IMG/VR virus record: IMGVR_UViG_3300031577_000195
Span: 17,064 to 81,063 of that record
Source of the DNA: a virus
Lineage: Duplodnaviria; Caudoviricetes
DNA: 64,000 nucleotides
Strand: one strand, 5' to 3'
Shown here: piece by piece, positions 1 to 64,000 of the stretch
How positions within the stretch are numbered: position 1 is the first letter of the stretch
How the letters are laid out: each line of letters begins with the position of its first letter
Made by a program: the position numbers and the translations under genes
Notes under the pieces: generated by a model
Seen by the model: the letters and a program-made list of their open reading frames with translations, nothing else
Told to the model about the DNA's origin: nothing
The model's database searches: none

Positions 1-2334
1 GTAAGAATTGCTACTAGCAGCTGCAAAGCCAGTCACAGAATCCGGCAAAGTATATGTAGCTGTAACACTAGCCGTATCGGAATAATTCCCCGAAGTATCT
101 ACCGCCTTAATGTAGAAAATATATGTCGTAGCGGTACTTATAGAAACAAAAAGACTTGTACTAGAAAGCGTATCAGCTATCAAAGTACAGGCGTCAATAC
201 CTGCATTATCAGTACCTTGCCATATAGAATAACCGGAAATATCATTTTCGTCATTTGCTGTCCAAGTTAGGTTAAATCCACCCGCAGTTTCAGTTGCAGC
301 AAAATCGCTTACAGAATCGGGGGCAACATTTTTACCTGTGATAGTTACGGCATCTGTTATAATCCCACTTGATACCCGTTGCACTGTATTCTCAACCTTG
401 AGTTGAACTATATAGCTATCACCAACAATTACGTTAGAAAATGTATAAGTAGCATCAGTGGTATACCCTGCGAGTGTATAGGTTGAACCACCATCTATAC
501 TATAGTAAACCTTGACTCTACTAAAGTTAGTGTATGTCGGCAATGTATAGTTAACCGTTAGGGTAGAAATTACAGTTCCATCTTTTTGTATATAGTAGTC
601 CTGTGAAGTAGATACATCAGATACATTAGGTACTGTTTCAGTATACGGGCTAGACACTGTTGTATAATTTCCTATGCTTATCTGAGAATCCAATGTGTCA
701 TCATAGATTGAGCTATTGTACTGCTGTGCTTTAATAGTCCATAAGCCCTTGTTTTCAGATATCTCAAGTATTCTAAAAGGGGCAGCATCAAGGACACCAA
801 AGGTTAACGTTATAATATCTCCAGGTTGCAAATGCATTGCCATCGTTGCCGTACTAAAGGTTACAACTCCAGGACATAACCTATTGATTGCCTTATAGAT
901 ACGCCCAAGTCGAAGTGCTTGTCCTTGTGAAGTACAACCCAAGAGGTCAACATCTTTATTTATGATTTTACTTTTGACCTTTTGATCCCCAATGTCATTC
1001 ACAAGTACCTTAATGCCAACCCAATTTTGTCCAGGGTCATAATATTTTATGGTGTACCTGTTGGGTCTATTGTCTAACTCTTCATATTCAAATTTGACAC
1101 TTTTGATTTTAATGTTGGATTCATCAAAGGCATAAGAAACAGACTCAGCCTTTTCTATCCTAAGAGATACCTGATCACCGCTGAAAACTAAAAAACCGCC
1201 AAAGGCGGCAAGCATATCTTGGACATTCTCTATGTGTTTCTTTTGTTCAGCTATGACGAAATTTAGTTTGTACCTTTGTTCAGTTACTTCGATACCATAA
1301 GCATCATAGTATGATATCTGCGTTTCACAATAGTCCGCTACCTCAGAAAAACTATCGTCATCAATCATATCCTCAGTTATCCAACGTCCCATGCCATAAC
1401 GTTTATTTGTAATGTAGTCACGCAAGCAAAGTGCCGGATTATCTGACCAGACAGTTGAGCCATCTCTAGGGTCATATACTTTTTTACCTTTGACTATCGC
1501 AGCTACCGTAGGGTCACTACCGGTTAAATCATCCGATATCGTAAGGCTTGCCCTAACCCATGCGCAATTTTTGTAGCCACCGACAACCTTATAGTTCGAA
1601 GGTGGGTCTTGGTCAGATGCACCATTAGAAAAAGTATACGAACAATCATCAAGTCCATCCATAGAACAACTTACAGGATTGTTGTAGCAGTTTGTAGCTG
1701 AGAATTCATAGATTTCACAAGGATCAGTGTCTACGCCAGCATTATCAGTTATCCTCCAGCCACACCCAAGTTTCTCAATATAGGATATAAGTTCCTGTGT
1801 GTAGCACTCTTGGGGATTCGTTTGGAGGTCTTCAAGATCATCAGCAGTTCTCAAATGTATAGTCGTAGTTGTACCGTTAGCATAAAGGTTTAGATAATCT
1901 CCATTTACCGCTACAGTAGCATCAGTGTAAGCTATGTTTTGGATGCTAAAGAGTACACCAGATGAAATCAAAAGACAGTTTGCAGTTACACCTGTGACAC
2001 CATTAATTTCCCCTTCGCAAAAAATTAAGTCCTTAGTAAGCGACTGCAAATCTGAAGATGCTCTATGATAAGTTTGGATACCACCAAAGAGCCTCTTACC
2101 ATAGATTATAGGAATCATGCTTTCAGAATCTACAGTATTCTGAACGGCATCAAAGGAGTAACTATTGTCAGTGTCTTGGTGCAATGCAGTCCAAATGGTG
2201 GAAGCCAACGATGCACCATAGAGCGCACCTTGGATTGCTGCTTGGCTACCTACAATACCAAAAGCCCCTGGATTCAACGCACCAAAGGCAACACCCGCAA
2301 GTGTCCAAAAGGTTTTACTTTTGCTTTTACCCAA
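1..2334 (-). CDS. Tail tip / host-specificity protein (lambda J-like, FN3-like repeats), 3' end outside window
   Basis: Not in ORF track. Manual translation from TTG at 2334 after RBS GGGAGGTGA: MGKSKSKTFWTLAG...IPIIYGKR...VKGKKVYDPR...WSDNPALCLRDY, typical of central tail fibre proteins; follows the L/M/K-like genes. Confidence 0.85.
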   Translation of the reverse strand, partial: MGKSKSKTFWTLAGVAFGALNPGAFGIVGSQAAIQGALYGASLASTIWTALHQDTDNSYSFDAVQNTVDSESMIPIIYGKRLFGGIQTYHRASSDLQSLTKDLIFCEGEINGVTGVTANCLLISSGVLFSIQNIAYTDATVAVNGDYLNLYANGTTTTIHLRTADDLEDLQTNPQECYTQELISYIEKLGCGWRITDNAGVDTDPCEIYEFSATNCYNNPVSCSMDGLDDCSYTFSNGASDQDPPSNYKVVGGYKNCAWVRASLTISDDLTGSDPTVAAIVKGKKVYDPRDGSTVWSDNPALCLRDYITNKRYGMGRWITEDMIDDDSFSEVADYCETQISYYDAYGIEVTEQRYKLNFVIAEQKKHIENVQDMLAAFGGFLVFSGDQVSLRIEKAESVSYAFDESNIKIKSVKFEYEELDNRPNRYTIKYYDPGQNWVGIKVLVNDIGDQKVKSKIINKDVDLLGCTSQGQALRLGRIYKAINRLCPGVVTFSTATMAMHLQPGDIITLTFGVLDAAPFRILEISENKGLWTIKAQQYNSSIYDDTLDSQISIGNYTTVSSPYTETVPNVSDVSTSQDYYIQKDGTVISTLTVNYTLPTYTNFSRVKVYYSIDGGSTYTLAGYTTDATYTFSNVIVGDSYIVQLKVENTVQRVSSGIITDAVTITGKNVAPDSVSDFAATETAGGFNLTWTANDENDISGYSIWQGTDNAGIDACTLIADTLSSTSLFVSISTATTYIFYIKAVDTSGNYSDTASVTATYTLPDSVTGFAAASSNSY

Positions 2335-2354
2335 TAATAATCACCTCCCTGCCT

Positions 2355-3182
2355 TTACGTTTTAACTGAGTACTGCCAAGGTATAGCCAACATTCCATTG
2401 TAGTTCTTACGGTTCGAATGCCTATCGCAATCAGTTGTTGAACCATCGCATCCTGTTTCGCAACTATAGGAATCACCTTCAGTTGGTGTAGTGTAAAACG
2501 GATACTCAACTGTAATTGAGCCTACAGCACTACTTAAGATTCTCTTAGTCTCAAAGCCGTAAGTCACTGTACCGTTTTTCCAATAGCTTGCAGCTTGAGT
2601 TAAACTTGAGTCATATATGATGTACTGTGTACTACCGCTACCTACAGTTCCTTCTTGGGTTACTTGTTCAGCACCACACTCAACATCATCACCAAACCAA
2701 GCACCACAAGAGAGCATACAGGTTCTACCTGCGTATTGAGTGTTAGTTTTAACCTTAAGTGTCGCTGTAAAGGTACTTGTGGAATAATCCAAGACTGGAG
2801 CGTCAATATACCCGTGAAAGACATACTTATATGAGCTACTATCAGTTAAACTATCAGGATAGGCTATCTGAAATATATCAACGTCATACCCTGTGAAGTC
2901 ATATGATTGTAATAGAGCTGTAGCAAAAGTTTCAGTTACATCAGATATCTTAATGTCTAAATTATCGATTTTACTTGAAGTACTCTGCTTGAAACTCCCA
3001 CGTTCTATTGGTATAGCTTCATAGGTTACCGCTGTTGTTGTATCTGGAATGTACCAATTAATCTCCTTATCGCAAGCAGCATAATAGTTTGTACCTGTAG
3101 GTAACACTAGGCGATAAAGGTCTACAAAGAATACACTAGAAGAATCCTTCATATCCGAAAGTGCTGTTGGTAAGGTTATCAT
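2355..3182 (-). CDS. Tail tip protein (DUF2163 / lambda L-like, Cys-rich)
   Basis: CxxxCxxxxxDxxC and C-terminal GCDG...C motif; position between M-like and J-like genes. Confidence 0.8.
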   Translation of the reverse strand: MITLPTALSDMKDSSSVFFVDLYRLVLPTGTNYYAACDKEINWYIPDTTTAVTYEAIPIERGSFKQSTSSKIDNLDIKISDVTETFATALLQSYDFTGYDVDIFQIAYPDSLTDSSSYKYVFHGYIDAPVLDYSTSTFTATLKVKTNTQYAGRTCMLSCGAWFGDDVECGAEQVTQEGTVGSGSTQYIIYDSSLTQAASYWKNGTVTYGFETKRILSSAVGSITVEYPFYTTPTEGDSYSCETGCDGSTTDCDRHSNRKNYNGMLAIPWQYSVKT

Positions 3183-3550
3183 GAGGTATACACCTTCCGT
3201 AACTTAAGGGTTAAGCTACCATATGCTTGTATGCCGTAACCATCGTCACCAAAGCCAAACTTCTCTTCAATCTCACAAGAGTCTTCGGCAAATCTTACGG
3301 TATGAGTTTCTGCAGCTTCATCTGTCCAATAAAAAAGCACCCCTCCAGGCGCATGAGCATCAAAAAAGGACTTTATCTCAAGCATTTCTGAGTAAAGTCC
3401 CTGAAAGGTTAACTCCCATATAATCACAGGATTAACCGCAAGTTGTTGCACTTGTTCAATTCCATTAGCCATCTCAACACGATTATTGAGTGCCTTATGA
3501 GTTAGCTTGCGGTTTCCATACGGTTTAATTGAAAGCGTATCCAATGGCAT
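3179..3550 (-). CDS. Distal tail protein (lambda M / DUF2460-like)
   Basis: 123 aa with FF..H..G...F.W pattern; tail-tip position. Confidence 0.7.
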   Translation of the reverse strand: MPLDTLSIKPYGNRKLTHKALNNRVEMANGIEQVQQLAVNPVIIWELTFQGLYSEMLEIKSFFDAHAPGGVLFYWTDEAAETHTVRFAEDSCEIEEKFGFGDDGYGIQAYGSLTLKLRKVYTS

Positions 3551-3963
3551 TACTCCTTTCTACGTTTGAATCCAGCGATAAACCCATTGATCCACATCTG
3601 TTTATGCATGATGAAACTACGGTCAGGCATCACCATACCATTCCACTGACGACACCCAGGAGGGAACGTTGATAAAACCTTATTATAATGAAGGAAAATT
3701 GCAAAATGTGACTCTGCTTCAATCTTCATCAACACTAAGTCACCATAGGTTAACTCCCGAACGTCACGAGTTTTATCAAAGTTCTTCAACAGATATCTCT
3801 CGGCTAAAAATGGTGTCTTAAGATACCATTCGTGATCTTTGGGCTTCTCGTATGTCGGAAGGTTCCACCCATGATAATCATAAAATACTCTTACTAATCC
3901 TGCACAGTCGCAGCCATCAACTGTATCACCATTGAAAACATACGGTATCCCTATAAATTCCAT
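3550..3963 (-). CDS. NlpC/P60 tail-tip assembly protein (lambda K-like)
   Basis: GIPY...GCDCAGLV...HFAIF motif. Confidence 0.85.
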   Translation of the reverse strand: MEFIGIPYVFNGDTVDGCDCAGLVRVFYDYHGWNLPTYEKPKDHEWYLKTPFLAERYLLKNFDKTRDVRELTYGDLVLMKIEAESHFAIFLHYNKVLSTFPPGCRQWNGMVMPDRSFIMHKQMWINGFIAGFKRRKE

Positions 3964-3974
3964 TTGTCACCTCC

Positions 3975-4022
3975 ACAGGTTGTCAAGCCTGTATTTAAGA
4001 TTACAGGTTGTCAGTCCTGTAT
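3975..4022. repeat. Two tandem 20-bp inverted-repeat units ACAGG-N8-CCTGT, 28-bp period
   Basis: ACAGGTTGTCAAGCCTGTAT (3975-3994) and ACAGGTTGTCAGTCCTGTAT (4003-4022), directly upstream of the NlpC RBS. Confidence 0.8.
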
Positions 4023-4029
4023 AAAATAC

Positions 4030-4051
4030 AAAAGACCATCCAAGGGTGGTC
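4030..4051 (-). terminator. Probable intrinsic terminator
   Basis: GACCACCC-TT-GGATGGTC hairpin followed by TTTT on the minus strand. Confidence 0.55.
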
Positions 4052-4115
4052 GAATTATTGTCTATATTGTTAAATTGTGGTATTATTTAAGAAAAACTAT
4101 TGGAGTTGACTTATA

Positions 4116-4349
4116 ATGATTGGTCTTAATAACGAAGATGTAATTCAAATAATCAATGATTATCTTAGAGAAAACCAATGGGAAATTGAACAGGCTACGA
4201 CTTTGGCCTTTCCTAAAAGTGATGCGGAAATATTAAATCATAAGTTCGGGACATTTATTGATAAGTTTCTACCTAAGATTATTGCCCAAGTTGTTACTGA
4301 AAATAATACCAAAATTGAACAGTATATTAATGAGAGATTTCAGAAATAG
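4116..4349 (+). CDS. Hypothetical protein (moron)
   Basis: RBS GGAG; TTGTCT/TATTAT promoter-like sequence upstream; opposite strand to virion genes. Confidence 0.6.
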   Translation: MIGLNNEDVIQIINDYLRENQWEIEQATTLAFPKSDAEILNHKFGTFIDKFLPKIIAQVVTENNTKIEQYINERFQK

Positions 4350-4518
4350 CATCAATTAGTTGTTCTTTAGTTTCTTCGCTTGGTTTCTGAAAATATTTAT
4401 CTAAAGCGTCTACAAATGTTATAGCCCTTTGCTTTGCTAACTTTTTTATGTATTCTTCTTGTTCTTTCGAAAAGCCAACTAAAGTAAATTCTCCTTTGTC
4501 ATTTATCATAATTATCAA
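4327..4518 (-). CDS. Small hypothetical protein, possibly ribbon-helix-helix-like
   Basis: 63 aa, short strand then two helices; 3' end overlaps the 4116 ORF. Confidence 0.45.
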   Translation of the reverse strand: MIIMINDKGEFTLVGFSKEQEEYIKKLAKQRAITFVDALDKYFQKPSEETKEQLIDAISEISH

Positions 4519-4528
4519 ATCCTTTCAT

Positions 4529-4591
4529 TGGAGGTCTTAAGATGAAAGCTAAAGTTGTATTTCTAGTGTTATGTCTTATGTTTGTTATGGG
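4529..4591 (+). repeat. 63-bp RBS + signal-peptide direct repeat, copy 1
   Basis: Identical to 5261-5323 except for one base. Confidence 0.95.
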
Positions 4592-5240
4592 GAACAACAG
4601 TGTTTTTGCCTGGAAAGCAACTCCCCGTAGTTATGGTGTTGTTGTAAATAACAATTTAACTGTAGTCGGCATAAACATAAACGGTCCTGCCTATCAAGCA
4701 GGTATACGTCCCGGCGACATTATAGTCAACGCAACAAAAGAACAATTATATACTACTGATGAATCTACAATAAATATTACATATAAAAGAAACGAAGATA
4801 CACATAATACTATTTTAACCAGCAGAAAACTATTAGATATTGCCGAAATGACTACTTTCCTTATTCTCGATTCAGCCAAAACCAACTATGAACGACTAGT
4901 AAAAACACTAACCTTCCATCCAGTTATTTCCCCCTTATTCCCTATTCAAAGCGCAGACAGCAACCTTAAAATATTAAGCACGTTTGGGACATCCACAAGA
5001 AAGAATGTTCAAAACTTTCCCGATTACATTGTGTCAGTAGGTGGGAGCGGCTTTGGTTTTACAACGCTTAAAACTCAAGGTAACTTTGCACTAGCAGATA
5101 ACGGTAATAACAGTCTCTTTAAAGTAAACTTAGGATTCCAGGCTGAATGGTCTCATTTAGGGGGACAGTCATGGGCTAATTTTCCTTCTTCTGGTATATT
5201 AGAGCGTAAGGTAGTAGAAAGTTTATATGATAATCCTTAA
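4542..5240 (+). CDS. Exported PDZ-domain protein (moron)
   Basis: N-terminal signal peptide; V.G...NGPAYQAGIRPGDIIV PDZ signature. Confidence 0.75.
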   Translation: MKAKVVFLVLCLMFVMGNNSVFAWKATPRSYGVVVNNNLTVVGININGPAYQAGIRPGDIIVNATKEQLYTTDESTINITYKRNEDTHNTILTSRKLLDIAEMTTFLILDSAKTNYERLVKTLTFHPVISPLFPIQSADSNLKILSTFGTSTRKNVQNFPDYIVSVGGSGFGFTTLKTQGNFALADNGNNSLFKVNLGFQAEWSHLGGQSWANFPSSGILERKVVESLYDNP

Positions 5241-5260
5241 AGATGTAGAATAAACCACCG

Positions 5261-5323
5261 TGGAGGTCTTAAGATGAAAACTAAAGTTGTATTTCTAGTG
5301 TTATGTCTTATGTTTGTTATGGG
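5261..5323 (+). repeat. 63-bp RBS + signal-peptide direct repeat, copy 2
   Basis: See 4529-4591. Confidence 0.95.
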
Positions 5324-5906
5324 TAGCTGTTGGGCTATGACCAGCACTGATATTCAAGAAGCAATCCGAATTGGATACATTGCTGCTGACGACAAAAAAG
5401 ATTTTGTGTACAACCAAAAGGATTCCGACAGAATCTATGCTGGCCTGGATATGCAATATAGAGCAGATGCATTTCTAATGTTTCCACAATCAACCGTGGC
5501 TACCTACGCACTAAAAACCAAAAAGAATTATATGAAACTAGATGACACCAAAGCGGCTCAATATTCAAACCTATATACTTTAGGTGTAACTTATACAATT
5601 CAATTTAAAGACAAAATACAACAAGTAGTAAATCCAAGGGTTGTAGCCCTGCAAGATGATAAGGTTATTGAACCATGCGAACTTATCTATGGTGATGTTC
5701 AGGTTAACCATGACATGTGGGGTAAAGCACTTTACGGCTATGGCGTAACTGCCAGATTCAATGCTAATGACATAGATACAAATAAAGCACTAACTATAAA
5801 GGTTATAAGCACATCATCAAGAGAACTAACTTTTAGATATGATCTTTCTAACAGCAACAATGCCTATAAATCTACTAGAAATGATTATAAGTTTAAAGAG
5901 GGCTAA
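5274..5906 (+). CDS. Exported hypothetical protein (moron)
   Basis: Near-identical signal peptide to the 4542 ORF; unrelated mature part. Confidence 0.75.
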   Translation: MKTKVVFLVLCLMFVMGSCWAMTSTDIQEAIRIGYIAADDKKDFVYNQKDSDRIYAGLDMQYRADAFLMFPQSTVATYALKTKKNYMKLDDTKAAQYSNLYTLGVTYTIQFKDKIQQVVNPRVVALQDDKVIEPCELIYGDVQVNHDMWGKALYGYGVTARFNANDIDTNKALTIKVISTSSRELTFRYDLSNSNNAYKSTRNDYKFKEG

Positions 5907-5918
5907 TTAGCCCTCTTT

Positions 5919-8900
5919 TTATACGCTATAACCCAAGTTTCTCATTCGTGATATCTGTGAATATAAGTCATCATCTGACTGAGCCTGTTGCATTACTATA
6001 GGTTGAGTCGTAGTATTACCTTTACTACTTTGCTTATTGAGTATTTCAAGTATCATTTGATTTTGTGTCATAAGCAAATTATTAGTACTCTCTATCGCAG
6101 CTATATGTTCCTGAGATTGCTTAAGATTAACCGATAGTGAGTTATTATTTTTTAATGTTTCTTGTGTTTTTTCGCTCAAATAAGGGGCAACTTGAGTACC
6201 CTTGTTAAGCATTCCCAATGCTTGTGCCGATTGCATAACTAGTGACTGACCTCTAGATTGATCCGTAAGAGGGATTACAGCTTCGGCTTTGTTGCCTTCG
6301 TTAAGAGTAGCTACATGTTCTTGATTGAAGATACCACCGTCTTCATGAGCGAACAAAGGTACTGCTTTAGACAGTAAGTTCCACCAGTTAGAACTATTTG
6401 ATGAACTAGTCTGCAGTTTCCTCTTTCGCTGATCTTCAGCTATCTTTTGGCTTTCGCTTAATGTGCCTGACTGAAGCCCTTCAGAAGATGTGTCAGAATT
6501 ACTAAAACTAGGTACATCAATATTAGCTAAATTCAACCAAGCCGGTTTAGATTCTTCAGCCGTTGCACTATCGGCAGATATACTTGGCTTATTCAATAGA
6601 GGCTGTATATCTGCTCCTAATGCTGACACTGTATTGGTGTTCACTGATTTCCTATTGTTATCAGTAACGGCTACTGGCTGAAGTCCTTTATGTTTATTAC
6701 CTGAAGCAAATCCAGTCCAGTCTTCAGTGTTGAAATCAACAGACGAGTAGTCTTGCTTAGTGCCTGACGAACCACCGAACCATTTATTCGATAGTTTAGT
6801 TAGCCAACTTACATTTGTATTTTCAACCCCCATAAGTGCTTTAAGAGCATCTTCAGCCATTTGTGACCAAAGATTTTTTAATGTATCTTTAAACTTATTG
6901 CCTTTAAGTAAAACCTTATCGGTTAAATCGTACCAGCCATCAAGTATAGCCTTATTTTTCTCCTGTTCATAGTTTTTGATTTCTTGGTCAGCCTGAAGTA
7001 CAACTAACTTTTGCTTCTCCATAGCTTCTTTAGCTGCATCAATTTTCTCTTGATATTTTTTTCTTTCGTCAGATTGCTCTTTGTCTGTTTTAAGTTCTCC
7101 CTTTTCGTTATACGCGCTGATATTGTTGTAAGCTTCAAGAGTATCTTCATAATCACTAGTCTTCTTGTCAAGTAACCCTTGCTGTATCCCCCGTTGTTCC
7201 CTAGCGTACTTAAGATTACTATCGGACATCTTCATAGACTTAAATGGACTAGTGCTATCTTTATAACCCAACTTTTCCATCTCTTGTCTACGTTTGCTTG
7301 CCTCAAGTTGCCTATTGAGAACTTGTTCTGTACTGTAATAGCCAGCGGTATCCAGTTGAATCAAGGAGTTCTTCTGCTTGCTAATTTCTTTAGTTGTACT
7401 TGAAATTTGCTCTTGAATCTTAATCCACATTTGGTAAATTTGCTGTGTAACTTGGCTTTCCGAAAGTAATTCACTATGGTCTTGGTTCAGTTCCTTTTGA
7501 CCCTTTTTACTAAGTTTACTGAAGTCTACATCTTTAAACTCAGGCATATTTTTCTCTAATTCCGCGAGTTGCCAACGAAGGTCATTCTCAAGTTGCGTTA
7601 AAGTACCTTTTGATGCTTCTGTTCCTAATGTTTTATCCGAGCCTACTGTTTCGCTTAGTTTTCTGATTTGCTCTTGAGTAGCCATACGTTTGTCTAGCCA
7701 AGTTTCAGCAGATTTACCTTGAAGATTTTCTTTAGTAGCTATATTATCAAGAGCTATAGCATAATCATCAGCAGTTTGCTTAAGTTTTAAGTTTATGTTT
7801 GCCTCTTGTTGCTTGAAGGCTAAAAGCTGAAGTTTCTCTTGGGTTAACTTAGTGTTGTCTATAGGATCTATTGAAGTACGTTTTTTAGGTGGAGTATCTT
7901 CAACTGTGCCAGTATCGTGAATATCGTCAATCTTAGTTCCCTCTTGTGCTTTTATACGTGCTACTTCATTTGCAGCTTTCGTTATAATCTGGTTTTGTTC
8001 TGTTTGGGCAGAAACCAGCCCGTCAGCTAAATCTTGAGCTGATTTTTTCTCTTGGTTTATAGCATTTTGTTTATTTTGGTCAGCAAACATAGTTCCAAAC
8101 TGACCTCCATAACCAATCATACCTAATTTTGTCCAACCATTATCAGCCGCTACAACAGTTTGTTTGTCAGCTTCATTTTTAGCTTTTAAATCAGCTAATC
8201 GAGTTAACCCTAATTGACGATATATTTCTATTTGTTTTTCTGCTTCAGTAGCTAACCCTTGAGTTTCTTGTTGGATTGCCTTTAGTCTTTGTTTGGCTTG
8301 GTCAGCAACCTCCATAGAATGATCTACAATCGCCTTTCGTTCTTCTTGTAGTTGTTCAGTTAAAGTTTTCTTTTTATCATTCATTTTAGCTATTTCAACA
8401 TCAATTTGTTGACCAACATCAGCACTATTTTTTATACGTTGTATAGCTTCTTCGCCTAGCATTGAAGTCAAAGCATGTTCTGTAGTTGCTATTTTTTCGT
8501 CGTTAGCCTTAATTTTATCCGCAACATTTAACCCTTGCGCCCTTTGTTCCTCAAGTTGTTTTTGTTGCTCAGTTAGTCTTTGGTATGCATCTTTAAGTTC
8601 ATTTGCAAATTTTATCCTACTTTCGTTTAAGCCAAGTTCAGCTTCAGTAGCACTTGCTTTATCCTCAAGGCGTGCGTTTTCTTTTTCGACTGCAGATGTT
8701 AATTCTTGTGTTTGCTTTACTGCCTCTGCCGATTGAGTATTGAATAAAGCATAAGCTGTAGTTCCAGCAATTATTAACGGTATTAATAAGTTTAATCCAC
8801 CAGTAGAAATTGTTCTAGCAATCGCAAGCGCACGTTCAGCCATAGTTAATTCTACAGTAGCCACAGCCTCGGCTTCTTTAGCTCCTGTGGCTACTGTAGT

Positions 8901-11108
8901 TGCAACATTTGCAGCTCCTTGCGCTAGTGTTCCAACGGATGTTGCAGTAGATTCTGCGGTTTTAGCTATAGTAGCATCATTTAATGCTTTATTATACAGT
9001 GTTAAAGCCATAGCCCCTAAGTTCCATACTGTAATTGCCGCTTTTACATAAATAGTGTATTCAACTATCGTACCTATATTCTGCCATACGCTTGCAGGGA
9101 TTGTTGTTAACCTACCAATAAGTACATTAATATCATCTATAACGCCTTTTATAAACTTAGTTAATCCAGAGTTACCTGCACCCATTACAATTTCCTGTAA
9201 TTGAGTGCCTAACCTTTGTAACTTGCGCGAAATTGTATCTACTTGCATTTCCGCTTGTTTTTCTGCTACACCTTGAGAGTTAATTGAAAGCTCTATAGTA
9301 CGAATAAGTTCATTGTAATCACCAATTAGACTAGCTACTTTATTATATTGGAATTTTCCTCCCGAAATGCTCAGCATAAGTTTTTCAACATTTTTATCTG
9401 TGGCGTCAGAGGTTAACATTAGGTCGATTAATACTTTCTCTGTGTCCCTAAATGCTTTTTTACCGTTTTCACCTACTTCATACATAGAGACACCAAGTTT
9501 TTCTATTTCTTTAATTGCCTTATCGCTATGTAATGAAACAAGCATTGAACGAATGGCATTTCCTATTTCACCACCTGACCTACCAGTATTACGAGCCATT
9601 GTTGCTATCATTCCTTGAAGAAAATCGAAAGATACTCCTGCTTGCTTAGCTGCACTTGCAGACCTTTCATTTGCTGCTGCTAAGTCTTGAGCTGAAACTA
9701 TCGCATTATGGGCAACATTTGTCCATGAATCAACTATCTTCATAGATAATTTTTGTGCTTCATTAGCATCTCTTGCACGCATTCCATACTGCATCATTGT
9801 GGCCTCTAATGCCTTGTTTGCTTCCGTAAGGCTAAAATTGTCCGCTACAGCTAGTAGACTTGAGGAATGCAATAAAGAATATACTTCATTAATATCTTTA
9901 TATGCTCTTCCCCATAATTTCGCTGATTCAGTAATTTCACCCATACTAGCACCGTATTGTTCTGCTATATTTAAAAACTCTATTGTGCTTTTATTAAGTT
10001 GTTCTTGATTATCGTGTAACTCTGGTATTACCTGCTTCATACCAGCCATACCCTGTTCGATTTCTTTTAAGTTACTTAAGGCTTCTAAGGGTATTGCAAA
10101 CAAAGAACCTAATGCTGCACCTGCGACAATCCAGTTAAAATGCGAACGGAACTTCTGCATGAAAGACCCAAGATATCCCGTTTGCTTTTCTAATGTTCCA
10201 GTTAAAGATTTACTAAAGGCATCTGATTCATCCCTTAGTTTTCTAAACGAGCTTACTTTATCATCAAACTTCAGTTTATCATTAACATCCTTAGTCTTTT
10301 GCCAAGTCTGATAAAACCCTTGTGCCTCAAGACTTAACTTTGATAACTGCTGTGAATACGTGGCTGGAACTACAGGTTTTTCAACAGTTTCTTTCTCAGG
10401 TTTTACTTCTGAATACGACTGTTTTAATGCATTAATTTGCGCCTGTGTTCTTCCAGCCATATAAGGATTGCTTTGCTCATTAAAACGTATCTTTTGATTC
10501 TCTAAGTCACGAATCATTTGTTTAGCTGTAGCTAATTCATCTAGTTCATTCTTAGTTATTAACGATACAGGTTTATCTTCCTTAGTCTTTTGCCCTGTCG
10601 TTAACGACATAAGTTTTTGTCTTTGACGTATCTCAGTTTCCAGTTGTGAGGCTAAATTTGTGTTACCACTTGCCCTAGCTTCAACCAAGGCGTTCTTTAG
10701 TGCAGAAACCTCTTTAGTAACCTTTTGTACTGCCGACATTTGTTTCTCGAACGGTTCAGCAAAACTCTTAGGATCAAGATAAGCCTTCATTTCAGCAAGT
10801 TCGACTTTAAGTTTCCTTACAGCTTCAGCTTGTTTTCGGAATGCACCATTGTTGCCATCTGAGGTGAACATTTTTTCGGCTTCTTTTTCCGCTTCTCGAA
10901 TTTGCTGTGTTAACAGTTTAATTTTTTCTTCAGTTTCTTCTACTGATTTTTTTGCCTTCGTAAACCCCTTGGAAACATTGTCACCAGTTCCAGCACCAAT
11001 CTCACCAAAAGCTTTCTTCACCTGTTCAACCTGCGAAATCAACTGAGATAAATTTTTTATAGCTAACTCAAACTGTATTTGGTTATTTTCATTGTCTATA
11101 CTAATCAC
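5919..11108 (-). CDS. Tail tape measure protein
   Basis: 1729 aa, helical, Ala/Gln-rich, TP901-type core around aa 350-650; follows the tail chaperones. Confidence 0.95.
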   Translation of the reverse strand: MISIDNENNQIQFELAIKNLSQLISQVEQVKKAFGEIGAGTGDNVSKGFTKAKKSVEETEEKIKLLTQQIREAEKEAEKMFTSDGNNGAFRKQAEAVRKLKVELAEMKAYLDPKSFAEPFEKQMSAVQKVTKEVSALKNALVEARASGNTNLASQLETEIRQRQKLMSLTTGQKTKEDKPVSLITKNELDELATAKQMIRDLENQKIRFNEQSNPYMAGRTQAQINALKQSYSEVKPEKETVEKPVVPATYSQQLSKLSLEAQGFYQTWQKTKDVNDKLKFDDKVSSFRKLRDESDAFSKSLTGTLEKQTGYLGSFMQKFRSHFNWIVAGAALGSLFAIPLEALSNLKEIEQGMAGMKQVIPELHDNQEQLNKSTIEFLNIAEQYGASMGEITESAKLWGRAYKDINEVYSLLHSSSLLAVADNFSLTEANKALEATMMQYGMRARDANEAQKLSMKIVDSWTNVAHNAIVSAQDLAAANERSASAAKQAGVSFDFLQGMIATMARNTGRSGGEIGNAIRSMLVSLHSDKAIKEIEKLGVSMYEVGENGKKAFRDTEKVLIDLMLTSDATDKNVEKLMLSISGGKFQYNKVASLIGDYNELIRTIELSINSQGVAEKQAEMQVDTISRKLQRLGTQLQEIVMGAGNSGLTKFIKGVIDDINVLIGRLTTIPASVWQNIGTIVEYTIYVKAAITVWNLGAMALTLYNKALNDATIAKTAESTATSVGTLAQGAANVATTVATGAKEAEAVATVELTMAERALAIARTISTGGLNLLIPLIIAGTTAYALFNTQSAEAVKQTQELTSAVEKENARLEDKASATEAELGLNESRIKFANELKDAYQRLTEQQKQLEEQRAQGLNVADKIKANDEKIATTEHALTSMLGEEAIQRIKNSADVGQQIDVEIAKMNDKKKTLTEQLQEERKAIVDHSMEVADQAKQRLKAIQQETQGLATEAEKQIEIYRQLGLTRLADLKAKNEADKQTVVAADNGWTKLGMIGYGGQFGTMFADQNKQNAINQEKKSAQDLADGLVSAQTEQNQIITKAANEVARIKAQEGTKIDDIHDTGTVEDTPPKKRTSIDPIDNTKLTQEKLQLLAFKQQEANINLKLKQTADDYAIALDNIATKENLQGKSAETWLDKRMATQEQIRKLSETVGSDKTLGTEASKGTLTQLENDLRWQLAELEKNMPEFKDVDFSKLSKKGQKELNQDHSELLSESQVTQQIYQMWIKIQEQISSTTKEISKQKNSLIQLDTAGYYSTEQVLNRQLEASKRRQEMEKLGYKDSTSPFKSMKMSDSNLKYAREQRGIQQGLLDKKTSDYEDTLEAYNNISAYNEKGELKTDKEQSDERKKYQEKIDAAKEAMEKQKLVVLQADQEIKNYEQEKNKAILDGWYDLTDKVLLKGNKFKDTLKNLWSQMAEDALKALMGVENTNVSWLTKLSNKWFGGSSGTKQDYSSVDFNTEDWTGFASGNKHKGLQPVAVTDNNRKSVNTNTVSALGADIQPLLNKPSISADSATAEESKPAWLNLANIDVPSFSNSDTSSEGLQSGTLSESQKIAEDQRKRKLQTSSSNSSNWWNLLSKAVPLFAHEDGGIFNQEHVATLNEGNKAEAVIPLTDQSRGQSLVMQSAQALGMLNKGTQVAPYLSEKTQETLKNNNSLSVNLKQSQEHIAAIESTNNLLMTQNQMILEILNKQSSKGNTTTQPIVMQQAQSDDDLYSQISRMRNLGYSV

Positions 11109-11150
11109 CCCTTAGATAAACGAGTGTTGTATTCTATATCAAGGGTGATA

Positions 11151-11366
11151 CTATAGTTTACCACCCTTCTTCATTAACTCTTTAATAGCAGCACCGCCCT
11201 TGAATGTCTTGTTGCTATTGTCGATACTATTTGTTTCCTTTTGCATTTCCTCATTAAGTTTCTTAAATCCATCCATAAGTGCCTCAAGTTCAAGTAAGGT
11301 GTATCCTCCGGCTTCCCTTGGAGTTATACATGTGTTTTGTGCAAGATTAGCCATAAGTATATTCAA
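11151..11366 (-). CDS. Tail assembly chaperone, frameshifted C-terminal part (GT-like)
   Basis: Reached from the upstream chaperone by a -1 shift at A-AAA-AAC. Confidence 0.75.
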   Translation of the reverse strand: MNILMANLAQNTCITPREAGGYTLLELEALMDGFKKLNEEMQKETNSIDNSNKTFKGGAAIKELMKKGGKL

Positions 11367-11368
11367 AT

Positions 11369-11734
11369 CTACAGACTCAGGTTTCCCATCATCGTCATTT
11401 TGTTTTTTAACTGCGAAATTGCTAAGAATTGCTGAAGTATATCCTCAAGCAAATAAATGTCTACCCACTTACTCCAATTTTCATCTTTAGTTGCCATTAA
11501 CATAACCTCATTAATGGCATTACGCTGTTTCTTACTGTATACTGGTTTGCCACTTTTGGTTGTTTTGGCTTTTCCTTCGTCATCAACTTCAGGTGATACA
11601 AAGTTTAATAGCACTAGATCAATATTGATTAAATCATAAAGTTCAATTACTCGATCTATGTCATCAACTATGCAAGGGTAAAGACGATGTTCAGTGTCAT
11701 CAATGTTATCTTCAATGAAAAACTTTTTAGCCAT
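11369..11734 (-). CDS. Tail assembly chaperone (G-like)
   Basis: Between tail tube and tape measure; slippery site near its 3' end. Confidence 0.8.
   Translation of the reverse strand: MAKKFFIEDNIDDTEHRLYPCIVDDIDRVIELYDLINIDLVLLNFVSPEVDDEGKAKTTKSGKPVYSKKQRNAINEVMLMATKDENWSKWVDIYLLEDILQQFLAISQLKNKMTMMGNLSL
11402..11408 (-). promoter_or_regulatory. -1 programmed frameshift heptamer A AAA AAC
   Basis: In-frame TTA AAA AAC; the -1 frame reads KQNDDDGKPESVDLNILMAN... into the 11151-11366 ORF. Confidence 0.8.
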
Positions 11735-11792
11735 AAGTTACCTCCCGTTAATTTAGCGTACAAAAGAAAAAGGAGGGTTTTACCCCTCCACC

Positions 11793-12563
11793 TTAAGCAT
11801 TCTCTACGATAACTTCCAAGAATTCATTAGAATCGTCCCCAGGTTCAAGTACCTTGAACTCAAGTTTCTGAACCGAAGCCGAAGCCCGCTTAAAGTCAAG
11901 ATTGAATGAACCAGCAGTCTTAACTTTCTTTGCACGAATGGAAATCTTATAGTCATTCCCGTCTTCATCCTGTGTAGTCATTTGCCACCTAAGTTCATTT
12001 ACTCCAGGTACAACATTAGTCATAACTGTAGCAGACACAACAGAAGTATCAGTTACATAGTAGGAGAATACAAGAGTTGCCGTAACAGCAGCGCCAAAGG
12101 TTACTACACCAGCAGCAGTAACAGCATATTCAGTGTTCGTAGTAGGCGTATCAGTCCCCATATTAGTATATATAGCACCAGTATCACTATCGAAACACGT
12201 AGCAGTCGAATAATCGACACCTGAAGTATTACCTAATGTTGCCGTAGTAGCTCCCGATACCGTAATTTCCTCACGAACATACTTTTTAGCAGTTGCGCTA
12301 TTGATGGTTGCATTCTGAGTTACCTTAAGTTGATTAAGTTTAAACGTAGCGTCATTAATAGTGATCTTGCCGCCCTTTTCTTTTGTAAACGTAAAGAATG
12401 GGAAAAGACCATCACCACCATAGACATCTTCGTCACTTGAGGTAATTTCTAGGGACATATCCTGACCACGAGTAATTTCAATAGGGTCACCGCCATCACT
12501 TGGAATAAGCACCCCTGATCCAACACCATTAACTACAAAGCCTGTATTTTTGGTAACGCTCAT
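11793..12563 (-). CDS. Major tail (tube) protein
   Basis: 256 aa, beta-rich, Thr/Ala-rich insert; canonical position before the chaperones. Confidence 0.85.
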   Translation of the reverse strand: MSVTKNTGFVVNGVGSGVLIPSDGGDPIEITRGQDMSLEITSSDEDVYGGDGLFPFFTFTKEKGGKITINDATFKLNQLKVTQNATINSATAKKYVREEITVSGATTATLGNTSGVDYSTATCFDSDTGAIYTNMGTDTPTTNTEYAVTAAGVVTFGAAVTATLVFSYYVTDTSVVSATVMTNVVPGVNELRWQMTTQDEDGNDYKISIRAKKVKTAGSFNLDFKRASASVQKLEFKVLEPGDDSNEFLEVIVENA

Positions 12564-12599
12564 TTACACATCATCCTTTCAAATAAAAAATGACCATCG

Positions 12600-12998
12600 T
12601 TAGATGGTCACAAGTGGTTTATATCGAAACCCATAAGCAACAACTCCCGGTATACCTGAAGCTATCTGCCTTGGTGGAACGATTAGATCAAAATCACTAG
12701 ATTTCATTAGTGTCATAATTCTTTTGCATATCTGTTGAGCATCATAACGAAGCCAACAATATACCTCAAACTCAAGTAGCCCCTTGGTCACTAGAAAGTT
12801 ATTTGTGGAATAACCGTCTATAAATGTAAAAATCACCATCGGAATATTGTCCGTGGTGATCGTAGACATGTCTTGAAATTCTCTTTTAACCCTATTGTTT
12901 AATTCTTCTTCAGTCGATGGAGTACCTAACAATGTCAATAGTTCACTATCGGCAACTAGGATTCCATAGACTTCATCCTGTATCTCAAAGGTATTCAT
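12600..12998 (-). CDS. Tail terminator / completion protein
   Basis: Position and size; ATG at 12998 with RBS AGGGGG (track start 13031). Confidence 0.65.
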   Translation of the reverse strand: MNTFEIQDEVYGILVADSELLTLLGTPSTEEELNNRVKREFQDMSTITTDNIPMVIFTFIDGYSTNNFLVTKGLLEFEVYCWLRYDAQQICKRIMTLMKSSDFDLIVPPRQIASGIPGVVAYGFRYKPLVTI

Positions 12999-13043
12999 AA
13001 AATACCCCCTTAAATAAGCACTTTTAAGCATAAAAATAACTTA

Positions 13044-13125
13044 GGTAATACAAATGTATACCCAAGTAGAAAAACCACTAAAAACACCCTTTATAACTAT
13101 GGTTTCTGACATTAGAATCGATTCT
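13044..13125. repeat. Dispersed ~76-82-bp element, copy A
   Basis: Ends GGTTTCTGACATTAGAATCGATTCT; matches 33557-33638 and the reverse complements of 54001-54076 and ~59396-59470. Confidence 0.9.
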
Positions 13126-13129
13126 GTAG

Positions 13130-13660
13130 CTAAAGTTCAATTCTCTTAGATATAGCATTAGAAATCTCTAACATCATACTTTTGGTTATGACATTGGTTA
13201 TAGCCACAGTAATCTCAGGTATAGCAGATTCTATTTCTTGAGAGATAATATGAAGAGGTAGCGAAGGCTCAAACCTTGGGGATTGGCCTTCAAGCACCTG
13301 TCCTTCTTTTCCCCCTTTAGAATTATATGGTGTACCATCAAGGTCTGTATAGGCACCTGCAGGTCTACCAGAGATCGCAAGCCCTGACCTGCTTGGATTA
13401 TAGTTTGAGTTAGACTTATAGTTATCTAAGTAAGGATTATTAGCGTCCATAAGACTTCCTCTACCATACTCAGCTATCCATGCAGCCTGACCACTAAACC
13501 CAAGTTTAGCTACAATACCATCAAATGTTACACTTAAGATTGCCTCATGTGCCTCTGCATTACCTTTTATAGATGCTCCTTTAGTTGCCCATTTGTCCAT
13601 CACTTGTTCACGTATACGATTACTCCACTCAAGTAATACAGCAGCCAACTGTTCATTCAT
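13130..13660 (-). CDS. Neck / tail-completion protein (HK97 gp10-like)
   Basis: A...EYG motif; head-tail cluster position. Confidence 0.6.
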   Translation of the reverse strand: MNEQLAAVLLEWSNRIREQVMDKWATKGASIKGNAEAHEAILSVTFDGIVAKLGFSGQAAWIAEYGRGSLMDANNPYLDNYKSNSNYNPSRSGLAISGRPAGAYTDLDGTPYNSKGGKEGQVLEGQSPRFEPSLPLHIISQEIESAIPEITVAITNVITKSMMLEISNAISKRIEL

Positions 13661-14214
13661 CGGTTGTCACTCTTAACTTGTACCTCAAGCAACCCTTCGT
13701 AAGTCACAGCGTCAACTGCCGTAACCCAATAGTTTTCTCCGCTGCATTTAATGCGATAGCCCTCTTCTATTGTTAAATTCGGCAGAATAAACTTGCGTAC
13801 AGTATCTGGTAGTAATCCACTGTCAAATACCTTCGATGTATTACTGACCACCTTTTGAACCGCAGGTTGACTTGAGTAGACTGAAGTTTCTTCTGAACCA
13901 CTTTTAGCTCCATTGGTAAACTTAGGTGTTAGCTTAACGATATCAACAGTAGTATTAACTCTCTTAAGCTGACATTGGTTAGCATCGGATGAACTCTGTT
14001 TTGCAACGATAAAATACTGGACTCCTGTAGACTTATTGGTCACTAGATCACCGTTAGAATAACTAGTGTCATCCTGCATTAAAGCCATTTTGTCATTGTT
14101 CATAGCTGATGTTGAACTTGAAGTAGCCTTTCTTGTTGCAATCATAAGTTCATCGCTTTTATCATCTACAGAAAATGTCTCAGCCCGATCAAGGTATAAA
14201 TTGAATACACTCAT
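13657..14214 (-). CDS. Head closure / stopper protein
   Basis: Position; beta-rich; C-terminal YWVTAVD...GLLEV pattern. Confidence 0.55.
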   Translation of the reverse strand: MSVFNLYLDRAETFSVDDKSDELMIATRKATSSSTSAMNNDKMALMQDDTSYSNGDLVTNKSTGVQYFIVAKQSSSDANQCQLKRVNTTVDIVKLTPKFTNGAKSGSEETSVYSSQPAVQKVVSNTSKVFDSGLLPDTVRKFILPNLTIEEGYRIKCSGENYWVTAVDAVTYEGLLEVQVKSDNR

Positions 14215-14801
14215 TGTAACTTCACCAAATCTATCATCTTTTTAATATCTAATGTTAATATTCTATCGTTTTGTGCAAGTGTAATTTTCATATCAAAATC
14301 ATCACGACTTAGCCAATTAAAAAACCCACCGTTTTTCTTAAGATTATCTGCGATTAAACCACAAGCTCTCTTAAGTTCAGTCGGTAGTGTATCTGTCGTA
14401 TAACCTGCTGTATAAGCTACTGTAATCAACTCTGGTGGAATCGTTGGGAATACACTTGTTGTAACTTGAGGATAGAATGTAAAATACTGATACTCGTCAT
14501 CATCAAAAGTTAAACAAGATGTATCATAAGTTTCAGTAGTAAACCCACCAAGTGGACTAGGGACTCTTGAAGTTATGCTTGAAACTGATACCCTAGGTAG
14601 ATGTTTAAGTCTACCTTTAAAGATATCCCCATACATCGAGTGTTTCTTCTTGAGTCTTGCTTGTTCAGTATAAGTTTGACTCCAGAAGGAACGCCCTTTA
14701 TAACTGTCGATTACTAAAGTTGCATTTGCTATGTCAGCAGAGGTAACTCCAGGCATTGTTGTATAAGTGGTAATCTCATCATCTGTAATATAGTTATCCA
14801 T
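14211..14801 (-). CDS. Head-tail adaptor protein
   Basis: V.YTAGY....LP..LK.A motif typical of gp6/gp15-like adaptors. Confidence 0.7.
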   Translation of the reverse strand: MDNYITDDEITTYTTMPGVTSADIANATLVIDSYKGRSFWSQTYTEQARLKKKHSMYGDIFKGRLKHLPRVSVSSITSRVPSPLGGFTTETYDTSCLTFDDDEYQYFTFYPQVTTSVFPTIPPELITVAYTAGYTTDTLPTELKRACGLIADNLKKNGGFFNWLSRDDFDMKITLAQNDRILTLDIKKMIDLVKLQ

Positions 14802-15073
14802 TATTTTACGAACCCTGAAGCCTTAAGTTTATCTGCTGTTTCCTTACGAACTTTAGCTTTACCCTTAACAAAGTTGATAACTTTACCGCCAGTAATTATA
14901 GATGTATGTTTCTTATAAAAATCACTAAGCGTTACTTCAATAAGCTTCTCAGTTTCTTCTATCTGTTGTTCCTCAAGCACTTCAATAATCTCAGCAGGTT
15001 CTTCTACAGACTGTTCAGGTACTTCTATCTGTTGTTCCTCGAGCACCGTTTTAATTGTTTTTTTATTAGCCAT
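14801..15073 (-). CDS. Small acidic capsid-associated hypothetical protein
   Basis: ATG 15073 with RBS GGAGG; directly after capsid gene; repeated VLEEQQIE. Confidence 0.55.
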   Translation of the reverse strand: MANKKTIKTVLEEQQIEVPEQSVEEPAEIIEVLEEQQIEETEKLIEVTLSDFYKKHTSIITGGKVINFVKGKAKVRKETADKLKASGFVK

Positions 15074-15106
15074 TGTACCTCCAAAGGAGGGCATAAAGCC
15101 CTCGAA

Positions 15107-16162
15107 TTACGAATTGGTTACTGAATGAGTAAGGATAAAGTGTGCGCCAGTCTGTGGCCCACGAAGGATATAGCTAGAGATATCCAGCATCATCTTGTTA
15201 GTTAGCAAACGACTGTTTCCAAGAGGCATATTAGGATTAGCCAACTCGAAGAACTGTGGTGTGCTGTTGAACCACCATACGCGATCAATCATTGAACTAT
15301 TAAGTGCTACAATTTTATGCGTAGTAGTTGATGTTCCAGTTACAGGTTTTACAAACGGAGTCAACACAATAGGCATTGTCATATGGTAACAACGGATAGC
15401 TGGAACACTCCATCCAGGAAGAATTTCAGTGGTAATCTCTTGGAAATAAGTACTTCTATTGCGCTCCTGTTGTACCAATAAATCATAAGTTGCGCTATTC
15501 ATTGCAAGTACATCAGGCATAGCACTGTAGTCCAAACGAGCTTGCAAACTAGCAATCTTAGTATTCAAGGCATCAACAATATAAGTACCATCGGCAATAG
15601 CTGCAGTATCTGTAATCTGACTCAGGATACCCATGTACTCATAAGTTGCAGTTGATGCCAAGTCAGTAGAAGCACCGTTCCAGAAGTGGTTATTAGTTAC
15701 CTTGGTAAAATCAACGATCATATCATTGAAATCTTTGGCTGTCAGGTCTTCAAACGTACCATACCGCTGTTCAGCCTTAAGCGCAAAGTAATCATACTCA
15801 ATTCTAGTGGCATACATACGAGGAACACAGTTTAACCAGTTGTCACGCTTGTAGTCTGTATCAAGATCAGCAGAAGGTTTTGCATAATCAGGTGTACTCG
15901 AACCAAAGCCCAACTTAGGATTAACCGCAGTTGTGTTCGAAGGAATAGTCTTCTGTTCATTCCAGATATGCACCGGGCCAGATGCTTCAATAGAGTTTAC
16001 CTTGATCCCCAATGGGAAATTTCTCATTAGATAGTCATATAGAATCTGTTCATAACCATCAACAATCAAGCTATGACCTTCATTGATGTTAACTCCAGGG
16101 GCAGAAGCAAAAATACCATTATCCTTTACTGCACCAGCAGCCAAAATACGATTAAGTTTCAT
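15107..16162 (-). CDS. Major capsid protein
   Basis: 351 aa downstream of protease/scaffold; HK97-fold-like patterns. Confidence 0.8.
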   Translation of the reverse strand: MKLNRILAAGAVKDNGIFASAPGVNINEGHSLIVDGYEQILYDYLMRNFPLGIKVNSIEASGPVHIWNEQKTIPSNTTAVNPKLGFGSSTPDYAKPSADLDTDYKRDNWLNCVPRMYATRIEYDYFALKAEQRYGTFEDLTAKDFNDMIVDFTKVTNNHFWNGASTDLASTATYEYMGILSQITDTAAIADGTYIVDALNTKIASLQARLDYSAMPDVLAMNSATYDLLVQQERNRSTYFQEITTEILPGWSVPAIRCYHMTMPIVLTPFVKPVTGTSTTTHKIVALNSSMIDRVWWFNSTPQFFELANPNMPLGNSRLLTNKMMLDISSYILRGPQTGAHFILTHSVTNS

Positions 16163-16231
16163 TTATACATCATCCTTTCAATTTTGGACATAAAAAAAAG
16201 ACCGCCGTAGCGGTCTTGGGTAAAATTATGG

Positions 16232-17254
16232 TTATTCAGCTTTTTGAAGGTTCAATCTTGAGACAGCCTTACATTTTTCAAGCGTACTCATGTTACTTGC
16301 ATAGATTTCATCAAGTTTCTTCTGTCGATCAGCATCGGTTGGCTTAAGGTCACTGTTGCCCATCATAAACTGACCAACTCCAGGCACAGGAGGTTTAGCA
16401 GCTTCAAATTTTGCTTTTTCTTCAGCTTCCTTCTGAGCAGCTTTGATTTTCTCTTGTTCAGCCTTTAGTTTAGCTTCTTCCTCTACCTTGGCTTTATCTT
16501 CTGCAGCCTTAAGTTTAGCCGCTTTCTTTTCTTCGGCTTGAGCCTTAAGGCTTTCTTGAGTTTCAGCTAAACCAAGAGCTAGTTTTCCCATTTCTTCATT
16601 AACTTTAGAGATTGACTCGCCAACTTCTGCTTTAATGTTAGCCACAAAGCCATCCAATAGGACCTTCATCTGTTCTTCATTCATATTCACATCATCCTTT
16701 GCTTTCTTATTTTGCAGACTTGCTACTAGTTCTCGAATATATGTACCTGAGAAAGCAGCAGTATTCTTCCAGAGCATCGCACACCCCGTCCCAGTAAACT
16801 CATCAATATACAAAAATCCATTGTCATTGTCATCATGAGTTTGATCAGCAAGAACTTCTATGCTAAAGCCCAAACTATCCTTACCATTAACAGCCATAAA
16901 GCTAATATCAGGAAACAGCATCTTCCATACGATAATTTGTGCCATTAGGTCTTCACCTTCTGGCCAAACCTTTTGAATTACTCCTATGTTAGTACTTCCG
17001 TGACCAGTAAACACTTCAGTACCATCACCAAACCATCCATCAGGAAAAGTACAATTTACAGGCATAAGTTCAAAGCTTTGATAGTTCTTATTGATGGAAT
17101 CCTGAGTAAACACTATTCGTTTCCCATCCGAACCACAAGGCGCACCATCACTAGCACTATTGATCTTAGTGATACACCCTTCGATAACCATCTTGTTTGG
17201 ATGAGATTCACTAAGGGAGAACTTCAAGTTTGACATTCCAAGTGTTAACTTCAA
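16232..17254 (-). CDS. Prohead protease with C-terminal scaffold domain
   Basis: N-terminal H...IG / LGFSIE protease-like part plus Ala/Lys/Glu coiled coil. Confidence 0.75.
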   Translation of the reverse strand: MKLTLGMSNLKFSLSESHPNKMVIEGCITKINSASDGAPCGSDGKRIVFTQDSINKNYQSFELMPVNCTFPDGWFGDGTEVFTGHGSTNIGVIQKVWPEGEDLMAQIIVWKMLFPDISFMAVNGKDSLGFSIEVLADQTHDDNDNGFLYIDEFTGTGCAMLWKNTAAFSGTYIRELVASLQNKKAKDDVNMNEEQMKVLLDGFVANIKAEVGESISKVNEEMGKLALGLAETQESLKAQAEEKKAAKLKAAEDKAKVEEEAKLKAEQEKIKAAQKEAEEKAKFEAAKPPVPGVGQFMMGNSDLKPTDADRQKKLDEIYASNMSTLEKCKAVSRLNLQKAE

Positions 17255-17282
17255 TATATCACCTCCTTTGGTGGATTAAAGG

Positions 17283-18068
17283 TTACCTCAAACCAAAACC
17301 AATACCACCCGATAAAGTAGCATCACCAGTAATAACTATCTTGAATACAAAAGAAGTACCAGTAGGTTCACCTACGAGTATTCTGCCTTTACTTGGGTAT
17401 ATCTGTCGGTAGGTAGTTCCTGCATCACGCGAAACATAATAGGATATACTTCCTGTACCTAAAGTTTCTGTGCCTACTTTCATTACCACATAGTTATCTG
17501 TAGTAACCGTAAAAGCATTACTTATGATAGTACAAGTAGCTGTTGTATCAGTTGCACCCAAGGTTGGATTACCTAACGTATAACTATAGTCCATAGTAAT
17601 GACATCACTAGACGTTAGGGCAGTTGTAAATACAACGCTTGTTCCACTTACGGTAAACCCACTAGTAATCGCGGTTCCATTTTGATATACCGTATATCCA
17701 GACAGCGGCGTGTTAGCTACTGTGTACGTTAGGTAATCGCTAGATGCTGTCAAGGTTTCACCTGTAACAGTCGCAGTTGACGCATAAGTGTAATTGCTTG
17801 AGTTTGTAGTATCAATAAAGCTACTAGAATCAAACGCTTCAACTATCTCTGTATCACCAGTTGCAGTAGTACCTAAAGATATTGCTGCAAGTGCTGTAGT
17901 ATCTAGTGAATCCATATACGTTCCATCAAGATACACATACTTACCTTGAACCTTAGAATTTAACCTCAGTTCTCTTGTTGCCTTCGACAATGCTATTTGT
18001 TCTGCTGTAGAACCAAAGTTTGCATAACCAAGTGTCAGTAAGTTTTGCATATTGGTTTCATATGCCAA
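17283..18068 (-). CDS. Thr/Ser-rich virion protein (putative decoration/fibre)
   Basis: Thr-rich beta domain (VYQNG...FTTAL...VITMDY); between portal and protease. Confidence 0.5.
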   Translation of the reverse strand: MAYETNMQNLLTLGYANFGSTAEQIALSKATRELRLNSKVQGKYVYLDGTYMDSLDTTALAAISLGTTATGDTEIVEAFDSSSFIDTTNSSNYTYASTATVTGETLTASSDYLTYTVANTPLSGYTVYQNGTAITSGFTVSGTSVVFTTALTSSDVITMDYSYTLGNPTLGATDTTATCTIISNAFTVTTDNYVVMKVGTETLGTGSISYYVSRDAGTTYRQIYPSKGRILVGEPTGTSFVFKIVITGDATLSGGIGFGLR

Positions 18069-18079
18069 TTAAACCACTC

Positions 18080-19408
18080 CTAATTAGTTTTATTTTCTGT
18101 AGTTTTGTCACCATAGTTGTCCTTGATATCTCCTTGACCATTGAAGCCCCCACTTTGAACATAGTAATCCTTATTGATTGCGGCCTTTTCCTCAAAGCTA
18201 TCCATATCAGCATACTCACTGTCGCTCTTGGGATATCCTAGTTCAACCAATGCTTGATTCTTAGTCAAAATTCCATTGATGTAATTGTTGTTAACCCTAT
18301 CTGACTTCAGCTTCTTTTGTGCTTCAGTTTCAGTGTATATAAGCTTATACTTAAAGAATCTATCGTAGCCCAATACCTTTAACACATGTTCATTTACTGC
18401 GTCTTCCCATATATCAGCATAAGGTTTTATAAGTTCCTTCAAGACTAACTCATCAAGTTCTTCTACTGTGCTTCTGTCGTTAGACAAAATCAAACCCATT
18501 TTTTCCCTTGGGATGCCAAAGGCTAATGCTATGATACCAATAAGAAACTGTTGCCACTCAAGATAAAGGCCATCTTTATTTATTGCTCTAATCTGTTTTG
18601 TCTCAATGCCATTACTACCAGCAGCCACAGGAATTTTACCAGTACCCTCAATGTCTTCCTCCATATATTTAATGAAGGCTTCGCGCTCTACATCTGTTAT
18701 GTTTTCGCCTAGATTAACCAAGAAGTCAGCAGTAGCATTATTGGCTACACCATCTGCTCTTTCATTAGCATTCAACAAATAAACGATGTAGTTATACGCC
18801 GATAAAACTGGTGATAATCCTTGTGGCCTATCCGTAAAGTAATTCCTTTGTAAATACGCTAGTTGTTGTGCAGTAAAATACTTTACTCCATCCTTGTATT
18901 GCAACTGTGCATACCTAGCAGCGTTAGCATCAGTGTAATCATAAGGCACTACATACTGAATTGTGCTACCATCAGTTGGATATAAAAAAAGAGGCTTATT
19001 AGGGTCACCCCCAATAGCCTTCTCGAAAACTCCAGCATCAATTGTCACAAGATCATCAATAATTAACTTAAGGAATGCCCTTCTGTTATGAATTACATTT
19101 GGATTATCCAAGATGTTCTGAGCAATAGTTTTTTGTACCTTATAGTCATTAGCATCAGTTGGATCAACATTGACAAACTCACCAGATAGCCTTACTATTT
19201 CATCCTCAATTAGATTTATAGGCCTTCGGACAATAGGATTCTTTGCGAAGTTTCTAAGTTGGGACACAGTAGGGTTCTTAGGTAATGTCTGCTTATATCC
19301 TTTGGTTAAGATGCCCCAAGAAAAATTCTGATTAGGAATCGTTTGTGGCTGTGGGTTATTCTTAGGCCTAGCTCCGAGTATTGACTTAAATTTACTCCAT
19401 AGTTCCAA
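18080..19408 (-). CDS. Portal protein
   Basis: 442 aa after terL; GLSP and IIALAFGIP..MG motifs. Confidence 0.9.
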   Translation of the reverse strand: MELWSKFKSILGARPKNNPQPQTIPNQNFSWGILTKGYKQTLPKNPTVSQLRNFAKNPIVRRPINLIEDEIVRLSGEFVNVDPTDANDYKVQKTIAQNILDNPNVIHNRRAFLKLIIDDLVTIDAGVFEKAIGGDPNKPLFLYPTDGSTIQYVVPYDYTDANAARYAQLQYKDGVKYFTAQQLAYLQRNYFTDRPQGLSPVLSAYNYIVYLLNANERADGVANNATADFLVNLGENITDVEREAFIKYMEEDIEGTGKIPVAAGSNGIETKQIRAINKDGLYLEWQQFLIGIIALAFGIPREKMGLILSNDRSTVEELDELVLKELIKPYADIWEDAVNEHVLKVLGYDRFFKYKLIYTETEAQKKLKSDRVNNNYINGILTKNQALVELGYPKSDSEYADMDSFEEKAAINKDYYVQSGGFNGQGDIKDNYGDKTTENKTN

Positions 19409-19420
19409 TATTTCACCTCC

Positions 19421-21073
19421 TTAGATGACCACGTTACCAGGAAGATATTTGGTTATATCAAAGTTCTTTTTATAGCTATTGCCATTAGAAATTGAACCAA
19501 AGGAAAAACTGCTTGCCCCTCCACCGCCCAATGTTCCGTATAAAGCCAACCATAGAGCATCAAGTAGGTTATCACTAGCCCCCTTGGGAAACCTACGCAT
19601 TTCCTCAAGTAACTTACGATGATCTTTACTAAACTTAATGTAATTATTACGAATAGGCATAATTAAAGACCTCAGTTTAAACTCCTTATCCCTATACTGC
19701 GGAGGTTTAACAGGGTCAAAAGGTAAGTACAAATTCTGTTCTCTTGCTTTCTTCTCCATAAGGTCTTTCAACAGTATCTGAAAGACTACATCTTCTGTTC
19801 TAACCGCACGTAGTACATCAAAGTATTGAATAGAGTAAAGTATCATTTGGTCAATAAGAATATCAGTGGGGACTTTTCTTGAGAATGCCTCAAGTATATA
19901 AAAGTAATTATCTTCACCCTTACCAAGTGCTACTATAGCTGAATCGTCAGACTTTCTTTTAGCTGTAGCTGCTGCATCTATTCCAAGCCAAACATCAGTT
20001 ATCTTAGGTAATTCTTCAGGCACATAGAAGTTTCTAGTAATCCAATCCTCTTTAATCTCACGCGATTCCTCAAGAAGTCCATCGTTCATCATTTCAGTTG
20101 CCCAAGCTTCATCACCCAAGCGTTGCTTTTCTTTCATGAGTGCTAAATAAGTATCTTCATACCTATCCCACAAAACTTTTGTGCCAGCAATCATTTCTTC
20201 CTTATGTTCAGCATAGAAATTGTCAGCATCCATACCACGATGAGGATTACTCAAGTCATTCCTTATGTTTAGCCATTCGTCCCATAGTGGTGAATCAGAC
20301 GACTCAATAACAGCCTGATATTTCTTGGTGTAGTAATCGCTGAATTGCGGGTCAGTCAGCATCTTATAGAGTAAACATGCGTCATTCAAAATTGTACCAA
20401 TGACAAACACAGAAACATACTTCTCGCCACATGGGATTAAAACTTTGTTGTACCAGTCGTATAACTTTTGTCTCTGATCTGAATTACTTGAATTTTTCTC
20501 ACTTAATATATCATCACAAATAATTACAGTTGGTCTAACGCCAAAAATCTTAGTACCACGAGTAGCCATTTCTGAACCCTTAGTGCTTATACATACGCCA
20601 TTCTTACATGCTATCTTATCAGTAGTCCATATTACATTACCAACTAGATTACCAAAGTCTTCATTGAACTTTTCGTTGTCCTCTATGAATTGCCTAATAT
20701 CAATTATAAACTGTCTACCTAGTGAGCCTTCAGAAGTTACTATAAGAATGTTCTTAGTGTGACCATAAGCGATACACCATAAGGGGAAAGCATAGGATGT
20801 CCAGAAAGATTTCATATGACCACGAGGGCTAACATAGCAACTCTGTGTCTTATTCTTTTTGTTGTTAAGTACAACATCTTCAAGTCTTTTACATATGTCA
20901 TAATGAAACTCACATAGGCTATCCCAAGGCTCCCGCTCTTCATCCCACAGGTAAACCCTAGTAAACTCTAACAAAGAGTATCTACATCTATCCTTATCAG
21001 AAGACTTATCGGTAATTATAAGTCGTTCTTCAATAACCTCTTGATTACCTAAGATTTCACCTAAAATATCCAT
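19421..21073 (-). CDS. terL: Terminase large subunit
   Basis: PRGHMKS Walker A, IICDD Walker B, LGIDAA nuclease motif, FPKG..D..LDAL. Confidence 0.95.
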   Translation of the reverse strand: MDILGEILGNQEVIEERLIITDKSSDKDRCRYSLLEFTRVYLWDEEREPWDSLCEFHYDICKRLEDVVLNNKKNKTQSCYVSPRGHMKSFWTSYAFPLWCIAYGHTKNILIVTSEGSLGRQFIIDIRQFIEDNEKFNEDFGNLVGNVIWTTDKIACKNGVCISTKGSEMATRGTKIFGVRPTVIICDDILSEKNSSNSDQRQKLYDWYNKVLIPCGEKYVSVFVIGTILNDACLLYKMLTDPQFSDYYTKKYQAVIESSDSPLWDEWLNIRNDLSNPHRGMDADNFYAEHKEEMIAGTKVLWDRYEDTYLALMKEKQRLGDEAWATEMMNDGLLEESREIKEDWITRNFYVPEELPKITDVWLGIDAAATAKRKSDDSAIVALGKGEDNYFYILEAFSRKVPTDILIDQMILYSIQYFDVLRAVRTEDVVFQILLKDLMEKKAREQNLYLPFDPVKPPQYRDKEFKLRSLIMPIRNNYIKFSKDHRKLLEEMRRFPKGASDNLLDALWLALYGTLGGGGASSFSFGSISNGNSYKKNFDITKYLPGNVVI

Positions 21074-21720
21074 TAACCATCATCATCTTCGTATATGTCT
21101 TCCTCTGATATCTGTTGAAACCCTACAGCATTAGTGCCACCACAAGACTCCTTAATTTCCTCTTGTGTCAATTTACTCAAGGACAAAGTAAGATTAATAT
21201 CTAAATCATGCTCCTTAGAACCAACAATGTTTATAGCTTCAGCATAAATCTCATGACCATCTACAGTTACCTTTGTTCCACGCCATTTACCGTTGGTTTC
21301 TATGATAATCTTCTGTTTCTTCTTCATATTCTTCTAAAAGCTCCTTTTCATCAAGGATTTCCTTAAGTTTTCGCTTGTTGTTAATGGTTTTCTGTACGTT
21401 TTTCACGTGTTTATCTGCTAGTGCCATTAGTTACTCCCTTACGCTAGTTTTGTGATAACACTCTTAGCTGCTAGTTTTTCTTCATCAGATAGATTCGTAG
21501 CGTCTTTATACTGTGTCGCAAGTTTCTTAAATAACGCTAGTTCAGTTGTGGTTAAAGCCGTGGTAAACAATGTAGTATCCAAGGTTAAATCATAAGTTGT
21601 CGTATATGCGTACAGTTCGCTGCCTATTAGTATTTCATAAGCCCCTACTGTGATTGAACTATCGCTTGATGCTGTAATTGTTCCGTTTAGTGATACCTCT
21701 GCTCCTACTGCATATGCCAT
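21073..21720 (-). other. Three small hypothetical ORFs (21073-21327, 21287-21427, 21439-21720)
   Basis: RBS-preceded ORFs; 21287-21427 (46 aa) read manually. Confidence 0.6.
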
Positions 21721-21738
21721 TTATACATTCCTCCAGTT

Positions 21739-22443
21739 TCAGTTCCATTTTTCTAACGCTTCAGTCATACAAATGATTACCTGTTTCATATAATCTTGGC
21801 GCACGATATCTTCTTCTTTGTCCATATTAGCTACTCCAACAATAGGCAAGTGTCCCATAGTTTGCATTAAAAAAGACAGGCCATCTTTGCCTGTCTTAAT
21901 CTTTTTATTTACGCATTGCGCTGGACTAACATCGCCAGTTAGAACTATTTTCTCAGCACCGCGAGTACAAATGCAGTACATTGACTGTGCATCGATCAAC
22001 TGAGATTCATCAACGATAAGCCAATAGCCAGTTAAGTCCATCCCCTGAAGATTGTACAAAGATTGAACCACGACCGTCTTAGAGTCGATCAAGAATTTAC
22101 TATCGGTATTCAAAAAGGATTCCATATAGGTTAACAATTGTTTCAACTTAGGAAATAACTTCTCTTGTTCACTTCCAGGTAAAAAACCTATGTCCTTACC
22201 TACACCTTCGTTTGGTCTAATCAAACATACACCTTTAGATTCACCATTAAGTATCGCTTGGCAAGCATAATAGATAGCACTAATAGACTTAGATGTTCCA
22301 GCGTATCCAGAGCAGCACACAATTCTTTTAGATTTATCCTTGAGTAAGTTGTGATATCTCTTATGGTTCTCTGTAAGCGGCTTTGGTTTATCATAGCGTA
22401 CATAATCAGGTTTCTCTTCTTTAAAGACTCGTTTGTTAGCCAT
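21739..22443 (-). CDS. phoH: PhoH-family ATPase
   Basis: SGYAGTSKS P-loop, IGFLPGS.EK, LIVDESQ, VLTGD..Q; ATG 22443 with RBS AAGGAG. Confidence 0.9.
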   Translation of the reverse strand: MANKRVFKEEKPDYVRYDKPKPLTENHKRYHNLLKDKSKRIVCCSGYAGTSKSISAIYYACQAILNGESKGVCLIRPNEGVGKDIGFLPGSEQEKLFPKLKQLLTYMESFLNTDSKFLIDSKTVVVQSLYNLQGMDLTGYWLIVDESQLIDAQSMYCICTRGAEKIVLTGDVSPAQCVNKKIKTGKDGLSFLMQTMGHLPIVGVANMDKEEDIVRQDYMKQVIICMTEALEKWN

Positions 22444-22600
22444 AAGTTTGCTCCTTTTCAACTTCAGTCTTAATCTGCTGTAATTCATCATTAGCTTCCT
22501 TATAGTTTGTTGCCGGGGCAAAGATAACCCTTTTGACTTTACTATCGAATAGCCAATCAGATAACCACTGTATAGCTACAGTAAACTTAAAGTCTCTCAT
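22436..22600 (-). CDS. Hypothetical 54-aa protein
   Basis: Manual translation; ATGA overlap with the terS stop. Confidence 0.5.
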   Translation of the reverse strand: MRDFKFTVAIQWLSDWLFDSKVKRVIFAPATNYKEANDELQQIKTEVEKEQTYG

Positions 22601-23235
22601 GCTTTTCCAGGCTTAATCTTTCGATATAACTCAGCTAACACTGGGTTACTTTGGATTCTCTCGACTATGTTAGCGTATAACACAAGGTCTTGCTCTTTGA
22701 CCATACCTAAGATAATATCGTTGATCTCAGTCATGTTCATATAGTTGTAGACTTTCTCTTGCATATTTCCTATGTTAGCTAAGATAGCACTTTTGCGAGC
22801 CATGAGTTTATCCAATAAAAACAACATATCTTTAACCTTTGGTGCAATCGATGTTACATCAGTTCCCTTCTTGATTTCAGTATTGAATTGGTCAATGTAT
22901 ATCTTAATGTTCTCTATCTGTTCACTTATGGTTTCTAACATTTCACACTCTTGACGATAGACATTTACAGCATGATCTTCAGATTGCCTTAAGTCACAGT
23001 TGTCGTCCTCTTGTATGTACTTGCGACACCAACGGTTGACACTCATAGTGCTAATGTAGGTATCACCAGAGTATTTCTCGTTTAACTCTGCTGCTATGTC
23101 AATGTATGAGACTTTAGCTTTCCTGAGTTTTCTTACGATGTGACCTAAGTCCAGCAGGTCTATCTTGGATATTGGAATACCCTGAAGTTTATTACTACCG
23201 TCTGGTACAGGTGGTTTACCATTAGGATTAGGCAT
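22597..23235 (-). CDS. Probable terminase small subunit (HTH + coiled coil)
   Basis: HTH-like SY.DIA..LN...IS..SV.RW; first gene of the late unit; ATG 23235 with RBS AAAGGAGG. Confidence 0.6.
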   Translation of the reverse strand: MPNPNGKPPVPDGSNKLQGIPISKIDLLDLGHIVRKLRKAKVSYIDIAAELNEKYSGDTYISTMSVNRWCRKYIQEDDNCDLRQSEDHAVNVYRQECEMLETISEQIENIKIYIDQFNTEIKKGTDVTSIAPKVKDMLFLLDKLMARKSAILANIGNMQEKVYNYMNMTEINDIILGMVKEQDLVLYANIVERIQSNPVLAELYRKIKPGKA

Positions 23236-23736
23236 AGGTTCCTCCTTTCGATATTTAACACATAACAAAAAACACCCATAGTTCAATAATTACAGGTGCT
23301 CAAGTGATTTATCTTATGAAATTGTCATTTAACATACTAAAGGTTATTCTTAAGGTACTTTAGGTACGCATATTGCGCCAATGTAATACCGCCCCCAAAT
23401 GCCATATTAAAAGGGCAAAAAGGCACAAAAAAGACACCCCTAGAGGTGTCAACGTCCGATAATAACCCATTATGTAAATATGTAAACCTAGTATTTACAA
23501 GGCTTCACAGGTTCTGCCTTTTAAATTCCGTTAACTGTCCACCGCTCACACTACAAGTCAAACACGTGTTTTATATATAGTATCAATTGTATATCTAAAG
23601 TTAGCTATTGTAAATGCTTACAGTGTCCACAATTACCCTTTAATATATCCTTTAACTAACTAAAGGATGTCTGATGGTATTATAGGCCAAATGTCGTATT
23701 ATCTATTTTTGATATTATCACTTTGAACATAAGTCT

Positions 23737-23801
23737 ATCATATGTCTGCCTTAAGTTTAATCTATAGCCAATCATATGTCTGCCTTAAGTTTAATCTATA
23801 G
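23737..23801. repeat. 31-bp direct repeat pair
   Basis: ATCATATGTCTGCCTTAAGTTTAATCTATAG at 23737-23767 and 23771-23801. Confidence 0.95.
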
Positions 23802-24123
23802 TTTAGCATATACTATCTTACAGCCTATTAACCTATAACCTAACATAATAAACCTCATATGCTCAATTATACGGTCTTATATATCAATAGTGCCTAATAC
23901 AGCATATGTTTACCTTATGTTATACAGTAGATCATTCCTTATGCCTAACATATGTATACTTTAGATTATACAATAGACTACTACAAGAGTATTATTACTA
24001 GTATTGTCTATAGTGTATTAGTGTATATATACATAAGTAAGGTACGGAATAAAAACGTTTTTCTTTCCCCCGGCGCACGTTTTAAATTTTATCAATAAAT
24101 AACAAAGATGTTTACCAAAACAG

Positions 24124-24151
24124 TTGACTTTTTCTGTATATTTGATATAAT
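24124..24151 (+). promoter_or_regulatory. Sigma-A promoter (extended -10)
   Basis: TTGACT-16-(TGA)TATAAT. Confidence 0.75.
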
Positions 24152-24204
24152 GTATATAGAAGGTAAGTTAAGCCTTCGAGTACATAAAGAGAGGAGTTAA
24201 CCAT

Positions 24205-24348
24205 GTGATACCGCCCGAATTGCGGGATTTTGTAACCTTCCTGTTATTGCTAATTAATCTTTACAAAGAGATTCGAGCAATTTGCAAAGATAGCAATAAA
24301 GGGAAAACGCTCCCCCCCAAGTCATCCAGGCCAAAGGGAAAGCGTTAG
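24205..24348 (+). CDS. 47-aa hydrophobic/basic peptide (type I toxin-like)
   Basis: RBS GAGGAG; GTG start; MIPPELRDFVTFLLLLINLYKEIRAICKDSNKGKTLPPKSSRPKGKR. Confidence 0.55.
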   Translation: MIPPELRDFVTFLLLLINLYKEIRAICKDSNKGKTLPPKSSRPKGKR

Positions 24349-24406
24349 TCATCCAGGGGGAGAAATCCCCCACCCCGCTTCTATAATATCACATGGTGCA
24401 AATATT

Positions 24407-24565
24407 ATGCAAAAAGATTTTAATTGGCTGCTGATATTGGTTGTTTTTATGGTAGTTTCGAACTATAATTTTTATAGCTTATCTATACTACAAACTGCTA
24501 CATTGTTGTTTTTTGGACTTTGGCTGATCCTGCATATTAAAAATGTGTTTTTCTCTAATAGGTAA
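24407..24565 (+). CDS. 52-aa two-TM membrane peptide
   Basis: Manual translation MQKDFNWLLILVVFMVV...LFFGLWLILHIK; weak RBS. Confidence 0.4.
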   Translation: MQKDFNWLLILVVFMVVSNYNFYSLSILQTATLLFFGLWLILHIKNVFFSNR

Positions 24566-24583
24566 TTACGGAGGTATGAGCGA

Positions 24584-24874
24584 ATGACAAATGAAGAATT
24601 TCAAATTGCTGTTCTGGAGAAACTTAGTACTCTAGAGAATGAAATGGCTACTAAGGAAGACTTGAACAAACTAGAATCTAGAATTGAATCTAAGATTAGC
24701 CAGTTGCCTACACGTGAAGAACTTTACGCCATAGTCACGGAACAACAAAAGGATGTTATCGGCATACTAAAAACAATCCAAAGCGATACTAAAAAAATCA
24801 ACGCGAAAATTGATATTTTAAATGATAGAACTTTTGAGAATGAGGCAGATATTAGATTGCTAAAAGCTCAATAA
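24584..24874 (+). CDS. Coiled-coil hypothetical protein
   Basis: RBS GGAGG; heptad pattern. Confidence 0.75.
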   Translation: MTNEEFQIAVLEKLSTLENEMATKEDLNKLESRIESKISQLPTREELYAIVTEQQKDVIGILKTIQSDTKKINAKIDILNDRTFENEADIRLLKAQ

Positions 24875-24940
24875 CTAAAGCGGTCTTTGTACCGCTTGGA
24901 AGCCATTAGATAACCTCTAGTAGCTTGCAAGGAGTACAAA
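24875..24940 (+). ncRNA. Candidate pseudoknot RNA, copy 1
   Basis: AAGCG/CGCTT stem; loop TTTGTAC can pair with downstream GTACAAA; inserted hairpin; second copy at 28038. Confidence 0.55.
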
Positions 24941-25059
24941 AGTTAATCCGCTATAGACATACCGCCAAACTGCTTGCAGGTATAACCGTATGATTCTATA
25001 GTTGACTTGATGAAATTAAAAAAAACTCTTCTCTTTCCCGGCAACGGTTTATTTTTCTA

Positions 25060-25090
25060 TGCCCAAAATACTCAAAGGATAACAAAGGAG
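25060..25090 (+). repeat. RBS-associated directional motif, copy 1 (only plus-strand copy)
   Basis: TGCCCAAAATACTCAAAGGATAACAAAGGAG. Confidence 0.85.
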
Positions 25091-25099
25091 TGTATCAAA

Positions 25100-28000
25100 A
25101 TGACCTTTAAAATGCATCATGAGTTATCTATGACAGGTATATCAAGAATGGCCTTCAATATTTACGAAGATATTTACTTTTGCATAAGCGGTCAAAGTAC
25201 CATTAGAACAACAGGAAGTTACTGGAGGAATTAAAATGACAAATAGAATGTTAATCGCTGATAAACTTGAAGACCTTACAGGTTATATTGGAAGATGTAA
25301 TGAAATTCGCGGGAATCGTAAAGCTAAACAGAATGCCCTATCTGCTGTAAATGATTGGTTTGATTCTAAAGTTTATCCAAAGTGTAACAATGATGGACGA
25401 ATGGAAGAAGCTAAAGACAAACACAATGAGTTACTACAGCTAATCAATAGATACATACCAGAACAAACCAAACAGCAATTCCAAATATACAACCTCTGGT
25501 TACCTCTTATGAATCATTTGTATTTCTTATTCTCTGGCTGCGAACCTGACCAATTTACAAGAAACCCTAGTCAATACAACGGAGATAGGCAGCAGAATTA
25601 TATCGACGCTAAACAAAGGCTTATTAACCTTGTAGGCAATACTGAAGAGCTACAAATGTTATTCAATGAGTTAGAAACTACAGGAAAACTATATCTTGAG
25701 AAATTTGGTCAAATGAATACTTTAGAAGACAAGCGCGACAATAGGAAACAATGGGAGACTTTATATAGCAAACAAAAGGAACTTACGCCAGCATATAAAC
25801 AAGCGGAAAACAACTTAACTAATTATCTTATGGAGGTATCGAACTAATGAAAACATTATATTTTGAGGGTGCTGGCTGGCCTGATGCTGATTCATCAAAA
25901 GCCACAGACGTAGGGAACTGTCGTATTCGTACAGCTTTTACAAATGACAAGGGGCAAAAGATATACTTAGAAATAAGCCAGGCTCCTGCATTTAATAACA
26001 AAGGTAAACGCATTGATGGAGAATATCGGATGTACATAAGCCATATCTTTTATATTACTGGCGACAGAGACGACGAAAACAAAAACCGTATACCTAGAGA
26101 CTGGGACGAAATCAGAACACACGACTATACAAAAGAAAACATTGTAGCATGGGTAAACAAAAACTTAAACTGTAGTTTTTATACTATGGAAGTCCTTGAC
26201 TGGATGGAAGGCTATAATGTTCACGCAGATAACAGAGGTTATAACCTTATGGACAATCACATAGTTAACCGCGAGAGAACTAAAGCAAGAAATGAAGCGT
26301 ATAACATGATTGATCAAGAGTATCGGGAGCATTGTAATGAAAAATACTCTGTTATTACTCTAAAAGCTATGGATAATAACACAATTACTGTCTATTGTCA
26401 TAGCCGTGAATATAATAGATATCTCCAGCGTAATGCACTAAAAGATAATAAACCTAGAACAGCAATAGTTAACATATGGACTAAGGAAGTGACTTATAAA
26501 TGATTAAGATAACAAAAGCAGCCTTTGACAAGCTTTCATCTGACTACAAAGGCGAATGGTCACAAGGGCTTTACGAATGGAGAAATGGAGACTTTCCAAA
26601 GGAATGGATCGGCAGAAAAACTATGCTCTCTTATGATAAAACTTATGGAACTACATTATTGACTGAAGGCATAGACTTTGAAATTGTGGAGGGCTGCACT
26701 AATGAACTATAACGAAATTACTTCAGCTATTCATCGAATGGCATACAAGCGATACCTTCGAGGACAAGCACAAGAACAGGTAATAAACCATTTAAAACAG
26801 CTTTATAGCACTACATGGAAAAACAATAGCGACATTCGAGAATTTATATTAAATGTAATTCTTGAGTTTGAAAACTTGATTATCATTCGTCCATTCGGCA
26901 TATGTAATTACCTTGTTATTGGTAACGGATTTACAAAAGAAATAACCGTAATTAACGAAAGAGAAATAATTATAAGATAATTAAGGAGGTAACAACATGT
27001 TAACCATAGGAACTAAATTTTATATGAGTTCAAAGACTTCGCCTATTCCTAGACTATTTCAGTATATCGGACAAGATTTTGAATGGTTTGATCTATGGTG
27101 TAATCATATAGTGGTTGAAGTATCCACAGGAGAAATTAGCCATATTGAGCCTGAATGGTTTAATCAAAGAAAAATTACCTTGCTTTAGTTCTCTCCTTCC
27201 CCATTAACTACTACTAACGAAAGGCAGATGTATATCTAATGTCAAAGCGCGAACGTTTAACACTACTGTTATGTCTATATTTATCAAAAGTTAACAAAGA
27301 TGTAATAAAATGATAACCTTGGGAGGTAGTTTCAATTGTATCAATACAAGCTGATTAACACTAGTAACAATGGAATATGTGATGTATGCAAAAGGTATTG
27401 CACTAATGTGTATACCCAAGTCGAACAAAAGTATCATAACTATAACAGTAAGGATATATATGAAGGCTGGAGTCAATACGGCTGTGTTAACTATAGTGGT
27501 CACGAAAAATGCTTAAAGAGTGTCAGAAGATAAAACTTTCTTTCCCCTCCAACGAAACTATAGGAGGTGCTTAGAATGACAAGTGAAGACCATATATTAC
27601 AATTGGTAACCCAACGAGTAAACAAATACAGGGAAATCTTAGCAGCTACAACAGACCAGCGTATGAAGGAAATAACTCAGGCTTATCTATTAGAAGCTGA
27701 AGCAATACAACGGATTATCAAAAAGCATATCAATGGAGGTATGACAAATGAAAGACACATTGACCGAACTTGAAACTAAAGTAATGCAAAGTATTCCTGA
27801 AGATTATTTTTACGAAGATGGCTTTAGTTCTACCTTATGGCTTGATGCCTTTATTGATACTGTCACTAGACATACAAAAATTCAACCTAATCAAACCAGG
27901 GCGTTATTAGTAACTTTACAAACTAAAGAATACATTGGTATGCTCGGCGGTAAAGATGGTTACCTCTGGCTATCTGATAAGGGTAAAACCTGGTTGCTTG

Positions 28001-28375
28001 AAAATGGCCTAGTGAATCAAGATGGTAAGCCCTTAGACTAAAGCGGACTTTGTACCGCTTGAAGAATACTAGAGGTAATACTTTAGTACTTTTCAAGGAG
28101 TACAAATATTACCGGAGGTGTAACCAATGTATTATGATGAAGCACAGGAATTCATAAGAAAATGCACTTTGCAACAACAAAAGGAAGTTGATAAAAAAAT
28201 ATCCAAGTGGATTGACGGAATATCCTCTGACCTAAAATTAAATCAGGCTCAATCTAGAAGATTAAAAATTCATATAAAAGATATGATTAGCTACTCACGG
28301 AGGTGTAACTCATGCTTAAATTTTGTTACTCAGGGAAAGCCAAAGATATTCATTCGAACGCTTTTAGGCTACTAA
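25100..28375 (+). other. Rightward run of early hypothetical ORFs (25100-25234, 25236-25847, 25847-26503, 26500-26712, 26678-26980, 26997-27188, 27336-27533, 27567-27773, 27748-28041, 28127-28375)
   Basis: Tightly packed, RBS-preceded, co-oriented ORFs; no recognisable family. Confidence 0.75.
28038..28106 (+). ncRNA. Candidate pseudoknot RNA, copy 2
   Basis: Same flanks as copy 1; inner hairpin differs in sequence but still pairs. Confidence 0.55.
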
Positions 28376-28510
28376 TGACCATCTATTGGAACAAATACCC
28401 TATTTAGCTATGCCCATAATAACCAGTAAATAACAAAGGAAGTGCTTAGAATGACAGTCCTATACTTTAACGACAGTTGACCCTCTTCCCTTCCTTCTGG
28501 TGAAAGGCAG

Positions 28511-28573
28511 GTGAAACTATTGTCAATCATTATGGCACTCATAATATGGGCATTGTTAGCCCCTACGAAATGA
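28511..28573 (+). CDS. 20-aa hydrophobic peptide
   Basis: GAAAGGCAG then GTG; MKLLSIIMALIIWALLAPTK. Confidence 0.4.
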   Translation: MKLLSIIMALIIWALLAPTK

Positions 28574-28625
28574 CGAAAGGCTGATACCTATGTATGACAC
28601 AAGTTGACCAAAAGGAAAAGAGGCC

Positions 28626-29336
28626 TTAAGCCTCTTTAAGTATCCTATGTATGAAATTGATTCCTTTGGGCGTAACTAGAGTATAAACATATGCTACACA
28701 TGAGCAATTGCCTTTAGTAACCACCTTTTCTTTTAGCTTAAAGTATCCAGCATTGACATACTTTTGATATGGCCCATAGCCACCGTACCAATCACGATAG
28801 ATAACATCAAGATCACGCAACAACTCAAACAAGCGATTCCTTCCAGTGCCTAAAACTTTAGCAACTTGAGATATTGTTTGAAGCCCTTCAGATTCCATAA
28901 AGGTATCATATGCTTGAGCTTTAGGTAATAATCTGGAGTTTTCTTCTAATAAATCTGCTGCCAGCCGTAGAGCTTCAGGTGTTGTTTGTGGTATACTTGT
29001 ATTTGACTGCTGGGCTAAGTATGCGCCATTTTTGCGGATGGACGGTAATACTTCATCGAATATCCAACATTCGAATCGTTCAGCAGTCTTTAAATTACTT
29101 CTAATGATTAATCGATAGATATCACCTTCAGGAATAACTTTTAACTCTTGTTCGCCGCCATTTGTAAGGACTAGGTGTTTCACCGACCCCTTTGTATGTC
29201 TCTTGATTGCGTCATATGGATCTACATATCCTAATACTTTAGCTATGTCAGATGCAACTGCGTATGTCTTCCCTTCGATTTCTAAAAACCTTACTTGACC
29301 AAACTCTTCATTATTGAATACTTGTAAGTTATTCAT
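28626..29336 (-). CDS. BRO-N / KilAC antirepressor
   Basis: FNNEEFGQVR...EGDIYRLI.RS...AE.F..WI..EVLPSIRK.G.Y plus C-terminal G.G.N.LF..LR...VT.KG. Confidence 0.92.
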   Translation of the reverse strand: MNNLQVFNNEEFGQVRFLEIEGKTYAVASDIAKVLGYVDPYDAIKRHTKGSVKHLVLTNGGEQELKVIPEGDIYRLIIRSNLKTAERFECWIFDEVLPSIRKNGAYLAQQSNTSIPQTTPEALRLAADLLEENSRLLPKAQAYDTFMESEGLQTISQVAKVLGTGRNRLFELLRDLDVIYRDWYGGYGPYQKYVNAGYFKLKEKVVTKGNCSCVAYVYTLVTPKGINFIHRILKEA

Positions 29337-29338
29337 GA

Positions 29339-29536
29339 TTACATCTCCTCCAAGGCTATAACCACAGAATCACTGTAAATGCCATTAGAGGATAACTCTA
29401 GACCACTATCGGAATATCTGTAGATTTTTCCGTCAATAAATACATTATCGACCTGCTTAAGTAATCGAATTACCTCTGCTGCTTTTCCGTGTGTCATTCT
29501 TTTTGAATACCCTTCACCAATAGATAGTTTAACCAT
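29339..29536 (-). CDS. Small hypothetical protein in the Cro position
   Basis: First gene of the leftward unit divergent from the XRE gene. Confidence 0.55.
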   Translation of the reverse strand: MVKLSIGEGYSKRMTHGKAAEVIRLLKQVDNVFIDGKIYRYSDSGLELSSNGIYSDSVVIALEEM

Positions 29537-29560
29537 AAATAAACCCTCCCATAAATTTTA

Positions 29561-29604
29561 GTAAGTATTACTTACACATTTATATTATAGTAAGTATCGC
29601 TTAC
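29561..29604. promoter_or_regulatory. Two operator-like palindromes in the divergent promoter region
   Basis: GTAAGTATTACTTAC (29561-29575, perfect) and GTAAGTATCGCTTAC (29590-29604); TTGACT on the minus strand at 29610-29605. Confidence 0.75.
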
Positions 29605-29622
29605 AGTCAAGGAGTATTTTTT

Positions 29623-29853
29623 ATGTATAACCAAAATACTATAGCTGAAAAAATTTCCCTATTAATGAAGGAAAACAATATAACTCATCAGTTATTAGCA
29701 GATGCTATTGGTGTTAGTCGTCCATCAGTAACACAGTTTACCACTGGAGCAAATCTACCTTCAATTAAAACACTTGTTATTATTGCGGACTACTTCGAAG
29801 TATCCTTAGACTACCTTTGTGGCCGCACAGATAACCCAAAGGTAAATACCTAG
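29623..29853 (+). CDS. XRE-family HTH repressor
   Basis: ITHQLLADAIGVSRPSVTQF...PSI.TL..IADYFEVSLDYL.GR. Confidence 0.92.
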   Translation: MYNQNTIAEKISLLMKENNITHQLLADAIGVSRPSVTQFTTGANLPSIKTLVIIADYFEVSLDYLCGRTDNPKVNT

Positions 29854-30132
29854 ATGGTAGACCACCTTAGAAAACTGGGGAGTTCCTAAAGTGAGATGGC
29901 AGGAACTAAAAATATCTCTGGAGACTTCCTTGGTATACAAAAATACCAGAAGGCGGTCTCTTTTTGATTTTCTTAGAGGTGGTCAGTAAAAAGGTAAATG
30001 TTTGTATTTTGTCGAAATATGTAAAACAGTTAAGCTTTAGGGGAAGTGACTATGGTATAAATTCAAAAATATCTAGTTATCACTACTATGGTTCTCGCCA
30101 ACAAAAGAAGTAAGTTAAAGGACTGATACTAT

Positions 30133-30837
30133 ATGAGAAAAATAATTATTCTTGCACTAATTTTTGTTATCAGTTATTCATCTATAAGTGAAGCCTTTGA
30201 GTCTGACTGGTTGTATTTGGGCAATCTTATGCTAAATAGCGATGACTATATAGATAAGAACTCCATAAAAGTCACTGGAGCGACAATTAAATATTGGGAG
30301 AGGAACTATGATCATTCTAAAAGCCATTATTTGGGTAATGAGGAAGGTTTTAAAAAAGCTATTGAAAGAGATGAGTTATTAAAACTTGACTATCTTTCTG
30401 AAAATGAATTTAATTATATTGATTTACAACATAGGACTTTAACACGAATTCATAATTATGATGAAGGTAAGGTTGTTAATGTTTTTTCATCCCCTGATGA
30501 AAAATTTCAAGACATTAATTTAGCGACTGAACGTGAAGCAGCTACCGCATTAGCAGCATATCTGGGTACTCAAGTATTATCATGGGAAAAAATTAAAGAG
30601 ACTGAAGATAAAGAAGTTTATCTTTCTGATCTAATTGATAAACAGAGAAAATTACTTTGGGGATGTATAAAAAGGAAAGCTTCCCCCGATAAACCTACGT
30701 TCAGCCTCTTGCAGTATCAAGATGATAAACTAACAGTTATTTATGACTTAATTTACCTAGAGTCTCACTTTAAGTTTCAATCTGAGAATAAAGTATCTTG
30801 TTATTATTATATTACCAAGCACGCTAGTCTAAAATAG
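30133..30837 (+). CDS. Exported hypothetical protein (moron)
   Basis: Signal peptide; W..LG......YID..SI...WER pattern resembling surface-adhesin-E-like proteins. Confidence 0.65.
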   Translation: MRKIIILALIFVISYSSISEAFESDWLYLGNLMLNSDDYIDKNSIKVTGATIKYWERNYDHSKSHYLGNEEGFKKAIERDELLKLDYLSENEFNYIDLQHRTLTRIHNYDEGKVVNVFSSPDEKFQDINLATEREAATALAAYLGTQVLSWEKIKETEDKEVYLSDLIDKQRKLLWGCIKRKASPDKPTFSLLQYQDDKLTVIYDLIYLESHFKFQSENKVSCYYYITKHASLK

Positions 30838-30895
30838 GCGTGGTCTCTTTTTGATTTTCAAGAGTGGTCGCAGGTAATAATTTGGGTAATTTTAC

Positions 30896-31573
30896 ATGAA
30901 TTTCAAAGGAATATTTTTCCTCTTGTCGAATTTTAGGATTATACTAAAGTTTACAGGAGGTTTTTTAATTTTTATGGATAATGCACCAAAAGCTTCATCA
31001 GGTTCTTCCGGTTGGCTATTATTATTTATATTAATATTCTTTTTATTAATAGCCTCATGCTCAAGTTCTAATTCAACAACAACAAATACCAGCCAAGACG
31101 AAGCTAGTTATAATACTGGATTAACTTACTTAAGAAATCATGAATATGGTAAAGTAGGCCCACCTCTTGTTGCTCTAAAGCTTAAAAATTATAGAGACTC
31201 AAAAGTCCTTTATAATTACGCAAACGCTCAGCTAAATAAAGATAGTGACCCCAGTATGGCAGAATTTTACCTTAAGGATATTCCAGATACATACAAAGGT
31301 GAATTTGCTAATGAAATAAATGCTTTACGTGAAAAAGTTAAAGAACCAGCGGAAAAACAACGCAAATCAGAAGCTGAAACGAAAAAGGAAGCTGCCAAGG
31401 AATATGCAAGTAAAATCCATATTGGCGATAGCAAAGAAAAAGTTTTAAATTTATGGGGATCACCAGAACATAGAAATAGAACAGTTATCGGAAATCGTGT
31501 TCATGAACAATGGGTATATGGAGATACTTATATTTATATTGATGATGGAATTGTAACAGCATTTCAAGACTGA
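30896..31573 (+). CDS. Membrane-anchored / lipoprotein-like moron protein
   Basis: Hydrophobic stretch ending IASC; C-terminal IG.SKE.V...WG.P...EQW.Y (SmpA/BamE-like). True start probably ~30974. Confidence 0.65.
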   Translation: MNFKGIFFLLSNFRIILKFTGGFLIFMDNAPKASSGSSGWLLLFILIFFLLIASCSSSNSTTTNTSQDEASYNTGLTYLRNHEYGKVGPPLVALKLKNYRDSKVLYNYANAQLNKDSDPSMAEFYLKDIPDTYKGEFANEINALREKVKEPAEKQRKSEAETKKEAAKEYASKIHIGDSKEKVLNLWGSPEHRNRTVIGNRVHEQWVYGDTYIYIDDGIVTAFQD

Positions 31574-31600
31574 TATCTTTACAATTTGTAGGAGGATTTT

Positions 31601-31957
31601 ATGTTAATGGAACCATTTATTGTCTTTGCTATACTTATAGGCTTGATACCCGCAATTATAGCAAGTTGCAAAGGAAGAAACTTCTTTTTGTGGTGGTTAT
31701 ATGGTGCAGCTCTATTTTTAATAGCTCTAATACATTCGTTATTCTTAAGTCCAAACGATAATGCAAAGTTAGCAAATGGAATGAAAAAGTGTCCATTCTG
31801 TGCTGAAGTTATAAAGCCAGATGCTAAAGTCTGTAGATATTGTGGTAGAGATTTACCAAAGCCTGAATTAAAAATAGAATGTCCTAATTGTAAAGCTATG
31901 GTAAGCATAAAATACTCATATTGCAAAAACTGCGGTAATGCAATGCCTAACACTTAG
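31601..31957 (+). CDS. Membrane protein with double zinc ribbon
   Basis: Two TM segments; CPFC..CRYC and CPNC..CKNC. Confidence 0.8.
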   Translation: MLMEPFIVFAILIGLIPAIIASCKGRNFFLWWLYGAALFLIALIHSLFLSPNDNAKLANGMKKCPFCAEVIKPDAKVCRYCGRDLPKPELKIECPNCKAMVSIKYSYCKNCGNAMPNT

Positions 31958-32654
31958 ATTGTACAAAATGAGAAATAGCCTTTCGTGGTAGACCACTAGA
32001 CAAAACTGGTGGTCTTTTCTTTATGTCCCTTCTATAGTAATACATATGGATATCTTTGGTTATCTTATGGTATCTATGGCGGCGAAGCCGTATAGGTTAT
32101 CATAAGTCAATCAAAGTACAGTATATGTCAGACTATAGGTCAATCTAAACAATTAGTCATAGCTTAATCTTATCCTTGATTGGTAATCTTTTACCTGTAT
32201 AGCAAATCCTTAACCATTGTGATAGCTTTATGCAAGTGTAGTGGAGCGATAGCGGAACATAGCGCAGCATAAACAGAACAATGCTTTATCTTTACTATAG
32301 GTATAGGCTTAAGATATCCATATGATAAAATTCTTGTTATCTTTTCCCCCGCCAAGAGCGGGGCCAAAAGTTTACCAAGAGTAAGTTCATATAGTATGAC
32401 TTAAGGTATAAGGTAATGCTAACGCGCTACGCTTGTTTGGTTCGCTTAAGCTCACCATACTTTTAAAATAAATTCTAAATTCTTGACTATAGTAAAGCCT
32501 TATAGTTGACCCATTGGAAACTTAATTATTCTTGTGTGATATAGAGAGAGTATTTTCCACTGTCAAAACCGTGTACCCCTTATAGCATAAGGCTTCAAGG
32601 CACTTTTTCGATTCCGTCAGGGCGGACTACATGTGTCCGTGTACACGGAATGGG

Positions 32655-33134
32655 TTACTTAAGATACTCAAAAAACTCAGGGTTCAACGTATAGTAAACC
32701 CTACCTTCATCCTCAATAATTTTCATAATACCCATTTGTTTTAACTTATTGACAACCTCATAGAACTTAGTTTTCTTAAGCATGGTCATATTCATAATCT
32801 TTTCTTTGGTTAAAGGTATATTATTTTTATCTACAAGCAAGCCATTACCAGGAGCTAGCCAGTACTGTAAAGTAAATAAAAATCCTCTATCGACTATTGA
32901 TAAATTCTTATCCACGCACAACTCCCTCCCCCTTGCTCTATATGACTTAATGAAATGTAAAGACTTATTAAGTTTACGTTCAGCCCTATCTCTAGCTATG
33001 TCTATTGATTCATCTTTGTTTAACTCCTGGATTAGCTTCTGTCTCATGGCTATCCTTAGTTGATCCTCGGTCATAGAATCGACTGTATCTATGGCTACAT
33101 TCATTCTCTCAGTAGCACTTCTTATCAATAACAT
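32655..33134 (-). CDS. RepL-like winged-helix protein, paralog 1
   Basis: FIKSY...GFLF.L...LT...I...KL...G......YY.LNP.F pattern. Confidence 0.6.
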   Translation of the reverse strand: MLLIRSATERMNVAIDTVDSMTEDQLRIAMRQKLIQELNKDESIDIARDRAERKLNKSLHFIKSYRARGRELCVDKNLSIVDRGFLFTLQYWLAPGNGLLVDKNNIPLTKEKIMNMTMLKKTKFYEVVNKLKQMGIMKIIEDEGRVYYTLNPEFFEYLK

Positions 33135-33295
33135 TCCACCCTTTCCATCAATGGTATCCCTAGCATTTTCTTAGGTGGACTATCGCCATATTGAATCAAA
33201 CAGTTACCACAGTATGATCTACGCAATCTCCAGAAGTCTTCATAGTCATCGTCAACTTCTTGGGTAAAACCACAATCTGGACATTGGAATAACAA
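33125..33295 (-). CDS. 56-aa zinc-ribbon protein
   Basis: Manual translation MLFQCPDCG...YCGNC; RBS AGGAG. Confidence 0.55.
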   Translation of the reverse strand: MLFQCPDCGFTQEVDDDYEDFWRLRRSYCGNCLIQYGDSPPKKMLGIPLMERVECY

Positions 33296-33556
33296 TTTTA
33301 CATCTCTCCTTATCTATAAAATAAATAAAGAGAGTGGAACGGTAGTTATCCATTAAGACTCTCTTGTAAAACAAAAAAAATAATCACATGAAAATCACAT
33401 GGTTATCCATCTTCATCCAGGATTCTCTTAGTGTTTCTGTTGTCTAAACTTAAAACATCACACAAGCACCATAACTCTGCCAATAGGCATAATAAAAGTA
33501 CCAACCTAAGTTAGTCCCTTTGTTAAAACTATTGATTTTCTGTTGTTTTTACTTAT

Positions 33557-33638
33557 GGTAATACAAATGTACCCCCTAGTACAAAAGATACCAAAAAACA
33601 CCCCTTATACACATGTTTCTGACATTAGAATCGATTCT
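33557..33638. repeat. Dispersed ~76-82-bp element, copy B
   Basis: See copy A. Confidence 0.9.
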
Positions 33639-33655
33639 AATGATTAACAAAGACA

Positions 33656-33685
33656 TTGACTGCAATTACAAACTAGGTGTATAAT
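33656..33685 (+). promoter_or_regulatory. Sigma-A promoter
   Basis: TTGACT-18-TATAAT. Confidence 0.7.
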
Positions 33686-33736
33686 TTTAAGTACAATTGG
33701 AAATACTTAGGATAATATATCCATAGGAGTGATATT

Positions 33737-34225
33737 ATGGTAAGACCTAAAACTCTAAATAAGATGGATGTTATAGAAGCCTTATTTTCACATAAGTTCA
33801 CACCTGAAGAAATTGTTGACTTAACGAAAGAAAACATAACTAAGGATGGCATAAGTATCAACGGTAAAACACTAGAAATCCCTCCTGGTAGTGACTTAAT
33901 AAAGGCACTTGGGAATTACTTAAGAAGCAAGTACCCAGGACTTCTACAGCCTTACTTGTTTAGCTCAAGAAGTGGCGACAAGTGGCCTACAGATAACCTA
34001 GTGAAATCATTTGGTATATGGCTAAAGAAGAATGGCAATGGTAAAACTTTAGCTGATTACGGACTTAAAGCACCGAATCCTAGGAGCAAGGTTAACTGTA
34101 ATTCAATGGATGATATACTAGCGTTTCTTAACAAGAAAGAAGCATTAATATCTTTGGAAAATCCATCGTTAGATACAGTGCTTAAGGTTGCCGAAAATAG
34201 TAACAAGAAGACCGCCGATCAATAG
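33737..34225 (+). CDS. Tyrosine-recombinase-like domain lacking catalytic residues
   Basis: EIVDL...I...L..YL...YLF.SRSG....NL...F..W spacing of the Int fold, but no catalytic Arg, HxxR or Tyr box. Confidence 0.5.
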   Translation: MVRPKTLNKMDVIEALFSHKFTPEEIVDLTKENITKDGISINGKTLEIPPGSDLIKALGNYLRSKYPGLLQPYLFSSRSGDKWPTDNLVKSFGIWLKKNGNGKTLADYGLKAPNPRSKVNCNSMDDILAFLNKKEALISLENPSLDTVLKVAENSNKKTADQ

Positions 34226-34240
34226 GCGGTCTTTTCTTTT
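34208..34240. terminator. Bidirectional terminator
   Basis: AAGACCGCC-GATCAATA-GGCGGTCTT then TTCTTT. Confidence 0.8.
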
Positions 34241-34315
34241 GGAGCTAATGAGAGGACTTGAACCTCCAACATGCTAATTACAAATAAGCTGCTCTACCAA
34301 TTGAGCTACACTAGC
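34240..34315 (-). tRNA. trnT: tRNA-Thr(TGT)
   Basis: GCTAGTG/CATTAGC acceptor, TAGCTCAATTGGTAGAGC D arm, TTTGTAA loop, GGTTCAAGTCC, encoded CCA; one T:T in the anticodon stem. Confidence 0.9.
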
Positions 34316-34318
34316 ATA

Positions 34319-34393
34319 TGGCGAATCGGCTAGGACTCGAACCTAGATCGCAAGGTTTTGGAGACCTGCATGTTTCCATTACACCACCGAAAC
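34319..34393 (-). tRNA. trnW: tRNA-Trp(CCA), degenerate
   Basis: CTCCAAA loop, GGTTCGAGTCC, encoded CCA; two T:T acceptor mismatches and one C:T in the anticodon stem. Confidence 0.7.
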
Positions 34394-34435
34394 GTAACAG
34401 TGGGATTCATTTGGCTCCCACTAGGCCATCTTAAG

Positions 34436-34624
34436 TTATTCCTCTAGTAAATCTTCAAGATAACCTATCTTTTCACTTTGGAGCATCACAAATTGCATCA
34501 ATGTTTTCAAAAGAGCTTCTTTGAGCATTTCGTTTTCCTCAAGCAAACACTCTGGACAAATCTCAGGTTCATCTTTAGATGGCACAGGAACTCCAAGAAT
34601 TTCACACAAGTCTTCTACTGTCAT
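34436..34624 (-). CDS. Hypothetical protein (CxxC)
   Basis: ORF track; RBS AGGGGAG. Confidence 0.6.
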   Translation of the reverse strand: MTVEDLCEILGVPVPSKDEPEICPECLLEENEMLKEALLKTLMQFVMLQSEKIGYLEDLLEE

Positions 34625-34627
34625 ATT

Positions 34628-35008
34628 CTAAGCTCCCCTTTTGTTTAATTCTTTGGCCTTCTGGTAGATAGCTTCAGTATAACCAGCAGGTAATTTCTTG
34701 CCTAAAATCTGTTTGGATTCATATAGTATCTTCGCAAGTGTCATTCGGGTCTGCTTGATATCCATGTAGGGTAACAAGTCACAGATCACTTGATACGCTT
34801 GACTTCCATAAGTCTCAAACTCAATAGCATCTTTGCATCCTGGCTTACTTTTGATTCTTCTGTAGCCCTTGTAGTGGTCAGACATAAGGTTCACTAGTTC
34901 TTCCCTAGTATTGCATACGCCTACTGCTATTGTTCCGTTAGATTTAACTCTACACCATCCTTCAGATGCTACAAGACACGCAAGTTTAGCTTTCTCTACC
35001 TCAGTTAT
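34628..35008 (-). CDS. Single-motif LAGLIDADG endonuclease-like protein (ATA start)
   Basis: Extension upstream of the track ORF gives AKLACLVASEGWCRV; RBS AGGAGGT 8 nt before ATA at 35008; in-frame stop upstream. Confidence 0.7.
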   Translation of the reverse strand: MTEVEKAKLACLVASEGWCRVKSNGTIAVGVCNTREELVNLMSDHYKGYRRIKSKPGCKDAIEFETYGSQAYQVICDLLPYMDIKQTRMTLAKILYESKQILGKKLPAGYTEAIYQKAKELNKRGA

Positions 35009-35010
35009 AA

Positions 35011-35802
35011 CTACCGACCTCCTTTTGTTAAATGTTGAGTATTTTGGACAAACTTAGCCCTTGGTTTCATTTCTTTGTTCGTACACTTGATTCCACATTG
35101 TGAACATATGCCCTCTGTATAGGTATCTATGGCACACTTATGTTTACTTTTGTACTCCTTAGTGTCACGATGTTTATTATAAGACCAATAGCCGCCATTG
35201 TTTACTTTCATAAGTCTTGTCCCTAGCCACCCTATGTGATGCTTGGGCGTACTCGCTTCTTCCATTGATTCATTCGGTAGCAATAAATCTTTACATAGGG
35301 TATTACTGACGGGTGTACATTTTTGCTTGATTTTAGCCGTAATACGCTGTAGTTCCTTAATTCCGATCTTTGTTAAAGCTATCCTCTTGTTTTCTTCTGT
35401 TTTCTTCGATTTATAGCCACTTGCGTTCTTGAGTAGCTTTTTATATTCGCCTACAACATGCTCCCCTATTTGCTCGAACGTCATCTTGTCAATACAGTAC
35501 ATGTAGAATATCTCTCGTTCCTTTGGACTCAACTTAGACAACACAAGTTTAATCATTTGTACTATCTCTTGTCGCTTTTCTTTCTCCACCAGGATTTCAC
35601 ATGGGTCAAGTCCTTGCGTCCTCCCATAGTTTTCAATCAAATAATCTTCATCAAGGTATTTCTTTTGTATATCATCGAGTAATGCTGCTAGTTGATCTAT
35701 GGTTATCCCTCCGTTTCGTCTTGCGTTCTTCTTCCTTAAGTTGAAACTCCATACTAGCCTTAATTTTCGCATGAGTATTCTTAATTGCACTAAACCAATC
35801 AT
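35011..35802 (-). CDS. Sigma-70 region-4-type factor (late sigma/activator candidate)
   Basis: LSKLSPKEREIF.M...MTFEQIG region-4 motif; start probably ATA 35700 after GGAGGG; Cys-rich tail. Confidence 0.7.
   Translation of the reverse strand: MIGLVQLRILMRKLRLVWSFNLRKKNARRNGGITIDQLAALLDDIQKKYLDEDYLIENYGRTQGLDPCEILVEKEKRQEIVQMIKLVLSKLSPKEREIFYMYCIDKMTFEQIGEHVVGEYKKLLKNASGYKSKKTEENKRIALTKIGIKELQRITAKIKQKCTPVSNTLCKDLLLPNESMEEASTPKHHIGWLGTRLMKVNNGGYWSYNKHRDTKEYKSKHKCAIDTYTEGICSQCGIKCTNKEMKPRAKFVQNTQHLTKGGR
35021..35050 (-). repeat. RBS-associated directional motif, copy 2
   Basis: TGTCCAAAATACTCAACATTTAACAAAAGGAGG, inside the sigma gene 3' end. Confidence 0.85.
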
Positions 35803-36073
35803 AAGGTTTACTCTGTGACATCATCGTATGAATATGTTTAAATGTTCTTACAGTAAATTCACCACTGTCTATCTTATGCTGTCTGCAGCCCACCCCTTGC
35901 CATTCATCGATATCACCATGGATTAACATAGGATACTCATCTATGTATTCAACCTTAAAGTACTGACTAAAGTAATCTTGTGCTGCTTCTTTAGAACCTT
36001 CAATCCCTAAACGCCAAAAGTTGCAAGTTTTATCCTGAAGTAAAAAATAATGATATATCATAACCACCTCCAT
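35672..36073 (-). CDS. Hypothetical protein
   Basis: ORF track; RBS GGAGG. Confidence 0.65.
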   Translation of the reverse strand: MEVVMIYHYFLLQDKTCNFWRLGIEGSKEAAQDYFSQYFKVEYIDEYPMLIHGDIDEWQGVGCRQHKIDSGEFTVRTFKHIHTMMSQSKPYDWFSAIKNTHAKIKASMEFQLKEEERKTKRRDNHRSTSSITR

Positions 36074-36098
36074 TGTTAATTGTTGAGTATTTTAGGCA
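36068..36098 (-). repeat. RBS-associated directional motif, copy 3
   Basis: TGCCTAAAATACTCAACAATTAACAATGGAGG; contains the MTase stop codon. Confidence 0.9.
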
Positions 36099-37159
36099 GA
36101 CTTAATGCGCTCATTAGCAATATTACAGTAGTTTTTATCAAGCTCAAATCCTAAATATCCAAAGGTTAGCTCCTGTGCTGCTACTAATGTTGTCCCTGAA
36201 CCACTAAAGGGGTCTAGCACTAGTCCTCCTGGTGGTGTCACAAGTGTTATTAAGTATTTCATAAGTGACTGAGGCTTAACTGTTGGATGGTTGTTGTTTA
36301 ATCCACGGTCCTTCTTGGACGCTTTGGAACAATAGAAGAATCTTGAAGCTCCACCTGAATCACCATAGCAAACCATTTCTGTCCCTTCTGGTCTACTTTC
36401 TTTTCCGTAAGTATTCCCTTGATAACCATTGCTTGTAGATTTCTTTTTTGCACCAGTTCCACTTGTTAAAACTCCTGTTTGTTCGTCAAGCAATTTTCCG
36501 GCCTCTTCGTCTAATATTACATTAGCCGGGAAACGACCTAGTTCATTAGGAATATATACAGTATCACGTTCACGCTCTGAATTATCGGCTTTATAAGCGT
36601 TGTTTTTTATATTCTGATTTGTGGTAGATTTGATTTTATCTGTAGTCCCTATCCTGCTTTTGTCAATGTTAATTCCACCAGTTCCCCATTTAAGCACATT
36701 AGCGACTATAGTCTTCTCTGATAGCCGTTTTCTAGCGACTACTATAGGTTCATTTGCAGGCTTTAGCGCAGTACCCCAGCCCTGCCATTGGATAGCTTCG
36801 GGTTCAGCTCCCGCCGCTTTGTCTATAGCCTTCGATATGTTCATACTCTTTGGAAATCCACTTCCATAAACCCACTGAATTTGATCACGTATCTCAAAAC
36901 CTGCGTCTTCAATAGCACAGGCCATCCTATGATACGTCCTAGTCCCACCAAAGGATAACAAATGTCCTCCTGGCTTTAACACTCGTAAACATTCGCGCCA
37001 TACGTCAACACTATAGGCAACCCTCGAACTGTCCCATTTCTTACCCATAAACCCAAGCTCATACGGGGGGTCTGTAACTATAGAATCAACACTATTATCA
37101 TCTAGCAACTTCATACCTTCGATGCAATCCATGTTATACACTTGGTTAATCTCTAGCAA
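36092..37159 (-). CDS. N4/N6 DNA methyltransferase (beta class)
   Basis: TDPPY catalytic motif, HPTVKP, LDPFSGSGTT SAM motif. Confidence 0.95.
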   Translation of the reverse strand: MLEINQVYNMDCIEGMKLLDDNSVDSIVTDPPYELGFMGKKWDSSRVAYSVDVWRECLRVLKPGGHLLSFGGTRTYHRMACAIEDAGFEIRDQIQWVYGSGFPKSMNISKAIDKAAGAEPEAIQWQGWGTALKPANEPIVVARKRLSEKTIVANVLKWGTGGINIDKSRIGTTDKIKSTTNQNIKNNAYKADNSERERDTVYIPNELGRFPANVILDEEAGKLLDEQTGVLTSGTGAKKKSTSNGYQGNTYGKESRPEGTEMVCYGDSGGASRFFYCSKASKKDRGLNNNHPTVKPQSLMKYLITLVTPPGGLVLDPFSGSGTTLVAAQELTFGYLGFELDKNYCNIANERIKSA

Positions 37160-37500
37160 ATTCGCGTTCCTCCCATCCTAATCTCATCTACAGAATAATA
37201 CACAGGCATTCCTAATTCTTTAGCTCTATTTAGTTCCATTAGACTGCCTTTAGACTCTCCTAAGAACAATAATGCATCACATTGTTCCAACCAATGCAAG
37301 TCCCAATCTATCCACTTTTCCCAGGAAATACCAATTCCTCTTTCTTTCGCCCAGATGTCTACCCAATGAGATAACAACGGTATAAACGGATAGATACCCA
37401 TTTGCATCAACTGTACTCCAGCTTCTATTTGTTTATTGGCATTGGCTTCCATTTGCTCTTTTGTAGGTGCCGTATAAGGACTAGCTATATAGACTCTCAT
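37153..37500 (-). CDS. DUF4406/DUF1937-like (nucleoside deoxyribosyltransferase-like) protein
   Basis: VYIASPY...L..CDA...GES.G...E...A. Confidence 0.75.
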   Translation of the reverse strand: MRVYIASPYTAPTKEQMEANANKQIEAGVQLMQMGIYPFIPLLSHWVDIWAKERGIGISWEKWIDWDLHWLEQCDALLFLGESKGSLMELNRAKELGMPVYYSVDEIRMGGTRIC

Positions 37501-37523
37501 TCAAAAATCTCCCTTCTTCCCTG

Positions 37524-38147
37524 CTATCTCACACCAGTTGAACCAGTGCCACCCTTTCGTTCTCCATTAGCTTCATCATCATCTATCTTAAGATACTTAT
37601 AGAATATTCCTTGACCTATTCTGTCATGCGTCTTAATCTCAACATCGCTATCACCCAAGTTGATTACGGCGAACATTATATGTCCTTCATTGTTTTCATT
37701 ATTGTAATAATCTGAGTCAATAATCCCTTGTGCATTAACCAGTGTTAATCCTTTCTTAACCGCTAGACTTGACCTAATATGTAACCCAAGGTATTCATCA
37801 GACATCATATAAGCTTTTACTCCTGTTGGAACTAATGTTACCTTATGCGGTTCTATGGTTATATCTGCTGCAACTTCAAAATCATAACCAGCACTATTCT
37901 TAGTCATCCTCTTGGGTAGACTAATATCCTCATATCCTGAGACTACTTCAAATCCACGACCACCTCCAGGTAATCTAAGGTTACTCTCTAAGAAAGTCCA
38001 TTCTTGGCCATTTACAAAGACATAGTAACTTTCAAAATCTGCATAAGTAACCTCTCCAATTGCACCTATGCAATCCATAAGCTCATCAATATATTCGTCT
38101 CCTGGTGGTACTCCTATGATTTCTACCTTATCTCCAATGTCAAACAT
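37524..38147 (-). CDS. dut: Trimeric dUTPase with extra N-terminal domain
   Basis: SAGYD, IRSS, GIIDSDY, RIGQG, GG.GSTG motifs; ~60-aa N-terminal extension. Confidence 0.92.
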   Translation of the reverse strand: MFDIGDKVEIIGVPPGDEYIDELMDCIGAIGEVTYADFESYYVFVNGQEWTFLESNLRLPGGGRGFEVVSGYEDISLPKRMTKNSAGYDFEVAADITIEPHKVTLVPTGVKAYMMSDEYLGLHIRSSLAVKKGLTLVNAQGIIDSDYYNNENNEGHIMFAVINLGDSDVEIKTHDRIGQGIFYKYLKIDDDEANGERKGGTGSTGVR

Positions 38148-38760
38148 CTATTCGACCTCCTTAAGTGAATCTTCAGTAGCATATATGTTATATACTGGAT
38201 TCCCCACGGTAGCAAAATAGCGATATTTATTAGGTTCACCAATCCAATGTATTTCTTTAACTCTATAGTAACACCCGCAATACTCCACGAATTGACCAAT
38301 GGCAAACTTAGGTTTAGGCTGTGGCCTGTAGATTCGCCACTCTTCGTCAACCACTGAGTCGTTTTCATGATCAAAGAAAGATGAGCCATCGTCATATACA
38401 AATCGTCTTACTTTATCGTCAAAACATATATACTTGTAATCTTCAAATGAATCTGATGTTATCTTTTGACCATCAATAGCAGCCTTAAGTGCTTCTTTAT
38501 AGTTCATTAGTTACCTCCCTTGCTAAGTCCATTTCCAATACACTGTCCACGCAAAATCTTTCAGTGACACAATCTTGATATGCTATTTGATATTTTGCAT
38601 TATTAAAGCTATCTAAAAATTGTCTGTAATTGAAATATCCAAAAGTGTAAGGGTTCAGTAAAGATACACCCACAACTACTCCTCGATTGTATCTATCATC
38701 TATTTTTCTTGAGGATAGTATAAATAACTTTTGCCCAAGTTTATACTTTGGTTTAAACAT
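38148..38760 (-). other. Two hypothetical ORFs with SH3/KOW-like segments (38148-38507, 38497-38760)
   Basis: KPKF.IGQ.V / KPKY.LGQ.L patterns. Confidence 0.55.
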
Positions 38761-38772
38761 CAGGTTACCTCC

Positions 38773-39357
38773 CTAAAACGCACATTTCTTTTCTTCTTTA
38801 CAGTTATCACAGTTTCTAAAGTTTCTATCGAATATCTCTGGCATAACCAAAGCTAACTCATGCTGTATTCCTATGGCTATCTCTCGGTGTTCTGGCATTG
38901 CTCTCTTGCATACCCTCTTTGGCAAATACTCGAACCAACTGCGGAGATTACCAGTAATCCTAAGTTCAGTCATGGTTGCCTTGGGTAAAACATAAGCTGC
39001 ATCTTGCTTAGCAACACCATTTGCAATTAACTCTTGGTAAACATCAAAAGCATCTTCAATAGCACTTAAGTACATGACGCGGATACCGTAGTCTATTTCA
39101 TCAGGTATACAATAGTCCTCAAAGTCTGCACCTCTGGTACTCTTTACAGTAAAACTAAAGTGTCTATGTCTTGTTATTTGCCCTAAGACTCCCAAGGAAC
39201 ATTTGATATCGAAAGTTGCATAAGCATGTTCAAGGACTGACAAGTGTTGACTTTTGACTAACGGTTCGATTGACTTAGGTTGCCTTCCGTAGCATTTAGC
39301 ACTCGCACCCAAGATTAACTCCAGGTAATCCTTTGAGTAAGATATAAGTTTAACCAT
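38773..39357 (-). CDS. thyX: FAD-dependent thymidylate synthase
   Basis: HLSVLEH, QITRHRHFSFTVKSTR, A.YVLP, NLRSW. Confidence 0.92.
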   Translation of the reverse strand: MVKLISYSKDYLELILGASAKCYGRQPKSIEPLVKSQHLSVLEHAYATFDIKCSLGVLGQITRHRHFSFTVKSTRGADFEDYCIPDEIDYGIRVMYLSAIEDAFDVYQELIANGVAKQDAAYVLPKATMTELRITGNLRSWFEYLPKRVCKRAMPEHREIAIGIQHELALVMPEIFDRNFRNCDNCKEEKKCAF

Positions 39358-40340
39358 TCAATCTCTCCTTTTGTACCTCAAGTAACATCTGTTGTAACTC
39401 TGCGATACGCTGGTTTTTATCTTGAAGCTGTCCGTTTAGTTGCTCATTGATTGACTTTAGTTGTAATACATTGTTCTTCAATGAAGCAATTTCAAAACCA
39501 AGGTCTAGCCACCTCCACACACCAGTGTAACTTTCCTTTTCTGCCTTGAGTTCATCAAGTTCTCTCACTAGCTTCTCCTTTGATTTAAACCAATCGAATA
39601 TCATTCAGTTCCTCCTTTGCGCACTCTGGACAATAGATGTTTCCATTTGCTGTCCACCAGCCATCGTAGACTTCAGCCAAAGGTGTTTCTTGTGTAATCA
39701 TCGCTTCAGGTAACTCATTACATTTACTACAGACTGGCACAGTATTCATATGTTTTACTCTAAAGTACATTACGCTCATTCGTTATCTCCTTAGATTGCT
39801 TATTTAGTACCAACTGTCTATACATGCGTATCGTCCTATCGCGTTTCACTAGTTCTTCCTCAAGTTCCTCTATGATTGCCTGTTGCATAGCTATAGTTCT
39901 ACTCTTGTCTTCACAGCACATCACTAGCACCCCTTTTGTTAACTTTTGAGTATTTTAGGCATACTTATACATCAGTCCAATAGCTACCATGATACTGCTT
40001 GCTGTACCACTCTTTGATTATCTTGCAGTATCCCAAAGCATCCAAATGTTCAGAGCAAATTTTATCACATGATACACAAGGCTCTATCTTAAGCATACTC
40101 ATCATCCTTAACTATTTTGTAGCCATCTGGAAATTCAATGAATAACCTTTTGCTGTTCACAAAAGAGAACAACTGCACTCCATCGTGTTCAAGTAGCTTC
40201 TCTTCGTTTCTCATTATGATAGTTACTGGTGCTTCAATACATATGGTATATAGCTTTGGGAACCACTTGTCTTCAACCCAAGCCCATATCTTTCTGATTC
40301 TTCCACCACCAACAGATAATCTATATTCAATCGCTGACAT
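39350..40340 (-). other. Small hypothetical ORFs (39350-39604, 39585-39779, 40089-40340)
   Basis: ORF track; co-oriented with RBSs. Confidence 0.6.
39931..39961 (-). repeat. RBS-associated directional motif, copy 4
   Basis: TGCCTAAAATACTCAAAAGTTAACAAAAGGG. Confidence 0.9.
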
Positions 40341-40437
40341 TAGTTCCCTCCTTTGATTGTCTTATATATCTTAACTACCTCATGTACCGCAGCTATTGCA
40401 AAGTAAATACCTATCGAACATACTACAGATTCAAACA

Positions 40438-40629
40438 TTAGCATTCCTCCTTCTGATAAAGTCCACAGTGACATTCATCAGTTTCCCGATAGTCTTTACA
40501 TGGACATACATAGTCTTCAGCTTGATCACTTGTGTATACCCAAGGTGCCACACATGGGCAAAATGGTTTGCCGTAAAGTTCTTTATTGCGTTTAAGTCCA
40601 TTGATCACCGTTTGTTTATCTTTAGTCAT
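40438..40629 (-). CDS. Ferredoxin:thioredoxin reductase catalytic-subunit-like protein
   Basis: NKELYG...CPC...CPC...CHCGLY, the three Cys motifs of the FTR beta chain. Confidence 0.88.
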   Translation of the reverse strand: MTKDKQTVINGLKRNKELYGKPFCPCVAPWVYTSDQAEDYVCPCKDYRETDECHCGLYQKEEC

Positions 40630-41074
40630 AATCTACCTCCTTTCGTAAATACTTTTGGTTTGTACTTGCGAGTTCATATGATTCATCCCTAAGTTCTTCC
40701 ATATAGCGACCGACTTTGATTACATCGAAAAACTTAAAGCACCATTTTGGTATTTCCTCTTGGTCAGCACCAGTAAATAACCAAAGTTTCTTATCTTGAA
40801 ACTCATAACGCAATTCATAAGAAAACAGAAATGCTTCACTTGGCTTTTGACAAAGAAGATCGCCACCTATGATTGATATAATGTCGAACCATTGCTTTCC
40901 TTCATTCAACTCTTGGTATAACCTAACAGAATTCAAGGGTTCTCCATAATTATAATCCTGTAGTTGTGGATTATGGCATCCCTTACAATTCCTATAGCAA
41001 CCACTTGGATATATTTCTACAGCTACACCATCGTATGCATTTACAGCATCCCATTGTATTCCTGCAATATTCAC
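40622..41074 (-). CDS. nrdG: Anaerobic RNR activase
   Basis: SGCYRNCKGCHNP, IIGGD, WLFTG, G.Y...L...S.NQ. Confidence 0.92.
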   Translation of the reverse strand: MNIAGIQWDAVNAYDGVAVEIYPSGCYRNCKGCHNPQLQDYNYGEPLNSVRLYQELNEGKQWFDIISIIGGDLLCQKPSEAFLFSYELRYEFQDKKLWLFTGADQEEIPKWCFKFFDVIKVGRYMEELRDESYELASTNQKYLRKEVDYD

Positions 41075-41105
41075 AAGACTCCCTCCATCCCACCCACAGG
41101 GTTAA

Positions 41106-41225
41106 TTACATTGAATAACATTTGCGACAATTAAACTCTTGTGCTTTTCCTTTGTTGAAATCCTTGATTTCTGCGTAATACCCTACGCACCTTGTGTAAA
41201 CTTTTGGTTGAACTTTAACTTTCAT
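41106..41225 (-). CDS. Stand-alone glycyl-radical domain of NrdD (39 aa)
   Basis: Manual translation MKVKVQPKVYTRCVGYYAEIKDFNKGKAQEFNCRKCYSM; TAATG overlap with the nrdD stop; RBS GGAGGTG. Confidence 0.88.
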   Translation of the reverse strand: MKVKVQPKVYTRCVGYYAEIKDFNKGKAQEFNCRKCYSM

Positions 41226-42925
41226 TATTCCACCTCCATTTCTATTCCTTGCTGTCTATAGGTTTCAATTTGCTCTTCTGTTAACACATGTTCACAAAGT
41301 TCACCCTTTGCGAGATGCTTAGAGCAAATTGGGCAAATCCTACGAGTTGGAGAAATGTTGATATACGGTAATGTTGTGTTGGTTACAAGTTTTCTTACGA
41401 TTGATTTTGCAGCTTTACCACCAATCGGTTCATCAATATAATGAAAGAAGCAAGCTCCACCACTAAATAAATTTTGTAAATCCTGCTGATGTTCTGCAGC
41501 AAACTTAAGACTATACTGGGTATCATTATCTAGCCATGAACCTCTTGTATATCTTGGTATATCTTCAGTTCCCGAAAGTATCATATCTGGATGCTGCTCT
41601 TTCATATGTTTTGCAAAACGATACATTGTTGATTCTCCTGGAATACTTTCAAGATTCATATAGATACCTCTGCCGTTATAGCAATGGCTATTCTTTTCCT
41701 GAAGTTCACCGATTTTATCATTCATATACCTTAGAACTTCTTCGGCAAAACTCTTGCCCTCTGGAGTATCAATATCATTACCATCAAAGTTTAAGCACAT
41801 TTCCCTAAGTCCTATGATTCCAATGGTTGAGAAAAAGTGGCTAAAGTCGTGGATATATCGATGTAACGTAGGATACATACCTTTTTCCATCATATCTTCG
41901 ATAAATGACCGCTTTTTACCTAATGCATCTATGGCTAACTCCATATATTCGTCAATGTACATATAGAATAGCTCTTTATTGCCTTCGGATAAGTGAGCAT
42001 ATAGTGGTAAGTTTAAGGTTACTACTCCAATACTACCTGAGTTATCAGCAGCACCAAAGCTACCTCCGACCTGTTTAGATACTTTTGACATATCCAATTT
42101 CAATGAGCAGCACATTGACTTAACGCTATCAGGATCATAATCAGAATTGACATAGTTATTAATTGTGGCTATTCCAGCTTCACCCAAGGTTTTAAATAAA
42201 GTTTCAGCAAATTTGTTATCCCAATTGAAATCCTTGGTTATGCCTATGTTAATCACAGGGAATGTAAGTACACTTTTGCTGTCTGCGAGTATTTCTAATA
42301 TTGCCCTTCCAATCCACTCAGCATATTCTTGGCAATCATCATAAGTAAAATCCAGTTCTTCTCCTGCGATAATTGGCTGTCTACCCTGAAGTCTCTTGGG
42401 TACTGTAATATCTAAATGCATGTTCACGAATGGACTCTGCCAACCTATACGCCCCTTAATATTAATCGAATGAATAAACTCTTGTAATGTCTGTTTCATC
42501 TGCTTGTAAGTTAACTTATCGTTTTTAACGTAAGGAGCAAGAAGAATATCTACAGTATTAAATGCTACAGCACCATTGATTTGTTGACTTATGAGAAATA
42601 TTGCATTCATGGTTTGGCTTAAAGCTGAACTAAAATGCTTTGGCGCACCATCAATATCGTTAAGCCCCTTCATTAGAAACATCTCGTAGTCCAGCCCAAG
42701 ACAATATAGATTCATTCCGCTGAGATCGTGAATATGATAAAAGCATTTCTTATGGGCATCTGCCATTTCCTGAGTATAAATATTGTCCAGCATATATTTA
42801 GATGTAATATGGTTCAGTACATACCCTAGCATTCCTGGATAAGCGTAAGATGCATTAGAGTTCTCCTTGATTCTCCAGTCAGTATTTGCAACATAAGTAT
42901 CGATAAGATTATTAGTATTTAGCAA
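41225..42925 (-). CDS. nrdD: Class III ribonucleotide reductase catalytic body (no ATP cone, no Gly-radical tail)
   Basis: ENSN, HIHDL, YCLG, SMCCSL, GSIGVVTLNLP, NLESIPGES, CPIC...C; ends without the RxxGY loop. Confidence 0.93.
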   Translation of the reverse strand: MLNTNNLIDTYVANTDWRIKENSNASYAYPGMLGYVLNHITSKYMLDNIYTQEMADAHKKCFYHIHDLSGMNLYCLGLDYEMFLMKGLNDIDGAPKHFSSALSQTMNAIFLISQQINGAVAFNTVDILLAPYVKNDKLTYKQMKQTLQEFIHSINIKGRIGWQSPFVNMHLDITVPKRLQGRQPIIAGEELDFTYDDCQEYAEWIGRAILEILADSKSVLTFPVINIGITKDFNWDNKFAETLFKTLGEAGIATINNYVNSDYDPDSVKSMCCSLKLDMSKVSKQVGGSFGAADNSGSIGVVTLNLPLYAHLSEGNKELFYMYIDEYMELAIDALGKKRSFIEDMMEKGMYPTLHRYIHDFSHFFSTIGIIGLREMCLNFDGNDIDTPEGKSFAEEVLRYMNDKIGELQEKNSHCYNGRGIYMNLESIPGESTMYRFAKHMKEQHPDMILSGTEDIPRYTRGSWLDNDTQYSLKFAAEHQQDLQNLFSGGACFFHYIDEPIGGKAAKSIVRKLVTNTTLPYINISPTRRICPICSKHLAKGELCEHVLTEEQIETYRQQGIEMEVE

Positions 42926-44352
42926 TCTACCGTCTCCTTTTCCATCTGCTCCAGAATTTCCTTAAATTCACTTTCTATTTCCTCTTGCATCCAAGGGAAT
43001 AGCTCAAGCACCTTTTGATTCAATTCTTTCGTAAACTTCACAAGGTCTGCCTCTTCGGTAAGTACCTTGTGTATATCGATGTATTGACCAATGACAACTG
43101 CAATGTCTGCATACATATCTGCTTGCTGATGTTCGTTCAGGTTGAAAAACACAAGTTCGCCATTGTTTTCGCCGAGTAGAAGCTTAAGAATCTGCTCCAT
43201 CAGTTACCTCCAGTTTTGGAAAGTTTTTGTTAAGAAAGTCTCGAAGTTTGATACAGAATGAACTATTAAGCTCTGCCAACGGTCTTCTATAATAAGTCCA
43301 GTCATCACTATTAATTCGAATGTCATAAAGTTTAACAAATTCCCCTTCTGGTCTTTCGATATATTCAGCTAAGTCATATTTGTTTACTTCTAGTCTATCT
43401 TTGATGTAACTTCTCTCTTTATCCCTAATTCGCTCCTCTCGTTCTTTCTCAAGTTCTTTCTTAAGTACATCCATTTGTAGCTTTAATAAGGCTATCTCTT
43501 CATTTTTCTTGCATACATCACTTAGTTTCTGGCTTTTGAATAACATCAGTTCATCTCCTGTATCTCAAGTTTGCCTTTAGTCAGTCTTAGCCAAAGCTTT
43601 TGATTACAACAACTAGCATAGTAACTACCATCAAATTCACTCCAGTAAATCTCTTGTCCACACACAGGACATTGACCATCGTAGTACCATTTGTCAAAGT
43701 CAACTGTTTTCTTCATTATTTACCTCCCAAAGTCTTACTAGCGTTATTCCAAATGGTATACGACTGAAACGCAACATCGCCTAGAATCTTATACTGTATC
43801 TCAAGGTATTCGTACATTTTACGAGCATTGGTGTAATCTTGGAGTGCATCTAAATACTTTTCTTCTTTTGCCGCGAATCTCGCGCCTTCCGTTGGTTTAC
43901 CTGGAGCATATTCGATTGATATTTTACTTTTGATTGCCTCTGCAGTATTTTTCAAGTCCGTTTCGACCTTATGTGCTTCAGTCATTTGTTCACCAATGTA
44001 ATCTTTGTAAGCTGTAGCTTTCTGCATTAAACTAAAGGCAAACGTAGGGTTGTCATCAGTTAGCCTTTTGTAGTCCTCAAGTATCTCTTGGTACATTAAT
44101 CCTCCTTAGTTCCCCGCTTATTTTAGATTAACAAGGTACTACCTTAATTAAATCGTTCCTAATGTAATACTCTCTGGGTTCATCCATGATAACCTTGACT
44201 ACCATTGATTCAGGCCAGAATCCATAAGTAAAATCATTATAGCTTCCTAGTGGTGGTTCACAGATTCCTGTACAGTCCCATTCAAGTTCTCTTGGGTAAT
44301 TCTTCACAAATTTTCTCGCTTGTTCTTCAGTTACTTCAGTAAACCCATTCAT
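42919..44352 (-). other. Hypothetical ORFs (42919-43200, 43184-43546, ~43546-43716, 43716-44096, 44128-44352)
   Basis: ORF track plus manual reading; 43716-44096 is all-helical (UvsY-like, weak). Confidence 0.6.
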
Positions 44353-44425
44353 TAGATTCCTCCTTGAATTTCAGTTTTTCATAAGTTAATATACAATTAT
44401 AAACAAATGTTAAAAGAGGGTTAAT

Positions 44426-45073
44426 ATGGGTAAATACATTAAGGACTTAATAGTAGGTAATTTATTTTTACTATTATTACTTCTTGCTGTAACCATACTT
44501 ATTTCTATAAGTAGTACTTGGGGTTACATATCTTGGGTTTCTTCATTAGCTAATACTTCAACTGGCGTATGTCTAACATTTGCAATTACCTATTGGCAAA
44601 GCAAAGTAAAAACAGACAGCGAAAGGAGACAATTAGCAGATGCACTAATAGCTGAATTAAGAACTCTTAAAGAATTGATAACTAAAACGATTAGTCAAAT
44701 TGAAAACATAGATACCTCTCTAGTTGTTATTACTATTACTGAGGATTACTTTACTGTTTTTAATCAGTCTGCCAGTAAATTAGGCTTACTAGCCCCCGAT
44801 ACGTCCACCACGGTTATTGAAGCATATATGAAAATTAAGGGACTTTTCGATACTGCTCGTCAAATAAGCAAACATTGTGATACTGCGACTTCCTTAGTAA
44901 ACCAAGAGACTCTCTCTATATTCCTAGGCAAAAGCAATAATAATCAAAGAGTTTATCAACTACAATCATTATTTGAGCAACAAACAATACCCCTTTGGGA
45001 TTCTTTTCGTAATCAACATCTGGAAATCATCGACTTAATCGAAAAAGCTATTAATATGCTAAAGCAAAAGTAA
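44426..45073 (+). CDS. Antisense moron, two-TM membrane protein
   Basis: Hydrophobic N-terminal segments; only long plus-strand gene inside the leftward operon. Confidence 0.7.
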   Translation: MGKYIKDLIVGNLFLLLLLLAVTILISISSTWGYISWVSSLANTSTGVCLTFAITYWQSKVKTDSERRQLADALIAELRTLKELITKTISQIENIDTSLVVITITEDYFTVFNQSASKLGLLAPDTSTTVIEAYMKIKGLFDTARQISKHCDTATSLVNQETLSIFLGKSNNNQRVYQLQSLFEQQTIPLWDSFRNQHLEIIDLIEKAINMLKQK

Positions 45074-45076
45074 CAC

Positions 45077-45736
45077 CTACGCCATCCTCCGAATTTCATC
45101 TTGGATTTCCTCAAGCTCGTTTTTGGCCTTGTCCATAGTTTTCCGTAGCACTTCCGCTTTGTCTTTCAGTTGTTTGAGTTTAGGATTCTCACGCTGCCAT
45201 ATGATTTTGAAACTAGGGATATCTTCTGGCTCACGGATGCCCTTGATTATTCTGACGATATCACCTGGATAATCATAAGTGGCAACCTTAACAATTTCAT
45301 AGTCCGGTTTCCATTTTACTGTTAAATCAGTGTTAGTGTCGTCGTATCCAACGTACCTCCCTGCGCTATTCCCAGTTATGACTACAGCAGACCATTTGTG
45401 CCCTTGATACTTACCTCTAATGATTCCCCATTCGCCATTCTTAAATTGAACCAGCATGTTTTCCTTGATATCATCCTTTGTAAATCCCATAGTTTCTTCC
45501 ACTCCCTCTTCACCTATGATATACACTTGCTCACCGTCAGAAATTAGATAGAGTATTTTATTCTCATCACTATGCTTTCCAGATGCTACTACGGTATAAC
45601 TTTGGCCGTTCAGCGGTTTCTCGAAAAAGCTCCACATATGTTTATGCTGTGGCGCGTTTTTGTCAATCCACGATGGGTATGAAGGATAATAATGTTTATT
45701 ATCGATAACCTTAACTTTACTTCCGATGTTTATCAT
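45077..45736 (-). CDS. Hypothetical protein (N-terminal SH3/KOW-like, C-terminal coiled coil)
   Basis: INIGSKVKV pattern. Confidence 0.65.
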   Translation of the reverse strand: MINIGSKVKVIDNKHYYPSYPSWIDKNAPQHKHMWSFFEKPLNGQSYTVVASGKHSDENKILYLISDGEQVYIIGEEGVEETMGFTKDDIKENMLVQFKNGEWGIIRGKYQGHKWSAVVITGNSAGRYVGYDDTNTDLTVKWKPDYEIVKVATYDYPGDIVRIIKGIREPEDIPSFKIIWQRENPKLKQLKDKAEVLRKTMDKAKNELEEIQDEIRRMA

Positions 45737-45775
45737 TAGACTTCTTCCTCTCTCTCCGTAGTTTCCTTACGTCCA

Positions 45776-45803
45776 TTTTGTTAACTATTGAGTATTTTAG
45801 ACA
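45776..45803 (-). repeat. RBS-associated directional motif, copy 5
   Basis: TGTCTAAAATACTCAATAGTTAACAAAA; contains the upstream gene's stop. Confidence 0.9.
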
Positions 45804-46486
45804 GACTTAACCCTTAGTTCTTGATACAACTTAGGTACTATTGCGAATACAAATGGCTTATACCTGTTCTTCTCACCGTAAGGACTTATCATAGCTACAA
45901 TCTGCGCTCCATCTTGGTCAAAGTAGTCATGTATCCTCTTAAGCCTCTTATCAGGTATCTCATGAACATCATATGTCTGCCCTAAGAGCAACCCATGAAA
46001 TACATCTTCAATCATAAGATAACAGAAGTCTTCAATATAGGTTATCTCATGTTCTTCCGCAAGCTTATATATAGAAGCATGAGATTGTAACAATCGTTTC
46101 TTAACTTCAGTCATACGCCAGTCATCCAGCAGATATATCCATTTGTCCGACTCAAGCATCTGTCTGGTTTCTGCAGACTTACCAAATGTTTGAACTGCTG
46201 ATTTTAATTTGCCAGATAACAACGATGATTTTATAGGAATACCCCAAGATTCCATTAGGACATCAAGTTTCTTTTCTGCATAATTACCTGTGGACTTATT
46301 ACGTTTAGTTCTTTTGGACGCTTCAGTTTTTCTCTTGTCTTTCTTAGCTTGCTTACGGTCTGACCTAAGTTTAATCTGTCGTTTGCTTAAAACATTTAGG
46401 TTAATCGGCTGGTAATCACTATAGTCTGAGCAAAAATCACATTCGTAGGCATGATGACAGTTATCTTTTACTTCACATTTGACTAT
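45797..46486 (-). CDS. Putative Hjc-like Holliday junction resolvase (ATA start)
   Basis: In-frame extension adds a Cys-rich N-terminus and KRNKSTGNYAEKKL...G...SG; RBS AGGGGTG 7 nt before ATA. Confidence 0.5.
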   Translation of the reverse strand: MVKCEVKDNCHHAYECDFCSDYSDYQPINLNVLSKRQIKLRSDRKQAKKDKRKTEASKRTKRNKSTGNYAEKKLDVLMESWGIPIKSSLLSGKLKSAVQTFGKSAETRQMLESDKWIYLLDDWRMTEVKKRLLQSHASIYKLAEEHEITYIEDFCYLMIEDVFHGLLLGQTYDVHEIPDKRLKRIHDYFDQDGAQIVAMISPYGEKNRYKPFVFAIVPKLYQELRVKSV

Positions 46487-46688
46487 TGTTCAACACCCCT
46501 TGTAAGCATATTCCGCAGTAATAACCCTCCATTTGCTTAAGTTGCTTTCGACTTATCTTCCGTTGCCTTAATAGCTCCTTGCCAAATGATCTAAGACTAA
46601 ACAATTGCCTAGTTCCCGTTTTGCAGTTAGAACAACATAGTTGGTACTCAGTTTTTGGTTGCTCTGGTGGCATATCCTTAAATCTCAC
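46473..46688 (-). CDS. Small zinc-finger protein
   Basis: CxxC...CxxC. Confidence 0.6.
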   Translation of the reverse strand: MRFKDMPPEQPKTEYQLCCSNCKTGTRQLFSLRSFGKELLRQRKISRKQLKQMEGYYCGICLQGVLNNSQM

Positions 46689-47224
46689 GCAATCACTCCT
46701 TTTAATTTCAAAATACCTTTAACTATATTAGAGTAATCTTCAAGTGTACCATCATTGATAACAACATAATCCCAACCTTTGTAGTCGTCTAATGCTGTTT
46801 CACTAGGATGCTGTAGCTGCTCTAAGGTCAATCCACTGTCATATCCAGGACGTTCAACTCTAATTTTTACTACAGGAAACCTTTGTTCAAGTTCAGTAAT
46901 TTCATTCGGATATCTAACGTCCGTTATGAAGAAATTATCTATTGTGTAAAAATTCCTTAAGCTACTTAATTTCTCAATCTGAGCTATCATTTTGTTAGTC
47001 CAAACGTTCAAATTGTACTCTCTAGCACCATCTCCTAACCATTGCAAAAAATCTCGCCCTTTGTCGTCCTTTTGTCCATCCCAACCGATGCTATAAGCAA
47101 CATCCTTAACGAAATCCCCAAAGGCCAAACGTTTACTATGGTCTACTTCATTTCTAATGAGTTCATAGAAAGTATCTTTGCCTGACCTAGCTTTACCACT
47201 GATTAAGAATATTTTAATCTTCAT
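46685..47224 (-). CDS. Deoxynucleoside monophosphate kinase
   Basis: SGKARSGKDT, AF.D.VK, R..LQ.LG, ITDVRYPNE, H.SE. Confidence 0.88.
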   Translation of the reverse strand: MKIKIFLISGKARSGKDTFYELIRNEVDHSKRLAFGDFVKDVAYSIGWDGQKDDKGRDFLQWLGDGAREYNLNVWTNKMIAQIEKLSSLRNFYTIDNFFITDVRYPNEITELEQRFPVVKIRVERPGYDSGLTLEQLQHPSETALDDYKGWDYVVINDGTLEDYSNIVKGILKLKGVIA

Positions 47225-47531
47225 CAGTCCTCCTAATAAAATCTAGGTTACTCAAGAGTTCATCCAATGGACTTCTTGTACTAAAGCCACCGTAATAGTC
47301 TATCGCTCCCCAATCGACCCATCTTGTAAGAAGTCTGCAGAGTATATCGGCTTCATCTTTAGTGATAACTATGGAATGTTCAGCTACCTCTTGTATCTTA
47401 AGATCCATTATCTACTGTACCTCCCTGCAACATTAGCTACCATTCGCACTAATTGTTCATCTGCGGTTTTACCTACAGTACTACGAACGAGTTCAAACAA
47501 GTAAAATCCCTCTGGTTGTTTCATTAGATTG

Positions 47532-47564
47532 CCTCCTTTTGTTAACTTTTGAGTATTTTGAACA
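47532..47564 (-). repeat. RBS-associated directional motif, copy 6
   Basis: TGTTCAAAATACTCAAAAGTTAACAAAAGGAGG. Confidence 0.9.
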
Positions 47565-47569
47565 GACCT

Positions 47570-48430
47570 CTAGCTCTTGCTTTTATGTTTCTCTAGATAA
47601 TAAGGGCAACTAATATTACACCCACAATACGTGGTGCATTTCATGTCATTGCTCCATCTGTCTTCACACACTGGAGGCATCTCCTGATTATCCAAAGCAT
47701 ACATTAGGCTATCATGTTTTTCCTTCATATAAGCCCTAATTTCTTCCTTTGGTATAATCGGTAGGTCAATTGGATTAGAAAATCTAGTGAGTCCATAAGA
47801 CCTTGCTGTTGCATCAAGTCCACCTCTAAGAAACATTTGAAGCTTTAGTTTATTCACCTGAAACCCATGATTTTCTAGTAGCACCCTGTAGTATGACAAT
47901 TGTCTCTGAGGTTCTAAAATATCTGGTTCACTTGGTTCCCATGTTGCTCCCCATTTAGCCTGACCTTTCTTTGGGCCTCTAACGTAATATTCTCCAGTTG
48001 CCCCATAGGTTGGCTTATGACCAATCTTCTTAGCTAATACGTAAGCTCCGTAAAACTTGAAGTCAACCAAAGTTTTACTGATGGAATCATATGCGTCAAT
48101 TTGGCCTGAACATATGTCATCTTCGAAGCGAACTTCTGAAACCCAACCATTCGGCATATTGCGCTCCATTAGAGAATGCGAATTTGTGCCTATCATTGAA
48201 CTAAGGGACTTATCTGGGTTAATCGTTTGGTCCGTAGTAATCAATAGATACGCTTGTCTCGTAGGTTGTAACAATTGTGTGACGCTTGGTTTGCCGTAAA
48301 ACTGTCTACTTCTAGTTACTGCCAAGAGTCCAGGTAAAGCCATGCAGCGGTCTTCCATTCGGCAATTCTTTAGGCACTCTTGTTTAGCTATTGTCTGCCC
48401 GTCAGGACAAATTAGATGTGTAACTGCTAT
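47570..48430 (-). CDS. Cas4-like PD-(D/E)XK exonuclease (ATA start)
   Basis: G...H, GQID, DFK, QLS.Y and C-terminal C..C...C...C; Cys-rich N-terminus only from ATA 48430. Confidence 0.75.
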   Translation of the reverse strand: MAVTHLICPDGQTIAKQECLKNCRMEDRCMALPGLLAVTRSRQFYGKPSVTQLLQPTRQAYLLITTDQTINPDKSLSSMIGTNSHSLMERNMPNGWVSEVRFEDDICSGQIDAYDSISKTLVDFKFYGAYVLAKKIGHKPTYGATGEYYVRGPKKGQAKWGATWEPSEPDILEPQRQLSYYRVLLENHGFQVNKLKLQMFLRGGLDATARSYGLTRFSNPIDLPIIPKEEIRAYMKEKHDSLMYALDNQEMPPVCEDRWSNDMKCTTYCGCNISCPYYLEKHKSKS

Positions 48431-48589
48431 ATCAACCGACCTCCTTTATGTTCATCGCTATAATCAGGTTAACTTCAGCTAATTTTGAACACTCTTCATT
48501 ACATAAGTTATCCCATTCGTCATGCATAAATCTAGCAAGGGACATGAAAAGATTCTTTTTGTCCTCTACGGTCATTTACTCGACCTCCT

Positions 48590-49204
48590 TTACAAAGACT
48601 CAAGAAATTCATCATATGTCTTAAAGTCTCTCTTGATATTAGTCATTAGTTCATCCGTAGTTATTTTCTGCTGATTACATACATAGTCAATATATTCACT
48701 GTCGTATAGCTTGCGTCTACGTTTGTTGTTCTTTTTAATTTCAGCAAAAACTAAACCACGATCTACATGATAAAGCTTGTATAAGTAATTAGCCATATCT
48801 ACATCCGAGAAGGTCTGCATAGAACATATCGGACACATGCACATCGGTAATCCATCATCAAAGTAGCTTTTAACCAAGTCATCAATGTCAGTATCGCCCT
48901 TAGATAACTCCGCTAAGTCATTTTGATACTCATTGATCCACTTCTTGCGTGTTTCTTCTGTACAATGCGTGTATTCCTGAGTTGCTTCGATTTGATTTTT
49001 AATTTGAATCGTAAGTTCTTCCTTGAGTTTACTTTTGTCTACATCAAAGTTATCGAAGCAATTGCAAAACTTATGACCGTTAATACATCTTCCACCGCCG
49101 ATATCATAAGGACTTAAATCCCACCCACTATGGCTTTCACCACAGATATCACAGATAAACGATGATGAACTTGAGTTCGTTACAAAAGATAACCTATGTT
49201 TCAA
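48590..49204 (-). CDS. TNSSS-motif protein 1 (Cys-rich)
   Basis: KHRLSFVTNSSSSSFIC; CxxC clusters. Confidence 0.8.
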   Translation of the reverse strand: MKHRLSFVTNSSSSSFICDICGESHSGWDLSPYDIGGGRCINGHKFCNCFDNFDVDKSKLKEELTIQIKNQIEATQEYTHCTEETRKKWINEYQNDLAELSKGDTDIDDLVKSYFDDGLPMCMCPICSMQTFSDVDMANYLYKLYHVDRGLVFAEIKKNNKRRRKLYDSEYIDYVCNQQKITTDELMTNIKRDFKTYDEFLESL

Positions 49205-49205
49205 A

Positions 49206-49547
49206 TCAAGTCCCCCATACTTTTACTTTTTCAGAATCAATAGCACCAAGACAATAAATAATATTGTCAACTGTGTCATCTTCATTTGTGAATTCTTCTG
49301 AACCAACATTCCAGTTATCTAGTTTTATTCCATAAGTAGCAGTACCATTGATTCTTTTAATAACTTCATCAATATATTTATCAAACAATAATCCTTCAGT
49401 ATCGTAATCATCTATTGACCTCTTGATATTATTCTCTTGTTTCATTAGTTCTTGCCTAATGTCATCATTAGTTGCATCATTTCTAATAGCAATTACGAAT
49501 GATGATGAACTTGAGTTCGTAACAAAAGATAACCTATGTTTAGCCAT
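49206..49547 (-). CDS. TNSSS-motif protein 2
   Basis: MAKHRLSFVTNSSSSSFVI; ATG 49547 with RBS GGAGG. Confidence 0.8.
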   Translation of the reverse strand: MAKHRLSFVTNSSSSSFVIAIRNDATNDDIRQELMKQENNIKRSIDDYDTEGLLFDKYIDEVIKRINGTATYGIKLDNWNVGSEEFTNEDDTVDNIIYCLGAIDSEKVKVWGT

Positions 49548-49890
49548 CGTAAAATCCTCCGTAATCAAAGAATACATCATCAATATCTACAGCTATTCCA
49601 TTTGATTTTGCCCTATCGATGAACATTTGTTTAATCTGTGGTATTGTCATCGTTTGAAGTAATATAGGTATACTTTCGGTTAGCGTAATGATATCACCAC
49701 AGTAATTTCGGTCACTTGATGATGTATCAAAACCTTTTGGTGTGTCTTTTGTTGTCTCATAACTTTCGTCATACCAATGGTCTTCTTCTTTTTTTAACTT
49801 AAATTGTTCTGCATATTTCTCAGAATGTACGCCAACCACAATAAAACTTGAGGAACTACTATTAGTAACAAAAGAAGTCCTTACTTTCAT
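49540..49890 (-). CDS. TNSSS-motif protein 3
   Basis: MKVRTSFVTNSSSSSFIV. Confidence 0.8.
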   Translation of the reverse strand: MKVRTSFVTNSSSSSFIVVGVHSEKYAEQFKLKKEEDHWYDESYETTKDTPKGFDTSSSDRNYCGDIITLTESIPILLQTMTIPQIKQMFIDRAKSNGIAVDIDDVFFDYGGFYDG

Positions 49891-50936
49891 ATACTTCTCT
49901 CCTTTCGATTACATAAGACTATCTCTTGAACCAATGGACAACCTCCCATACATACCCTTTGTTCATCACATCCTTTACATGAGTTTTTCATATGGTTTCT
50001 GAAGAATTCAAACTCTATACTATCCCATGCTTCTTTAATGGTGTTGATGCGAAGGTTAAGACCATATATATGACTTTGGTCAAAACTACAGGGTACTGCA
50101 ATCATATCTGAAGATATATACATTGAATACCTTGCACCCTCACAGGTATCTACAGAATCAAAATTGATATCTGCAAAATTCACAAGCCCAGGCACAGTGC
50201 AGCTATCGAAACCAACTTTAAACGGATGGTCTTTACTAACGAGACTAAAGAACTCTTTAAGCCTTGGGTCATCATAAGCTAATATATCAGCTTTACTTCC
50301 GCAGCCTACATTTTTATGCAAAAGGAAAATTATTGCATTGATAGGAAGAAATTCGTTGTCTTTAAGTATCTCTATGGCTTCATCTATTGTTTTATTTGAA
50401 AGTACATAGTGGATATTTGTAGTACAACCGGCATCAATAAACCTATGAAGTGCTGCAAACGTATAGTTCTGGCGATACCACGATACTGCTACAGCACCAC
50501 AGTATTCCTTAGTTAGCCTAATTTCCTCATCAGTTAAATTAAGACCACTGGTTGTATAATTAGGAACAATATTTTTACTTTTGGTATAACTTAAGATTTC
50601 CTCAAAATTCTCATGCTTGTTAGGATCACCATGACCACCTAAAGCTATCTGAAAAACTTTCCCTTCACATTGATCGATAATATTTTTGTAATCCTTAAGT
50701 TTCATGTTTGGCTTTTGATTCAGTAGTCCACCTTGGTAACATCCTACAGTGCATTGAGCAGCATGAGCGCAGCTACCCATGACTCCTATGTCTATTAACT
50801 CAGGATAACTTGCCATAAATGGGTCAATTCCGGTGTCCCTACCTCTGTCGATAACTCCTGAACGAACATAGTAGCCATTTTCAGTATTAAACTTTGCCAC
50901 AAATCTATTTGCTTTATCTACCTTAACTATCTCCAC
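49887..50936 (-). CDS. Radical SAM / SPASM-domain protein
   Basis: CAHAAQCTVGCY cluster motif, IALGGHGDP, YTTSG; C-terminal C...PC...CxxC...C..GCP. Confidence 0.85.
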   Translation of the reverse strand: MEIVKVDKANRFVAKFNTENGYYVRSGVIDRGRDTGIDPFMASYPELIDIGVMGSCAHAAQCTVGCYQGGLLNQKPNMKLKDYKNIIDQCEGKVFQIALGGHGDPNKHENFEEILSYTKSKNIVPNYTTSGLNLTDEEIRLTKEYCGAVAVSWYRQNYTFAALHRFIDAGCTTNIHYVLSNKTIDEAIEILKDNEFLPINAIIFLLHKNVGCGSKADILAYDDPRLKEFFSLVSKDHPFKVGFDSCTVPGLVNFADINFDSVDTCEGARYSMYISSDMIAVPCSFDQSHIYGLNLRINTIKEAWDSIEFEFFRNHMKNSCKGCDEQRVCMGGCPLVQEIVLCNRKERSI

Positions 50937-51114
50937 TATTAGCCGACCTCCTCTTGGTTTATTGCCTGATATATCTTTCGTACAATAAAGGCTCCGGCTG
51001 ATACTATAGCGAATAACATAAGTTTATCTGCTAAGTCTTGTCCTTCCCGTAATATAATACTTGCGACTAAACAGATGTATATCATCCATCCAAACACAAA
51101 GCCATCCATAAGTA

Positions 51115-51147
51115 CCTCCTTTTGTTAACCTTTGAGTATTTTGGGCA
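51115..51147 (-). repeat. RBS-associated directional motif, copy 7
   Basis: TGCCCAAAATACTCAAAGGTTAACAAAAGGAGG. Confidence 0.9.
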
Positions 51148-51149
51148 AA

Positions 51150-51356
51150 TTAAAACCACCTTTCAAATCTAAAGTATGCATCCCATCCATTATCGAACTT
51201 CTGAGTTATTCCTATAACTTTACCAGCCTTATTATATTCGACTTCAGGTATTCCTATGGGCCTAGCCTTACGGCACTCAGGGCAATCTTCAGCTTCCTCT
51301 TTAGTGTCATACGTAAAGTAACAGCCGTTACATTGCCATACGTGTTTTACTGACAT
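51150..51356 (-). CDS. Small zinc-binding protein
   Basis: CxxC...CxxC. Confidence 0.6.
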   Translation of the reverse strand: MSVKHVWQCNGCYFTYDTKEEAEDCPECRKARPIGIPEVEYNKAGKVIGITQKFDNGWDAYFRFERWF

Positions 51357-51441
51357 ATCCCTTAACCTCCTTTAGTATACCATACGTCATATACAGTGTC
51401 TACTGTTTTAGTAAAACTTTTTGTTATTTGTTTAGTATTTT

Positions 51442-52587
51442 TCAGATAGCCATTTCCTTCATACTTGTTGTTTGTTTGTTGGAAATCAATTGAATATACC
51501 TTGCACCGTCTATACCATTCCTAGCCTTGCCAATCTTAGAGCTAATAATGTTGTCTTCTCCTGATTCTTCCATTGCTTGACGATCTATAGGTGATATCTT
51601 TGGATTCTCTGATTCCTTCCAGAGTAGCCAAGCAATATCGCCAACTGCCTCTATTGCTCCCCCCCCTTTTAAATTCGAAATATCTGGTTCTTCCCAAGAT
51701 TTTGTTGTACGCGCCATCTGTGACAAAGCAATTAACATAATATTTAATCGTCTTGCTATAGGTTTAAATGACATTACATTTTCCTCAAAATAACTAAAGT
51801 CGCTCATTTTAGGCATCATCTGGACATAATCTATGCCTATAACCTGTGTTTTCCCGCCGTTGTGCTTGAATAGCTCCTTAGAATTTATTGTCAATACTCG
51901 TTCTTCAATATTATTAATAGATAATGTTGGGTTATCATTGATGTACAGATATTCCTGAACTTTAGATAATACAACCGAATAGTCAATTTGTTTATTTCTA
52001 ACTTTTTCTTCAAGTTCTTTAACAGATATCCCATAAATGTTCGCTACAATCCGTTTATAAAGTTTACCAGCAGACATTTCTAAGGAAAACAACACAACGT
52101 TTATTTTTAGCCTAATAGCCATATGAAGTGCAATTTCCATAAGGACAAAAGTTTTACCTATTCCTGGCCTAGCAGCAATAAAAAATACGTCAGTTAAGCT
52201 AAGTCCACCTATTGCATTATCGAATGTAGGATAGCCAGTGGTTATTCCTTCGTGATGTAAAATAGAGTCTTCCATTTCTCTGATACAGGTATAAGCATCC
52301 TTAAACTCGTTTATAATTTCATCTGATGTTGATACTTCCGACACCTTAAGGAACTCTTTAATTTCTGTAATGTCTTTATCCCATTGTTGACTCAAAAGTT
52401 TCGCTAAATCAGACCTTATAAGCGGACTTTTGATTGTCCTTGAGTATTTTTCAATTGCTTTATATTGAGCGTTTTGGTCATCAGGGTACTGTTGTAGCAA
52501 CTGATTGGCACAATAGATATCTATAGGTTGAGTATATAAGTCTGATATCTGATGTCCTGCTAAAAGCAAGTCGTTAAAATCCTTCAT
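51442..52587 (-). CDS. DnaB-like replicative helicase
   Basis: AARPGIGKT, FSLEM, IDYVQ, ALSQ, KGGGAIE..D, GKARNG. Confidence 0.92.
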   Translation of the reverse strand: MKDFNDLLLAGHQISDLYTQPIDIYCANQLLQQYPDDQNAQYKAIEKYSRTIKSPLIRSDLAKLLSQQWDKDITEIKEFLKVSEVSTSDEIINEFKDAYTCIREMEDSILHHEGITTGYPTFDNAIGGLSLTDVFFIAARPGIGKTFVLMEIALHMAIRLKINVVLFSLEMSAGKLYKRIVANIYGISVKELEEKVRNKQIDYSVVLSKVQEYLYINDNPTLSINNIEERVLTINSKELFKHNGGKTQVIGIDYVQMMPKMSDFSYFEENVMSFKPIARRLNIMLIALSQMARTTKSWEEPDISNLKGGGAIEAVGDIAWLLWKESENPKISPIDRQAMEESGEDNIISSKIGKARNGIDGARYIQLISNKQTTSMKEMAI

Positions 52588-52590
52588 AGG

Positions 52591-52689
52591 CTAACTCCTT
52601 TTGATATTTTCTGCTGCTATTGCCAACATTAGAACAAACACTACAATAGCTACAAGAGGATAAGCTTCAATATAATCAAACATAGTCAT
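52591..52689 (-). CDS. 32-aa single-TM peptide between primase and helicase
   Basis: MTMFDYIEAYPLVAIVVFVLMLAIAAENIKRS; ATGA overlap with the primase stop. Confidence 0.6.
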   Translation of the reverse strand: MTMFDYIEAYPLVAIVVFVLMLAIAAENIKRS

Positions 52690-53549
52690 TCGACCACCGC
52701 CACCTTTACATTAGCGTCTGGGTAATACTTTTGAAATAACTCTCGTCCTCTTATAACCCACCTTTCAGCCTTACCATCTGCATCTGGAACAAGTATTATC
52801 TGTACTCCATCTACATGCTCCGTAAGTTGTTTTATGAGCTTCACATGATCTTTACTAAAGCTGATTCCGCAGTACGCTACTGTCGGTTCTTCTTGCTGTT
52901 GTCCACTAACTGCGTCAAAATATCCCTCTACTACCCACAATCGTTTCTTCTTTTTGATTAACTTTATGGCATTATTAGCGTTAAACAGATAGCTGCCTTT
53001 AGTAAACAACTCATTGTTTTTACCATTTTTATACTTTGGACTCTTATCGAAGTACCGATAGCCAAAACTTACGATTCTTCCATAAAGATCAAGCATAGGA
53101 ATTGTGATAGCCTTAGACCTTTCGCTCCATCCCAAACGGTACAAATTAATTATTCCATCAGTTAATCCACGTTTTTGTACAAGGTAGTCATAGCACTTGT
53201 CAAAGTTCTTCTCATAAGATTTACACCATTGTTCATTTTTGTCTGCTATGGACTTCTGTTGATGATACGTTTGGTCTTTATCTAGGTCAATTCCATAGTC
53301 TTCACATAAGGTCTCTACAGCTACATCATAAGTACAACAGTCACGATCCATGACGTACTTTACGATATCTCCTGACTCGCCACATGAAAAACAGAAGTAG
53401 CTATTGCTAGGAAATACTGCAAATGAAGTTGGGTTGTCTGCTCCTGAGTGAAACTCGCAGACTTTACGATAAGTACCATCAGGATGCAACTCAAGATTCG
53501 GAATGTATTCACTTAAGTCTTTACTCCTGAGTAAATCTATAACGCTCAT
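52686..53549 (-). CDS. DnaG-type primase (Zn finger + TOPRIM), C-terminally short
   Basis: CEFH...CFSCG, G.IV.F..R, Y.N, VEGYFDA, PDADG. Confidence 0.92.
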   Translation of the reverse strand: MSVIDLLRSKDLSEYIPNLELHPDGTYRKVCEFHSGADNPTSFAVFPSNSYFCFSCGESGDIVKYVMDRDCCTYDVAVETLCEDYGIDLDKDQTYHQQKSIADKNEQWCKSYEKNFDKCYDYLVQKRGLTDGIINLYRLGWSERSKAITIPMLDLYGRIVSFGYRYFDKSPKYKNGKNNELFTKGSYLFNANNAIKLIKKKKRLWVVEGYFDAVSGQQQEEPTVAYCGISFSKDHVKLIKQLTEHVDGVQIILVPDADGKAERWVIRGRELFQKYYPDANVKVAVVE

Positions 53550-53553
53550 TTAG

Positions 53554-55005
53554 TCACCTCCTATGAAGCTTCTTTGTTCTAAGCTTCTGTTTAATCGCTT
53601 TATGACAACTGTTATACCCGTCGATATATCCTGCTTCATACTCTGATTTACTTTGGTAATCCATCAGTTGATTCCGTAGTTTATCTCTATTGTGTCTATT
53701 GTCGCGCTTACTTAGGTACAACCTTTGGCGTAACTGTTGAATCTGCTTTTGTTGATAATCAAAGATACGAATAACATGATCTCTTACTTTTGAATCCATT
53801 AGTCACCTCTTTCTCAAGCTTAATACCACAGAATGGACAATAGTCAATAGTAAAACTAAAGCACCCCTCAATGTTCATAAGGTATTTGTCATCGTATAAT
53901 CCTTCGAACTTTATAATGTAATAAGGCATCCTTGGTTTGTATTCATGATTTTTGCACTCATGATAAATACATTTGTGTCCGTCCATAGCTATCTTCCTCC
54001 AGAATCAATTCTAATGTTAGAAACCATTGTTATAATGCATGTTTCTACTATAAAGTGAACTAGGGTATACATTTGTTAATCCACAAAGCTTAAGTGGCAC
54101 TTTTTGCATCCACTTGGGTTAAACCAGGCTATTTCATAGTAAACCGCATGACACCTTGGGCAGCTACGTTTGGTATTTGCTGTAGTGTGTTTATAGTCAC
54201 AACAATAGCAATGCCAATGTGCTGCTCCATGTTCACCCTCTACGAAAAACTCAATGTTATACTGATTACTACCACAATTAGGACATCTCATTTGTTACCT
54301 CTCTCTCTTAGGTAGTCGCATATTACAAATGTCATACCTACAGCACCTAAAACTACTGTTTCGATAATGGACACTATTTGATCACCAGATAACATTAGTT
54401 ACCCTCCTTGATTAACGCTTGGATTTTTCTTCCGGCTTCACTGTTGATACTGTCAATTTTATCTGCACATTTAATACATAAGTCTTCTATTATAATCCAG
54501 TTGTTATTACCAAAAGTATCTTTACCAAAGTAATCTCTGATTCTTGGTGGATAACAAAATTCTTCGCCGCAGACATCACACGTTACTATTGTTCTTTTCA
54601 TTAGTCATCCTCCTTATATCCAATGCGCTCATGAACAGAATCAATTGATATCCTTACGTCATTAATGACCTTATTTAGTGTATAAACTATATCTCTATCC
54701 TGTAGATGACTATAATCACAACCTATGACAATCTTGCGATACTCTTTATTAGCAGTGTAGTCAACACAATGTTTTGTAAAGGTACATCCACCATGCAAGT
54801 CTATATTTCTATACATGTCTTCGCACTCCATATAGCCCTTTTGTTCCCATGAGTTCTCTGCAAGTTGCTTATCGGTTATTTTGTCAATCACTAAATGGAT
54901 ATAATAAGTGAATTTCCAATATTCTAATGGTTCATTAATCTCAAAATAGACACCCCTGTATCTACCGCAATGTTTAGTTAATGGAGCTTCAATAGCACTA
55001 TTCAT
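53554..55005 (-). other. Small hypothetical ORFs (53554-53799, 53759-53986, 54076-54291, 54395-54601, 54601-55005)
   Basis: ORF track; several have CxxC zinc ribbons. Confidence 0.6.
54001..54076. repeat. Dispersed ~76-bp element, copy C (inverted relative to A/B)
   Basis: AGAATCAATTCTAATGTTAGAAACCATTGTTATAATGC...GGGTATACATTTGT. Confidence 0.88.
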
Positions 55006-55418
55006 TAGTTACCCTCCTTAATTACCTTAACTTTTCTCCACTGTCTACCCCAGTCGTAAGCTCTACTAATTGACGAAGAGTATAAGTCAACGACACCATC
55101 ATATTTACACCTGTCTTCAACTACATATCGTCTTCCGTCAATTTCAATAACACTCCCTAGTACCAATCCATTATATGCTGCAGCACCTTCATACACATGC
55201 TTACCGGAGGCCATGATAACTCCAGGAGTATTACCATCTCCAGCACTGTACATTGTTACTTCTGCTGTAATCCACTGTTCAGTCTTAGGTTCAATCTTTT
55301 GTGCTACTACAGGCTGTTCTATTGCTTTTTCTATAGGTTGGACTGCTGTTTCGCCTCGATTCAATACGCTAGGCATCAATAAAAGAGATACCAAAAACAT
55401 ACATAAGATTATCCTCAA
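55005..55418 (-). CDS. Exported 3D-domain (MltA-like) protein
   Basis: Signal peptide; TMY...MASG...LG..IEI...VEDR...VDLY...A..WG. Confidence 0.85.
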   Translation of the reverse strand: MRIILCMFLVSLLLMPSVLNRGETAVQPIEKAIEQPVVAQKIEPKTEQWITAEVTMYSAGDGNTPGVIMASGKHVYEGAAAYNGLVLGSVIEIDGRRYVVEDRCKYDGVVDLYSSSISRAYDWGRQWRKVKVIKEGN

Positions 55419-55423
55419 TAAAT

Positions 55424-55455
55424 CACCTCTTGTTATTTCTTGAGTATTTCGGGCA
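55424..55455 (-). repeat. RBS-associated directional motif, copy 8
   Basis: TGCCCGAAATACTCAAGAAATAACAAGAGGTG. Confidence 0.8.
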
Positions 55456-55463
55456 GACTTAGG

Positions 55464-56627
55464 CTACTCTCCATACTTAAGTAAAAACTCTGGATTAATC
55501 GCCTTGAAGCTAATCCGGTTTCTCACCAATTGACAATGCAGTTCCCTATCTTCGGTTTCCTCAAGTGGCCTAATGACTATACCTTCACGTTTGGTCTGTG
55601 GTGTGATTGTAGAACTACCCTTAGACATTTCCACAAGTTCATCAATGTTGTTAGTTAAGGTGAAGTCCGTAGATAACACAGGTACAGTCTCTAGGGCAAG
55701 TACACAAATTATCGCTTCAAATTCATGGAAATCAAGATACTGTTGCTTATCAATATTAAATACATTAAAGAATCTAATGGTGTGGCCTTTAATTTTCAGC
55801 TTGTTACTCTGAATACCCTCACCAAGGAGTTCGCCTTGTAAAGCAAAGTTTTTCAAAGGGACAACACTAGCAACTTCAGCATACTTACGCATCTTCTCTT
55901 CGATGTCCATTGTTCTCACGGTATCCCAAAAGGTATTCCCTTCAGTTTCCGCAAGGTCAATGTTACGAGAGCATACTCCAAACTCACCATTCTTGAGGTA
56001 AATTGTTATGCTTGAACCATCAAGCTTCTCTGTGATGTAGCATTTAGTACCTTGGTATTTGTCGAGTAGTTTTTGCAGTACCTGGACTCTCGTTTCGTCA
56101 GTCTTAGGAACGAAGTAAGGAAATGATTCACCAGCTTTAGTCGCTAGATTTCTCTTGAACCATTTAGGAAACCAGCTATTGAGATATGTAGCAATGAACT
56201 TAGGTATCCACTTGGGATAAACATATCGTGCAACCGTTTGATTATCTCGGATATCTGCAGATACCTCTGGTTCATACTTGGTAATACCTAAGATTTCAGT
56301 TACATCGAAATCTTCACAATAGTCCTCTGGGTTGCCTGAGTGGTTCGGTAGAATACTTAATGGCATCACAAGTCCTTGGCTAATCTGTCCTCTAAGTTTG
56401 ACTGTACGAATCTTCTTCATTTTACCTTGTGAATCCTTAAGGAACTCAAACTCTGGCCTATCGGGACATATTGAGTCTGGTTCAATAAAGACAACTAAGT
56501 CATTAACCTTAAATTCATCCTTCTTGATTACACAATGCCATCCAAGGACTGTAGCAACCTCAATTGCATCAGCGTTAGGTATTGGCTCAATCTTAAGTAT
56601 ACGTTGGATACTCGCGAGTTTTCTCAT
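55464..56627 (-). CDS. RNA ligase (Rnl2 / DRB0094-like with N-terminal OB fold)
   Basis: RKLASI...PI..AD, KLRG..SQG, KTDE.R, EKLDGSS, QGEL.G.GIQ, EGIV, FK.I. Confidence 0.92.
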   Translation of the reverse strand: MRKLASIQRILKIEPIPNADAIEVATVLGWHCVIKKDEFKVNDLVVFIEPDSICPDRPEFEFLKDSQGKMKKIRTVKLRGQISQGLVMPLSILPNHSGNPEDYCEDFDVTEILGITKYEPEVSADIRDNQTVARYVYPKWIPKFIATYLNSWFPKWFKRNLATKAGESFPYFVPKTDETRVQVLQKLLDKYQGTKCYITEKLDGSSITIYLKNGEFGVCSRNIDLAETEGNTFWDTVRTMDIEEKMRKYAEVASVVPLKNFALQGELLGEGIQSNKLKIKGHTIRFFNVFNIDKQQYLDFHEFEAIICVLALETVPVLSTDFTLTNNIDELVEMSKGSSTITPQTKREGIVIRPLEETEDRELHCQLVRNRISFKAINPEFLLKYGE

Positions 56628-56632
56628 AAGCT

Positions 56633-56665
56633 CCTCCTTTTGTTAACTTTTGAGTATTTTTGGCA
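56633..56665 (-). repeat. RBS-associated directional motif, copy 9
   Basis: TGCCAAAAATACTCAAAAGTTAACAAAAGGAGG. Confidence 0.9.
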
Positions 56666-56725
56666 TAGAAATACTAAGGTAGCTTTTGACCACACTTAGG
56701 ACACTTTAGCATCTTTAGTCCCCCT

Positions 56726-57100
56726 TTACATGTCCGCCAAGCAATCCATAAGGCTTTTATACTGCGGTAAGGTGGCACTTTTGGCTTTCTCTCGTTCCAA
56801 CTGAAGCTTTTGACGATAGATTTCTGCTTGGTTGTAAACTTCAGTTAATGTCATAAGCGTTTTATCAGGTAGAGAGTATAGGTAGTCATAAAGTACCTGC
56901 ATGTCTTTGATCTCTTGTTGCTCAAAGTGCTTCCTTATAGGCCAATAGCTGTATGAGGTACAACATTTCTTACCATAGATACCAGTCAAGGTATTAACTT
57001 TCTTGAGCCAAGGTAAGCTATGGAACTCTTCAGGTTCTGGATAAGACAAAATCTTAAGCTCCTTTCTATAGTTAATCATGTGTATATCTCGTGTAGACAA
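56726..57100 (-). CDS. Hypothetical protein
   Basis: ORF track; start uncertain. Confidence 0.45.
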   Translation of the reverse strand: MSTRDIHMINYRKELKILSYPEPEEFHSLPWLKKVNTLTGIYGKKCCTSYSYWPIRKHFEQQEIKDMQVLYDYLYSLPDKTLMTLTEVYNQAEIYRQKLQLEREKAKSATLPQYKSLMDCLADM

Positions 57101-57451
57101 GGTATCACGAGTTAATCACATGCGGTCTATAGGTTTGTTAAGGTAAAAGTCATAGACAATACTTTATCAGCATGATCAACAGCTTAACCAATCAGTATAT
57201 TTTACATGGTTAAAGGAGGGAGCTTCAGCGACCGACTATTAACCATCCCATCAGGGTAACTCTTACAATAGATAAACTTAAGGGAAAAGATTTACGCTAC
57301 GCGACCTTCGGTGATAGTTTTTCATTTTGATTGATTAGCCCCTTCTCTTTAGCATGATTGATCGGCAAATCTAAGTAGTACTAAAAGATAAGATAAAATC
57401 CGGGACCCAAAGTGCCGCAAACCCAGTAACCACATGGCTTCATTGGCATTT

Positions 57452-57958
57452 TCATTGTTCGCTACCAGCGGATTGAAACTCCGAAAAAGCGGATTGAACC
57501 AAAAGTTTATCCCAATTACCACATTCGTAATACTTATGGTTAACTCCATAGTACTTGGTTTTACCCTTTTTGATTTCGAATAGAACGTTCTTTTTGACTA
57601 AACTAGAAACGATTTCAGATACTTGTGATTTACCCCATCCTGTAAGTTTCCCTAGTTGCTCTTGAGTCATAGCTATGCCAACTTCATCAACAATAATATT
57701 AGTTTCAAAATTAACGTATGGTTCAATGTCAAACAAAAAGGCTTTCTCTGACCGATTCAATTCTCTTGACCTCCTAAGTTCCCTGTTGGCTGTCTTGTAG
57801 ACTTTGACAAAGTACTTCCCCTTCCGTTTGTTCTGCTTCTCAAGACCTTTCTGTTGACGAATCTGAAGACTTTTCTCATAGTTTACTAACTTTTGTTCTA
57901 ACTGCCGAACATACTTTGACTGTTCATTATATGCTGCAACAAGGGCATTGTCGTCTAC
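57452..57958 (-). CDS. RepL-like winged-helix protein, paralog 2 (GTA start)
   Basis: Upstream extension YFVKVYKTANREL...AFLF aligns with paralog 1; RBS GGAGGG 6 nt before GTA. Confidence 0.6.
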   Translation of the reverse strand, partial: VDDNALVAAYNEQSKYVRQLEQKLVNYEKSLQIRQQKGLEKQNKRKGKYFVKVYKTANRELRRSRELNRSEKAFLFDIEPYVNFETNIIVDEVGIAMTQEQLGKLTGWGKSQVSEIVSSLVKKNVLFEIKKGKTKYYGVNHKYYECGNWDKLLVQSAFSEFQSAGSEQ

Positions 57959-58416
57959 CGCTCTCCCTCCAATATCTCAGGATTATCTATGGTATTACCT
58001 ATAGCTTCAACATCGTCACCATTACAAATGTTATATGAGGCATCAAGCAATGGATTATCAATGTTTTTCGCTAATATATAGCCCATAACGCTATCATCAT
58101 CACAAGGGCCACAGCTGCCAGTATCAAGGTACACAAAGCAGTTACCCCACCACCACGTTGGACAACTTAAGATGTCCTTCTCGTAAATATCAACACAGTT
58201 CTTGTCGCATATACCTGTGAATTGCCCTACAGTTTCAGGGTCAACTTCGTGATCAGTAAAATAGACATTTGTCACTGAACCGAAGCTTACTGTGTTAGTC
58301 ATAATATAGCTTTTGGTAGTCTCTCCGTCTGTCAACTCGCCGTAATACCCGTATACCCACTCGCCGTTATCCACTCGCTTGCCCCTGAATTTATACTCTC
58401 GCACCCACTCATTCAT
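57955..58416 (-). CDS. YopX-family protein
   Basis: KFRG...WVYG, VGQFTG..DKN...IYE.DI, IGN..DNPE.L. Confidence 0.92.
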   Translation of the reverse strand: MNEWVREYKFRGKRVDNGEWVYGYYGELTDGETTKSYIMTNTVSFGSVTNVYFTDHEVDPETVGQFTGICDKNCVDIYEKDILSCPTWWWGNCFVYLDTGSCGPCDDDSVMGYILAKNIDNPLLDASYNICNGDDVEAIGNTIDNPEILEGER

Positions 58417-59077
58417 CTCCTCTAAATCGCAACTCGATAAACTGTATCAATAGTTGATACTCTTGTGCATATTGGTCATAGTCATTAGTTTTACTCATGT
58501 AGGCTCTGAACTCATCTACAGTTCCCTTAAAGTCATGAAGTTCTATTTCAATCTCACCAGTTCTAGTTCTATAAGCTGCAATAGTATAAATACTAGAACC
58601 AACATTTGCACACCAAAAGACATCTCTAAATGATGTTATCTGAGCTTCCCCTGTTACCCAAGCGTCACCATATAGCGAAACATCGCCATATATTTTAGCG
58701 TTACCACCTAATTTGGTATAACCCGACACATTAGCTTCACCCGATACCTCGGCATTACCATATACAAAACAATGACCACACGCTACAGCGTGCTCCGTTA
58801 ACTTCGCATTGCCATCTATCTCTGCATTGCCAGCCACTTCGGTATCATCATATAACCTTGCGTTTTCGGAAACTACAGCATCCCCAAACACTTTAGCTTC
58901 ATCTGCTATCCAACAGTTACCTTCGTGTGATAAATTTTCTTCTTTCTCAATCCAACCGCCTAATTCACCTTCAGACACATTGTCAAACGAGCGTATAGCC
59001 TTAATTCGATGTAAAGTAATATCACCATATTCTATAGATTCGTTAGTTAACATATATTTTTTCATAATTTCCTCCAT
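58409..59077 (-). CDS. Left-handed beta-helix (hexapeptide repeat) protein
   Basis: RIKAIR.F..V..GELGGWIE.E.NL followed by V.G.A hexads. Confidence 0.85.
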   Translation of the reverse strand: MEEIMKKYMLTNESIEYGDITLHRIKAIRSFDNVSEGELGGWIEKEENLSHEGNCWIADEAKVFGDAVVSENARLYDDTEVAGNAEIDGNAKLTEHAVACGHCFVYGNAEVSGEANVSGYTKLGGNAKIYGDVSLYGDAWVTGEAQITSFRDVFWCANVGSSIYTIAAYRTRTGEIEIELHDFKGTVDEFRAYMSKTNDYDQYAQEYQLLIQFIELRFRGDE

Positions 59078-59114
59078 ATTCTGCTATATCTAACTAACAA
59101 TTCCCACTAACTAC

Positions 59115-60395
59115 TCATTTGACCTCCTTTAGCACACTTAAAAGTTTATCGCAGGTACTTATGACACCATGAGTCTTACGCTTGAACGCTGTGCGTTCCT
59201 GAAGTATTTCCATAAGTTCACAATATCGTTTGTAACCAGTGTACATGTCAGGTTTCTTCTTAAGGTCAACTTTGTGATAATACTCAGATAATCGCTTGTC
59301 ATGATACTGTTGTTGTTTTACTACTGACGCTTTTTCGCCAGCTACCATTTGTGCAAATTGAGATAATTTCTGTTTAAACATGACTACCCTCCTAACGTCC
59401 ATTCTAAGGTTAGAAACCTAAGTTATAACGCATGTTTTGATACTTTTGTATAACTGTAGGTATAAATGTATACTCTTGGTTATACCTTGAGTAAAACATA
59501 GGTTTTAATGTGGTTTATTCACTAGCTACCTCTAATAAATTTATTCCACAGAATGGACAGTAGTTTATTATTAGGAATTGGCAGTTTAATTCTCCGTATT
59601 GCAATTCCCAATGATATCCTGAATGTATCCTCGTTATATCAACGAATGCACTATCACTACCAGTACACCTATGGATATCCATTAGTTATCACTCCTTTGT
59701 TATAGCTAAAGCTTCACTTGCGATATCGGATATAATTTGAGCTAAAGCAGTTCCATAAATGCGTTCTGGAGCATTGTACCCTAGTTCATCTCCTAGCCTT
59801 TTCACTTGTTCTAAGGCTTGTTGCATATTGTTTGCTCTGGCTTTTTCGGCCTGTAACTCACGCTCAAGGCTGGCTATCATTTGTTTTAAAGAACAATCTT
59901 CTTCTTCCTCTTCACACTTGTAGCATAAGCACTTTTCAACATCACTCACCCTTGCTCACCAGCCTTTCGCCACTTTTCCGTTAATTCATACCTTTTGGGT
60001 TGGGTCATTGATTCTTCTAGCAAACACGAAGCTTCTACTGGAGATATATTGTTCTCTTGTAGCAAGCGTAACAACTTTTGGCCTTTCGATTCATAACTGG
60101 GAATAAAATTAATTTTCACTCCGATCACTCATTTCTTGACTCCTCTACTACAATAATCATTATCATGTATAGTGTGTGTTCTCTGAAGCATATCGCATTC
60201 CCGCTCCATATTACTATAGTACCTACACTCGAAACAATGCACTATTTCCAATGGCATCATGTTTACTTTTCTACAAAGGGCATATATCCGTTGGCATAAC
60301 TCAAGTATAGCCATAGCAATAGATGTAACAATAACCACATATCCAATACTTATAGCTGCATAATTAAGCAATTTAAGTATAAACTCAATTATCAT
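59115..60395 (-). other. Small hypothetical ORFs (59115-59402, 59689-59949, 59946-60128, 60129-60395)
   Basis: ORF track. Confidence 0.6.
59396..59470. repeat. Dispersed ~76-bp element, copy D (degenerate, oriented as C)
   Basis: ATTCTAAGGTTAGAAACCTAAGTTATAACGCATGTTT. Confidence 0.7.
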
Positions 60396-60985
60396 TTGTC
60401 ACCTCTTAAGCTTCGTACATATGCTATAAACCCAAGATATTCTTTTAGATACTGCGGATTATCTGCATGTACTTCCTTAACTCTTACTTCAAATTCATCT
60501 AGTGTACCGCCTTCGTAGTCATTCCAACAGCCACATATCACTATGTCATCATCAAAGCAATATGTTGTTGTGCCTTTGCGACTACCAACACAAGCCACTT
60601 GGATGTAACGCTTGTCTGTAGTTGCTCCACTTAGGTTAGCTTTAGTTAGAATAGCATTAGTAAGGTCAGCATCTCTTAGGTCAGCTTCAGCTAGAATAGC
60701 ATTAGTAAGGTCAGCATCACTTAAGTTAGCACCTCTTAAGTTAGCAACTCTTAGGTTAGCATTACTTAGGTTAGCATATCTTAGGTTAGCATCACTTAGG
60801 TTAGCATATCTTAGGTTAGCATATCTTAGATCAGCACCTCTTAGGTTAGCATTACTTAGGTTAGCATATCTTAAGTCAGCATATCTTAGCTTAGCATCAC
60901 TTAGATCAGCACGTTCGCCACCTGGTTTACCTCTTAGCCATTTGCCGTGACTCTCTATAATTTCGCACAGTTTGTCTTTATCCAA
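60392..60985 (-). CDS. Pentapeptide-repeat protein
   Basis: About 19 A(D/N)L(R/S)x repeats; 15-bp tandem DNA repeats at ~60631-60912. Confidence 0.95.
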   Translation of the reverse strand: MDKDKLCEIIESHGKWLRGKPGGERADLSDAKLRYADLRYANLSNANLRGADLRYANLRYANLSDANLRYANLSNANLRVANLRGANLSDADLTNAILAEADLRDADLTNAILTKANLSGATTDKRYIQVACVGSRKGTTTYCFDDDIVICGCWNDYEGGTLDEFEVRVKEVHADNPQYLKEYLGFIAYVRSLRGDK

Positions 60986-61283
60986 AGTTATTCACCACCT
61001 TCTCTGTTTTAACCCTTGGTTTTCTATTGGGACTTCTGAATCCTACGCATTTACCTTGGCACTCAAAAGTAGCACCAAACTTATCCTCTCTGATTATCTT
61101 ATAGCCTAACTTCTTGCATCGACTTATGTCAGCTTTAATTGTAGTGTCTATTGTTGTAACTTTAGTTTCCATGTCGTATCGAGTGATAGTCTCTTGTTCA
61201 CCTTTTGTTAAACGATAGTTCTTAACTAAAGATTCTGACTTAGGTTTCATATGATTCCTCCATCCAGTACCTAAGTAGGTCAT
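60978..61283 (-). CDS. Hypothetical protein
   Basis: ORF track. Confidence 0.6.
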   Translation of the reverse strand: MTYLGTGWRNHMKPKSESLVKNYRLTKGEQETITRYDMETKVTTIDTTIKADISRCKKLGYKIIREDKFGATFECQGKCVGFRSPNRKPRVKTEKVVNNFG

Positions 61284-61400
61284 TTATTATCTGCATCGGG
61301 TTATCTCCATCTCCCATTGGCTACTTTCTAGGCAATCGAAACAATGGTAGGTCTTGTGATTACTGCAGTCCTTACAATTGGTATATTCCATCTTTAGCAC

Positions 61401-61432
61401 ATCCTTTTGTTAATTCTTGAGTATTTTAGACA
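61401..61432 (-). repeat. RBS-associated directional motif, copy 10
   Basis: TGTCTAAAATACTCAAGAATTAACAAAAGGAT. Confidence 0.88.
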
Positions 61433-61490
61433 TAAAAATCCCTTAGTTTAACAGCTTCCTTCTCCCTCTGGAGAGAGCTTAAGTTCGCCC

Positions 61491-61522
61491 CCTCCGTTGT
61501 TAACTTTTGAGTATTTTAGACA
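61491..61522 (-). repeat. RBS-associated directional motif, copy 11
   Basis: TGTCTAAAATACTCAAAAGTTAACAACGGAGG. Confidence 0.9.
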
Positions 61523-61533
61523 GACTGAGGCCA

Positions 61534-62127
61534 TTAGAAAGGAATTTCTTCTGAGTTATCTTCGGGAAAATCTACAGGTGCTTCGTAACCATCGTCTTCT
61601 TCAGGAAACTCAAGGCTGCTACCACCGCCACCAGAATATTCCTTAAGATCAATCACTTGCAGTTTATCGACAAACAACGTTACCCCAAAATTCTTTTTGT
61701 TAACCCAATATACTGCAGGAGTATAGATCGCTCTTACAGTTGAACCTGTACCGATGTTAGTATCTAAAGGGATCGGATTATTCTTAGAGTCAACTAATTG
61801 TATCTTAGTCCATCTGCCGTTTTTCTCTTTCTTATTGCTCTTAAATTTAAATACTGGATTCCCTTCGTCATCTTCACTATATCCTGGAAATGGATCGCCC
61901 AACCACAGTAGTTCTTTACACTCATCTGTACCTTGCTTTTCATCAAATAAGTCACTGAATGCCTTTTGTAGATTTTTAGTATCCTTGTCGCTAAACTTAA
62001 GGGTAATCGCATAACCTTTTTCTTCATCGTTGATGACGTTTACTCTTGTATTAATATAGACATATTTCGCTTCGCCCTTTGGACTAACCGTTTGTTTACC
62101 ATAGAAGAATTTACATTTGCTTGCCAT
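61534..62127 (-). CDS. T7 gp2.5-like single-stranded DNA-binding protein
   Basis: FKFK, IG.GS.V, GV.L....QV..L.EY and an acidic tail ending in F. Confidence 0.85.
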   Translation of the reverse strand: MASKCKFFYGKQTVSPKGEAKYVYINTRVNVINDEEKGYAITLKFSDKDTKNLQKAFSDLFDEKQGTDECKELLWLGDPFPGYSEDDEGNPVFKFKSNKKEKNGRWTKIQLVDSKNNPIPLDTNIGTGSTVRAIYTPAVYWVNKKNFGVTLFVDKLQVIDLKEYSGGGGSSLEFPEEDDGYEAPVDFPEDNSEEIPF

Positions 62128-62193
62128 TTACACATTTCCCCTTTAGTATTTATTTTGGTCTAACTTAGCCCATCCTAGCGTTTACATCTTACT

Positions 62194-62227
62194 CACCACC
62201 TTTGTTAATTTTTGAGTATTTTAGGCA
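62194..62227 (-). repeat. RBS-associated directional motif, copy 12
   Basis: TGCCTAAAATACTCAAAAATTAACAAAGGTGGTG. Confidence 0.9.
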
Positions 62228-62660
62228 AAGCGAAAGGCTCACCTGCGTTATCGCCAGATAAACCATCAGCTCATTCACATGTTACTACTATCATTATTCT
62301 GTTGTCAACACCTTTGTTAAACTTTTTGGTCAGAAGATATACCTAAGTTCACCCTCGTCTAACTCATGAACCATACAATGGGTGGGTTTAAACTCGCAAA
62401 GTTCTCCTGCTTTCGCGAGGTCAATATAATAGTTTACTTCTGACTCATCAGCGGCAAGCAATTGCTCCAGTTCAACATCGTTTTTATAGAATATAACAGC
62501 TATCATTTTTACACTCTCCCATTAGTTAATCTAGGGTTTAACCAATAGGTGGGGTTCACGAGGTATCCAAATGATCACTTCCCGTATTAATTCCTGAGTC
62601 ACCTTATGTATCAACTCGTGTTAAACATCAGCAGCACCTCTCGTTCGCCTTTATGTGTCT

Positions 62661-62689
62661 ATTGTATAGCTTGTTATTATTAATGTCAA
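62661..62689 (-). promoter_or_regulatory. Leftward sigma-A promoter of the early operon
   Basis: TTGACA-17-TACAAT; a second TTGACA-18-TAACAT lies at 62308-62279. Confidence 0.75.
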
Positions 62690-62911
62690 TACCTTTGTTA
62701 AACTTTGTTATCGCAAATATATTGTATCTTTTGTTATTGCATATGTATATTCTTAGATGCTATAATTATCACGATAGGTCACAGACTAAGGTTTTATTAT
62801 TAATCGCTAATCTCAATTATGCAAACATGTGTTCTACTTCCTTAGTTTACCATATGATTTTCCATTTATCAACAATTATTTGCACCGCAATAAAAAAGAA
62901 AGGTGAAAGAA

Positions 62912-64000
62912 ATGGCACGTAGACGCAAAGGTGAAGGCACTCAGTACAAAACCACAATTAATAAAAAAATGTATTTTGCAGTTGAAAAAACAATTGATGG
63001 GAAAAAGCATACAGCTTACTCCAGAAAATCCTATAAAGAGGCTGCTGATAAACTTAAAGCTAAACTTCAGAATACTTCAAATGAATCAAAGTTAACCGTT
63101 GAGTATCTCTTTAAAGAATGGCTGGCATTTAAGTTAAACAAGGTTAAGACAAGAACATACGAAAATTACGCCATGTATGTAAAGAATAGGATTGTCCCAA
63201 GTTTAGGTGAGATACTATTAACCAAATTAACCACACACGATCTTGAGGAGTTCTATGACGACCTAGTGAACGACAATGTTAATCCTATGACCGTCCAAGG
63301 ACTTCATGGGTATATATACAACGCTATCGAGTATGGCATCAAAAGAGAATGGCTTACTAATAACGTTGCACAAAGATGTGAACTACCAAAAGGTAAACCA
63401 CCGAATATCTATGTACTCTCTGAAGATGAAATAAAGACTTTACTCGAATCAGCCCAAGGTACTCGTATGTATCTCCCAATACTTCTCACGTTGGCCTCTG
63501 GTGTCCGTAAAGGCGAACTTTTAGGACTCATGGGTAAAGATGTAGGTAGCAACTCTATTACCATCTCTAGGTCACTAGGGCCAATTAGGAGAAACGGAGA
63601 TGTAAAAAGCAGATTGGAGCTTGGTAGTACTAAGAACGAAGCCATTAGAACCATACCATTGCCTACTGAGATAATCGAGCAATTACCTAAAGTTGATAAA
63701 AATGAAATGCTATTTCCGTCAGCTAATGGTCACCTTTGGTTTCCTTCAAGTTTCAGTGTAGAATTCAAGGCGATTAAATTGAAAGCAAATTTAGGAGATG
63801 TTAGGTTTCATGACTTAAGACATACTCATGCATCTCATATGTTAGCCAATGGTGTTGATATTGTCACAGTTGCCCAGCGGTTAGGCCACAAGAATATACG
63901 AACAACACTGAATACTTATGCACACGTTATACAAAAGGCTCAACTCGAAGCCGCAAACAAAATTGCAACCTTTTTGCCATACACCTTAAATAAACCTTAA
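62912..64000 (+). CDS. int: Tyrosine integrase
   Basis: RR.GEG arm domain, SGVRKGELLGL, HDLRHTHA, RLGH....TT...YAH; RBS AAAGGTG. Confidence 0.97.
   Translation: MARRRKGEGTQYKTTINKKMYFAVEKTIDGKKHTAYSRKSYKEAADKLKAKLQNTSNESKLTVEYLFKEWLAFKLNKVKTRTYENYAMYVKNRIVPSLGEILLTKLTTHDLEEFYDDLVNDNVNPMTVQGLHGYIYNAIEYGIKREWLTNNVAQRCELPKGKPPNIYVLSEDEIKTLLESAQGTRMYLPILLTLASGVRKGELLGLMGKDVGSNSITISRSLGPIRRNGDVKSRLELGSTKNEAIRTIPLPTEIIEQLPKVDKNEMLFPSANGHLWFPSSFSVEFKAIKLKANLGDVRFHDLRHTHASHMLANGVDIVTVAQRLGHKNIRTTLNTYAHVIQKAQLEAANKIATFLPYTLNKP

What the first reader, a model, noticed from the sequence alone, without database searches (positions are those of the whole stretch)
25060..62227. Twelve-copy directional ~30-bp motif fused to ribosome-binding sites across the early genes
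Seen: consensus TGYCYAAAATACTCAAAARTTAACAAAAGGAGG at 25060(+), 35021, 36068, 39931, 45776, 47532, 51115, 55424, 56633, 61401, 61491 and 62194 (all -), plus a degenerate copy at ~51417-51446. It is always in the sense of local transcription, sits at gene junctions and usually runs straight into the SD; none was seen in the virion module. It even supplies stop codons (MTase ...KSA*, resolvase ...KSV*) and coding sequence (sigma gene ...FVQNTQHLTKGGR). Because it abuts the SD it is unlikely to be a promoter. Established analogies: asymmetric mycobacteriophage stoperators, cluster K start-associated sequences and boxA/nut antitermination sites. Inference: a genome-wide phage control system (repressor roadblocks, translational activator/repressor sites, RNA processing sites or recombination joints for gene cassettes) whose cognate factor is unknown; candidates are the XRE protein, the sigma-like protein, the dead recombinase and the KOW/SH3-like proteins.
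Basis: partly seen in the sequence, partly recalled or inferred. Interest (0 to 1): 0.85.

Follow-up and report, generated by a model that had tools for sequence, protein, structure and literature searches.

The report
Repeated gene-junction control motif in prophage
A temperate phage of an uncultured Bacillota host carries 15 near-identical 35-bp signals between its early genes; one part of each signal recurs at the phage's ordinary promoters as a likely repressor-binding site, so the set most likely works as a genome-wide silencing network like the "stoperators" of mycobacteriophages.

Summary
All 13 listed sites exist. A position-weight scan of the whole 81-kb phage record separates 15 strong copies (34-49 bits; 12 in the window) and 3 weak ones from the background (next best 3.6 bits). 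All run in the direction of the local genes, and none lies in the virion module.

The motif has two parts.
- **5' block:** T-N-TGCC-Y-AAAATACTCAA. It occurs only at gene junctions. Its start (T-N-TGCC-Y) is shared with three related phages.
- **3' block:** WTAACAAARG, running into the ribosome-binding site. It also occurs alone, in either orientation, on or next to the -35/-10 elements of the phage's sigma-A promoters, and in front of a CI-like XRE repressor gene. There are 24 hits against about 2 expected.

Five related phages carry their own versions of the motif at the same junctions. In one of them (L110) the phage-specific 3' block again overlaps a sigma-A promoter, in inverted orientation. 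The first copies lie 45-57 nt downstream of real promoters, so the motif is probably not a standard promoter.

Best reading (0.45): a repressor operator network with stoperator-like junction sites fused to ribosome-binding sites. Main rival (0.25): repressor-gated internal promoters. The function is inferred, not shown. I rate it a new variant of a known kind, of moderate interest.

The parts
62195..62229 (-). Full motif copy, first of the leftward early operon; followed only by ATG-TAA, then the SSB-like gene
   Evidence: 43.6 bits; lies 45 nt downstream of the -10 of promoter P2
61490..61524 (-). Full motif copy with no start codon after it; tandem with the next copy 90 nt downstream
   Evidence: 46.1 bits; upstream SSB-like ORF stops 12 nt before it
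61400..61434 (-). Full motif copy followed by a short ORF of about 34-37 codons (GTG at +34 or ATG at +43); the 101-aa gene (60978-61283) follows further downstream
   Evidence: 40.4 bits
56633..56667 (-). Full motif copy before the RNA ligase gene (55464-56627)
   Evidence: 43.6 bits; ATG at +40
55423..55457 (-). Full motif copy between the RNA ligase gene and a 137-aa gene
   Evidence: 40.3 bits; syntenic with a G001 copy at 21415
51115..51149 (-). Full motif copy after the helicase/68-aa genes and before the radical-SAM cluster
   Evidence: 43.6 bits; every relative has a copy after its helicase gene
51414..51448 (-). Degenerate copy directly after the helicase gene, followed by a sigma-A-like promoter (51402-51374)
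   Evidence: (15.4 bits)
47532..47566 (-). Full motif copy after the exonuclease-like gene (47570-48358)
   Evidence: 44.4 bits; syntenic with G001 29115
45771..45805 (-). Full motif copy without a ribosome-binding site; supplies the stop codon (KSV*) of the 152-aa ORF
   Evidence: 46.7 bits
39929..39963 (-). Full motif copy before the 56-aa gene and the ThyX/dUTPase block
   Evidence: 49.0 bits
36066..36100 (-). Full motif copy; supplies the stop codon (KSA*) of the DNA methyltransferase; lies before the 133-aa and sigma-like genes
   Evidence: 44.4 bits; G001 has a copy at the end of its MTase gene (39896)
35018..35052 (-). Full motif copy read through by the 3' end of the sigma-region-4-like gene (35011-35802)
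   Evidence: 43.4 bits; ORF stop at +39
25058..25092 (+). Full motif copy in the rightward operon
   Evidence: 42.4 bits
27270..27304 (+). Weak copy in the rightward operon
   Evidence: 20.9 bits
28409..28443 (+). Weak copy in the rightward operon
   Evidence: 17.7 bits
62661..62737 (-). Early promoter P1 (TTGACA-17-TACAAT) with stand-alone 3'-block sites: TTAACAAAGG ending 2 nt before the -35, two more WTAACAAA sites upstream, and TAACAA in the spacer
62279..62320 (-). Promoter P2 (TTGACA-18-TAACAT) with TTAACAAAGG ending 2 nt before the -35
33644..33685 (+). Promoter of the 162-aa ORF (TTGACT-18-TATAAT) with TTAACAAAGA ending 2 nt before the -35
24099..24151 (+). Promoter of the rightward operon (TTGACT-16-TATAAT with TG) with ATAACAAAGA 15 nt upstream of the -35
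33517..33526 (-). Stand-alone 3'-block site in the intergenic region between the TrmB-like gene and the 162-aa ORF

Best explanation
The motif is a composite intergenic cassette of a temperate siphophage. The phage sits as a prophage next to host genes in a metagenomic Bacillota-like contig.

**3' block (inferred operator).** WTAACAAARG, which runs into the Shine-Dalgarno sequence, is the DNA recognition site of a phage-specific regulator. The most likely regulator is the CI-like XRE repressor, which lies just outside the window at L001:1934-2314. The same site sits on or beside the core elements of the phage's sigma-A promoters, where it would act as an operator. It is also placed once at each of about 15 gene junctions across the early and replication genes. 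There it would act like the stoperators of mycobacteriophage L5. Bound repressor would block RNA polymerase that has started upstream or spuriously, and would cover the DNA around the ribosome-binding site. About 35 kb of early genes would stay silent in the lysogen. The fixed orientation follows from fusion to the ribosome-binding site, from an orientation-dependent roadblock, or from both.

**5' block (partner unknown).** T-N-TGCC-Y-AAAATACTCAA starts at or within a few bases of the upstream stop codon. Its first part is conserved in relatives whose 3' blocks differ. It is a second module whose partner is unknown.

**Shown:** the anatomy, the statistics, the reuse of the 3' block at promoters in two phages with different sequences, and the syntenic positions.
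**Inferred:** that a repressor binds, that it is the XRE protein, and that binding blocks transcription.
For: 1. **The 3' block is enriched on its own.** WTAACAAARG occurs 24 times in 81 kb against about 2 expected. Thirteen copies stand alone, and these cluster in regulatory DNA.
2. **Stand-alone copies sit at the sigma-A promoters.**
   - P1, P2 and the promoter at 33656 each have a site ending 2 nt before the -35.
   - P3 (L001, about 7150-7115) has two inverted sites flanking its -35.
   - Two tandem sites with a 13-bp period overlap a TGnTAAAAT element in front of the XRE gene.
   - All three best sigma-A promoter predictions in the window (11 of 12 consensus matches) carry a site.
3. **The same logic appears with a different sequence.** In relative L110 the 3' block AAACATATAA occurs 8 times at junctions. 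It also occurs twice inverted, overlapping the -35 and -10 of the sigma-A promoter that drives the operon.
4. **In relative G001 the junction motif is an imperfect palindrome.** It is also embedded between the -35 and -10 of four full sigma-A promoters. One of these lies beside a CI-like XRE gene and one lies before the antirepressor gene.
5. **Junctions are syntenic while sequences differ.** Copies lie after the helicase gene in all six phages, before DNA polymerase III alpha in G000, G001 and L116, and after the MTase gene in G000 and G001.
6. **First copies lie downstream of real promoters.** They are 45-57 nt downstream in G000 (P2, P3) and about 10-15 nt downstream of the -10 in L110.
7. 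**The XRE protein fits a repressor.** It matches phage repressor families. It is 40% identical to the equally placed gene of L116, with E = 6e-16.
8. **Known precedent.** Stoperators share these properties: asymmetric, many copies, co-oriented with transcription, in short intergenic gaps, and the same site at the early promoter (PMC9283540).
Against: - No binding or expression data exist.
- The 5' block is as well conserved as the operator-like part, and a simple roadblock model does not explain it.
- 35 bp is far longer than any single repressor site.
- At P1, P2 and the promoter at 33656 the half-site has one fixed position just upstream of the -35. That would also fit an activator or an UP-like element.
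- XRE-type dimers usually bind palindromes, whereas this half-site is asymmetric.
- L5 stoperators also occur in the virion operon; here there are none.
- About half of the non-overlapping early junctions lack the motif (my count from the ORF list).
- Assigning the XRE protein rests only on site clustering and gene position.
Confidence: 0.45

Rival explanations
1. Repressor-gated internal promoters. The 5' block would be a promoter element without a -35, read by host RNA polymerase together with a family-conserved phage factor such as the sigma-region-4-like protein. The -10-like candidates are TAAAAT or AATACT, preceded by T-N-TG. Transcription would start in the variable 3-4 nt. The 3' block would be an operator at +1 to +15, and the conserved leader would carry the ribosome-binding site. 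Each early gene block would then have its own switchable promoter, as I recall (from memory) for the repeated early promoters and repressor sites of Streptomyces phage phiC31.
For: - The 5' block contains -10-like hexamers. AATACT is invariant at its A2 and T6 positions in all 15 copies. Variant copies keep TAnnnT at the other candidate (TAAGAT, TATGAT, CATAAT).
- The only variable positions (19-22) fall where a start site would be.
- A start there would keep the ribosome-binding site in the transcript.
- The start of the 5' block (T-N-TGCC-Y) is conserved in four phages that also share a sigma-like gene.
- Copy 2391 points into the 3' end of the convergent XRE gene. As a promoter it would make antisense RNA against the repressor.
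Against: - There is no -35 element, and the TG lies one base too far from TAAAAT for a canonical extended -10.
- The corresponding segment in L110 is not consistently -10-like.
- Where a transcription unit begins, a separate consensus sigma-A promoter stands just upstream.
- In G001 the junction copies that lack a -35 have their -10-like TATACA only 0-5 nt from the ribosome-binding site. A start there would lose that site.
- The sigma-like gene lies at the far end of the early operon, where a late-gene regulator would be expected.
- Nothing links the sigma-like protein to the motif.
Confidence: 0.25
2. A translation-level element like the start-associated sequences (SAS/ESAS) of Cluster K mycobacteriophages. 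As RNA, the A-rich unstructured leader plus a strong extended Shine-Dalgarno sequence would serve one of two roles. It could be a standby or re-initiation platform just after the upstream stop codon. Or it could be bound by a phage RNA-binding factor that sets early-protein synthesis. The 8-codon mini-ORF inside the motif (NTG CCN ... TAA) might couple termination to re-initiation.
For: - The geometry is fixed: upstream stop at -12 to +6, downstream start at +39 to +43.
- The ribosome-binding site is part of the conserved block.
- The motif is restricted to non-structural genes and has one orientation, exactly as described for SAS (PMC3203893).
- The region is predicted to be unstructured.
- G000 and both L109 copies contain an in-frame 8-codon ORF beginning Met-Pro.
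Against: - Five or six copies have no gene or no ribosome-binding site after them.
- The 3' block occurs inverted and upstream of -35 boxes, where it cannot act as RNA.
- In L110 and L111 the distance from motif to ribosome-binding site varies by 0-30 nt.
- The mini-ORF would start with CTG in 7 of 15 copies, and it is not conserved in L110 or L116.
Confidence: 0.12
3. Recombination joints. The repeats would be homology patches or recombinase sites at cassette boundaries that promote exchange of early-gene modules between phages.
For: - Gene content between copies differs among relatives. For example, the radical-SAM cluster lies between copies 51140 and 47557 in G000 but has no counterpart in the G001 BLASTP comparison.
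- The phage encodes two recombinases.
Against: - Each phage has its own motif sequence, so the repeats could not pair between different phages.
- The tyrosine recombinase is an ordinary integrase at the prophage end.
- The motif has no inverted-repeat architecture like attC sites.
- Pattern scans of IMG/VR and JGI metagenomes found no other genome with this motif.
Confidence: 0.05
4. Antitermination (nut/boxA-like) or RNA-processing sites acting on the nascent transcript.
For: - The first copy lies in the leader just downstream of an early promoter.
- TTTAACAA resembles the 3' part of the E. coli rrn boxA (recalled from memory).
Against: - There is no hairpin partner and no fold better than shuffled sequence.
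- There is no Rfam match.
- Fifteen copies are not expected for nut sites.
- Inverted and untranscribed copies of the 3' block exist.
- As I recall (from memory), boxA in Firmicutes has a different consensus.
Confidence: 0.03

Closest known systems
Stoperators of Cluster A mycobacteriophages (L5 gp71; TipsytheTRex repressor; PMC9283540, PMC6550527)
   Same: - An asymmetric site in more than 20 copies, strictly co-oriented with transcription and placed in short intergenic gaps at stop/start codons.
- The same site also acts as the operator at the early lytic promoter.
- The site sequence differs between related phages.
   Different: - The stoperator is a 13-bp site; here a 10-bp operator-like block is joined to a further ~20-bp conserved block and to the ribosome-binding site.
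- No copies lie in the virion operon.
- The host is Bacillota-like, not Actinobacteria.
- The candidate repressor is a 126-aa XRE-type protein, not shown to be related to gp71.
- Binding is untested.
Start-associated sequences and extended SAS of Cluster K mycobacteriophages (PMC3203893; function still untested in 2025, PMC12699233)
   Same: - Directly upstream of start codons, and containing the Shine-Dalgarno core.
- One orientation only.
- Restricted to the non-structural half of the genome.
- The upstream stop codon sometimes lies inside the repeat.
- A second conserved module lies immediately upstream and varies between sub-lineages.
   Different: - The sequence is unrelated (SAS is GGGATAGGAGCCC).
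- ESAS are 17-bp inverted repeats, whereas this 5' block is not an inverted repeat.
- Here the block next to the ribosome-binding site also occurs at sigma-A promoters in both orientations. The parts of the Cluster K paper that I read do not mention this for SAS.
SPBRE / MrpR of Bacillus prophage SPbeta (PMC10516654)
   Same: A short phage-specific repeated element at about 10 promoter regions of a large Bacillota prophage, bound by the master repressor. That prophage also has a serine recombinase.
   Different: - SPBRE is a 15-bp element in promoter regions, not at ribosome-binding-site junctions within operons.
- MrpR is a catalytically dead tyrosine-recombinase-fold protein. Here the large tyrosine recombinase is intact and is the integrase, and the 162-aa recombinase-like ORF is only a weak lead.
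Repeated early promoters and conserved inverted repeats (repressor sites) of Streptomyces phage phiC31 (recalled from memory; not found in the paper library)
   Same: Many near-identical phage-specific expression signals in front of early genes, each associated with a repressor-binding site.
   Different: - In phiC31 the promoter function was shown by experiment; here it is only a rival hypothesis.
- The sequences and hosts are unrelated.

Membership tests
Stoperator/operator network (Cluster A type) | Asymmetric site in many copies, co-oriented with transcription, in short intergenic spaces | tested here: met
   18 of 18 copies are co-oriented with the local genes. The upstream stop lies -12 to +6 nt from the motif start.
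Stoperator/operator network (Cluster A type) | The same site also overlaps the early lytic promoter(s) as a true operator | tested here: met
   The 3' block occurs alone at P1, P2, P3 and the promoter at 33656 in G000. It overlaps the -35/-10 in L110 and lies in the promoter spacer in G001. This holds for the 3' block only, not the whole 35 bp.
Stoperator/operator network (Cluster A type) | Bound by the immunity repressor; blocks elongation in an orientation-dependent way | not testable with these tools
   Needs EMSA or ChIP and reporter assays.
Stoperator/operator network (Cluster A type) | Repressor homologous to L5 gp71 (HTH plus stoperator domain) | not tested
   The candidate XRE protein matches Pfam HTH_3/HTH_26 and PHROG repressor families. 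No comparison with gp71 was made.
SAS/ESAS (Cluster K) | Lies 3-7 bp upstream of start codons, contains the Shine-Dalgarno core, has one orientation, and occurs only among non-structural genes | tested here: met
   About 10 of 15 copies have a start codon 4-8 nt after GGAGG. None lies in the virion module.
SAS/ESAS (Cluster K) | Consensus GGGATAGGAGCCC, with 17-bp inverted repeats as the extension | tested here: not met
   The sequence is different, and the 5' block is not an inverted repeat.
SPBRE/MrpR (SPbeta) | Repeated element bound by a catalytically dead tyrosine-recombinase-fold repressor | tested here: inconclusive
   - The recombinase at 62903-64000 keeps R, HxxR, H and Y, and sits at the prophage end.
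- The 162-aa ORF has no Pfam or PDB sequence match.
- Its single-sequence AlphaFold2 model is unusable, with pLDDT 38.
- Only the ESM Atlas places it near small PF00589-like clusters.
Sigma-A (sigma-70 type) promoter | -35 and -10 hexamers 16-18 nt apart, or a TGn extended -10 | tested here: not met
   - The region where a -35 would lie is not conserved and is often coding.
- The TG is 2 nt, not 1 nt, from TAAAAT.
- The consensus scan flags only 3-4 copies, each through non-conserved flanking bases.
nut/boxA antitermination site | RNA element in the leader with a boxB-type hairpin; acts only when transcribed | tested here: not met
   - MFE z-scores run from -0.64 to +1.44 with no common hairpin.
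- The half-site also occurs inverted and upstream of -35 boxes.
Known RNA families (Rfam 15) | Covariance-model match at the gathering threshold | tested here: not met
   Only two tRNA genes match, at 34243-34393.

The most novel reading that the evidence does not exclude
The junction element could be a two-module code used by a whole family of Bacillota prophages. The first module is family-conserved (T-N-TGCC-Y...) and would be read by a conserved phage or host factor. The second is immunity-specific and would be read by each phage's own CI-like repressor. Together they would give every early gene cassette its own portable expression signal: repressor-gated, independent of a sigma-A -35 element, and fused to the ribosome-binding site. 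If true, it would be the first such system in Firmicutes phages. It might also give a testable mechanism for the long-unexplained SAS/ESAS elements of mycobacteriophages.
Probability: 0.25. Interest if true: 0.75.

Novelty: new variant of a known kind. Interest (0 to 1): 0.55.

Why it matters
Distributed repressor sites that silence whole operons are well documented only in actinobacteriophages, as stoperators. The similar-looking start-associated sequences have had no known function since 2011. This case is an independent example in an uncultured Bacillota prophage lineage.

Comparative data split the element into two modules. One also serves at ordinary promoters, so it is very probably a DNA-binding site. 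The other is conserved across relatives. That split yields direct experiments: which protein binds which block, and whether the element acts on transcription or on translation.

It also offers a rule for reading immunity groups from sequence in this phage family, since the 3' block changes with the phage. Practically, such cassettes are compact, portable stop-operator-RBS units that could serve as regulatory parts.

Tried and rejected
- **Close relatives by DNA.** A megablast of 12 kb against 50,697 phage records found no match. tblastn with the helicase found only relatives below 30% identity.
- **Pattern scans for the motif elsewhere.** IMG/VR gave 97 single chance hits and no multi-copy contig. 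Two scans of JGI metagenome contigs gave nothing.
- **Sequencing runs.** None was listed for a 10-kb stretch, and no RNA holder was listed. No read mapping was possible.
- **RNA structure.** Folding all 15 copies with flanks gave z-scores from -0.64 to +1.44 and no shared hairpin. A weak possible pairing of UGCC with the ribosome-binding site was not significant.
- **Rfam.** Only two tRNA genes matched.
- **Sigma-A promoter reading.** Rejected for lack of a -35 element and because real promoters stand just upstream.
- **Large tyrosine recombinase as an MrpR-like dead repressor.** Rejected. Its catalytic residues are intact and it sits at the prophage-host junction.
- **162-aa ORF.** Pfam, PHROGs and PDB sequence searches were negative. 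The single-sequence AlphaFold2 model had pLDDT 38 and was not used.
Rejected. The apparent AAAATACTC next to the antirepressor promoter is the reverse strand of that gene's own ribosome-binding region. The region also has its own palindromic operators.
- **Mini-ORF (Met-Pro-Lys-Ile-Leu-Lys-x-stop) as the main function.** Set aside. It would start with CTG in 7 of 15 copies, and its length is not conserved in L110 or L116.
- **TAA in all three frames as a designed feature.** Only one TAA is invariant.
- **Near-identical copies of the phage.** Records from two other samples differ by 1 base in 21 kb, so they say nothing about selection on the motif.
- **'Resolvase' label.** It has no Pfam support for the ORF at 45797-46255.

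Full report
**1. What is there**

The window is bases 17064-81063 of an 81,063-bp IMG/VR virus record. The same sequence, differing by 1 base in 21 kb, lies in a 168-kb metagenome contig. There an intact tyrosine integrase (window 62903-64000) abuts host genes for rubrerythrin, thiamine synthesis, FBP aldolase and a pseudouridine synthase. So this is an integrated prophage.

Gene content:
- a leftward early/replication operon from about 62.5 to 34.4 kb: SSB-like, RNA ligase, primase, DnaB helicase, a radical-SAM cluster, exonuclease, dNMP kinase, NrdD/NrdG, ThyX, dUTPase, MTase and a sigma-region-4-like protein;
- a mixed regulatory region at 24-34 kb;
- the virion module at 1-23.3 kb;
- outside the window, DNA polymerase III alpha, a CI-like XRE gene, an Xis-like HTH gene and a serine recombinase.

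**2.

Shuffles expect none. A weight-matrix scan of the whole record gives 15 copies at 34-49 bits and 3 degenerate ones at 15-21 bits. The next best site scores 3.6 bits. All 18 run with the local genes, and none lies in the virion module.

The upstream ORF stops -12 to +6 nt from the first T of the motif, and the next start codon lies at +39 to +43. The roughly 45-bp junction is therefore filled by the motif. Five or six copies have no real gene behind them.

**3. The motif has two parts**

The 5' block (T-N-TGCC-Y-AAAATACTCAA) is found only in full copies. The 3' block (WTAACAAARG, then AGG of the ribosome-binding site) also occurs alone. There are 24 matches in 81 kb against about 2 expected, and 13 of them lie outside full copies.

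The stand-alone sites concentrate at the phage's sigma-A promoters.
- P1 (62689-62661, TTGACA-17-TACAAT), P2 (62308-62279) and the promoter at 33656 each have the site ending 2 nt before the -35.
- The promoter at 24124 has one 15 nt upstream.
- P3, outside the window, has two inverted sites flanking its -35.
- Two tandem sites overlap a TGnTAAAAT element in front of the XRE gene.

Sites in inverted orientation, and sites upstream of a -35, cannot act as a ribosome-binding site or as RNA. So this block is read as DNA by a protein.

**4. Relatives**

Helicase homologues led to five related phages, with helicase identity of 51-79%. One of them, G001, was read in full.

| Relative | Junction motif | Copies and notes |
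|---|---|---|
| L110 | ...TATGCCCAAAGTTAGACT-N-AAACATATAAG | 8 copies in 21 kb |
| L111 | T-run-ACC-N-CATAAATAAATATGAAGGAG | 7-10 copies |
| L116 | TATGCCYTAAAWWTATACGGAAATATAGAAGGAGG | 3 copies |
| G001 | cgtctACACATCGGTATACA, an imperfect palindrome | at least 12 copies |
| L109 | degenerate version | 2-3 copies |

- All of these motifs are directional and sit next to ribosome-binding sites.
- A copy follows the helicase gene in all six phages, and one precedes DNA polymerase III alpha in three.
- T-N-TGCC-Y is invariant across G000, L109, L110 and L116, while the rest is lineage-specific.
- In L110 the lineage-specific 3' block occurs twice inverted, as an exact 10-mer, on the -35 and -10 of the sigma-A promoter that drives the operon.
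- In G001 the whole motif sits between the -35 and -10 of four full sigma-A promoters. One of these lies next to a CI-like XRE gene and one lies before the antirepressor gene.

The pattern 'phage-specific site at promoters plus the same site at junctions' therefore recurs with unrelated sequences.

**5. Not a standard promoter, not an RNA fold**

- There is no conserved -35 element.
- Where a transcription unit begins, a consensus sigma-A promoter stands 45-57 nt upstream of the first copy (P2, P3). In L110 the first copy begins about 10-15 nt after the -10 of such a promoter.
- Folding shows no shared structure.
- Rfam has no match.

**6. Mechanism**

The best-supported reading is a repressor network. 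The 3' block would be the operator of a phage-specific repressor, and the junction copies would act like L5 stoperators (PMC9283540).

The XRE protein is the leading candidate, for four reasons:
- it has repressor-family matches;
- it has half-sites in front of its own gene;
- it has a homologue at the same position in L116, 40% identical with E = 6e-16;
- G001 and L110 each carry a CI-like XRE gene beside their early promoter.

All of this is inference; nothing shows binding.

The 5' block remains unexplained. Its -10-like hexamers, and the variable bases where a start site would fall, keep alive the rival that each cassette is a repressor-gated internal promoter. A purely translational role like that proposed for SAS is weakened by the untranscribed and inverted half-sites and by the copies without genes.

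**7. Comparison with known systems**

- It works like stoperators, and it looks like SAS/ESAS: next to the start codon, containing the Shine-Dalgarno core, only among non-structural genes, with an upstream extension (PMC3203893).
- The function of SAS/ESAS is still untested (PMC12699233).
- It is not a sequence member of either family.
- The SPBRE/MrpR parallel (PMC10516654) holds only loosely, because the large tyrosine recombinase here is a normal integrase.

**8. Verdict**

This is a real, striking and statistically unambiguous regulatory architecture. It is most likely a new variant of distributed repressor-site control in a Bacillota prophage family, with a second module of unknown function. 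Interest is moderate (0.55). It would rise if the two-module code, or promoter function, were shown.

Noticed in passing
window 23300-24100: About 0.8 kb of non-coding DNA lies upstream of the virion operon. It holds tandem ~31-bp repeats (ctatagattaaacttaaggcagacatatgat, two copies) and several related 'taggc' words. It may be an origin or a packaging/regulatory region. A terminator-like hairpin at 23433-23450 sits just before the first late gene.
   Followed up: no
window 29537-29622: This is a separate small switch. Two palindromic operators (GTAAGTAT-TACTTAC and GTAAGTATCGCTTAC) lie between a 76-aa HTH_3 gene (29623-29853, +) and a leftward operon. That operon has a 65-aa gene plus a Bro-N/KilAC antirepressor (28626-29336). 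The layout resembles a P22 immI-like antirepressor region. In G001 the antirepressor gene instead carries the G001 junction motif inside its promoter.
   Followed up: partly
window 62903-64000 and L001:1-1446: The prophage has two recombinases. An intact tyrosine integrase sits at the end that abuts host genes. A large serine recombinase (481 aa) sits at the other end of the record, beside an Xis-like HTH gene (L001:1621-1803) and the XRE gene. L116 has the XRE/Xis-like pair but shows no serine recombinase in the 22 kb that I read.
   Followed up: partly
window 34243-34393: Two tRNA genes lie on the minus strand at the distal end of the early operon (Rfam, 64.9 and 45.5 bits).
   Followed up: no
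window 33627-33638, 13114-13125, 54001-54012; L001 about 6905-6925: The palindrome AGAATCGATTCT occurs 3 times against 0.16 expected. One copy lies directly upstream of the half-site and -35 of the promoter of the 162-aa ORF. It may be the site of another dimeric regulator.
   Followed up: partly
inside every full motif copy, e.g. window 56643-56666 (-): An in-frame 8-codon mini-ORF runs from the NTG of T-N-TG to the TAA of TTAAC (Met-Pro/Ser-Lys-Ile-Leu-Lys/Asn-x-stop). Both L109 copies have an ORF of the same length (MPKLRKN*, MPFCNKN*). Some L110 and L116 copies read Met-Pro-stop. Weak AAGGG-type ribosome-binding sites lie 5-9 nt upstream in about 6 copies.
   Followed up: partly
window 62178-62183 (-): The first motif copy is followed by a bare start-stop (ATG TAA) at the normal spacing from its ribosome-binding site, ahead of the SSB-like gene. 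Promoter P1 is likewise followed by a 5-codon ORF.
   Followed up: no
window 16163-16200 (-): After a strong terminator hairpin, the sequence TATGTCCAAAAT (the start of the 5' block) runs straight into AAAGGATG and the start of the 351-aa ORF at 15107-16162 (not scanned against any family; possibly the major capsid gene, judged only from its place in the virion module). It is the only 5'-block-like sequence in the virion module.
   Followed up: no
G001 (loci L100-L103), e.g. L100:9089-9103, L101:1415-1429: The arms of the G001 junction palindrome co-vary: GTATAC/GTATAC, GTCCAC/GTGGAC and GTCTAC/GTAGAC. That pattern is more typical of a hairpin than of a fixed protein half-site.
   Followed up: no
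window 61435-61489 (-): The 55 nt between the two tandem copies (61515 and 61425) contain a GC-rich imperfect hairpin (GCTCTCTCC-AGA-GGGAGAAGG) and no ORF.
   Followed up: no

What the first reader, a model, noticed from the sequence alone, without database searches (positions are those of the whole stretch)
40438..40629. Phage-encoded ferredoxin:thioredoxin-reductase-like subunit coupled to class III RNR
Seen: a 63-aa CPC/CPC/CHC protein overlapping the nrdG end, in the order nrdD, Gly-radical peptide, nrdG, FTR-like. NrdD has SMCC and no ATP cone. Established: some class III RNRs use thioredoxin rather than formate (Neisseria bacilliformis), and Methanosarcina barkeri NrdD receives electrons through a ferredoxin:disulfide reductase of the FTR family. 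Inference: a minimal ferredoxin-driven dNTP supply module carried by a phage of an anaerobe. No thioredoxin or NrdH was seen in the window, so transfer may be direct or use a host protein.
Basis: partly seen in the sequence, partly recalled or inferred. Interest (0 to 1): 0.78.

Follow-up and report, generated by a model that had tools for sequence, protein, structure and literature searches.

The report
Phage mini-FTR beside anaerobic RNR
A temperate phage encodes, overlapping the end of the activase gene of its oxygen-sensitive ribonucleotide reductase, a 63-residue cut-down relative of the iron-sulfur enzyme ferredoxin:thioredoxin reductase. It probably lets low-potential host electrons pay for the phage's DNA building blocks, but no activity has been tested.

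Summary
ORF 40438-40629 (-) is a real 63-aa member of the FTR catalytic-chain family: Pfam PF02943 46 bits against a cut-off of 22, all six Cys and the His kept, predicted fold TM 0.73-0.82 to solved FTR chains. It overlaps nrdG by 8 nt in the operon nrdD, 39-aa glycyl-radical peptide, nrdG, mini-FTR.

The same four-gene order recurs in two phages whose NrdD is only about 52-53% identical. Mini-FTR lies just downstream of nrdD/nrdG in 11 distinct viral lineages. It is fused to two different NrdG subtypes and to Grx/Trx-like domains, and once follows a class II RNR.

Every NrdD examined from an FTR-bearing phage has the double-Cys finger loop. Here these are C75, M271-C272-C273 and E426, the thiol-using type, although Met271 leaves formate possible.

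The 81-kb record (CheckV 100%) encodes no thioredoxin, glutaredoxin/NrdH, ferredoxin, flavodoxin, rubredoxin or FTR variable chain. About half of the related phage loci do carry a small CP[KR]C redoxin.

Best reading: a ferredoxin-type donor feeds mini-FTR, which reduces a host redoxin or NrdD directly. The closest known system is Methanosarcina barkeri FDR-NrdH-NrdD3.

I found no paper on this. The scan has already noted the same module on at least 70 other genomes.

The parts
40438..40629 (-). Mini-FTR: a 63-aa homologue of the FTR catalytic chain. By alignment to Synechocystis FTR (ligand roles are my own knowledge of that enzyme), C24, C42, C44 and C53 are the predicted [4Fe-4S] ligands and C26/C55 the predicted redox-active pair, with H54 beside it. 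C63 is an extra, non-conserved Cys.
   Evidence: PF02943 46.3 bits, cut-off 22. PDB sequence hits to 2pvd and 1dj7. AF2 pLDDT 86 and Foldseek TMq 0.73-0.82 to FTR chains, then 4tpu and 7pwe. All six Cys are at least 90% conserved in 50 mini-FTRs. dN/dS about 0.2.
40636..40640 (-). Shine-Dalgarno GGAGG six nt upstream of the FTR start, inside the nrdG 3' end. The FTR ATG (40627-40629) overlaps the nrdG stop (40622-40624) as ATGACTAA.
   Evidence: Read directly from the sequence.
40622..41074 (-). NrdG activase, 150 aa, with radical-SAM motif C26-x3-C30-x2-C33.
   Evidence: PF13353 Fer4_12 E 3.9e-17 and phrog_626 (anaerobic RNR small subunit) E 5.5e-24. Cys positions.
41106..41225 (-). 39-aa glycyl-radical peptide (RCVGYY, Gly15). 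Its ATG overlaps the nrdD stop as TAATG, with GGAGGTG upstream.
   Evidence: NRDD profile positions 534-562, E 8.5e-6. Junction sequence. The peptide is kept as a separate gene in L008 (36-nt spacer) and L012.
41225..42925 (-). NrdD catalytic body, 566 aa, without an ATP cone. It has C75, the finger loop M271-C272-C273-S, and E426.
   Evidence: PF13597 E 3.5e-108 over profile positions 1-534. The best solved relative is T. maritima NrdD: MCCS aligns to SCCR 328-331 and E426 to E495. Motif columns; residue numbers.
38773..39357 (-). ThyX (flavin-dependent thymidylate synthase). Context: it lies in the same minus-strand nucleotide-metabolism block, 1.1 kb downstream of FTR.
   Evidence: PF02511 E 1.1e-42. 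No terminator-like site was found on the minus strand between 44500 and 38500.
37524..38147 (-). dUTPase. Context: same block.
   Evidence: PF00692 E 8.8e-20.

Best explanation
The 63-aa protein is a single-domain, cut-down FTR catalytic module: a [4Fe-4S] cluster beside a redox-active Cys26/Cys55 pair. It is made together with NrdG from the phage operon nrdD, Gly-radical peptide, nrdG, FTR.

Proposed mechanism. It takes two single electrons from a low-potential host carrier (ferredoxin, possibly flavodoxin). It uses them to reduce a disulfide that belongs to the turnover cycle of the phage's thiol-type class III RNR. The most likely route is through a host thioredoxin- or glutaredoxin-fold protein, which then reduces the C75-C272/273 disulfide of NrdD. 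Direct reduction of NrdD is less likely.

Shown here:
- Family and predicted fold of the protein.
- Gene coupling to nrdG.
- Conserved synteny and gene fusions with RNR components.
- Double-Cys plus Glu active site of the NrdD.
- Absence of phage-encoded redoxin or donor.

Inferred:
- Cluster binding, the identity of the donor, the identity of the disulfide substrate, and the physiological benefit (dNTP synthesis independent of formate and NADPH).
For: Family and fold. All six Cys, including the two that are not cluster ligands, are at least 90% conserved among 50 mini-FTRs. That argues for disulfide chemistry rather than simple electron carriage.

The same four-gene operon occurs in L008 and L012, where NrdD is 52-53% identical, under purifying selection.

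In the first viral survey, NrdD lies within 6 kb upstream on the same strand in 11 distinct lineages, usually as nrdG-FTR with overlapping ends.

Fusions: NrdG-FTR in two NrdG subtypes (P0124, P0091) and redoxin-FTR (P0026, P0040).

L031 has a class II RNR, which needs no activase, followed by two mini-FTR genes. L027 has an NrdD3-type NrdD (QCCA, no Glu) directly followed by FTR. That NrdD finger-loop type is the one of the M. barkeri system.

Nine of 16 nrdD-FTR loci also carry a small CP[KR]C redoxin or a Trx. Glutaredoxin is the most frequent Pfam family among 96 neighbouring ORFs.

All 14 NrdD lineages examined from FTR-bearing phages have the double-Cys loop, including three whose nrdD lies far from the FTR gene. 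The window's NrdD has C75, MCC and E426.
Against: There is no biochemistry for any mini-FTR.

Met271 in the finger loop means the enzyme may also, or instead, use formate (PMC9669993).

This phage encodes no redoxin and no donor, so two of the three relay partners are hypothetical host proteins, and the host is unknown.

The protein lacks the N- and C-terminal parts of canonical FTR and has no variable chain. Stable cluster binding is therefore unproven.

In the second survey 69 of the 80 loci kept show no RNR gene within 6 kb. crAss001-type phages keep the gene in their tRNA block. The family is therefore not strictly an RNR accessory.

Both surveys were seeded with motifs from this family and are not unbiased.
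Confidence: 0.6

Rival explanations
1. The mini-FTR serves activation, not turnover. It would pass single electrons to the [4Fe-4S] cluster of NrdG, the role flavodoxin plays in E. coli, so that S-adenosylmethionine is cleaved and the glycyl radical is installed on the 39-aa peptide.
For: The gene overlaps nrdG by 8 nt. nrdG-FTR is the commonest pairing in related phages. NrdG-FTR fusions arose in two NrdG subtypes. The phage encodes no flavodoxin or ferredoxin of its own.
Against: The two non-ligand Cys, the disulfide pair, are conserved as strongly as the cluster ligands. Mini-FTR is also fused to Grx/Trx-like domains. It follows a class II RNR, which has no activase (L031). It sits next to small redoxins in 9 of 16 loci. 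In canonical FTR the cluster is not a simple one-electron carrier (established knowledge of FTR, not tested here).
Confidence: 0.12
2. The mini-FTR is a general phage thiol-redox helper that keeps host thioredoxin or other disulfides reduced during infection. It would sit beside nrdG only because nucleotide-metabolism genes cluster. ThyX or other enzymes could equally be the beneficiaries.
For: 69 of the 80 loci kept in the second survey have no RNR gene within 6 kb. crAss001-like phages carry the gene in a tRNA block. Other neighbours and fusions include ThyX (P0050, L010, L025/L026, L119) and NT5C (L028). ThyX lies 1.1 kb downstream in this window.
Against: Of five such phages sampled, four encode an RNR elsewhere in the record: three a double-Cys NrdD and crAss001 a class I/II large subunit. 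The fifth record is only 52% complete. The overlapping nrdG-FTR arrangement and the fusions recur in many lineages. ThyX has no known redox-active disulfide (my own knowledge).
Confidence: 0.18
3. The RNR runs on formate through Met271 and C75, as in E. coli and T4. The mini-FTR would be only a repair or back-up factor, for example re-reducing an adventitious C75-C272/273 disulfide after oxidative stress.
For: The finger loop is MCCS with the Met retained. Burnim et al. note that Met-containing double-Cys enzymes have the components for either reductant.
Against: E426, proposed to be needed for formate-independent reduction, is present. Most other FTR-linked NrdDs have S/NCCR without Met, the type thought to use only thioredoxin.
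Confidence: 0.08
4. The ORF is a chance or decaying reading frame with no function.
For: It is very short and lacks about 40% of the canonical FTR chain.
Against: It has a strong SD and a coupled start. The Pfam score is twice the cut-off. Orthologues sit at the same position in diverged phages with dN/dS about 0.2. The representative library holds at least 150 clusters of similar proteins, mostly 55-95 aa.
Confidence: 0.02

Closest known systems
Methanosarcina barkeri class III RNR system: ferredoxin, ferredoxin:disulfide reductase (FDR), NrdH-like redoxin, NrdD3 (Wei et al. 2015, Biochemistry 54:7019). That paper was cited in PMC8365446 and PMC9176816 but was not itself readable here. The FDR structure from M. 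acetivorans is 4tpu.
   Same: An FTR-catalytic-type domain is encoded with a class III RNR that has the extra finger-loop Cys. The proposed logic is the same: low-potential ferredoxin pays for ribonucleotide reduction through a disulfide relay. 4tpu is a fold match. One related phage locus (L027) even has an NrdD3-type NrdD (QCCA, no Glu).
   Different: The phage protein has 63 aa and no rubredoxin domain. No NrdH-like redoxin is encoded. The NrdD has MCC plus Glu rather than QCC without Glu. It is viral rather than archaeal, and the NrdD is in two pieces.
Canonical ferredoxin:thioredoxin reductase of cyanobacteria and chloroplasts (catalytic chain PF02943 plus variable chain PF02941; structures 1dj7, 2pu9, 2pvd, 7bzk).
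   Same: It has the CPC...CPC...CHC motif with all six Cys and the His. The core fold matches at TMq 0.73-0.82 with 35-38% identity.
   Different: It covers only profile positions 27-89 of 106 and scores 46 bits, against 85-94 bits for 116-120-aa relatives. There is no variable chain. The context is an RNR operon in a phage rather than photosynthetic regulation.
Neisseria bacilliformis and Thermotoga maritima NrdD (NrdD2, thioredoxin- or protein-dependent class III RNR; 4u3e, 4coi).
   Same: T. maritima NrdD is the best solved relative of the phage NrdD. The bottom-face Cys, the adjacent Cys pair and the Glu are all present.
   Different: Those enzymes have SCCR without Met and are single chains. 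Their reductant is an NADPH-linked thioredoxin system (N. bacilliformis) or an unidentified protein (T. maritima, PMC4493059). No FTR-type gene is described next to either.
crAss001 Gp5 and relatives, annotated 'putative ferredoxin-thioredoxin reductase' (MH675552.1).
   Same: A 65-aa phage-encoded mini-FTR of the same family, 44-54% identical over the Cys core.
   Different: It sits in the tRNA block with no RNR neighbour. crAss001 has a class I/II-type RNR large subunit 73 kb away. It is an annotation only, and I found no functional study.
Glutaredoxin/ferredoxin-disulfide-reductase fusion protein of Desulfotalea psychrophila (7pwe).
   Same: An FTR-type domain working without a variable chain and joined to a redoxin, like the redoxin-FTR fusions P0026 and P0040 seen here.
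   Different: It is a bacterial 196-aa fusion protein, not linked to RNR as far as the entry title says. I found no paper on it in the library.

Membership tests
FTR catalytic chain family (Pfam PF02943, FeThRed_B) | Profile HMM match above the curated gathering score | tested here: met
   46.3 bits against a cut-off of 22, E 4.6e-12. The six-frame search of the record gives 44.6 bits.
FTR catalytic chain family (Pfam PF02943, FeThRed_B) | CPC-x(n)-CPC-x8-CHC: four cluster-ligand Cys, two redox-active Cys and the His | tested here: met
   C24-P-C26, C42-P-C44 and C53-H54-C55. They align residue for residue with 2pvd, 7bzk and 1dj7.
FTR catalytic chain family (Pfam PF02943, FeThRed_B) | FTR core fold | tested here: met
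   The AF2 model has pLDDT 86. The top 10 Foldseek PDB hits are all FTR catalytic chains, TMq 0.73-0.82, followed by 4tpu and 7pwe. This is a prediction, not a solved structure.
FTR catalytic chain family (Pfam PF02943, FeThRed_B) | Binds a [4Fe-4S] cluster next to the disulfide | not testable with these tools
   Needs anaerobic purification and spectroscopy.
Canonical FTR holoenzyme (catalytic plus variable chain) | Partner variable chain (PF02941) | tested here: not met
   No PF02941 match in the 81-kb record. A host copy cannot be excluded, but the host is unknown.
Canonical FTR holoenzyme (catalytic plus variable chain) | Full-length catalytic chain of about 110 aa with N- and C-terminal helices | tested here: not met
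   63 aa, covering profile positions 27-89 of 106. The 116-120-aa relatives start at profile positions 2-25 and reach 91-96, and score 85-94 bits.
Canonical FTR holoenzyme (catalytic plus variable chain) | Ferredoxin-dependent reduction of thioredoxin | not testable with these tools
   Needs an enzymatic assay.
Methanosarcina-type FDR | FTR-like domain joined to a C-terminal rubredoxin-like domain | tested here: not met
   The protein ends 8 residues after CHC. There is no PF00301 match in the record. 4tpu matches only over the FTR core.
Methanosarcina-type FDR | Operon with an NrdH-like redoxin and an NrdD3 (QCCR/A, no Glu) | tested here: not met
   There is no Grx/NrdH or Trx gene. The NrdD has MCCS plus E426.
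Thiol-dependent class III RNR (NrdD2 of Wei et al., as described in PMC4493059 and PMC9669993) | Bottom-face Cys, a second finger-loop Cys and an active-site Glu | tested here: met
   C75, C272-C273 and E426 align to T. maritima C125, C329-C330 and E495.
Thiol-dependent class III RNR (NrdD2 of Wei et al., as described in PMC4493059 and PMC9669993) | No Met at the start of the finger-loop motif (the 'thioredoxin only' subclades of Burnim et al.) | tested here: not met
   Met271 is present (MCCS), so formate use is not excluded.
Class III RNR activase NrdG | Radical-SAM CxxxCxxC motif and a family HMM match | tested here: met
   C26-x3-C30-x2-C33. PF13353 E 3.9e-17 and phrog_626 E 5.5e-24.

The most novel reading that the evidence does not exclude
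The mini-FTR reduces the NrdD C75-C272/273 disulfide directly, with no thioredoxin-fold intermediary. This could happen while it is docked on NrdG or NrdD. That would make it the first FTR-type enzyme whose substrate is not a redoxin, and it would make this four-gene operon a complete ferredoxin-to-dNTP machine that needs only host ferredoxin.

The redoxin-less layout is conserved in the window, L008 and L012. It is also seen in L003, L025 and L027. This is compatible with direct reduction but does not show it.
Probability: 0.2. Interest if true: 0.8.

Novelty: new variant of a known kind. Interest (0 to 1): 0.55.

Why it matters
The physiological reductant of double-Cys class III RNRs is known for only a few enzymes. 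For T. maritima NrdD it is still an unidentified protein (PMC4493059).

A small, widespread, phage-borne FTR-type protein that travels with exactly these NrdDs gives a concrete and easily tested candidate. It would tie dNTP synthesis in anaerobes to the ferredoxin pool rather than to formate or NADPH.

At about 60 residues it would also be the smallest FTR-type disulfide reductase, a convenient model for the unusual cluster-disulfide chemistry. It would be another example of a phage bringing its own redox link for genome replication.

I found no paper that describes it. It is not unique to this window: the scan has noted it on at least 70 other genomes. What is particular here is the redoxin-less arrangement combined with a two-piece NrdD.

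Tried and rejected
Tools that failed or were unavailable:
The contexts of most representative hits, including the redoxin-FTR and ThyX-FTR fusions, could not be read.
It found only relatives 35-39% identical in Patescibacteria, Dojkabacteria, Leptospiraceae and 'Cyanobacteria' MAGs. These have no FTR nearby, and their NrdD is unsplit except in L034. The host therefore stays unknown.
- The two primary papers, Wei 2014 (PMC4246965) and Wei 2015 (PMC4697749), are not held. The NrdD1/2/3 criteria were taken from PMC4493059 and PMC9669993.

Searches that found nothing:
- Megablast of 10 kb of the window against GenBank phages gave no match.
- tblastn of the FTR against GenBank phages found only crAss-like phages.

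Limits of my own analysis:
- My first NrdG HMM missed a second activase subtype with the signature CSFKCDKEC, which has no Pfam hit. It was recovered with a second HMM.
- dS is saturated between the window and its relatives, so dN/dS could be estimated only for some pairs.

Readings rejected or left open:
- Chance ORF: rejected.
- Canonical FTR holoenzyme: rejected, because there is no variable chain and the chain is truncated.
- Methanosarcina-type FDR: rejected, because there is no rubredoxin domain.
- ThyX as the main client: no evidence beyond adjacency and one fusion.

Full report
**What the window is.** The window is part of an 81,063-bp IMG/VR virus record, classed as a provirus and rated 100% complete by CheckV.
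- It encodes a terminase, portal, tape measure, DnaB-type helicase, primase and RNA ligase.
- It has a large serine recombinase at one end and a tyrosine integrase at the other, plus a DNA polymerase III alpha subunit.
- GC content is 37% in both the window and the RNR operon, so the operon does not look recently acquired.
- The host is unknown.

**The observation.** ORF 40438-40629 on the minus strand encodes 63 residues.
- Its ATG is preceded by GGAGG at a 6-nt spacing and overlaps the nrdG stop codon by 8 nt (ATGACTAA).
- The upstream genes on the same strand are nrdG (40622-41074), a 39-codon gene (41106-41225) and nrdD (41225-42925). The start of the 39-codon gene overlaps the nrdD stop as TAATG.
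- By Pfam these are NRDD (E 3.5e-108, profile positions 1-534 of 562), NRDD positions 534-562 for the peptide (which carries RCVGYY), Fer4_12/radical SAM for NrdG, and PF02943 FeThRed_B for the 63-aa protein (46.3 bits, cut-off 22).
- No terminator-like site was found on the minus strand between 44.5 and 38.5 kb. The four genes therefore lie in a longer transcription unit that runs on to ThyX and dUTPase.

**The protein is a real, minimal FTR catalytic module.**
- It has C24-P-C26, C42-P-C44 and C53-H54-C55. These align position for position with the three Cys motifs of the Synechocystis and chloroplast FTR catalytic chains (E about 5e-8).
- From established knowledge of FTR, this corresponds to four cluster ligands plus the redox-active pair (here C26 and C55) and the adjacent His.
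- An AlphaFold2 model built on 50 homologues has mean pLDDT 86. Its ten best Foldseek matches in the PDB are all FTR catalytic chains (TMq 0.73-0.82). Next come the M. acetivorans ferredoxin:disulfide reductase 4tpu and the D. psychrophila glutaredoxin/FDR fusion 7pwe.
- It covers only profile positions 27-89 of 106. Relatives of 116-120 aa start at profile positions 2-25, reach 91-96, and score twice as high.
- The record has no FTR variable chain and no rubredoxin. It is therefore a member of the PF02943 family, but neither a canonical FTR holoenzyme nor a Methanosarcina-type FDR.

**It belongs to a large family of equally small proteins.** An exhaustive HMMER search of 1.84 billion representatives returned 150 clusters at E < 1e-3 (the listing is capped at 150). 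The best are almost all 55-95 aa. In an alignment of 50 of them, C24, P25, C42 and C44 are invariant, and C26, C53 and C55 are at least 90% conserved. The His is more variable. Conservation of the two non-ligand Cys argues for disulfide chemistry.

**Link to ribonucleotide reductase.**
- A JGI contig (L008; FTR 71% identical, NrdD 53%) and an IMG/VR contig (L012; FTR 50%, NrdD 52%) have the same four genes in the same order. This includes the separate glycyl-radical peptide, which in L008 follows a 36-nt spacer.
- Synonymous sites are saturated. Where it can be estimated, dN/dS is 0.1-0.2 for the FTR, the peptide and NrdG.
- In a first viral survey (26 loci), NrdD lies within 6 kb upstream on the same strand in 11 distinct lineages. 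It is usually followed by an NrdG-like gene whose end overlaps the FTR start.
- L003 has the order nrdD-FTR-nrdG.
- Among the representatives, NrdG-FTR fusions occur with two different activase subtypes (P0124, P0091). There are also two redoxin-FTR fusions (P0026, P0040) and one FTR-ThyX fusion (P0050).
- L031 has a class II RNR followed by two tandem mini-FTR genes. This matters because class II needs disulfide re-reduction but has no activase.
- L027 has an NrdD with QCCA and no Glu (the NrdD3 pattern) and an ATP cone, directly followed by an FTR gene.

**Redoxins.**
- Among 96 neighbouring ORFs from 16 nrdD-FTR loci, Glutaredoxin is the most frequently matched Pfam family.
- By inspection, eight loci carry a 67-88-aa CP[KR]C redoxin just upstream of nrdD. 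One (L115) carries a thioredoxin just after an NrdG-FTR fusion.
- The window's clade (window, L008, L012) has none, and neither do L003, L025 and L027.
- The whole 81-kb record has no match to Thioredoxin, Glutaredoxin, Flavodoxin_1, Fer4, Fer4_7 or Rubredoxin. It also has no match to a profile of the phage CP[KR]C redoxins.

**The NrdD is of the thiol-using type, with a caveat.**
- Its best solved relative is T. maritima NrdD.
- C75 aligns to Tm C125. M271-C272-C273-S aligns to Tm S328-C-C-R331. E426 aligns to Tm E495.
- According to PMC4493059, NrdD2 is defined by the third Cys and the Glu, and NrdD3 by the third Cys without the Glu.
- According to PMC9669993, class III enzymes split into MGCR and xCCR types. 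One of the two adjacent Cys forms the disulfide with the beta-A Cys, and thioredoxin then reduces it. Enzymes that keep the Met, as here, have the components for either formate or thioredoxin.
- All 14 NrdD lineages I examined from FTR-bearing phages have the double Cys, mostly as S/NCCR plus Glu without Met. This includes three large phages whose nrdD lies far from the FTR gene.

**Limits of the association.**
- A second survey, seeded with a different mini-FTR subgroup, found 146 viral matches. Of the 80 loci kept, mostly from 90-200-kb gut-type phages, 69 have no RNR gene within 6 kb.
- crAss001-like phages keep the gene, annotated 'putative ferredoxin-thioredoxin reductase', in their tRNA block.
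- Of five such records, three encode a double-Cys NrdD elsewhere. crAss001 encodes a class I/II large subunit. The fifth record is 52% complete.
- Adjacency is therefore lineage-specific, while genome-level co-occurrence with an RNR looks common. Neither survey is unbiased.

**Mechanism.**
- Best reading (0.6): a host low-potential carrier reduces the mini-FTR. Its C26/C55 pair then reduces a disulfide in the RNR turnover cycle, probably through a host thioredoxin-fold protein and less probably NrdD directly (about 0.2).
- Rival: electron supply to NrdG for radical installation (0.12). It fits the gene overlap and the NrdG fusions. It does not explain the conserved disulfide pair, the redoxin fusions and neighbours, or the class II case.
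- Rival: a general redox-helper role (0.18). It fits the many non-adjacent cases.
- Rival: a formate-driven enzyme with FTR as back-up (0.08). Met271 leaves this open.
- Rival: a chance ORF (0.02). The conservation contradicts it.

**Comparison with what is known, and novelty.**
- The nearest described system is M. barkeri ferredoxin-FDR-NrdH-NrdD3 (Wei et al. 2015, known to me and cited in PMC8365446 and PMC9176816; the paper itself was not readable).
- The present case shares the logic and the FTR-type domain. It differs in having no rubredoxin domain and no NrdH, in the NrdD subtype, in being viral, and in having a two-piece NrdD.
- Four full-text searches found no paper linking a phage FTR-like gene to nrdD.
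- The scan's own notes show the same module already reported on at least 70 other genomes, including NrdG-FTR and NrdD-Grx-FTR fusions and a cellular Clostridia example. I reproduced the NrdG fusion and the redoxin neighbourhood independently.
- I rate it a new variant of a known kind, of moderate interest. It is a strong, testable candidate for the missing reductant of double-Cys class III RNRs, but it is not unique to this window and is untested.

Noticed in passing
window 41106-42925 (-): NrdD is in two genes: a 566-aa body ending after the CPIC...C-E-H region, and a 39-aa peptive carrying the radical Gly (RCVGYY). The stop and start overlap as TAATG. The split is kept in L008 and L012. The nearest cellular NrdDs (35-39% identical, in candidate-phyla-radiation MAGs) are single-chain except L034. 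This is already the subject of another report on this window (e1-5872977).
   Followed up: partly
L027:3372-3674 (+) and L027:3894-5921 (+): A 100-aa Cys-rich ORF ending in ...ISRITGYLSPVG lies upstream of an NrdD3-type NrdD that stops at NRDD profile position 516 of 562. The glycyl-radical and zinc-ribbon part seems to be encoded before the body rather than after it.
   Followed up: no
L031:1-2322 (+): A class II RNR (PF02867 plus PF21995) is followed by two tandem mini-FTR genes of 85 and 95 aa.
   Followed up: partly
P0050; L010:692-1424; L025:5323-6144; L119:5992-7138: Mini-FTR is fused to ThyX (P0050) or lies directly beside it. In the window ThyX is 1.1 kb downstream of FTR. There is no obvious chemistry linking a disulfide reductase to ThyX.
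   Followed up: no
L014:5239-5760, L015:5501-5971, L023:5529-5990 and others: A second NrdG-like activase subtype (N-terminus like MKI..LIDEDF.NYKKPSMFI, cluster region CSFKCDKEC) has no Pfam hit. It occupies the nrdG slot before FTR and is fused to FTR in P0091.
   Followed up: partly
L013, L015-L018, L020-L022 (nrdD regions): nrdD is broken into 2-5 pieces spread over up to 5 kb with intervening ORFs. GIY-YIG and HNH families occur among the neighbouring ORFs. This suggests introns or homing-endonuclease insertions, but it was not analysed.
   Followed up: no
L015:5968-6567, L022:5968-6567; P0012, P0018, P0020: FTR proteins of about 200 aa have an N-terminal mini-FTR and a C-terminal extension of about 120 aa that matches no Pfam family.
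   Followed up: no
window 40340-40474 (-): A 44-codon ORF overlaps the FTR 3' end. Its part downstream of the FTR stop is hydrophobic (MLMFESVVCSIGIYFAIAAV...). Similar small hydrophobic ORFs follow FTR in L014, L019 and L020. It is unclear whether it is a gene.
   Followed up: no
L040:1-1446 (+), L040:2402-5506 (-), window 62903-64000 (+): The provirus record carries a large serine recombinase at one end, a tyrosine integrase at the other, and its own DNA polymerase III alpha subunit.
   Followed up: partly

Follow-up and report, generated by a model that had tools for sequence, protein, structure and literature searches.

The window analyzed here is a stretch of 64,000 nucleotides from a Caudoviricetes virus (IMG/VR record IMGVR_UViG_3300031577_000195, positions 17,064 to 81,063 of that record), and the carrier of the locus is a temperate siphovirus-like prophage. 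Four genes follow one another on the minus strand in the order nrdD-large, a gene for a 39-aa peptide, nrdG, and a gene for a ferredoxin:thioredoxin-reductase (FTR)-like protein. The features of the locus are the following:

41225..42925, minus strand: nrdD large chain, 566 aa; start codon TTG, with AAGGAG ahead of it.
41231..41237, minus strand: Shine-Dalgarno sequence GGAGGTG of the 39-aa gene, within the final nrdD codons and 5 nt from the ATG.
41106..41225, minus strand: glycyl-radical peptide gene, 39 aa, with an ATG start; Pfam NRDD E-value of 8.5e-6.
40622..41074, minus strand: nrdG, radical-SAM activase, 150 aa, with a GTG start, 31 nt past the 39-aa gene.
40438..40629, minus strand: 63-aa protein resembling the FTR catalytic chain, with the motif CPC-x15-CPC-x8-CHC, overlapping the end of nrdG.

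The TAA stop codon of nrdD (41225..41227) and the ATG of the small open reading frame (41223..41225) share a single base, giving the junction TAATG. The codon for Gly15 of the peptide lies at 41181..41183. There are no terminator-like sites on the minus strand between nrdD, the 39-aa gene, and nrdG, which weakly suggests that the three are co-transcribed. The initial annotation had placed the radical loop belonging to a class III ribonucleotide reductase (RNR) on this second reading frame, with its own GGAGGTG and a TAATG overlap. The sequence bears this out, as does the match of the small product to the end of the Pfam NRDD model (positions 534 to 562 of 562). The accompanying claim that the small gene is missed by ORF calling does not hold, given that the 39-aa gene is among the public gene calls of eight contigs.

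The domain content of the large chain was explored with Pfam and NCBIfam models. It covers positions 1 to 534 of the 562 of Pfam NRDD (PF13597; E-value of 3.5e-108, 363 bits, with the cut-off at 26.2) and positions 99 to 655 of the 684 of NCBIfam PRK08270 (NF006126; 565.7 bits, with the cut-off at 548). No ATP-cone was detected in either product among the Pfam and NCBIfam model matches. The finger loop SMCCSL, with C272 and C273, is invariant in 19 homologs together with C75, and C272/C273 align to the double cysteine of Thermotoga maritima NrdD. C531, C534, C544, and H546 form a predicted Cys3His zinc site that is invariant in 19 clade members. The ten-stranded barrel model, the finger-loop and beta-A cysteines, the putative zinc site, and the nearby NrdG are all those of a class III NrdD. 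The barrel polypeptide carries no radical glycine in an RxxGY loop, since it stops at residue 566, before the loop.

About 20 residues follow the zinc site, and the large-chain AlphaFold2 model (mean pLDDT of 83, pTM of 0.83) predicts a helix at residues 550 to 558. This agrees with the earlier observation that nrdD ends after its zinc site (residues 531 to 546) and a short helical tail. A Foldseek search with this model returned class III RNR structures as top matches, with E-values of 1e-23 to 1e-19 and a TM-score of approximately 0.7.

In the 39-aa peptide, the strand MKVKV at the N-terminus is followed by the radical loop R12-C-V-G15-Y-Y and then by the segment N24-K-G-K-x-x-E30 (NKGKxxEF). 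Pfam NRDD is the only Pfam family found at E-values up to 1, a search in which the pyruvate formate-lyase (PFL)-type Gly_radical domain PF01228 did not appear, and PRK08270 matches the peptide at model positions 651 to 682 of 684. The two products thus cover Pfam NRDD from 1 to 534 and from 534 to 562, and PRK08270 from 99 to 655 and from 651 to 682, without a gap, and are therefore two pieces of one NrdD. Among nine small chains, R12, G15, Y16, N24, G26, K27, and E30 are invariant. When placed on T. maritima NrdD (4COI), a profile of 19 large chains reaches residue 612, in the CPVCG zinc knuckle, and the small-chain profile covers residues 610 to 644, which include the M-R-I-V-G-Y radical loop. 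Because the two profiles meet at residues 610 to 612, the protein is cut past the zinc site and ahead of the loop, some 10 residues upstream of the radical glycine. As judged from these matches, the 566-aa chain comprises the whole catalytic barrel together with the zinc site, and what the 39-aa chain supplies is the C-terminal radical loop, detached from it.

The 150-aa NrdG matches Pfam Fer4_12 (E-value of 3.9e-17). It also matches NCBIfam TIGR02826 and TIGR02491 at E-values of approximately 1e-18, both under their equivalog cut-offs, which counts as a point against a two-chain enzyme. The 63-aa FTR-like protein exceeds the cut-off of Pfam FeThRed_B (PF02943; E-value of 4.6e-12). A gene of this type follows nrdG also in the related complete phage L007 and on the eight contigs with the identical 39-aa protein, and its product is a possible electron-delivery partner.

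The small reading frame lies in the −1 frame relative to nrdD and shares one base with it. This could point to a single joined polypeptide or to an artefact, with a programmed −1 frameshift at the overlap, trans-splicing of the proteins, an error in sequencing or assembly, or a pseudogene in decay as the possible routes. Several observations make this very improbable. No slippery heptamer is present where the frames meet. Eight independently assembled contigs of 20 to 200 kb have the identical 39-aa protein among their gene calls, all with the same order of a 566-aa NrdD, the 39-aa peptide, a 150-aa NrdG, and a 63-aa FTR-like protein, and the TAATG junction recurs in the closest relative (L014), whose NrdD is 83% identical. 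The large-chain tail of 20 aa and the 11 aa that precede R12 are far too short to be the halves of a split intein, and the catalytic residues are invariant.

Selection on the 39-aa gene is given as codon counts against this closest relative, since dS is saturated and precludes a dN/dS ratio. The two peptides keep 28 of 39 residues, and 13 codons differ synonymously only. On these counts, the 39-aa peptide is under purifying selection.

To place the split in its family, the best 120 NrdD homologs were compared. Of these, 62 are fused, and 56 lack an RxxGY loop and stop just past the zinc site. A quick maximum-likelihood tree (LG+G4) was built from 74 non-redundant sequences after removal of the C-terminal columns. 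The clade of the prophage NrdD (SH-aLRT of 100) has 28 rows, none of which has the radical loop; its members end after CPxC...CxH and a helix, and no re-fusion is seen in this clade across divergence down to approximately 50% identity. On the whole NrdD tree, split and fused forms changed at least six times; the labels were set by regular expression, and a few of the rows called split outside the 28-row clade may stem from gene calls that were cut short.

The small gene is present in 5 of the 5 clade relatives inspected. It adjoins nrdD in two of them, the closest relative L014 (40 aa, TAATG overlap) and L007, a complete phage with terminal repeats (39 aa, ATGA overlap). In the other three it lies downstream at a distance: in L002, a prophage of Anaeroselena agilis, the 41-aa gene is found 1.06 kb away, past three genes and immediately 5' of nrdG; in L008, a complete phage, the 38-aa gene is 1.7 kb from nrdD; and in L004, a 164-kb contig, the 39-aa gene is 4.3 kb from nrdD, past eleven genes. 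Whether coupled or remote, the small gene has a GGAGG-type ribosome site 5 to 9 nt ahead of its start in 10 of 10 loci. With 3 to 11 genes between nrdD and the small gene in L002, L004, and L008, frameshifting or read-through is excluded as a general mechanism. The remote small genes, the short flanks, and the invariant catalytic residues led us to reject fusion by frameshift, a split intein, and a pseudogene.

Searches of other collections gave a narrower picture. A blastn search of the region against GenBank phages found no match, and tblastn with the 39-aa peptide returned fused NrdD tails only. One tblastn match, MT835493, encodes a single-chain NrdD of 802 aa with a C-terminal thioredoxin-like domain. 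The related-locus search returned three viral loci, with L009 (24% identity) lacking the radical motif, and found nothing in genome contigs.

The initial annotation had argued that the fission is deliberate rather than an error, and had named the same split in homologs as a check. Eight contigs with the same junction, 28 of 28 clade rows that are split, remote small genes, and purifying selection all speak for deliberate fission, and the check itself gave a clade that is split throughout, with the small gene in every relative inspected. The conserved two-chain class III RNR proposed there is strongly supported by the clade-wide split, the remote small genes, the purifying selection, and the independent assemblies. 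We assign a probability of roughly 0.85 to the reading that nrdD-large and the 39-aa gene encode an obligate two-chain class III RNR of the prophage.

The following mechanism is proposed for the two-chain enzyme. The nrdD-large, 39-aa, nrdG, and FTR-like genes would be co-transcribed, and the 39-aa gene would be translated by termination-reinitiation at TAATG, helped by its own Shine-Dalgarno sequence. NrdG, with S-adenosylmethionine and a reduced 4Fe-4S cluster, would remove a hydrogen atom from the peptide's Gly15. By analogy with the covalent tail of the T. maritima and T4 enzymes, the loop of the peptide would be located in the barrel beside the finger-loop cysteines. The docked peptide would then generate the thiyl radical, and the reduction of NTP could start. 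We infer the binding of the two chains, the activation of the peptide by NrdG, the activity of the enzyme, and the identity of the reductant.

The structurally characterized single-chain NrdD/NrdG systems (T. maritima, 4COI/4U3E; T4, 1H78-1H7B; Prevotella copri, 8P23; Streptococcus thermophilus, 9D3X) have the same barrel fold, and share with the prophage system the C-terminal zinc site, the RxxGY loop, and an adjoining radical-SAM activase. The MCCS finger loop of the prophage, with its double cysteine and upstream Met, resembles the majority MCCR type (PMC9669993). In contrast with the single-chain enzymes, the loop of the prophage is a separate 39-aa polypeptide, cut at T. maritima residues 610 to 612, and the putative Cys3His site is located wholly on the large chain, with an extra helix and no ATP-cone. 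The tail is tethered in the solved single-chain NrdD, which weighs against the two-chain reading, in that a free 39-mer may not bind tightly enough.

Naturally split RNRs are known in other classes, namely, NrdJa/NrdJb of class II in Pseudomonas and in the Thermus phage phiYS40, and NrdA-a/NrdA-b of class Ia in the Aeromonas phage Aeh1 (PMC9669993, PMC3653736). In these systems the catalytic subunit is encoded in two consecutive genes, the enzyme works, and such arrangements are frequent in phages. The prophage locus is of the same kind, in that two separately translated and conserved chains would make up one subunit, as seen in the 28-row clade and in 6 of 6 loci. The known splits, however, part large domains and never detach the radical-bearing element, unlike the prophage NrdD. 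Split nrdD genes in a 2013 phage survey were due to introns, inteins, or fragmentation and not to a separate radical-loop gene (PMC3653736). No description of a separately encoded NrdD radical loop was found in open-access papers and preprints. What this literature yielded on split NrdD was intron and intein interruptions, fragmented nrdD, and split enzymes of classes I and II. To our knowledge, the radical glycine is carried on the catalytic polypeptide in every characterized glycyl-radical enzyme, and we know of no free-standing radical module in print other than GrcA for PFL.

GrcA/YfiD from Escherichia coli and T4 Y06I are likewise small, free-standing glycyl-radical loops that are charged by an activase and placed in a barrel in trans. 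GrcA is a PFL-type protein of 127 aa, whereas the prophage peptide has 39 aa and matches Pfam NRDD only. The roles also differ: GrcA is a spare beside an intact PFL and replaces a tail cleaved by O2, whereas the prophage large chain is made without any such tail. According to a 2026 review, formate lyases are the only enzymes with known spare parts (PMC13450708). In the 81-kb provirus record there is one truncated nrdD and one small gene and none besides, and two complete related phages with terminal repeats have one large and one small gene each. The coexistence with a radical-bearing parent enzyme that characterizes GrcA is thus not seen in the provirus record or in these two phages. Because the provirus has one large gene without the radical glycine and one small gene, the peptide would be the regular radical carrier and not a spare.

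The comparison with GrcA also raises the question of which large chain is served. The peptide might act mainly on the NrdD of the host after oxygen damage, in the manner of GrcA, rather than on the phage large chain. According to a title in the reference list of the review (PMC13450708), the T4 GrcA homolog Y06I acts on the PFL of the host, and Anaeroselena, the host of one relative, has an intact NrdD. This reading is nevertheless highly unlikely, given that all 6 of the 6 clade loci, and each of the other split lineages inspected, pair the peptide with a truncated large chain, and that the phage large chain would be left without a radical source if the peptide were absent.

Under the two-chain reading, two accounts of why the gene was split were weighed. 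In the first, which takes up the inference of the initial annotation that a replaceable radical subunit could allow repair, the split exists for that purpose: once O2 has cleaved the peptide at the glycyl radical, the fragments would leave and a fresh 39-mer would restore the 65-kDa body, as GrcA does for PFL. The radical site indeed lies on a cheap, separately translated peptide with a strong ribosome site, and GrcA/YfiD provides a precedent for PFL (PMC13450708). A. agilis encodes, outside its split operon and alongside an intact host NrdD, two more free-standing proteins (91 and 171 aa) that resemble the NrdD tail, and thus free radical modules do occur beside a complete enzyme. The provirus and the two complete phages, however, have one small gene and no large chain that bears the glycine, and the six or more changes between split and fused forms on the tree are equally expected if fission is merely tolerated. 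On balance, a split that serves repair is unlikely. Exchange of the peptide after O2 damage would be a plausible consequence of the architecture. The stronger proposal, in which the 39-residue peptide would be a diffusible and consumable cofactor that is activated by NrdG while free, docks, and is replaced after O2 cleavage, is doubtful.

In the second account, a stop or start mutation or inserted mobile DNA broke the gene in two without selective benefit, and later shuffling moved the small gene. In glycyl-radical enzymes in general, the radical tail leaves the barrel to reach the activase. As the tail must leave the barrel for this purpose anyway, the covalent linkage would be dispensable. 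Split and fused forms alternate on the NrdD tree, with at least six changes, and in phage relatives the small gene has drifted to a distance of 1 to 4 kb. Inteins and homing-endonuclease domains are frequent in genes of the same clade (PF14890 and PF14528 in P0008, P0011, P0014, and P0017), and working split RNRs of classes I and II are known in phages (PMC3653736). Set against this are the persistence of the 28-member clade without re-fusion and the tail of the large chains. The latter has a similar form, H-[ST]-x-E-E-[IL]...G past the zinc site, in several split lineages, which hints at adaptation to the two-chain state. A neutral origin of the split has slightly less than an even chance, and tolerated fission accounts for the data equally well as a split that serves repair. 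The adaptive reading is kept alive by the persistence of the split without re-fusion and by the similar added tail in several lineages.

If fresh peptide does restore the enzyme after damage, phages and anaerobes could cheaply resume dNTP synthesis once a transient exposure to oxygen has passed. Such a system would be the first to resemble spare parts outside the formate lyases, and the peptide would be the smallest known glycyl-radical protein. A radical site of 39 residues can be made by chemical synthesis, which allows direct tests of recognition by the activase, of the entry of the loop, and of the exchange of modules. Isotope-labeled or variant peptides could be added in trans.

Separate radical loops extend beyond the clade of the prophage. 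Four other NrdD lineages are split likewise, each with translational coupling. Their large and small chains measure 701 and 174 aa, 659 and 66 aa, 571 and 54 aa, and 570 and 45 aa, and in the first of these pairs the radical loop is fused to a thioredoxin-like domain. Two of the four have nrdR-nrdD-small-nrdG operons on cellular contigs.

The profile of nine small chains, from an alignment headed by the 40-aa peptide of L014, matched 827 clusters (90% identity) of proteins of 20 to 116 aa. The best 120 small proteins of these clusters all carry RxxG[YF], with the glycine at a median position of 16. A search of 1.84 billion representatives gave 5054 matches at E-values of 0.001 or less, of which the best 150 all have 39 to 170 aa; some short matches on short contigs may be gene fragments. 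By the profile matches, stand-alone NrdD tail proteins form hundreds to thousands of clusters.

The split type makes up about half of the 120 closest NrdD homologs, which bears on annotation, since large chains are named as complete reductases and small genes are called hypothetical or missed. The small genes of A. agilis and Thermosulfidibacter takaii, for example, are labeled just "hypothetical protein."

The window (positions 1..64000) is part of a temperate siphovirus-like provirus, whose IMG/VR record spans 81,063 bp, and carries the following genes besides those of the split reductase.

Gene content of the provirus in the window
5919..11108, minus strand, tape measure protein
18080..19408, minus strand, portal
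19421..21073, minus strand, large terminase
34240..34393, minus strand, tRNA-Thr and tRNA-Trp
36092..37159, minus strand, DNA methyltransferase
about 38773..39357, minus strand, ThyX-like gene
51442..52587, minus strand, DnaB-like helicase
55464..56627, minus strand, RNA ligase
62903..64000, plus strand, integrase

The 3' end of nrdG, the activase gene, is overlapped by a further small gene.

40438..40629, minus strand, mini protein of 63 aa, similar to the ferredoxin:thioredoxin reductase (FTR) catalytic chain (PF02943, E = 4.6e-12)

The full set of CPC-x15-CPC-x8-CHC cysteines is present in this protein, and the same gene comes directly after nrdG in the complete related phage L007 (12319..12498) and in the eight contigs that encode the identical 39-aa peptide. 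This gene suggests a route for electrons from ferredoxin to a disulfide that serves the phage RNR. Such a putative route would be analogous to that of the class III RNR of M. barkeri, for which a ferredoxin disulfide reductase was reportedly described by Wei et al. in 2015.

A thioredoxin-like module is found in the small chain of the cellular nrdR operon L010, where it follows the radical loop and contains a CPNC motif.

8106..8630 of L010, plus strand, small chain of 174 aa

The same combination of radical loop and thioredoxin-like module is fused C-terminally in some single-chain NrdDs, such as the 802-aa protein of locus L001.

The genome of Anaeroselena agilis holds an intact host NrdD (682-aa frame) alongside the split NrdD of its prophage. 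Its chromosome also encodes two additional stand-alone proteins, each with a radical loop of the NrdD type (..RRITGYLS..FNDAK.AE) at its end. The 91-aa protein, at locus L024, adjoins a sigma-54 regulator, and the 171-aa protein, at locus L023, is encoded in another prophage-like region.

3776..4051 of L024, plus strand, stand-alone radical-loop gene
3827..4342 of L023, plus strand, stand-alone radical-loop gene

As candidates for genuine spare parts, these two proteins are stronger than the 39-aa peptide of the window. Among the small radical-loop proteins retrieved by profile search, P0246, P0247 and P0252 each have two tandem copies of the loop motif within 56-73 aa; this repeat is a genuine micro-duplication or else an artefact of assembly.

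Inteins or LAGLIDADG domains (PF14890, PF14528 and PF05204) account for the length of 700-980 aa of several large chains in the NrdD clade of the window (the close NrdD homologues P0008, P0011, P0014, P0017 and P0025); genes of this clade are often targeted by mobile elements.

Follow-up and report, generated by a model that had tools for sequence, protein, structure and literature searches.

A divergent SPASM-type radical SAM enzyme and its N-terminally tagged clients form a widespread two-gene-type module in phages and prophages of Clostridia

The window analyzed here, a 64,000-nucleotide stretch (positions 17,064 to 81,063) of the Caudoviricetes virus record IMGVR_UViG_3300031577_000195, carries on the minus strand of a provirus a gene for a radical SAM/SPASM enzyme, followed by three genes whose products (116, 113 and 204 aa) share an N-terminal tag and are referred to below as clients 1 to 3. 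All four open reading frames (ORFs) lie exactly where the initial annotation had placed them, on the same strand:

49887..50936, minus strand: radical SAM/SPASM enzyme, 349 aa; ORF with a GTG start
49540..49890, minus strand: tagged client 1, 116 aa; ORF, MKVRTSFVTNSSSSSF followed by an acidic alpha/beta body, pI 4.45
49206..49547, minus strand: tagged client 2, 113 aa; ORF with an ATG start (MAKHR...), MAKHRLSFVTNSSSSSF followed by an acidic body, pI 4.26
48590..49204, minus strand: tagged client 3, 204 aa; ORF with a TTG start, MKHRLSFVTNSSSSSF leading straight into a CxxC, Cys-rich body
49843..49890, minus strand: tag-coding segment of client 1 (codons 1-16), with synonymous codons unlike those of the other two copies
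49497..49547, minus strand: tag-coding segment of client 2, 40/41 identical to the client 3 segment over 49501-49541
49157..49204, minus strand: tag-coding segment of client 3, 40/41 identical to the client 2 segment over 49161-49201

The genes meet at an ATGA (49887-49890), an 8-nt overlap (49540-49547) and a 1-nt gap (49205); such overlapping or abutting ends fit translational coupling. This copy sits among replication genes.

All three clients open with M(A)K.R.SFVTNSSSSSF, 16 residues in length, and share nothing else: past residue 24 their bodies fall into separate sequence clusters with pairwise profile-profile probabilities of at most 3%, in agreement with the first impression of three proteins dissimilar outside a common leader. 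A degenerate DNA pattern for TNSSSSSF gives three matches, which are the three client genes (mean of 0.01 in shuffled sequence), and no further match in the whole 81-kb provirus record. Between clients 2 and 3, identity of the tag DNA ends abruptly at either tag edge, while client 1 uses other codons for these residues (26/41 identical). The recent shared DNA ancestry of two leaders alone, as initially proposed, is therefore borne out by a 40/41 nt match confined to the tag, and the match is a gene-conversion-type event between tags. The body of client 3, with 9 Cys and a pI of 4.82, falls in a family of 43 members that ranks among the most widespread. For client 1, the AF2 model (pLDDT 72) leaves residues 1-12 unpacked, with pLDDT below 50, and places residues 13-22 in a core strand; fold searches with this model gave no match (Foldseek against the PDB, best E of 0.98; BFVD, 0.1; VIA wide, Z of 3.0). 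Clients 1-3 had no match in Pfam, NCBIfam or PADLOC, and Pfam gave no consistent match over 42 family members. In PHROGs, two of the three clients matched only phrog_7397 (function unknown), at weak E-values, as did 12 of the 42 family members.

The enzyme is divergent in motif and recognizable in fold. It carries the cluster motif C56-x5-C62-x3-C66 (GSCAHAAQCTVGCY), GGHGDP where GGE is expected, a three-stranded N-terminal sheet (residues 2-25), and SPASM cysteines spaced CX2CX5CX3C (C323, C326, C332 and C336). The Pfam SPASM match (PF13186) reaches 23.2 bits, above the cut-off of 21.5 (E of 8.5e-5), TIGR04085 scores 24.5, slightly below its cut-off of 27, and Pfam Radical_SAM (PF04055) scores 15.0 bits, below its cut-off of 29.5 (E of 0.028). 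The enzyme further matches phrog_7293 in PHROGs (1.3e-28) and, weakly, the profiles of SkfB (2.6e-5) and PqqE. Its AF2 model (pLDDT 93, pTM 0.91) contains the partial TIM-barrel fold of solved radical SAM members, and Foldseek returned 99 PDB chains at E<=0.001, those listed being radical-SAM enzymes: SuiB ranked first (E of 4.9e-12, TM of 0.71), then PqqE (1.5e-10), anSME (6e-10), CteB and SkfB, with ChlB also present. All of these fold neighbors are peptide- or protein-modifying SPASM/Twitch enzymes, and judged by fold the assignment to this type of SPASM radical-SAM enzyme, made at first from motifs, stands.

The loop around the cluster is CX5CX3C in the window enzyme, CX7CX6C or CX7CX8C in its relatives, and the canonical CX3CX2C in a sister clade whose enzymes lack the last SPASM part and are Twitch-like; given these expanded loops and the sub-cut-off Pfam Radical_SAM score, canonical SAM cleavage is not certain. 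A PqqD-like RRE was found neither as a Pfam or NCBIfam match in the enzyme nor as a conserved partner gene, and the model has only the residue 2-25 sheet. Some enzyme genes are split by an insert, which is an intein (an Rfam scan of it found no intron). A search for natural enzyme-client fusions yielded none, its only results being forms with an intein or a fused endonuclease, plus a few N-terminal extensions that are unrelated. Two more specific identities were rejected: anSME (TIGR03942 at 14 bits against a cut-off of 349, and a tag without (C/S)xPxR) and prokaryotic viperin (pVip; PADLOC E of 0.004-0.009 for the window enzyme, with viperins far below SPASM enzymes by fold).

These four genes make up one instance of a widespread module with two parts, a divergent SPASM-type enzyme and a set of clients. 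Module loci were defined by a clade enzyme within a few kb of at least one same-strand ORF starting M-K-x-[RK]-x-x-F-V-T-N-S-S-S; the window belongs here, with three tagged ORFs directly downstream of an enzyme that is 37-74% identical to the enzymes of 197 other module loci. When loci were seeded by the enzyme, tagged genes were present in 74/80 viral loci, the remaining 6 ending at most 3.2 kb past the enzyme, and in 76/80 genome loci, with 1-8 tagged genes per locus and all but one of them on the enzyme's strand. When viral loci were instead seeded by the tag, the enzyme lay upstream on the same strand in 47/58. Two contigs with tags and no enzyme nearby encode the enzyme elsewhere on the contig, and one MAG whose enzyme locus has no nearby tag carries a tagged gene on another contig. 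Co-occurrence of the enzyme with TNSSS genes, on which the initial annotation had staked its proposal, is thus near-total in both search directions, and a functional link between enzyme and tag is all but certain. Clustering the ORFs of 139 loci revealed no third gene common to them, and no linked protease or exporter. Neighbors vary over these loci, conservation being limited to the enzyme and the tagged genes, and the suggested connection to replication, nucleotide or DNA modification is not supported.

Detection of these loci depends on the query. A single-sequence search of viral contigs with the window enzyme gave no match, an alignment query being needed, and neither megablast of the region nor tblastn of a client matched cultured-phage records; cultured phages hold enzyme relatives only at 28-30% identity, in T4-like phages and without tagged neighbors. 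The ESM Atlas returned only unnamed viral clusters. The module occurs chiefly in phages and prophages of Clostridia from gut and rumen. Enzyme and tag are found together in hundreds of loci of phages and gut bacteria, and the module is not restricted to phages: bacterial genome assemblies contain 455 loci, mostly in Clostridia MAGs, and single-tag loci are common in bacteria (47/80). Cultured carriers include Clostridiales bacterium CCNA10 (AP018533.1) and Flavonifractor sp. An92.

The clients of these loci have only the tag in common. Searching with a family profile yields 22,061 clusters of proteins at 50% identity, and Pfam and NCBIfam both lack a corresponding model. The tag keeps a constant spacing from the N-terminus on bodies that form at least 68 unrelated BLAST clusters, and only two related pairs emerged when the 16 largest clusters were compared by hhalign; with the bodies unrelated, the tag is the only common target. 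The early picture of a tag on interchangeable bodies accordingly survives, as opposed to that of a strand belonging to a single known fold. Bodies are mostly small and acidic, whole proteins ranging from 80 to 1062 aa. Some bacterial bodies are LRR, BRCT or TIR proteins; among 64 larger bodies, LRR_5 was found in 11, BRCT in 7 and TIR in 1.

The tag consensus is M-K-[IV]-[RK]-x-[DSG]-F-V-T-N-S-S-S-S-S-[FY]. Scored without ascertainment, its two halves predict one another (T9 319/326, N10 322/326, S11 320/326, S12 320/326 and S13 311/326 in the second; K2 254/257 and D6 229/257 in the first). The threonine stands at residue 9 in 183/187 tags, and the four exceptions begin MA or MC, where the N-terminal Met removal rule would restore the spacing; client 2 (MAKHR...) would likewise regain the usual N-terminal spacing upon Met1 removal. 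The enzyme lineage is reflected in tag residues 4 and 6. Tags with K4 pair with CX3CX2C/short enzymes in 17/19 cases and tags with R4 with expanded-loop/full-SPASM enzymes in 201/205, a split that on the enzyme tree corresponds to no more than about two changes. Residue 6 is mixed in only 7/97 multi-tag loci (the window is uniform, S-S-S) and residue 16 (F/Y) in 33/97. Perhaps this within-locus uniformity reflects tag-to-tag gene conversion rather than co-evolution with the enzyme; covariation between enzyme columns and tag residue 6 gave 3 supported independent pairs, too few for significance.

We propose that the enzyme most likely marks whole client proteins at the N-terminus by binding the free tail and modifying it, a reading to which we assign a probability of roughly 0.4. 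Its first part, direct recognition of the tag by the enzyme, is probable; its second, a covalent change in or next to the tag, is more tentative and falls somewhat short of even odds. The tag would be a free N-terminal tail ahead of a folded body, gripped by the enzyme along the half from K2 to V8, perhaps through strand pairing with the enzyme's own N-terminal sheet, and the invariant T9-N10-S11-S12-S13 would be threaded into the barrel. There, a 5'-deoxyadenosyl radical would abstract a hydrogen, and the auxiliary clusters would bring an oxidation or a cross-link to completion, within the tag or immediately beside it, with an anSME-like Ser-to-formylglycine conversion or a Thr/Ser cross-link as candidate reactions. 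What RiPP systems conserve is generally a handle rather than the modified site; that the tag is conserved is therefore no proof that its residues are altered. One enzyme would mature many unrelated, mostly acidic binders, co-produced with phage replication genes, and the matured binders would plausibly be used against host defenses. An anti-defense role is a reasonable guess, drawn from the acidic bodies and from the LRR, BRCT and TIR fusions of bacterial copies, though less likely than not.

The handle may also be all that the tag is. Comparable to F-box proteins on SCF, the tag would then recruit the client, the variable body (small acidic binder, LRR or BRCT) would deliver a bound target or signal, and the enzyme would modify that target or make a product, leaving the tag unchanged. 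This would suit the larger bodies, whose LRR_5, BRCT and TIR domains are binding modules rather than enzymes, and known leader-dependent systems do conserve the handle; the linkage and the tracking of enzyme by tag would fit equally well. We nevertheless consider it unlikely, as a buried radical-SAM active site could hardly serve many unrelated targets, the tag is the sole common element available, and the serine run is invariant as Ser, beyond being flexible or polar, which is unexpected for a handle or a linker.

Less probable still is a role of the tag in assembly. The pattern K-h-R-x-D-F-V-T, a polar N/S turn and F-h-h could form a strand-turn-strand (beta-arch) that joins tagged proteins, much like amyloid-like signaling motifs or the effector-associated adaptor domains of NLR-type systems, with the enzyme regulating or locking the assembly; several tagged genes per genome and the existence of TIR and LRR fusions agree with this. 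Such a role leaves unexplained why one enzyme family is present in nearly every locus, why single-tag loci are so common in bacteria, and why the spacing from a free N-terminus is fixed.

The T4 internal-protein locus offers a different model, in which tandem unrelated genes with exchangeable bodies carry a common short N-terminal leader, recognized by the prohead and cleaved by the prohead protease; the module differs in having a radical-SAM enzyme as the constant partner and in showing no cleavage signature. That the tag serves capsid packaging, export or degradation while the enzyme has an unrelated job (e.g., on a nucleotide) and is merely co-inherited, as this precedent, a weak PADLOC pVip match of a clade-B enzyme (4.8e-6) and the position of the window's copy among replication genes might suggest, is the most improbable of these readings, given a linkage that is near-total from two independent seedings and extends to no other gene, the lack of a conserved protease or cleavage-type residue after the tag, fold neighbors that are peptide or protein modifiers with viperins far lower, and a genomic neighborhood that is not conserved.

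Modification of the N-terminal tail by the enzyme, our preferred reading, has relatives among known systems. In systems of RiPP SPASM/Twitch maturases (SuiB/StrB-streptide, CteB, SkfB, PqqE, ChlB), as in the module, one enzyme is encoded next to several substrates or putative substrates that vary apart from a short conserved sequence; here, however, the partners are whole proteins of unrelated body rather than short peptides, conservation covers 16 residues at the extreme N-terminus, the loops around the cluster are expanded, and no PqqD-like RRE or linked protease or exporter was detected. Like anSME/AtsB (PDB 4K36-4K39), the enzyme is a SPASM radical SAM protein by fold, and anSME, which has no RRE, modifies Ser or Cys of whole proteins and not of peptides; its clients, unlike those here, are sulfatases with (C/S)xPxR, and the site here is at the extreme N-terminus. 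In the HXS antiphage system, the radical-SAM enzymes HxsB and HxsC mature the HxsA effector (PMC13128918), a precedent for a radical-SAM-matured protein effector in phage-host conflict. The two are likened by role. HXS uses other enzymes, a His-Xaa-Ser repeat and one dedicated periplasmic effector and is bacterial, whereas the module is phage-borne with many clients. FxSxx-COOH type peptides of the VMAP ternary conflict systems also occur with a rSAM/SPASM gene, beside variable proteins that have a conserved short motif at one terminus (Kaur et al., 2020, PMC7159879). Their motif is C-terminal, for which reason this type does not describe the module, and it is peptidase-released and linked to vWA-MoxR/AP-ATPase partners that are not conserved here. 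Ophion, a viperin-like three-gene system described in a preprint, also differs. We found no paper describing the enzyme-tag module, and the exact tag strings returned only a chance match in the literature, to a human PAF15 peptide.

We tentatively view the module as a protein-level counterpart of RiPP maturation, a view we hold with somewhat less confidence than the covalent change itself: a single phage radical-SAM enzyme may alter the free N-terminal tail of dozens of unrelated effectors covalently by radical chemistry, leaving an oxidized serine or a cross-linked cap, and bacteria may do likewise on LRR, BRCT and TIR proteins. On this view, a hitherto unrecognized post-translational modification would be in use on both sides of the phage-host conflict. 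The bacterial LRR, BRCT and TIR fusions suggest that the same chemistry may be used in immunity. Should the enzyme indeed modify the tag, a very large and so far unannotated set of clients would carry a new post-translational modification, thousands of orphan early phage proteins would become more tractable, radical-SAM peptide chemistry would be extended to folded proteins, and a portable 16-residue tag might serve enzymatic protein labeling.

The 349-aa radical SAM/SPASM enzyme in the window belongs to a family that travels and varies together with a 16-residue N-terminal tag (M-K-[IV]-[RK]-x-[DSG]-F-V-T-N-S-S-S-S-S-[FY]), borne by client proteins that otherwise have nothing in common. The window spans positions 17064-81063 in a provirus record of 81 kb, and in it the enzyme and three small tagged genes lie in a long minus-strand gene run that has no internal terminator-like site:

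53549-52686, minus strand, DnaG-type primase
52587-51442, minus strand, DnaB-type helicase
51150-51356, minus strand, rubredoxin-like zinc-ribbon protein (68 aa, two CxxC pairs), directly upstream of the enzyme together with the membrane protein
50939-51109, minus strand, membrane protein (56 aa), directly upstream of the enzyme
50936-49887, minus strand, enzyme (349 aa)
49890-48590, minus strand, three small tagged genes (116, 113 and 204 aa)
after the three tagged genes in the run, minus strand, 47-aa ORF
47570-48358, minus strand, 262-aa protein matching PHROG 'exonuclease' families (phrog_2139, 1.5e-16)
end of the listed run, minus strand, deoxynucleotide monophosphate kinase

The enzyme, the three tagged genes and the tag pattern agree with the initial annotation, which had noted a radical SAM enzyme followed by three proteins sharing a leader. 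The ends of the enzyme and small-gene ORFs overlap or abut, and thus fit translational coupling. A promoter-like site (51402-51374) lies ahead of the zinc-ribbon and membrane-protein genes, neither of which is kept at other loci with the enzyme and tagged genes. The 262-aa protein, for which Pfam gave no match, has a Cys-rich C-terminal stretch, CTTYCGCNISCPYY.

Linkage of enzyme and tag holds from both directions. A tag-seeded search of viral contigs gave 522 pattern matches, and in 47 of the 58 loci fetched an enzyme homologue (37-59% identity) lies upstream on the same strand; among the remainder, several end at a contig edge and two encode the enzyme elsewhere on the contig. Searching with the enzyme alignment turned up 320 viral contigs with a relative. 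Among the best 80, 74 have between one and eight tagged ORFs, which always share the enzyme's strand; at the six tag-less loci the sequence stops within 3.2 kb past the enzyme. The same query against one genome per species returned 455 loci, mostly from Clostridia MAGs, with tagged ORFs in 76 of the best 80 (of the four tag-less loci, two break off no more than 120 nt from the enzyme, and in one case a tagged gene sits on a different contig). Run against a library of 1.84 billion representatives, a profile built from 42 family members matched 22,061 clusters at E<=0.001. The tagged gene follows the enzyme directly in only about half of loci, with various genes intervening elsewhere, and plus-strand ORF clustering across 139 loci found only the enzyme and tagged genes shared, amid an otherwise variable neighbourhood. 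The window's position beside replication genes therefore carries no weight, leaving the suggested tie to replication or DNA modification unsupported; the proposal of an uncharacterised enzyme-plus-tag protein system, by contrast, is well supported for linkage, with recognition likely. In an Oscillospiraceae MAG, an enzyme-tag pair is followed, roughly 1 kb downstream, by a 1589-aa ORF (L147:8092-12861) that could mark a defence island.

The tag itself is constrained in both position and residues. All three small window proteins start with M(A)K.R.SFVTNSSSSSF, and a degenerate DNA pattern for TNSSSSSF matches these three genes and nothing else in the provirus record (0.01 hits in a shuffled-sequence control). 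Across the collected loci, the motif is almost confined to N-termini, with a single occurrence on the opposite strand, and T9 stands at residue 9 in 183/187 tagged proteins, the four exceptions beginning MA or MC. Proteins with such starts usually lose Met1, which would give back the common spacing, as it would for the MA-starting 113-aa protein of the window. When only residues 1-8 were constrained, 311-322 of the 326 unique N-termini had T, N, S, S and S at residues 9-13; when only residues 11-16 were constrained, K2, R/K4, D6, F7, V8, T9 and N10 were nearly fixed.

No such constancy extends to the bodies, which past residue 24 fall into 68 BLAST clusters (421 collected proteins), with only two related pairs among the 16 largest by profile-profile comparison; the window's three proteins occupy three separate clusters. 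No Pfam, NCBIfam or PHROGs model names the clients, and the body of the 116-aa client matched no solved or predicted viral fold; in its AF2 model, residues 1-12 are predicted to be unpacked and residues 13-22 to form a core strand. The bodies are markedly acidic, the small ones having a pI below 5 in 91% of cases, compared with 28% among control ORFs taken from these loci (4.45, 4.26 and 4.82 for the window proteins). Of 64 larger tagged proteins, the majority of them encoded in bacterial assemblies, 11 have BspA-type LRRs, 7 have BRCT and one has TIR, all binding or signalling modules rather than enzymes. Large examples from bacterial assemblies include L207:1186-3417, L212:7069-8766, L220:7082-9730 and L170:7066-10254, among others, and bacterial TIR, BRCT or many-LRR tagged proteins are usually encoded by a single gene immediately after the enzyme.

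The tag also varies with its enzyme. Position 4 is K in 17/19 tags beside canonical CX3CX2C enzymes and R in 201/205 beside expanded-loop, full-SPASM enzymes. Position 6 is uniform in 90 of 97 multi-tag loci, being S-S-S in the window, in concert across three unrelated bodies, and in another locus (L006), and G-G-G in another lineage, again on unrelated bodies; position 16 (F or Y), in contrast, is mixed in 33 of the 97. This pattern fits recognition of the tags by the enzyme of their own locus, with the caution that independent changes on the enzyme tree are few (2 and 7); a search for enzyme columns co-varying with position 6 had 3 supported independent pairs and little power. Gene conversion between tags could also produce the within-locus uniformity. 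In the window, the tag-coding stretches 49161-49201 and 49501-49541 are 40/41 identical, the identity being confined to the interval between start codon and tag end; one tag, but not its body, was recently copied or converted. In the third copy different codons (26/41) specify the same residues, and tag constancy is therefore held at the protein level.

The enzyme scores slightly above the Pfam cut-off for SPASM and under it for Radical_SAM, matches several SPASM maturases in NCBIfam weakly and in part, with scores far under every cut-off, and is assigned to phrog_7293, function unknown. Its AF2 model (51 relatives; pLDDT 93, pTM 0.91) predicts a three-stranded sheet (residues 2-25), a barrel and a C-terminal cluster domain. 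The best structural neighbours (SuiB, PqqE, anSME, CteB, SkfB, ChlB, TigE and BtrN) are all SPASM or Twitch enzymes, most with peptide or protein substrates; viperins and MoaA rank far below. The cluster motif is CX5CX3C in the window enzyme and CX7CX6C or CX7CX8C in close relatives; a sister clade (37-43% identity) has canonical CX3CX2C and, lacking the final CX2CX5CX3C part, is Twitch-like. More distant relatives (28-30% identity) occur in T4-like phages of the Slopekvirus and Pseudotevenvirus groups (RB16, KP15, KP27, Matisse), namely L001 (Citrobacter phage CfP1), L002 (Klebsiella phage KP15) and 170 other records; the CfP1 relative, the one T4-like protein read, has CX7CX2C and no tagged neighbours. 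About 28 enzyme clusters bear an intein, in some phages as a single ~780-aa ORF (L024:1520-3880; also L039, L063; P0155-P0183) with Pfam intein and LAGLIDADG domains; the insert is in frame, starts CLHEDE, ends VSHN before C, and sits exactly at the conserved Q|ALGG (GGE-like) motif. Rfam found no intron there. In a few further proteins (P0184-P0189), 658-1028 aa long, a SPASM enzyme from the family is preceded by 300-650 residues of unrelated N-terminal sequence; they carry no tag.

The enzyme would read the tag as a free N-terminal tail. Since the bodies have nothing in common, any covalent change to the clients at a defined place would have to lie in or beside the tag, and T9-S13 is indicated as the candidate site because its residues are nearly invariant as Thr, Asn and Ser and not just conserved in polarity. 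The obvious opening step would be to abstract a hydrogen from a carbon of Ser or Thr, followed by either anSME-like oxidation or a cross-link of the kind made by SuiB-type enzymes. Covalent modification of the clients is plausible; a serious rival is that the tag acts as a handle only. A search of a paper library with tag strings returned no relevant paper, and the nearest printed systems differ in their defining features: the FxSxx-COOH type (Kaur et al., 2020) has a C-terminal motif rather than an N-terminal tag, HXS (PMC13128918) has an effector with a His-Xaa-Ser repeat, unlike the tagged clients, and Ophion (preprint) is viperin-like, unlike this enzyme. As to what the clients do, our guess, prompted by their acidic bodies, the binding modules (LRR, BRCT) in many of the larger ones and their co-production with early genes, is that they may be effectors against host systems.
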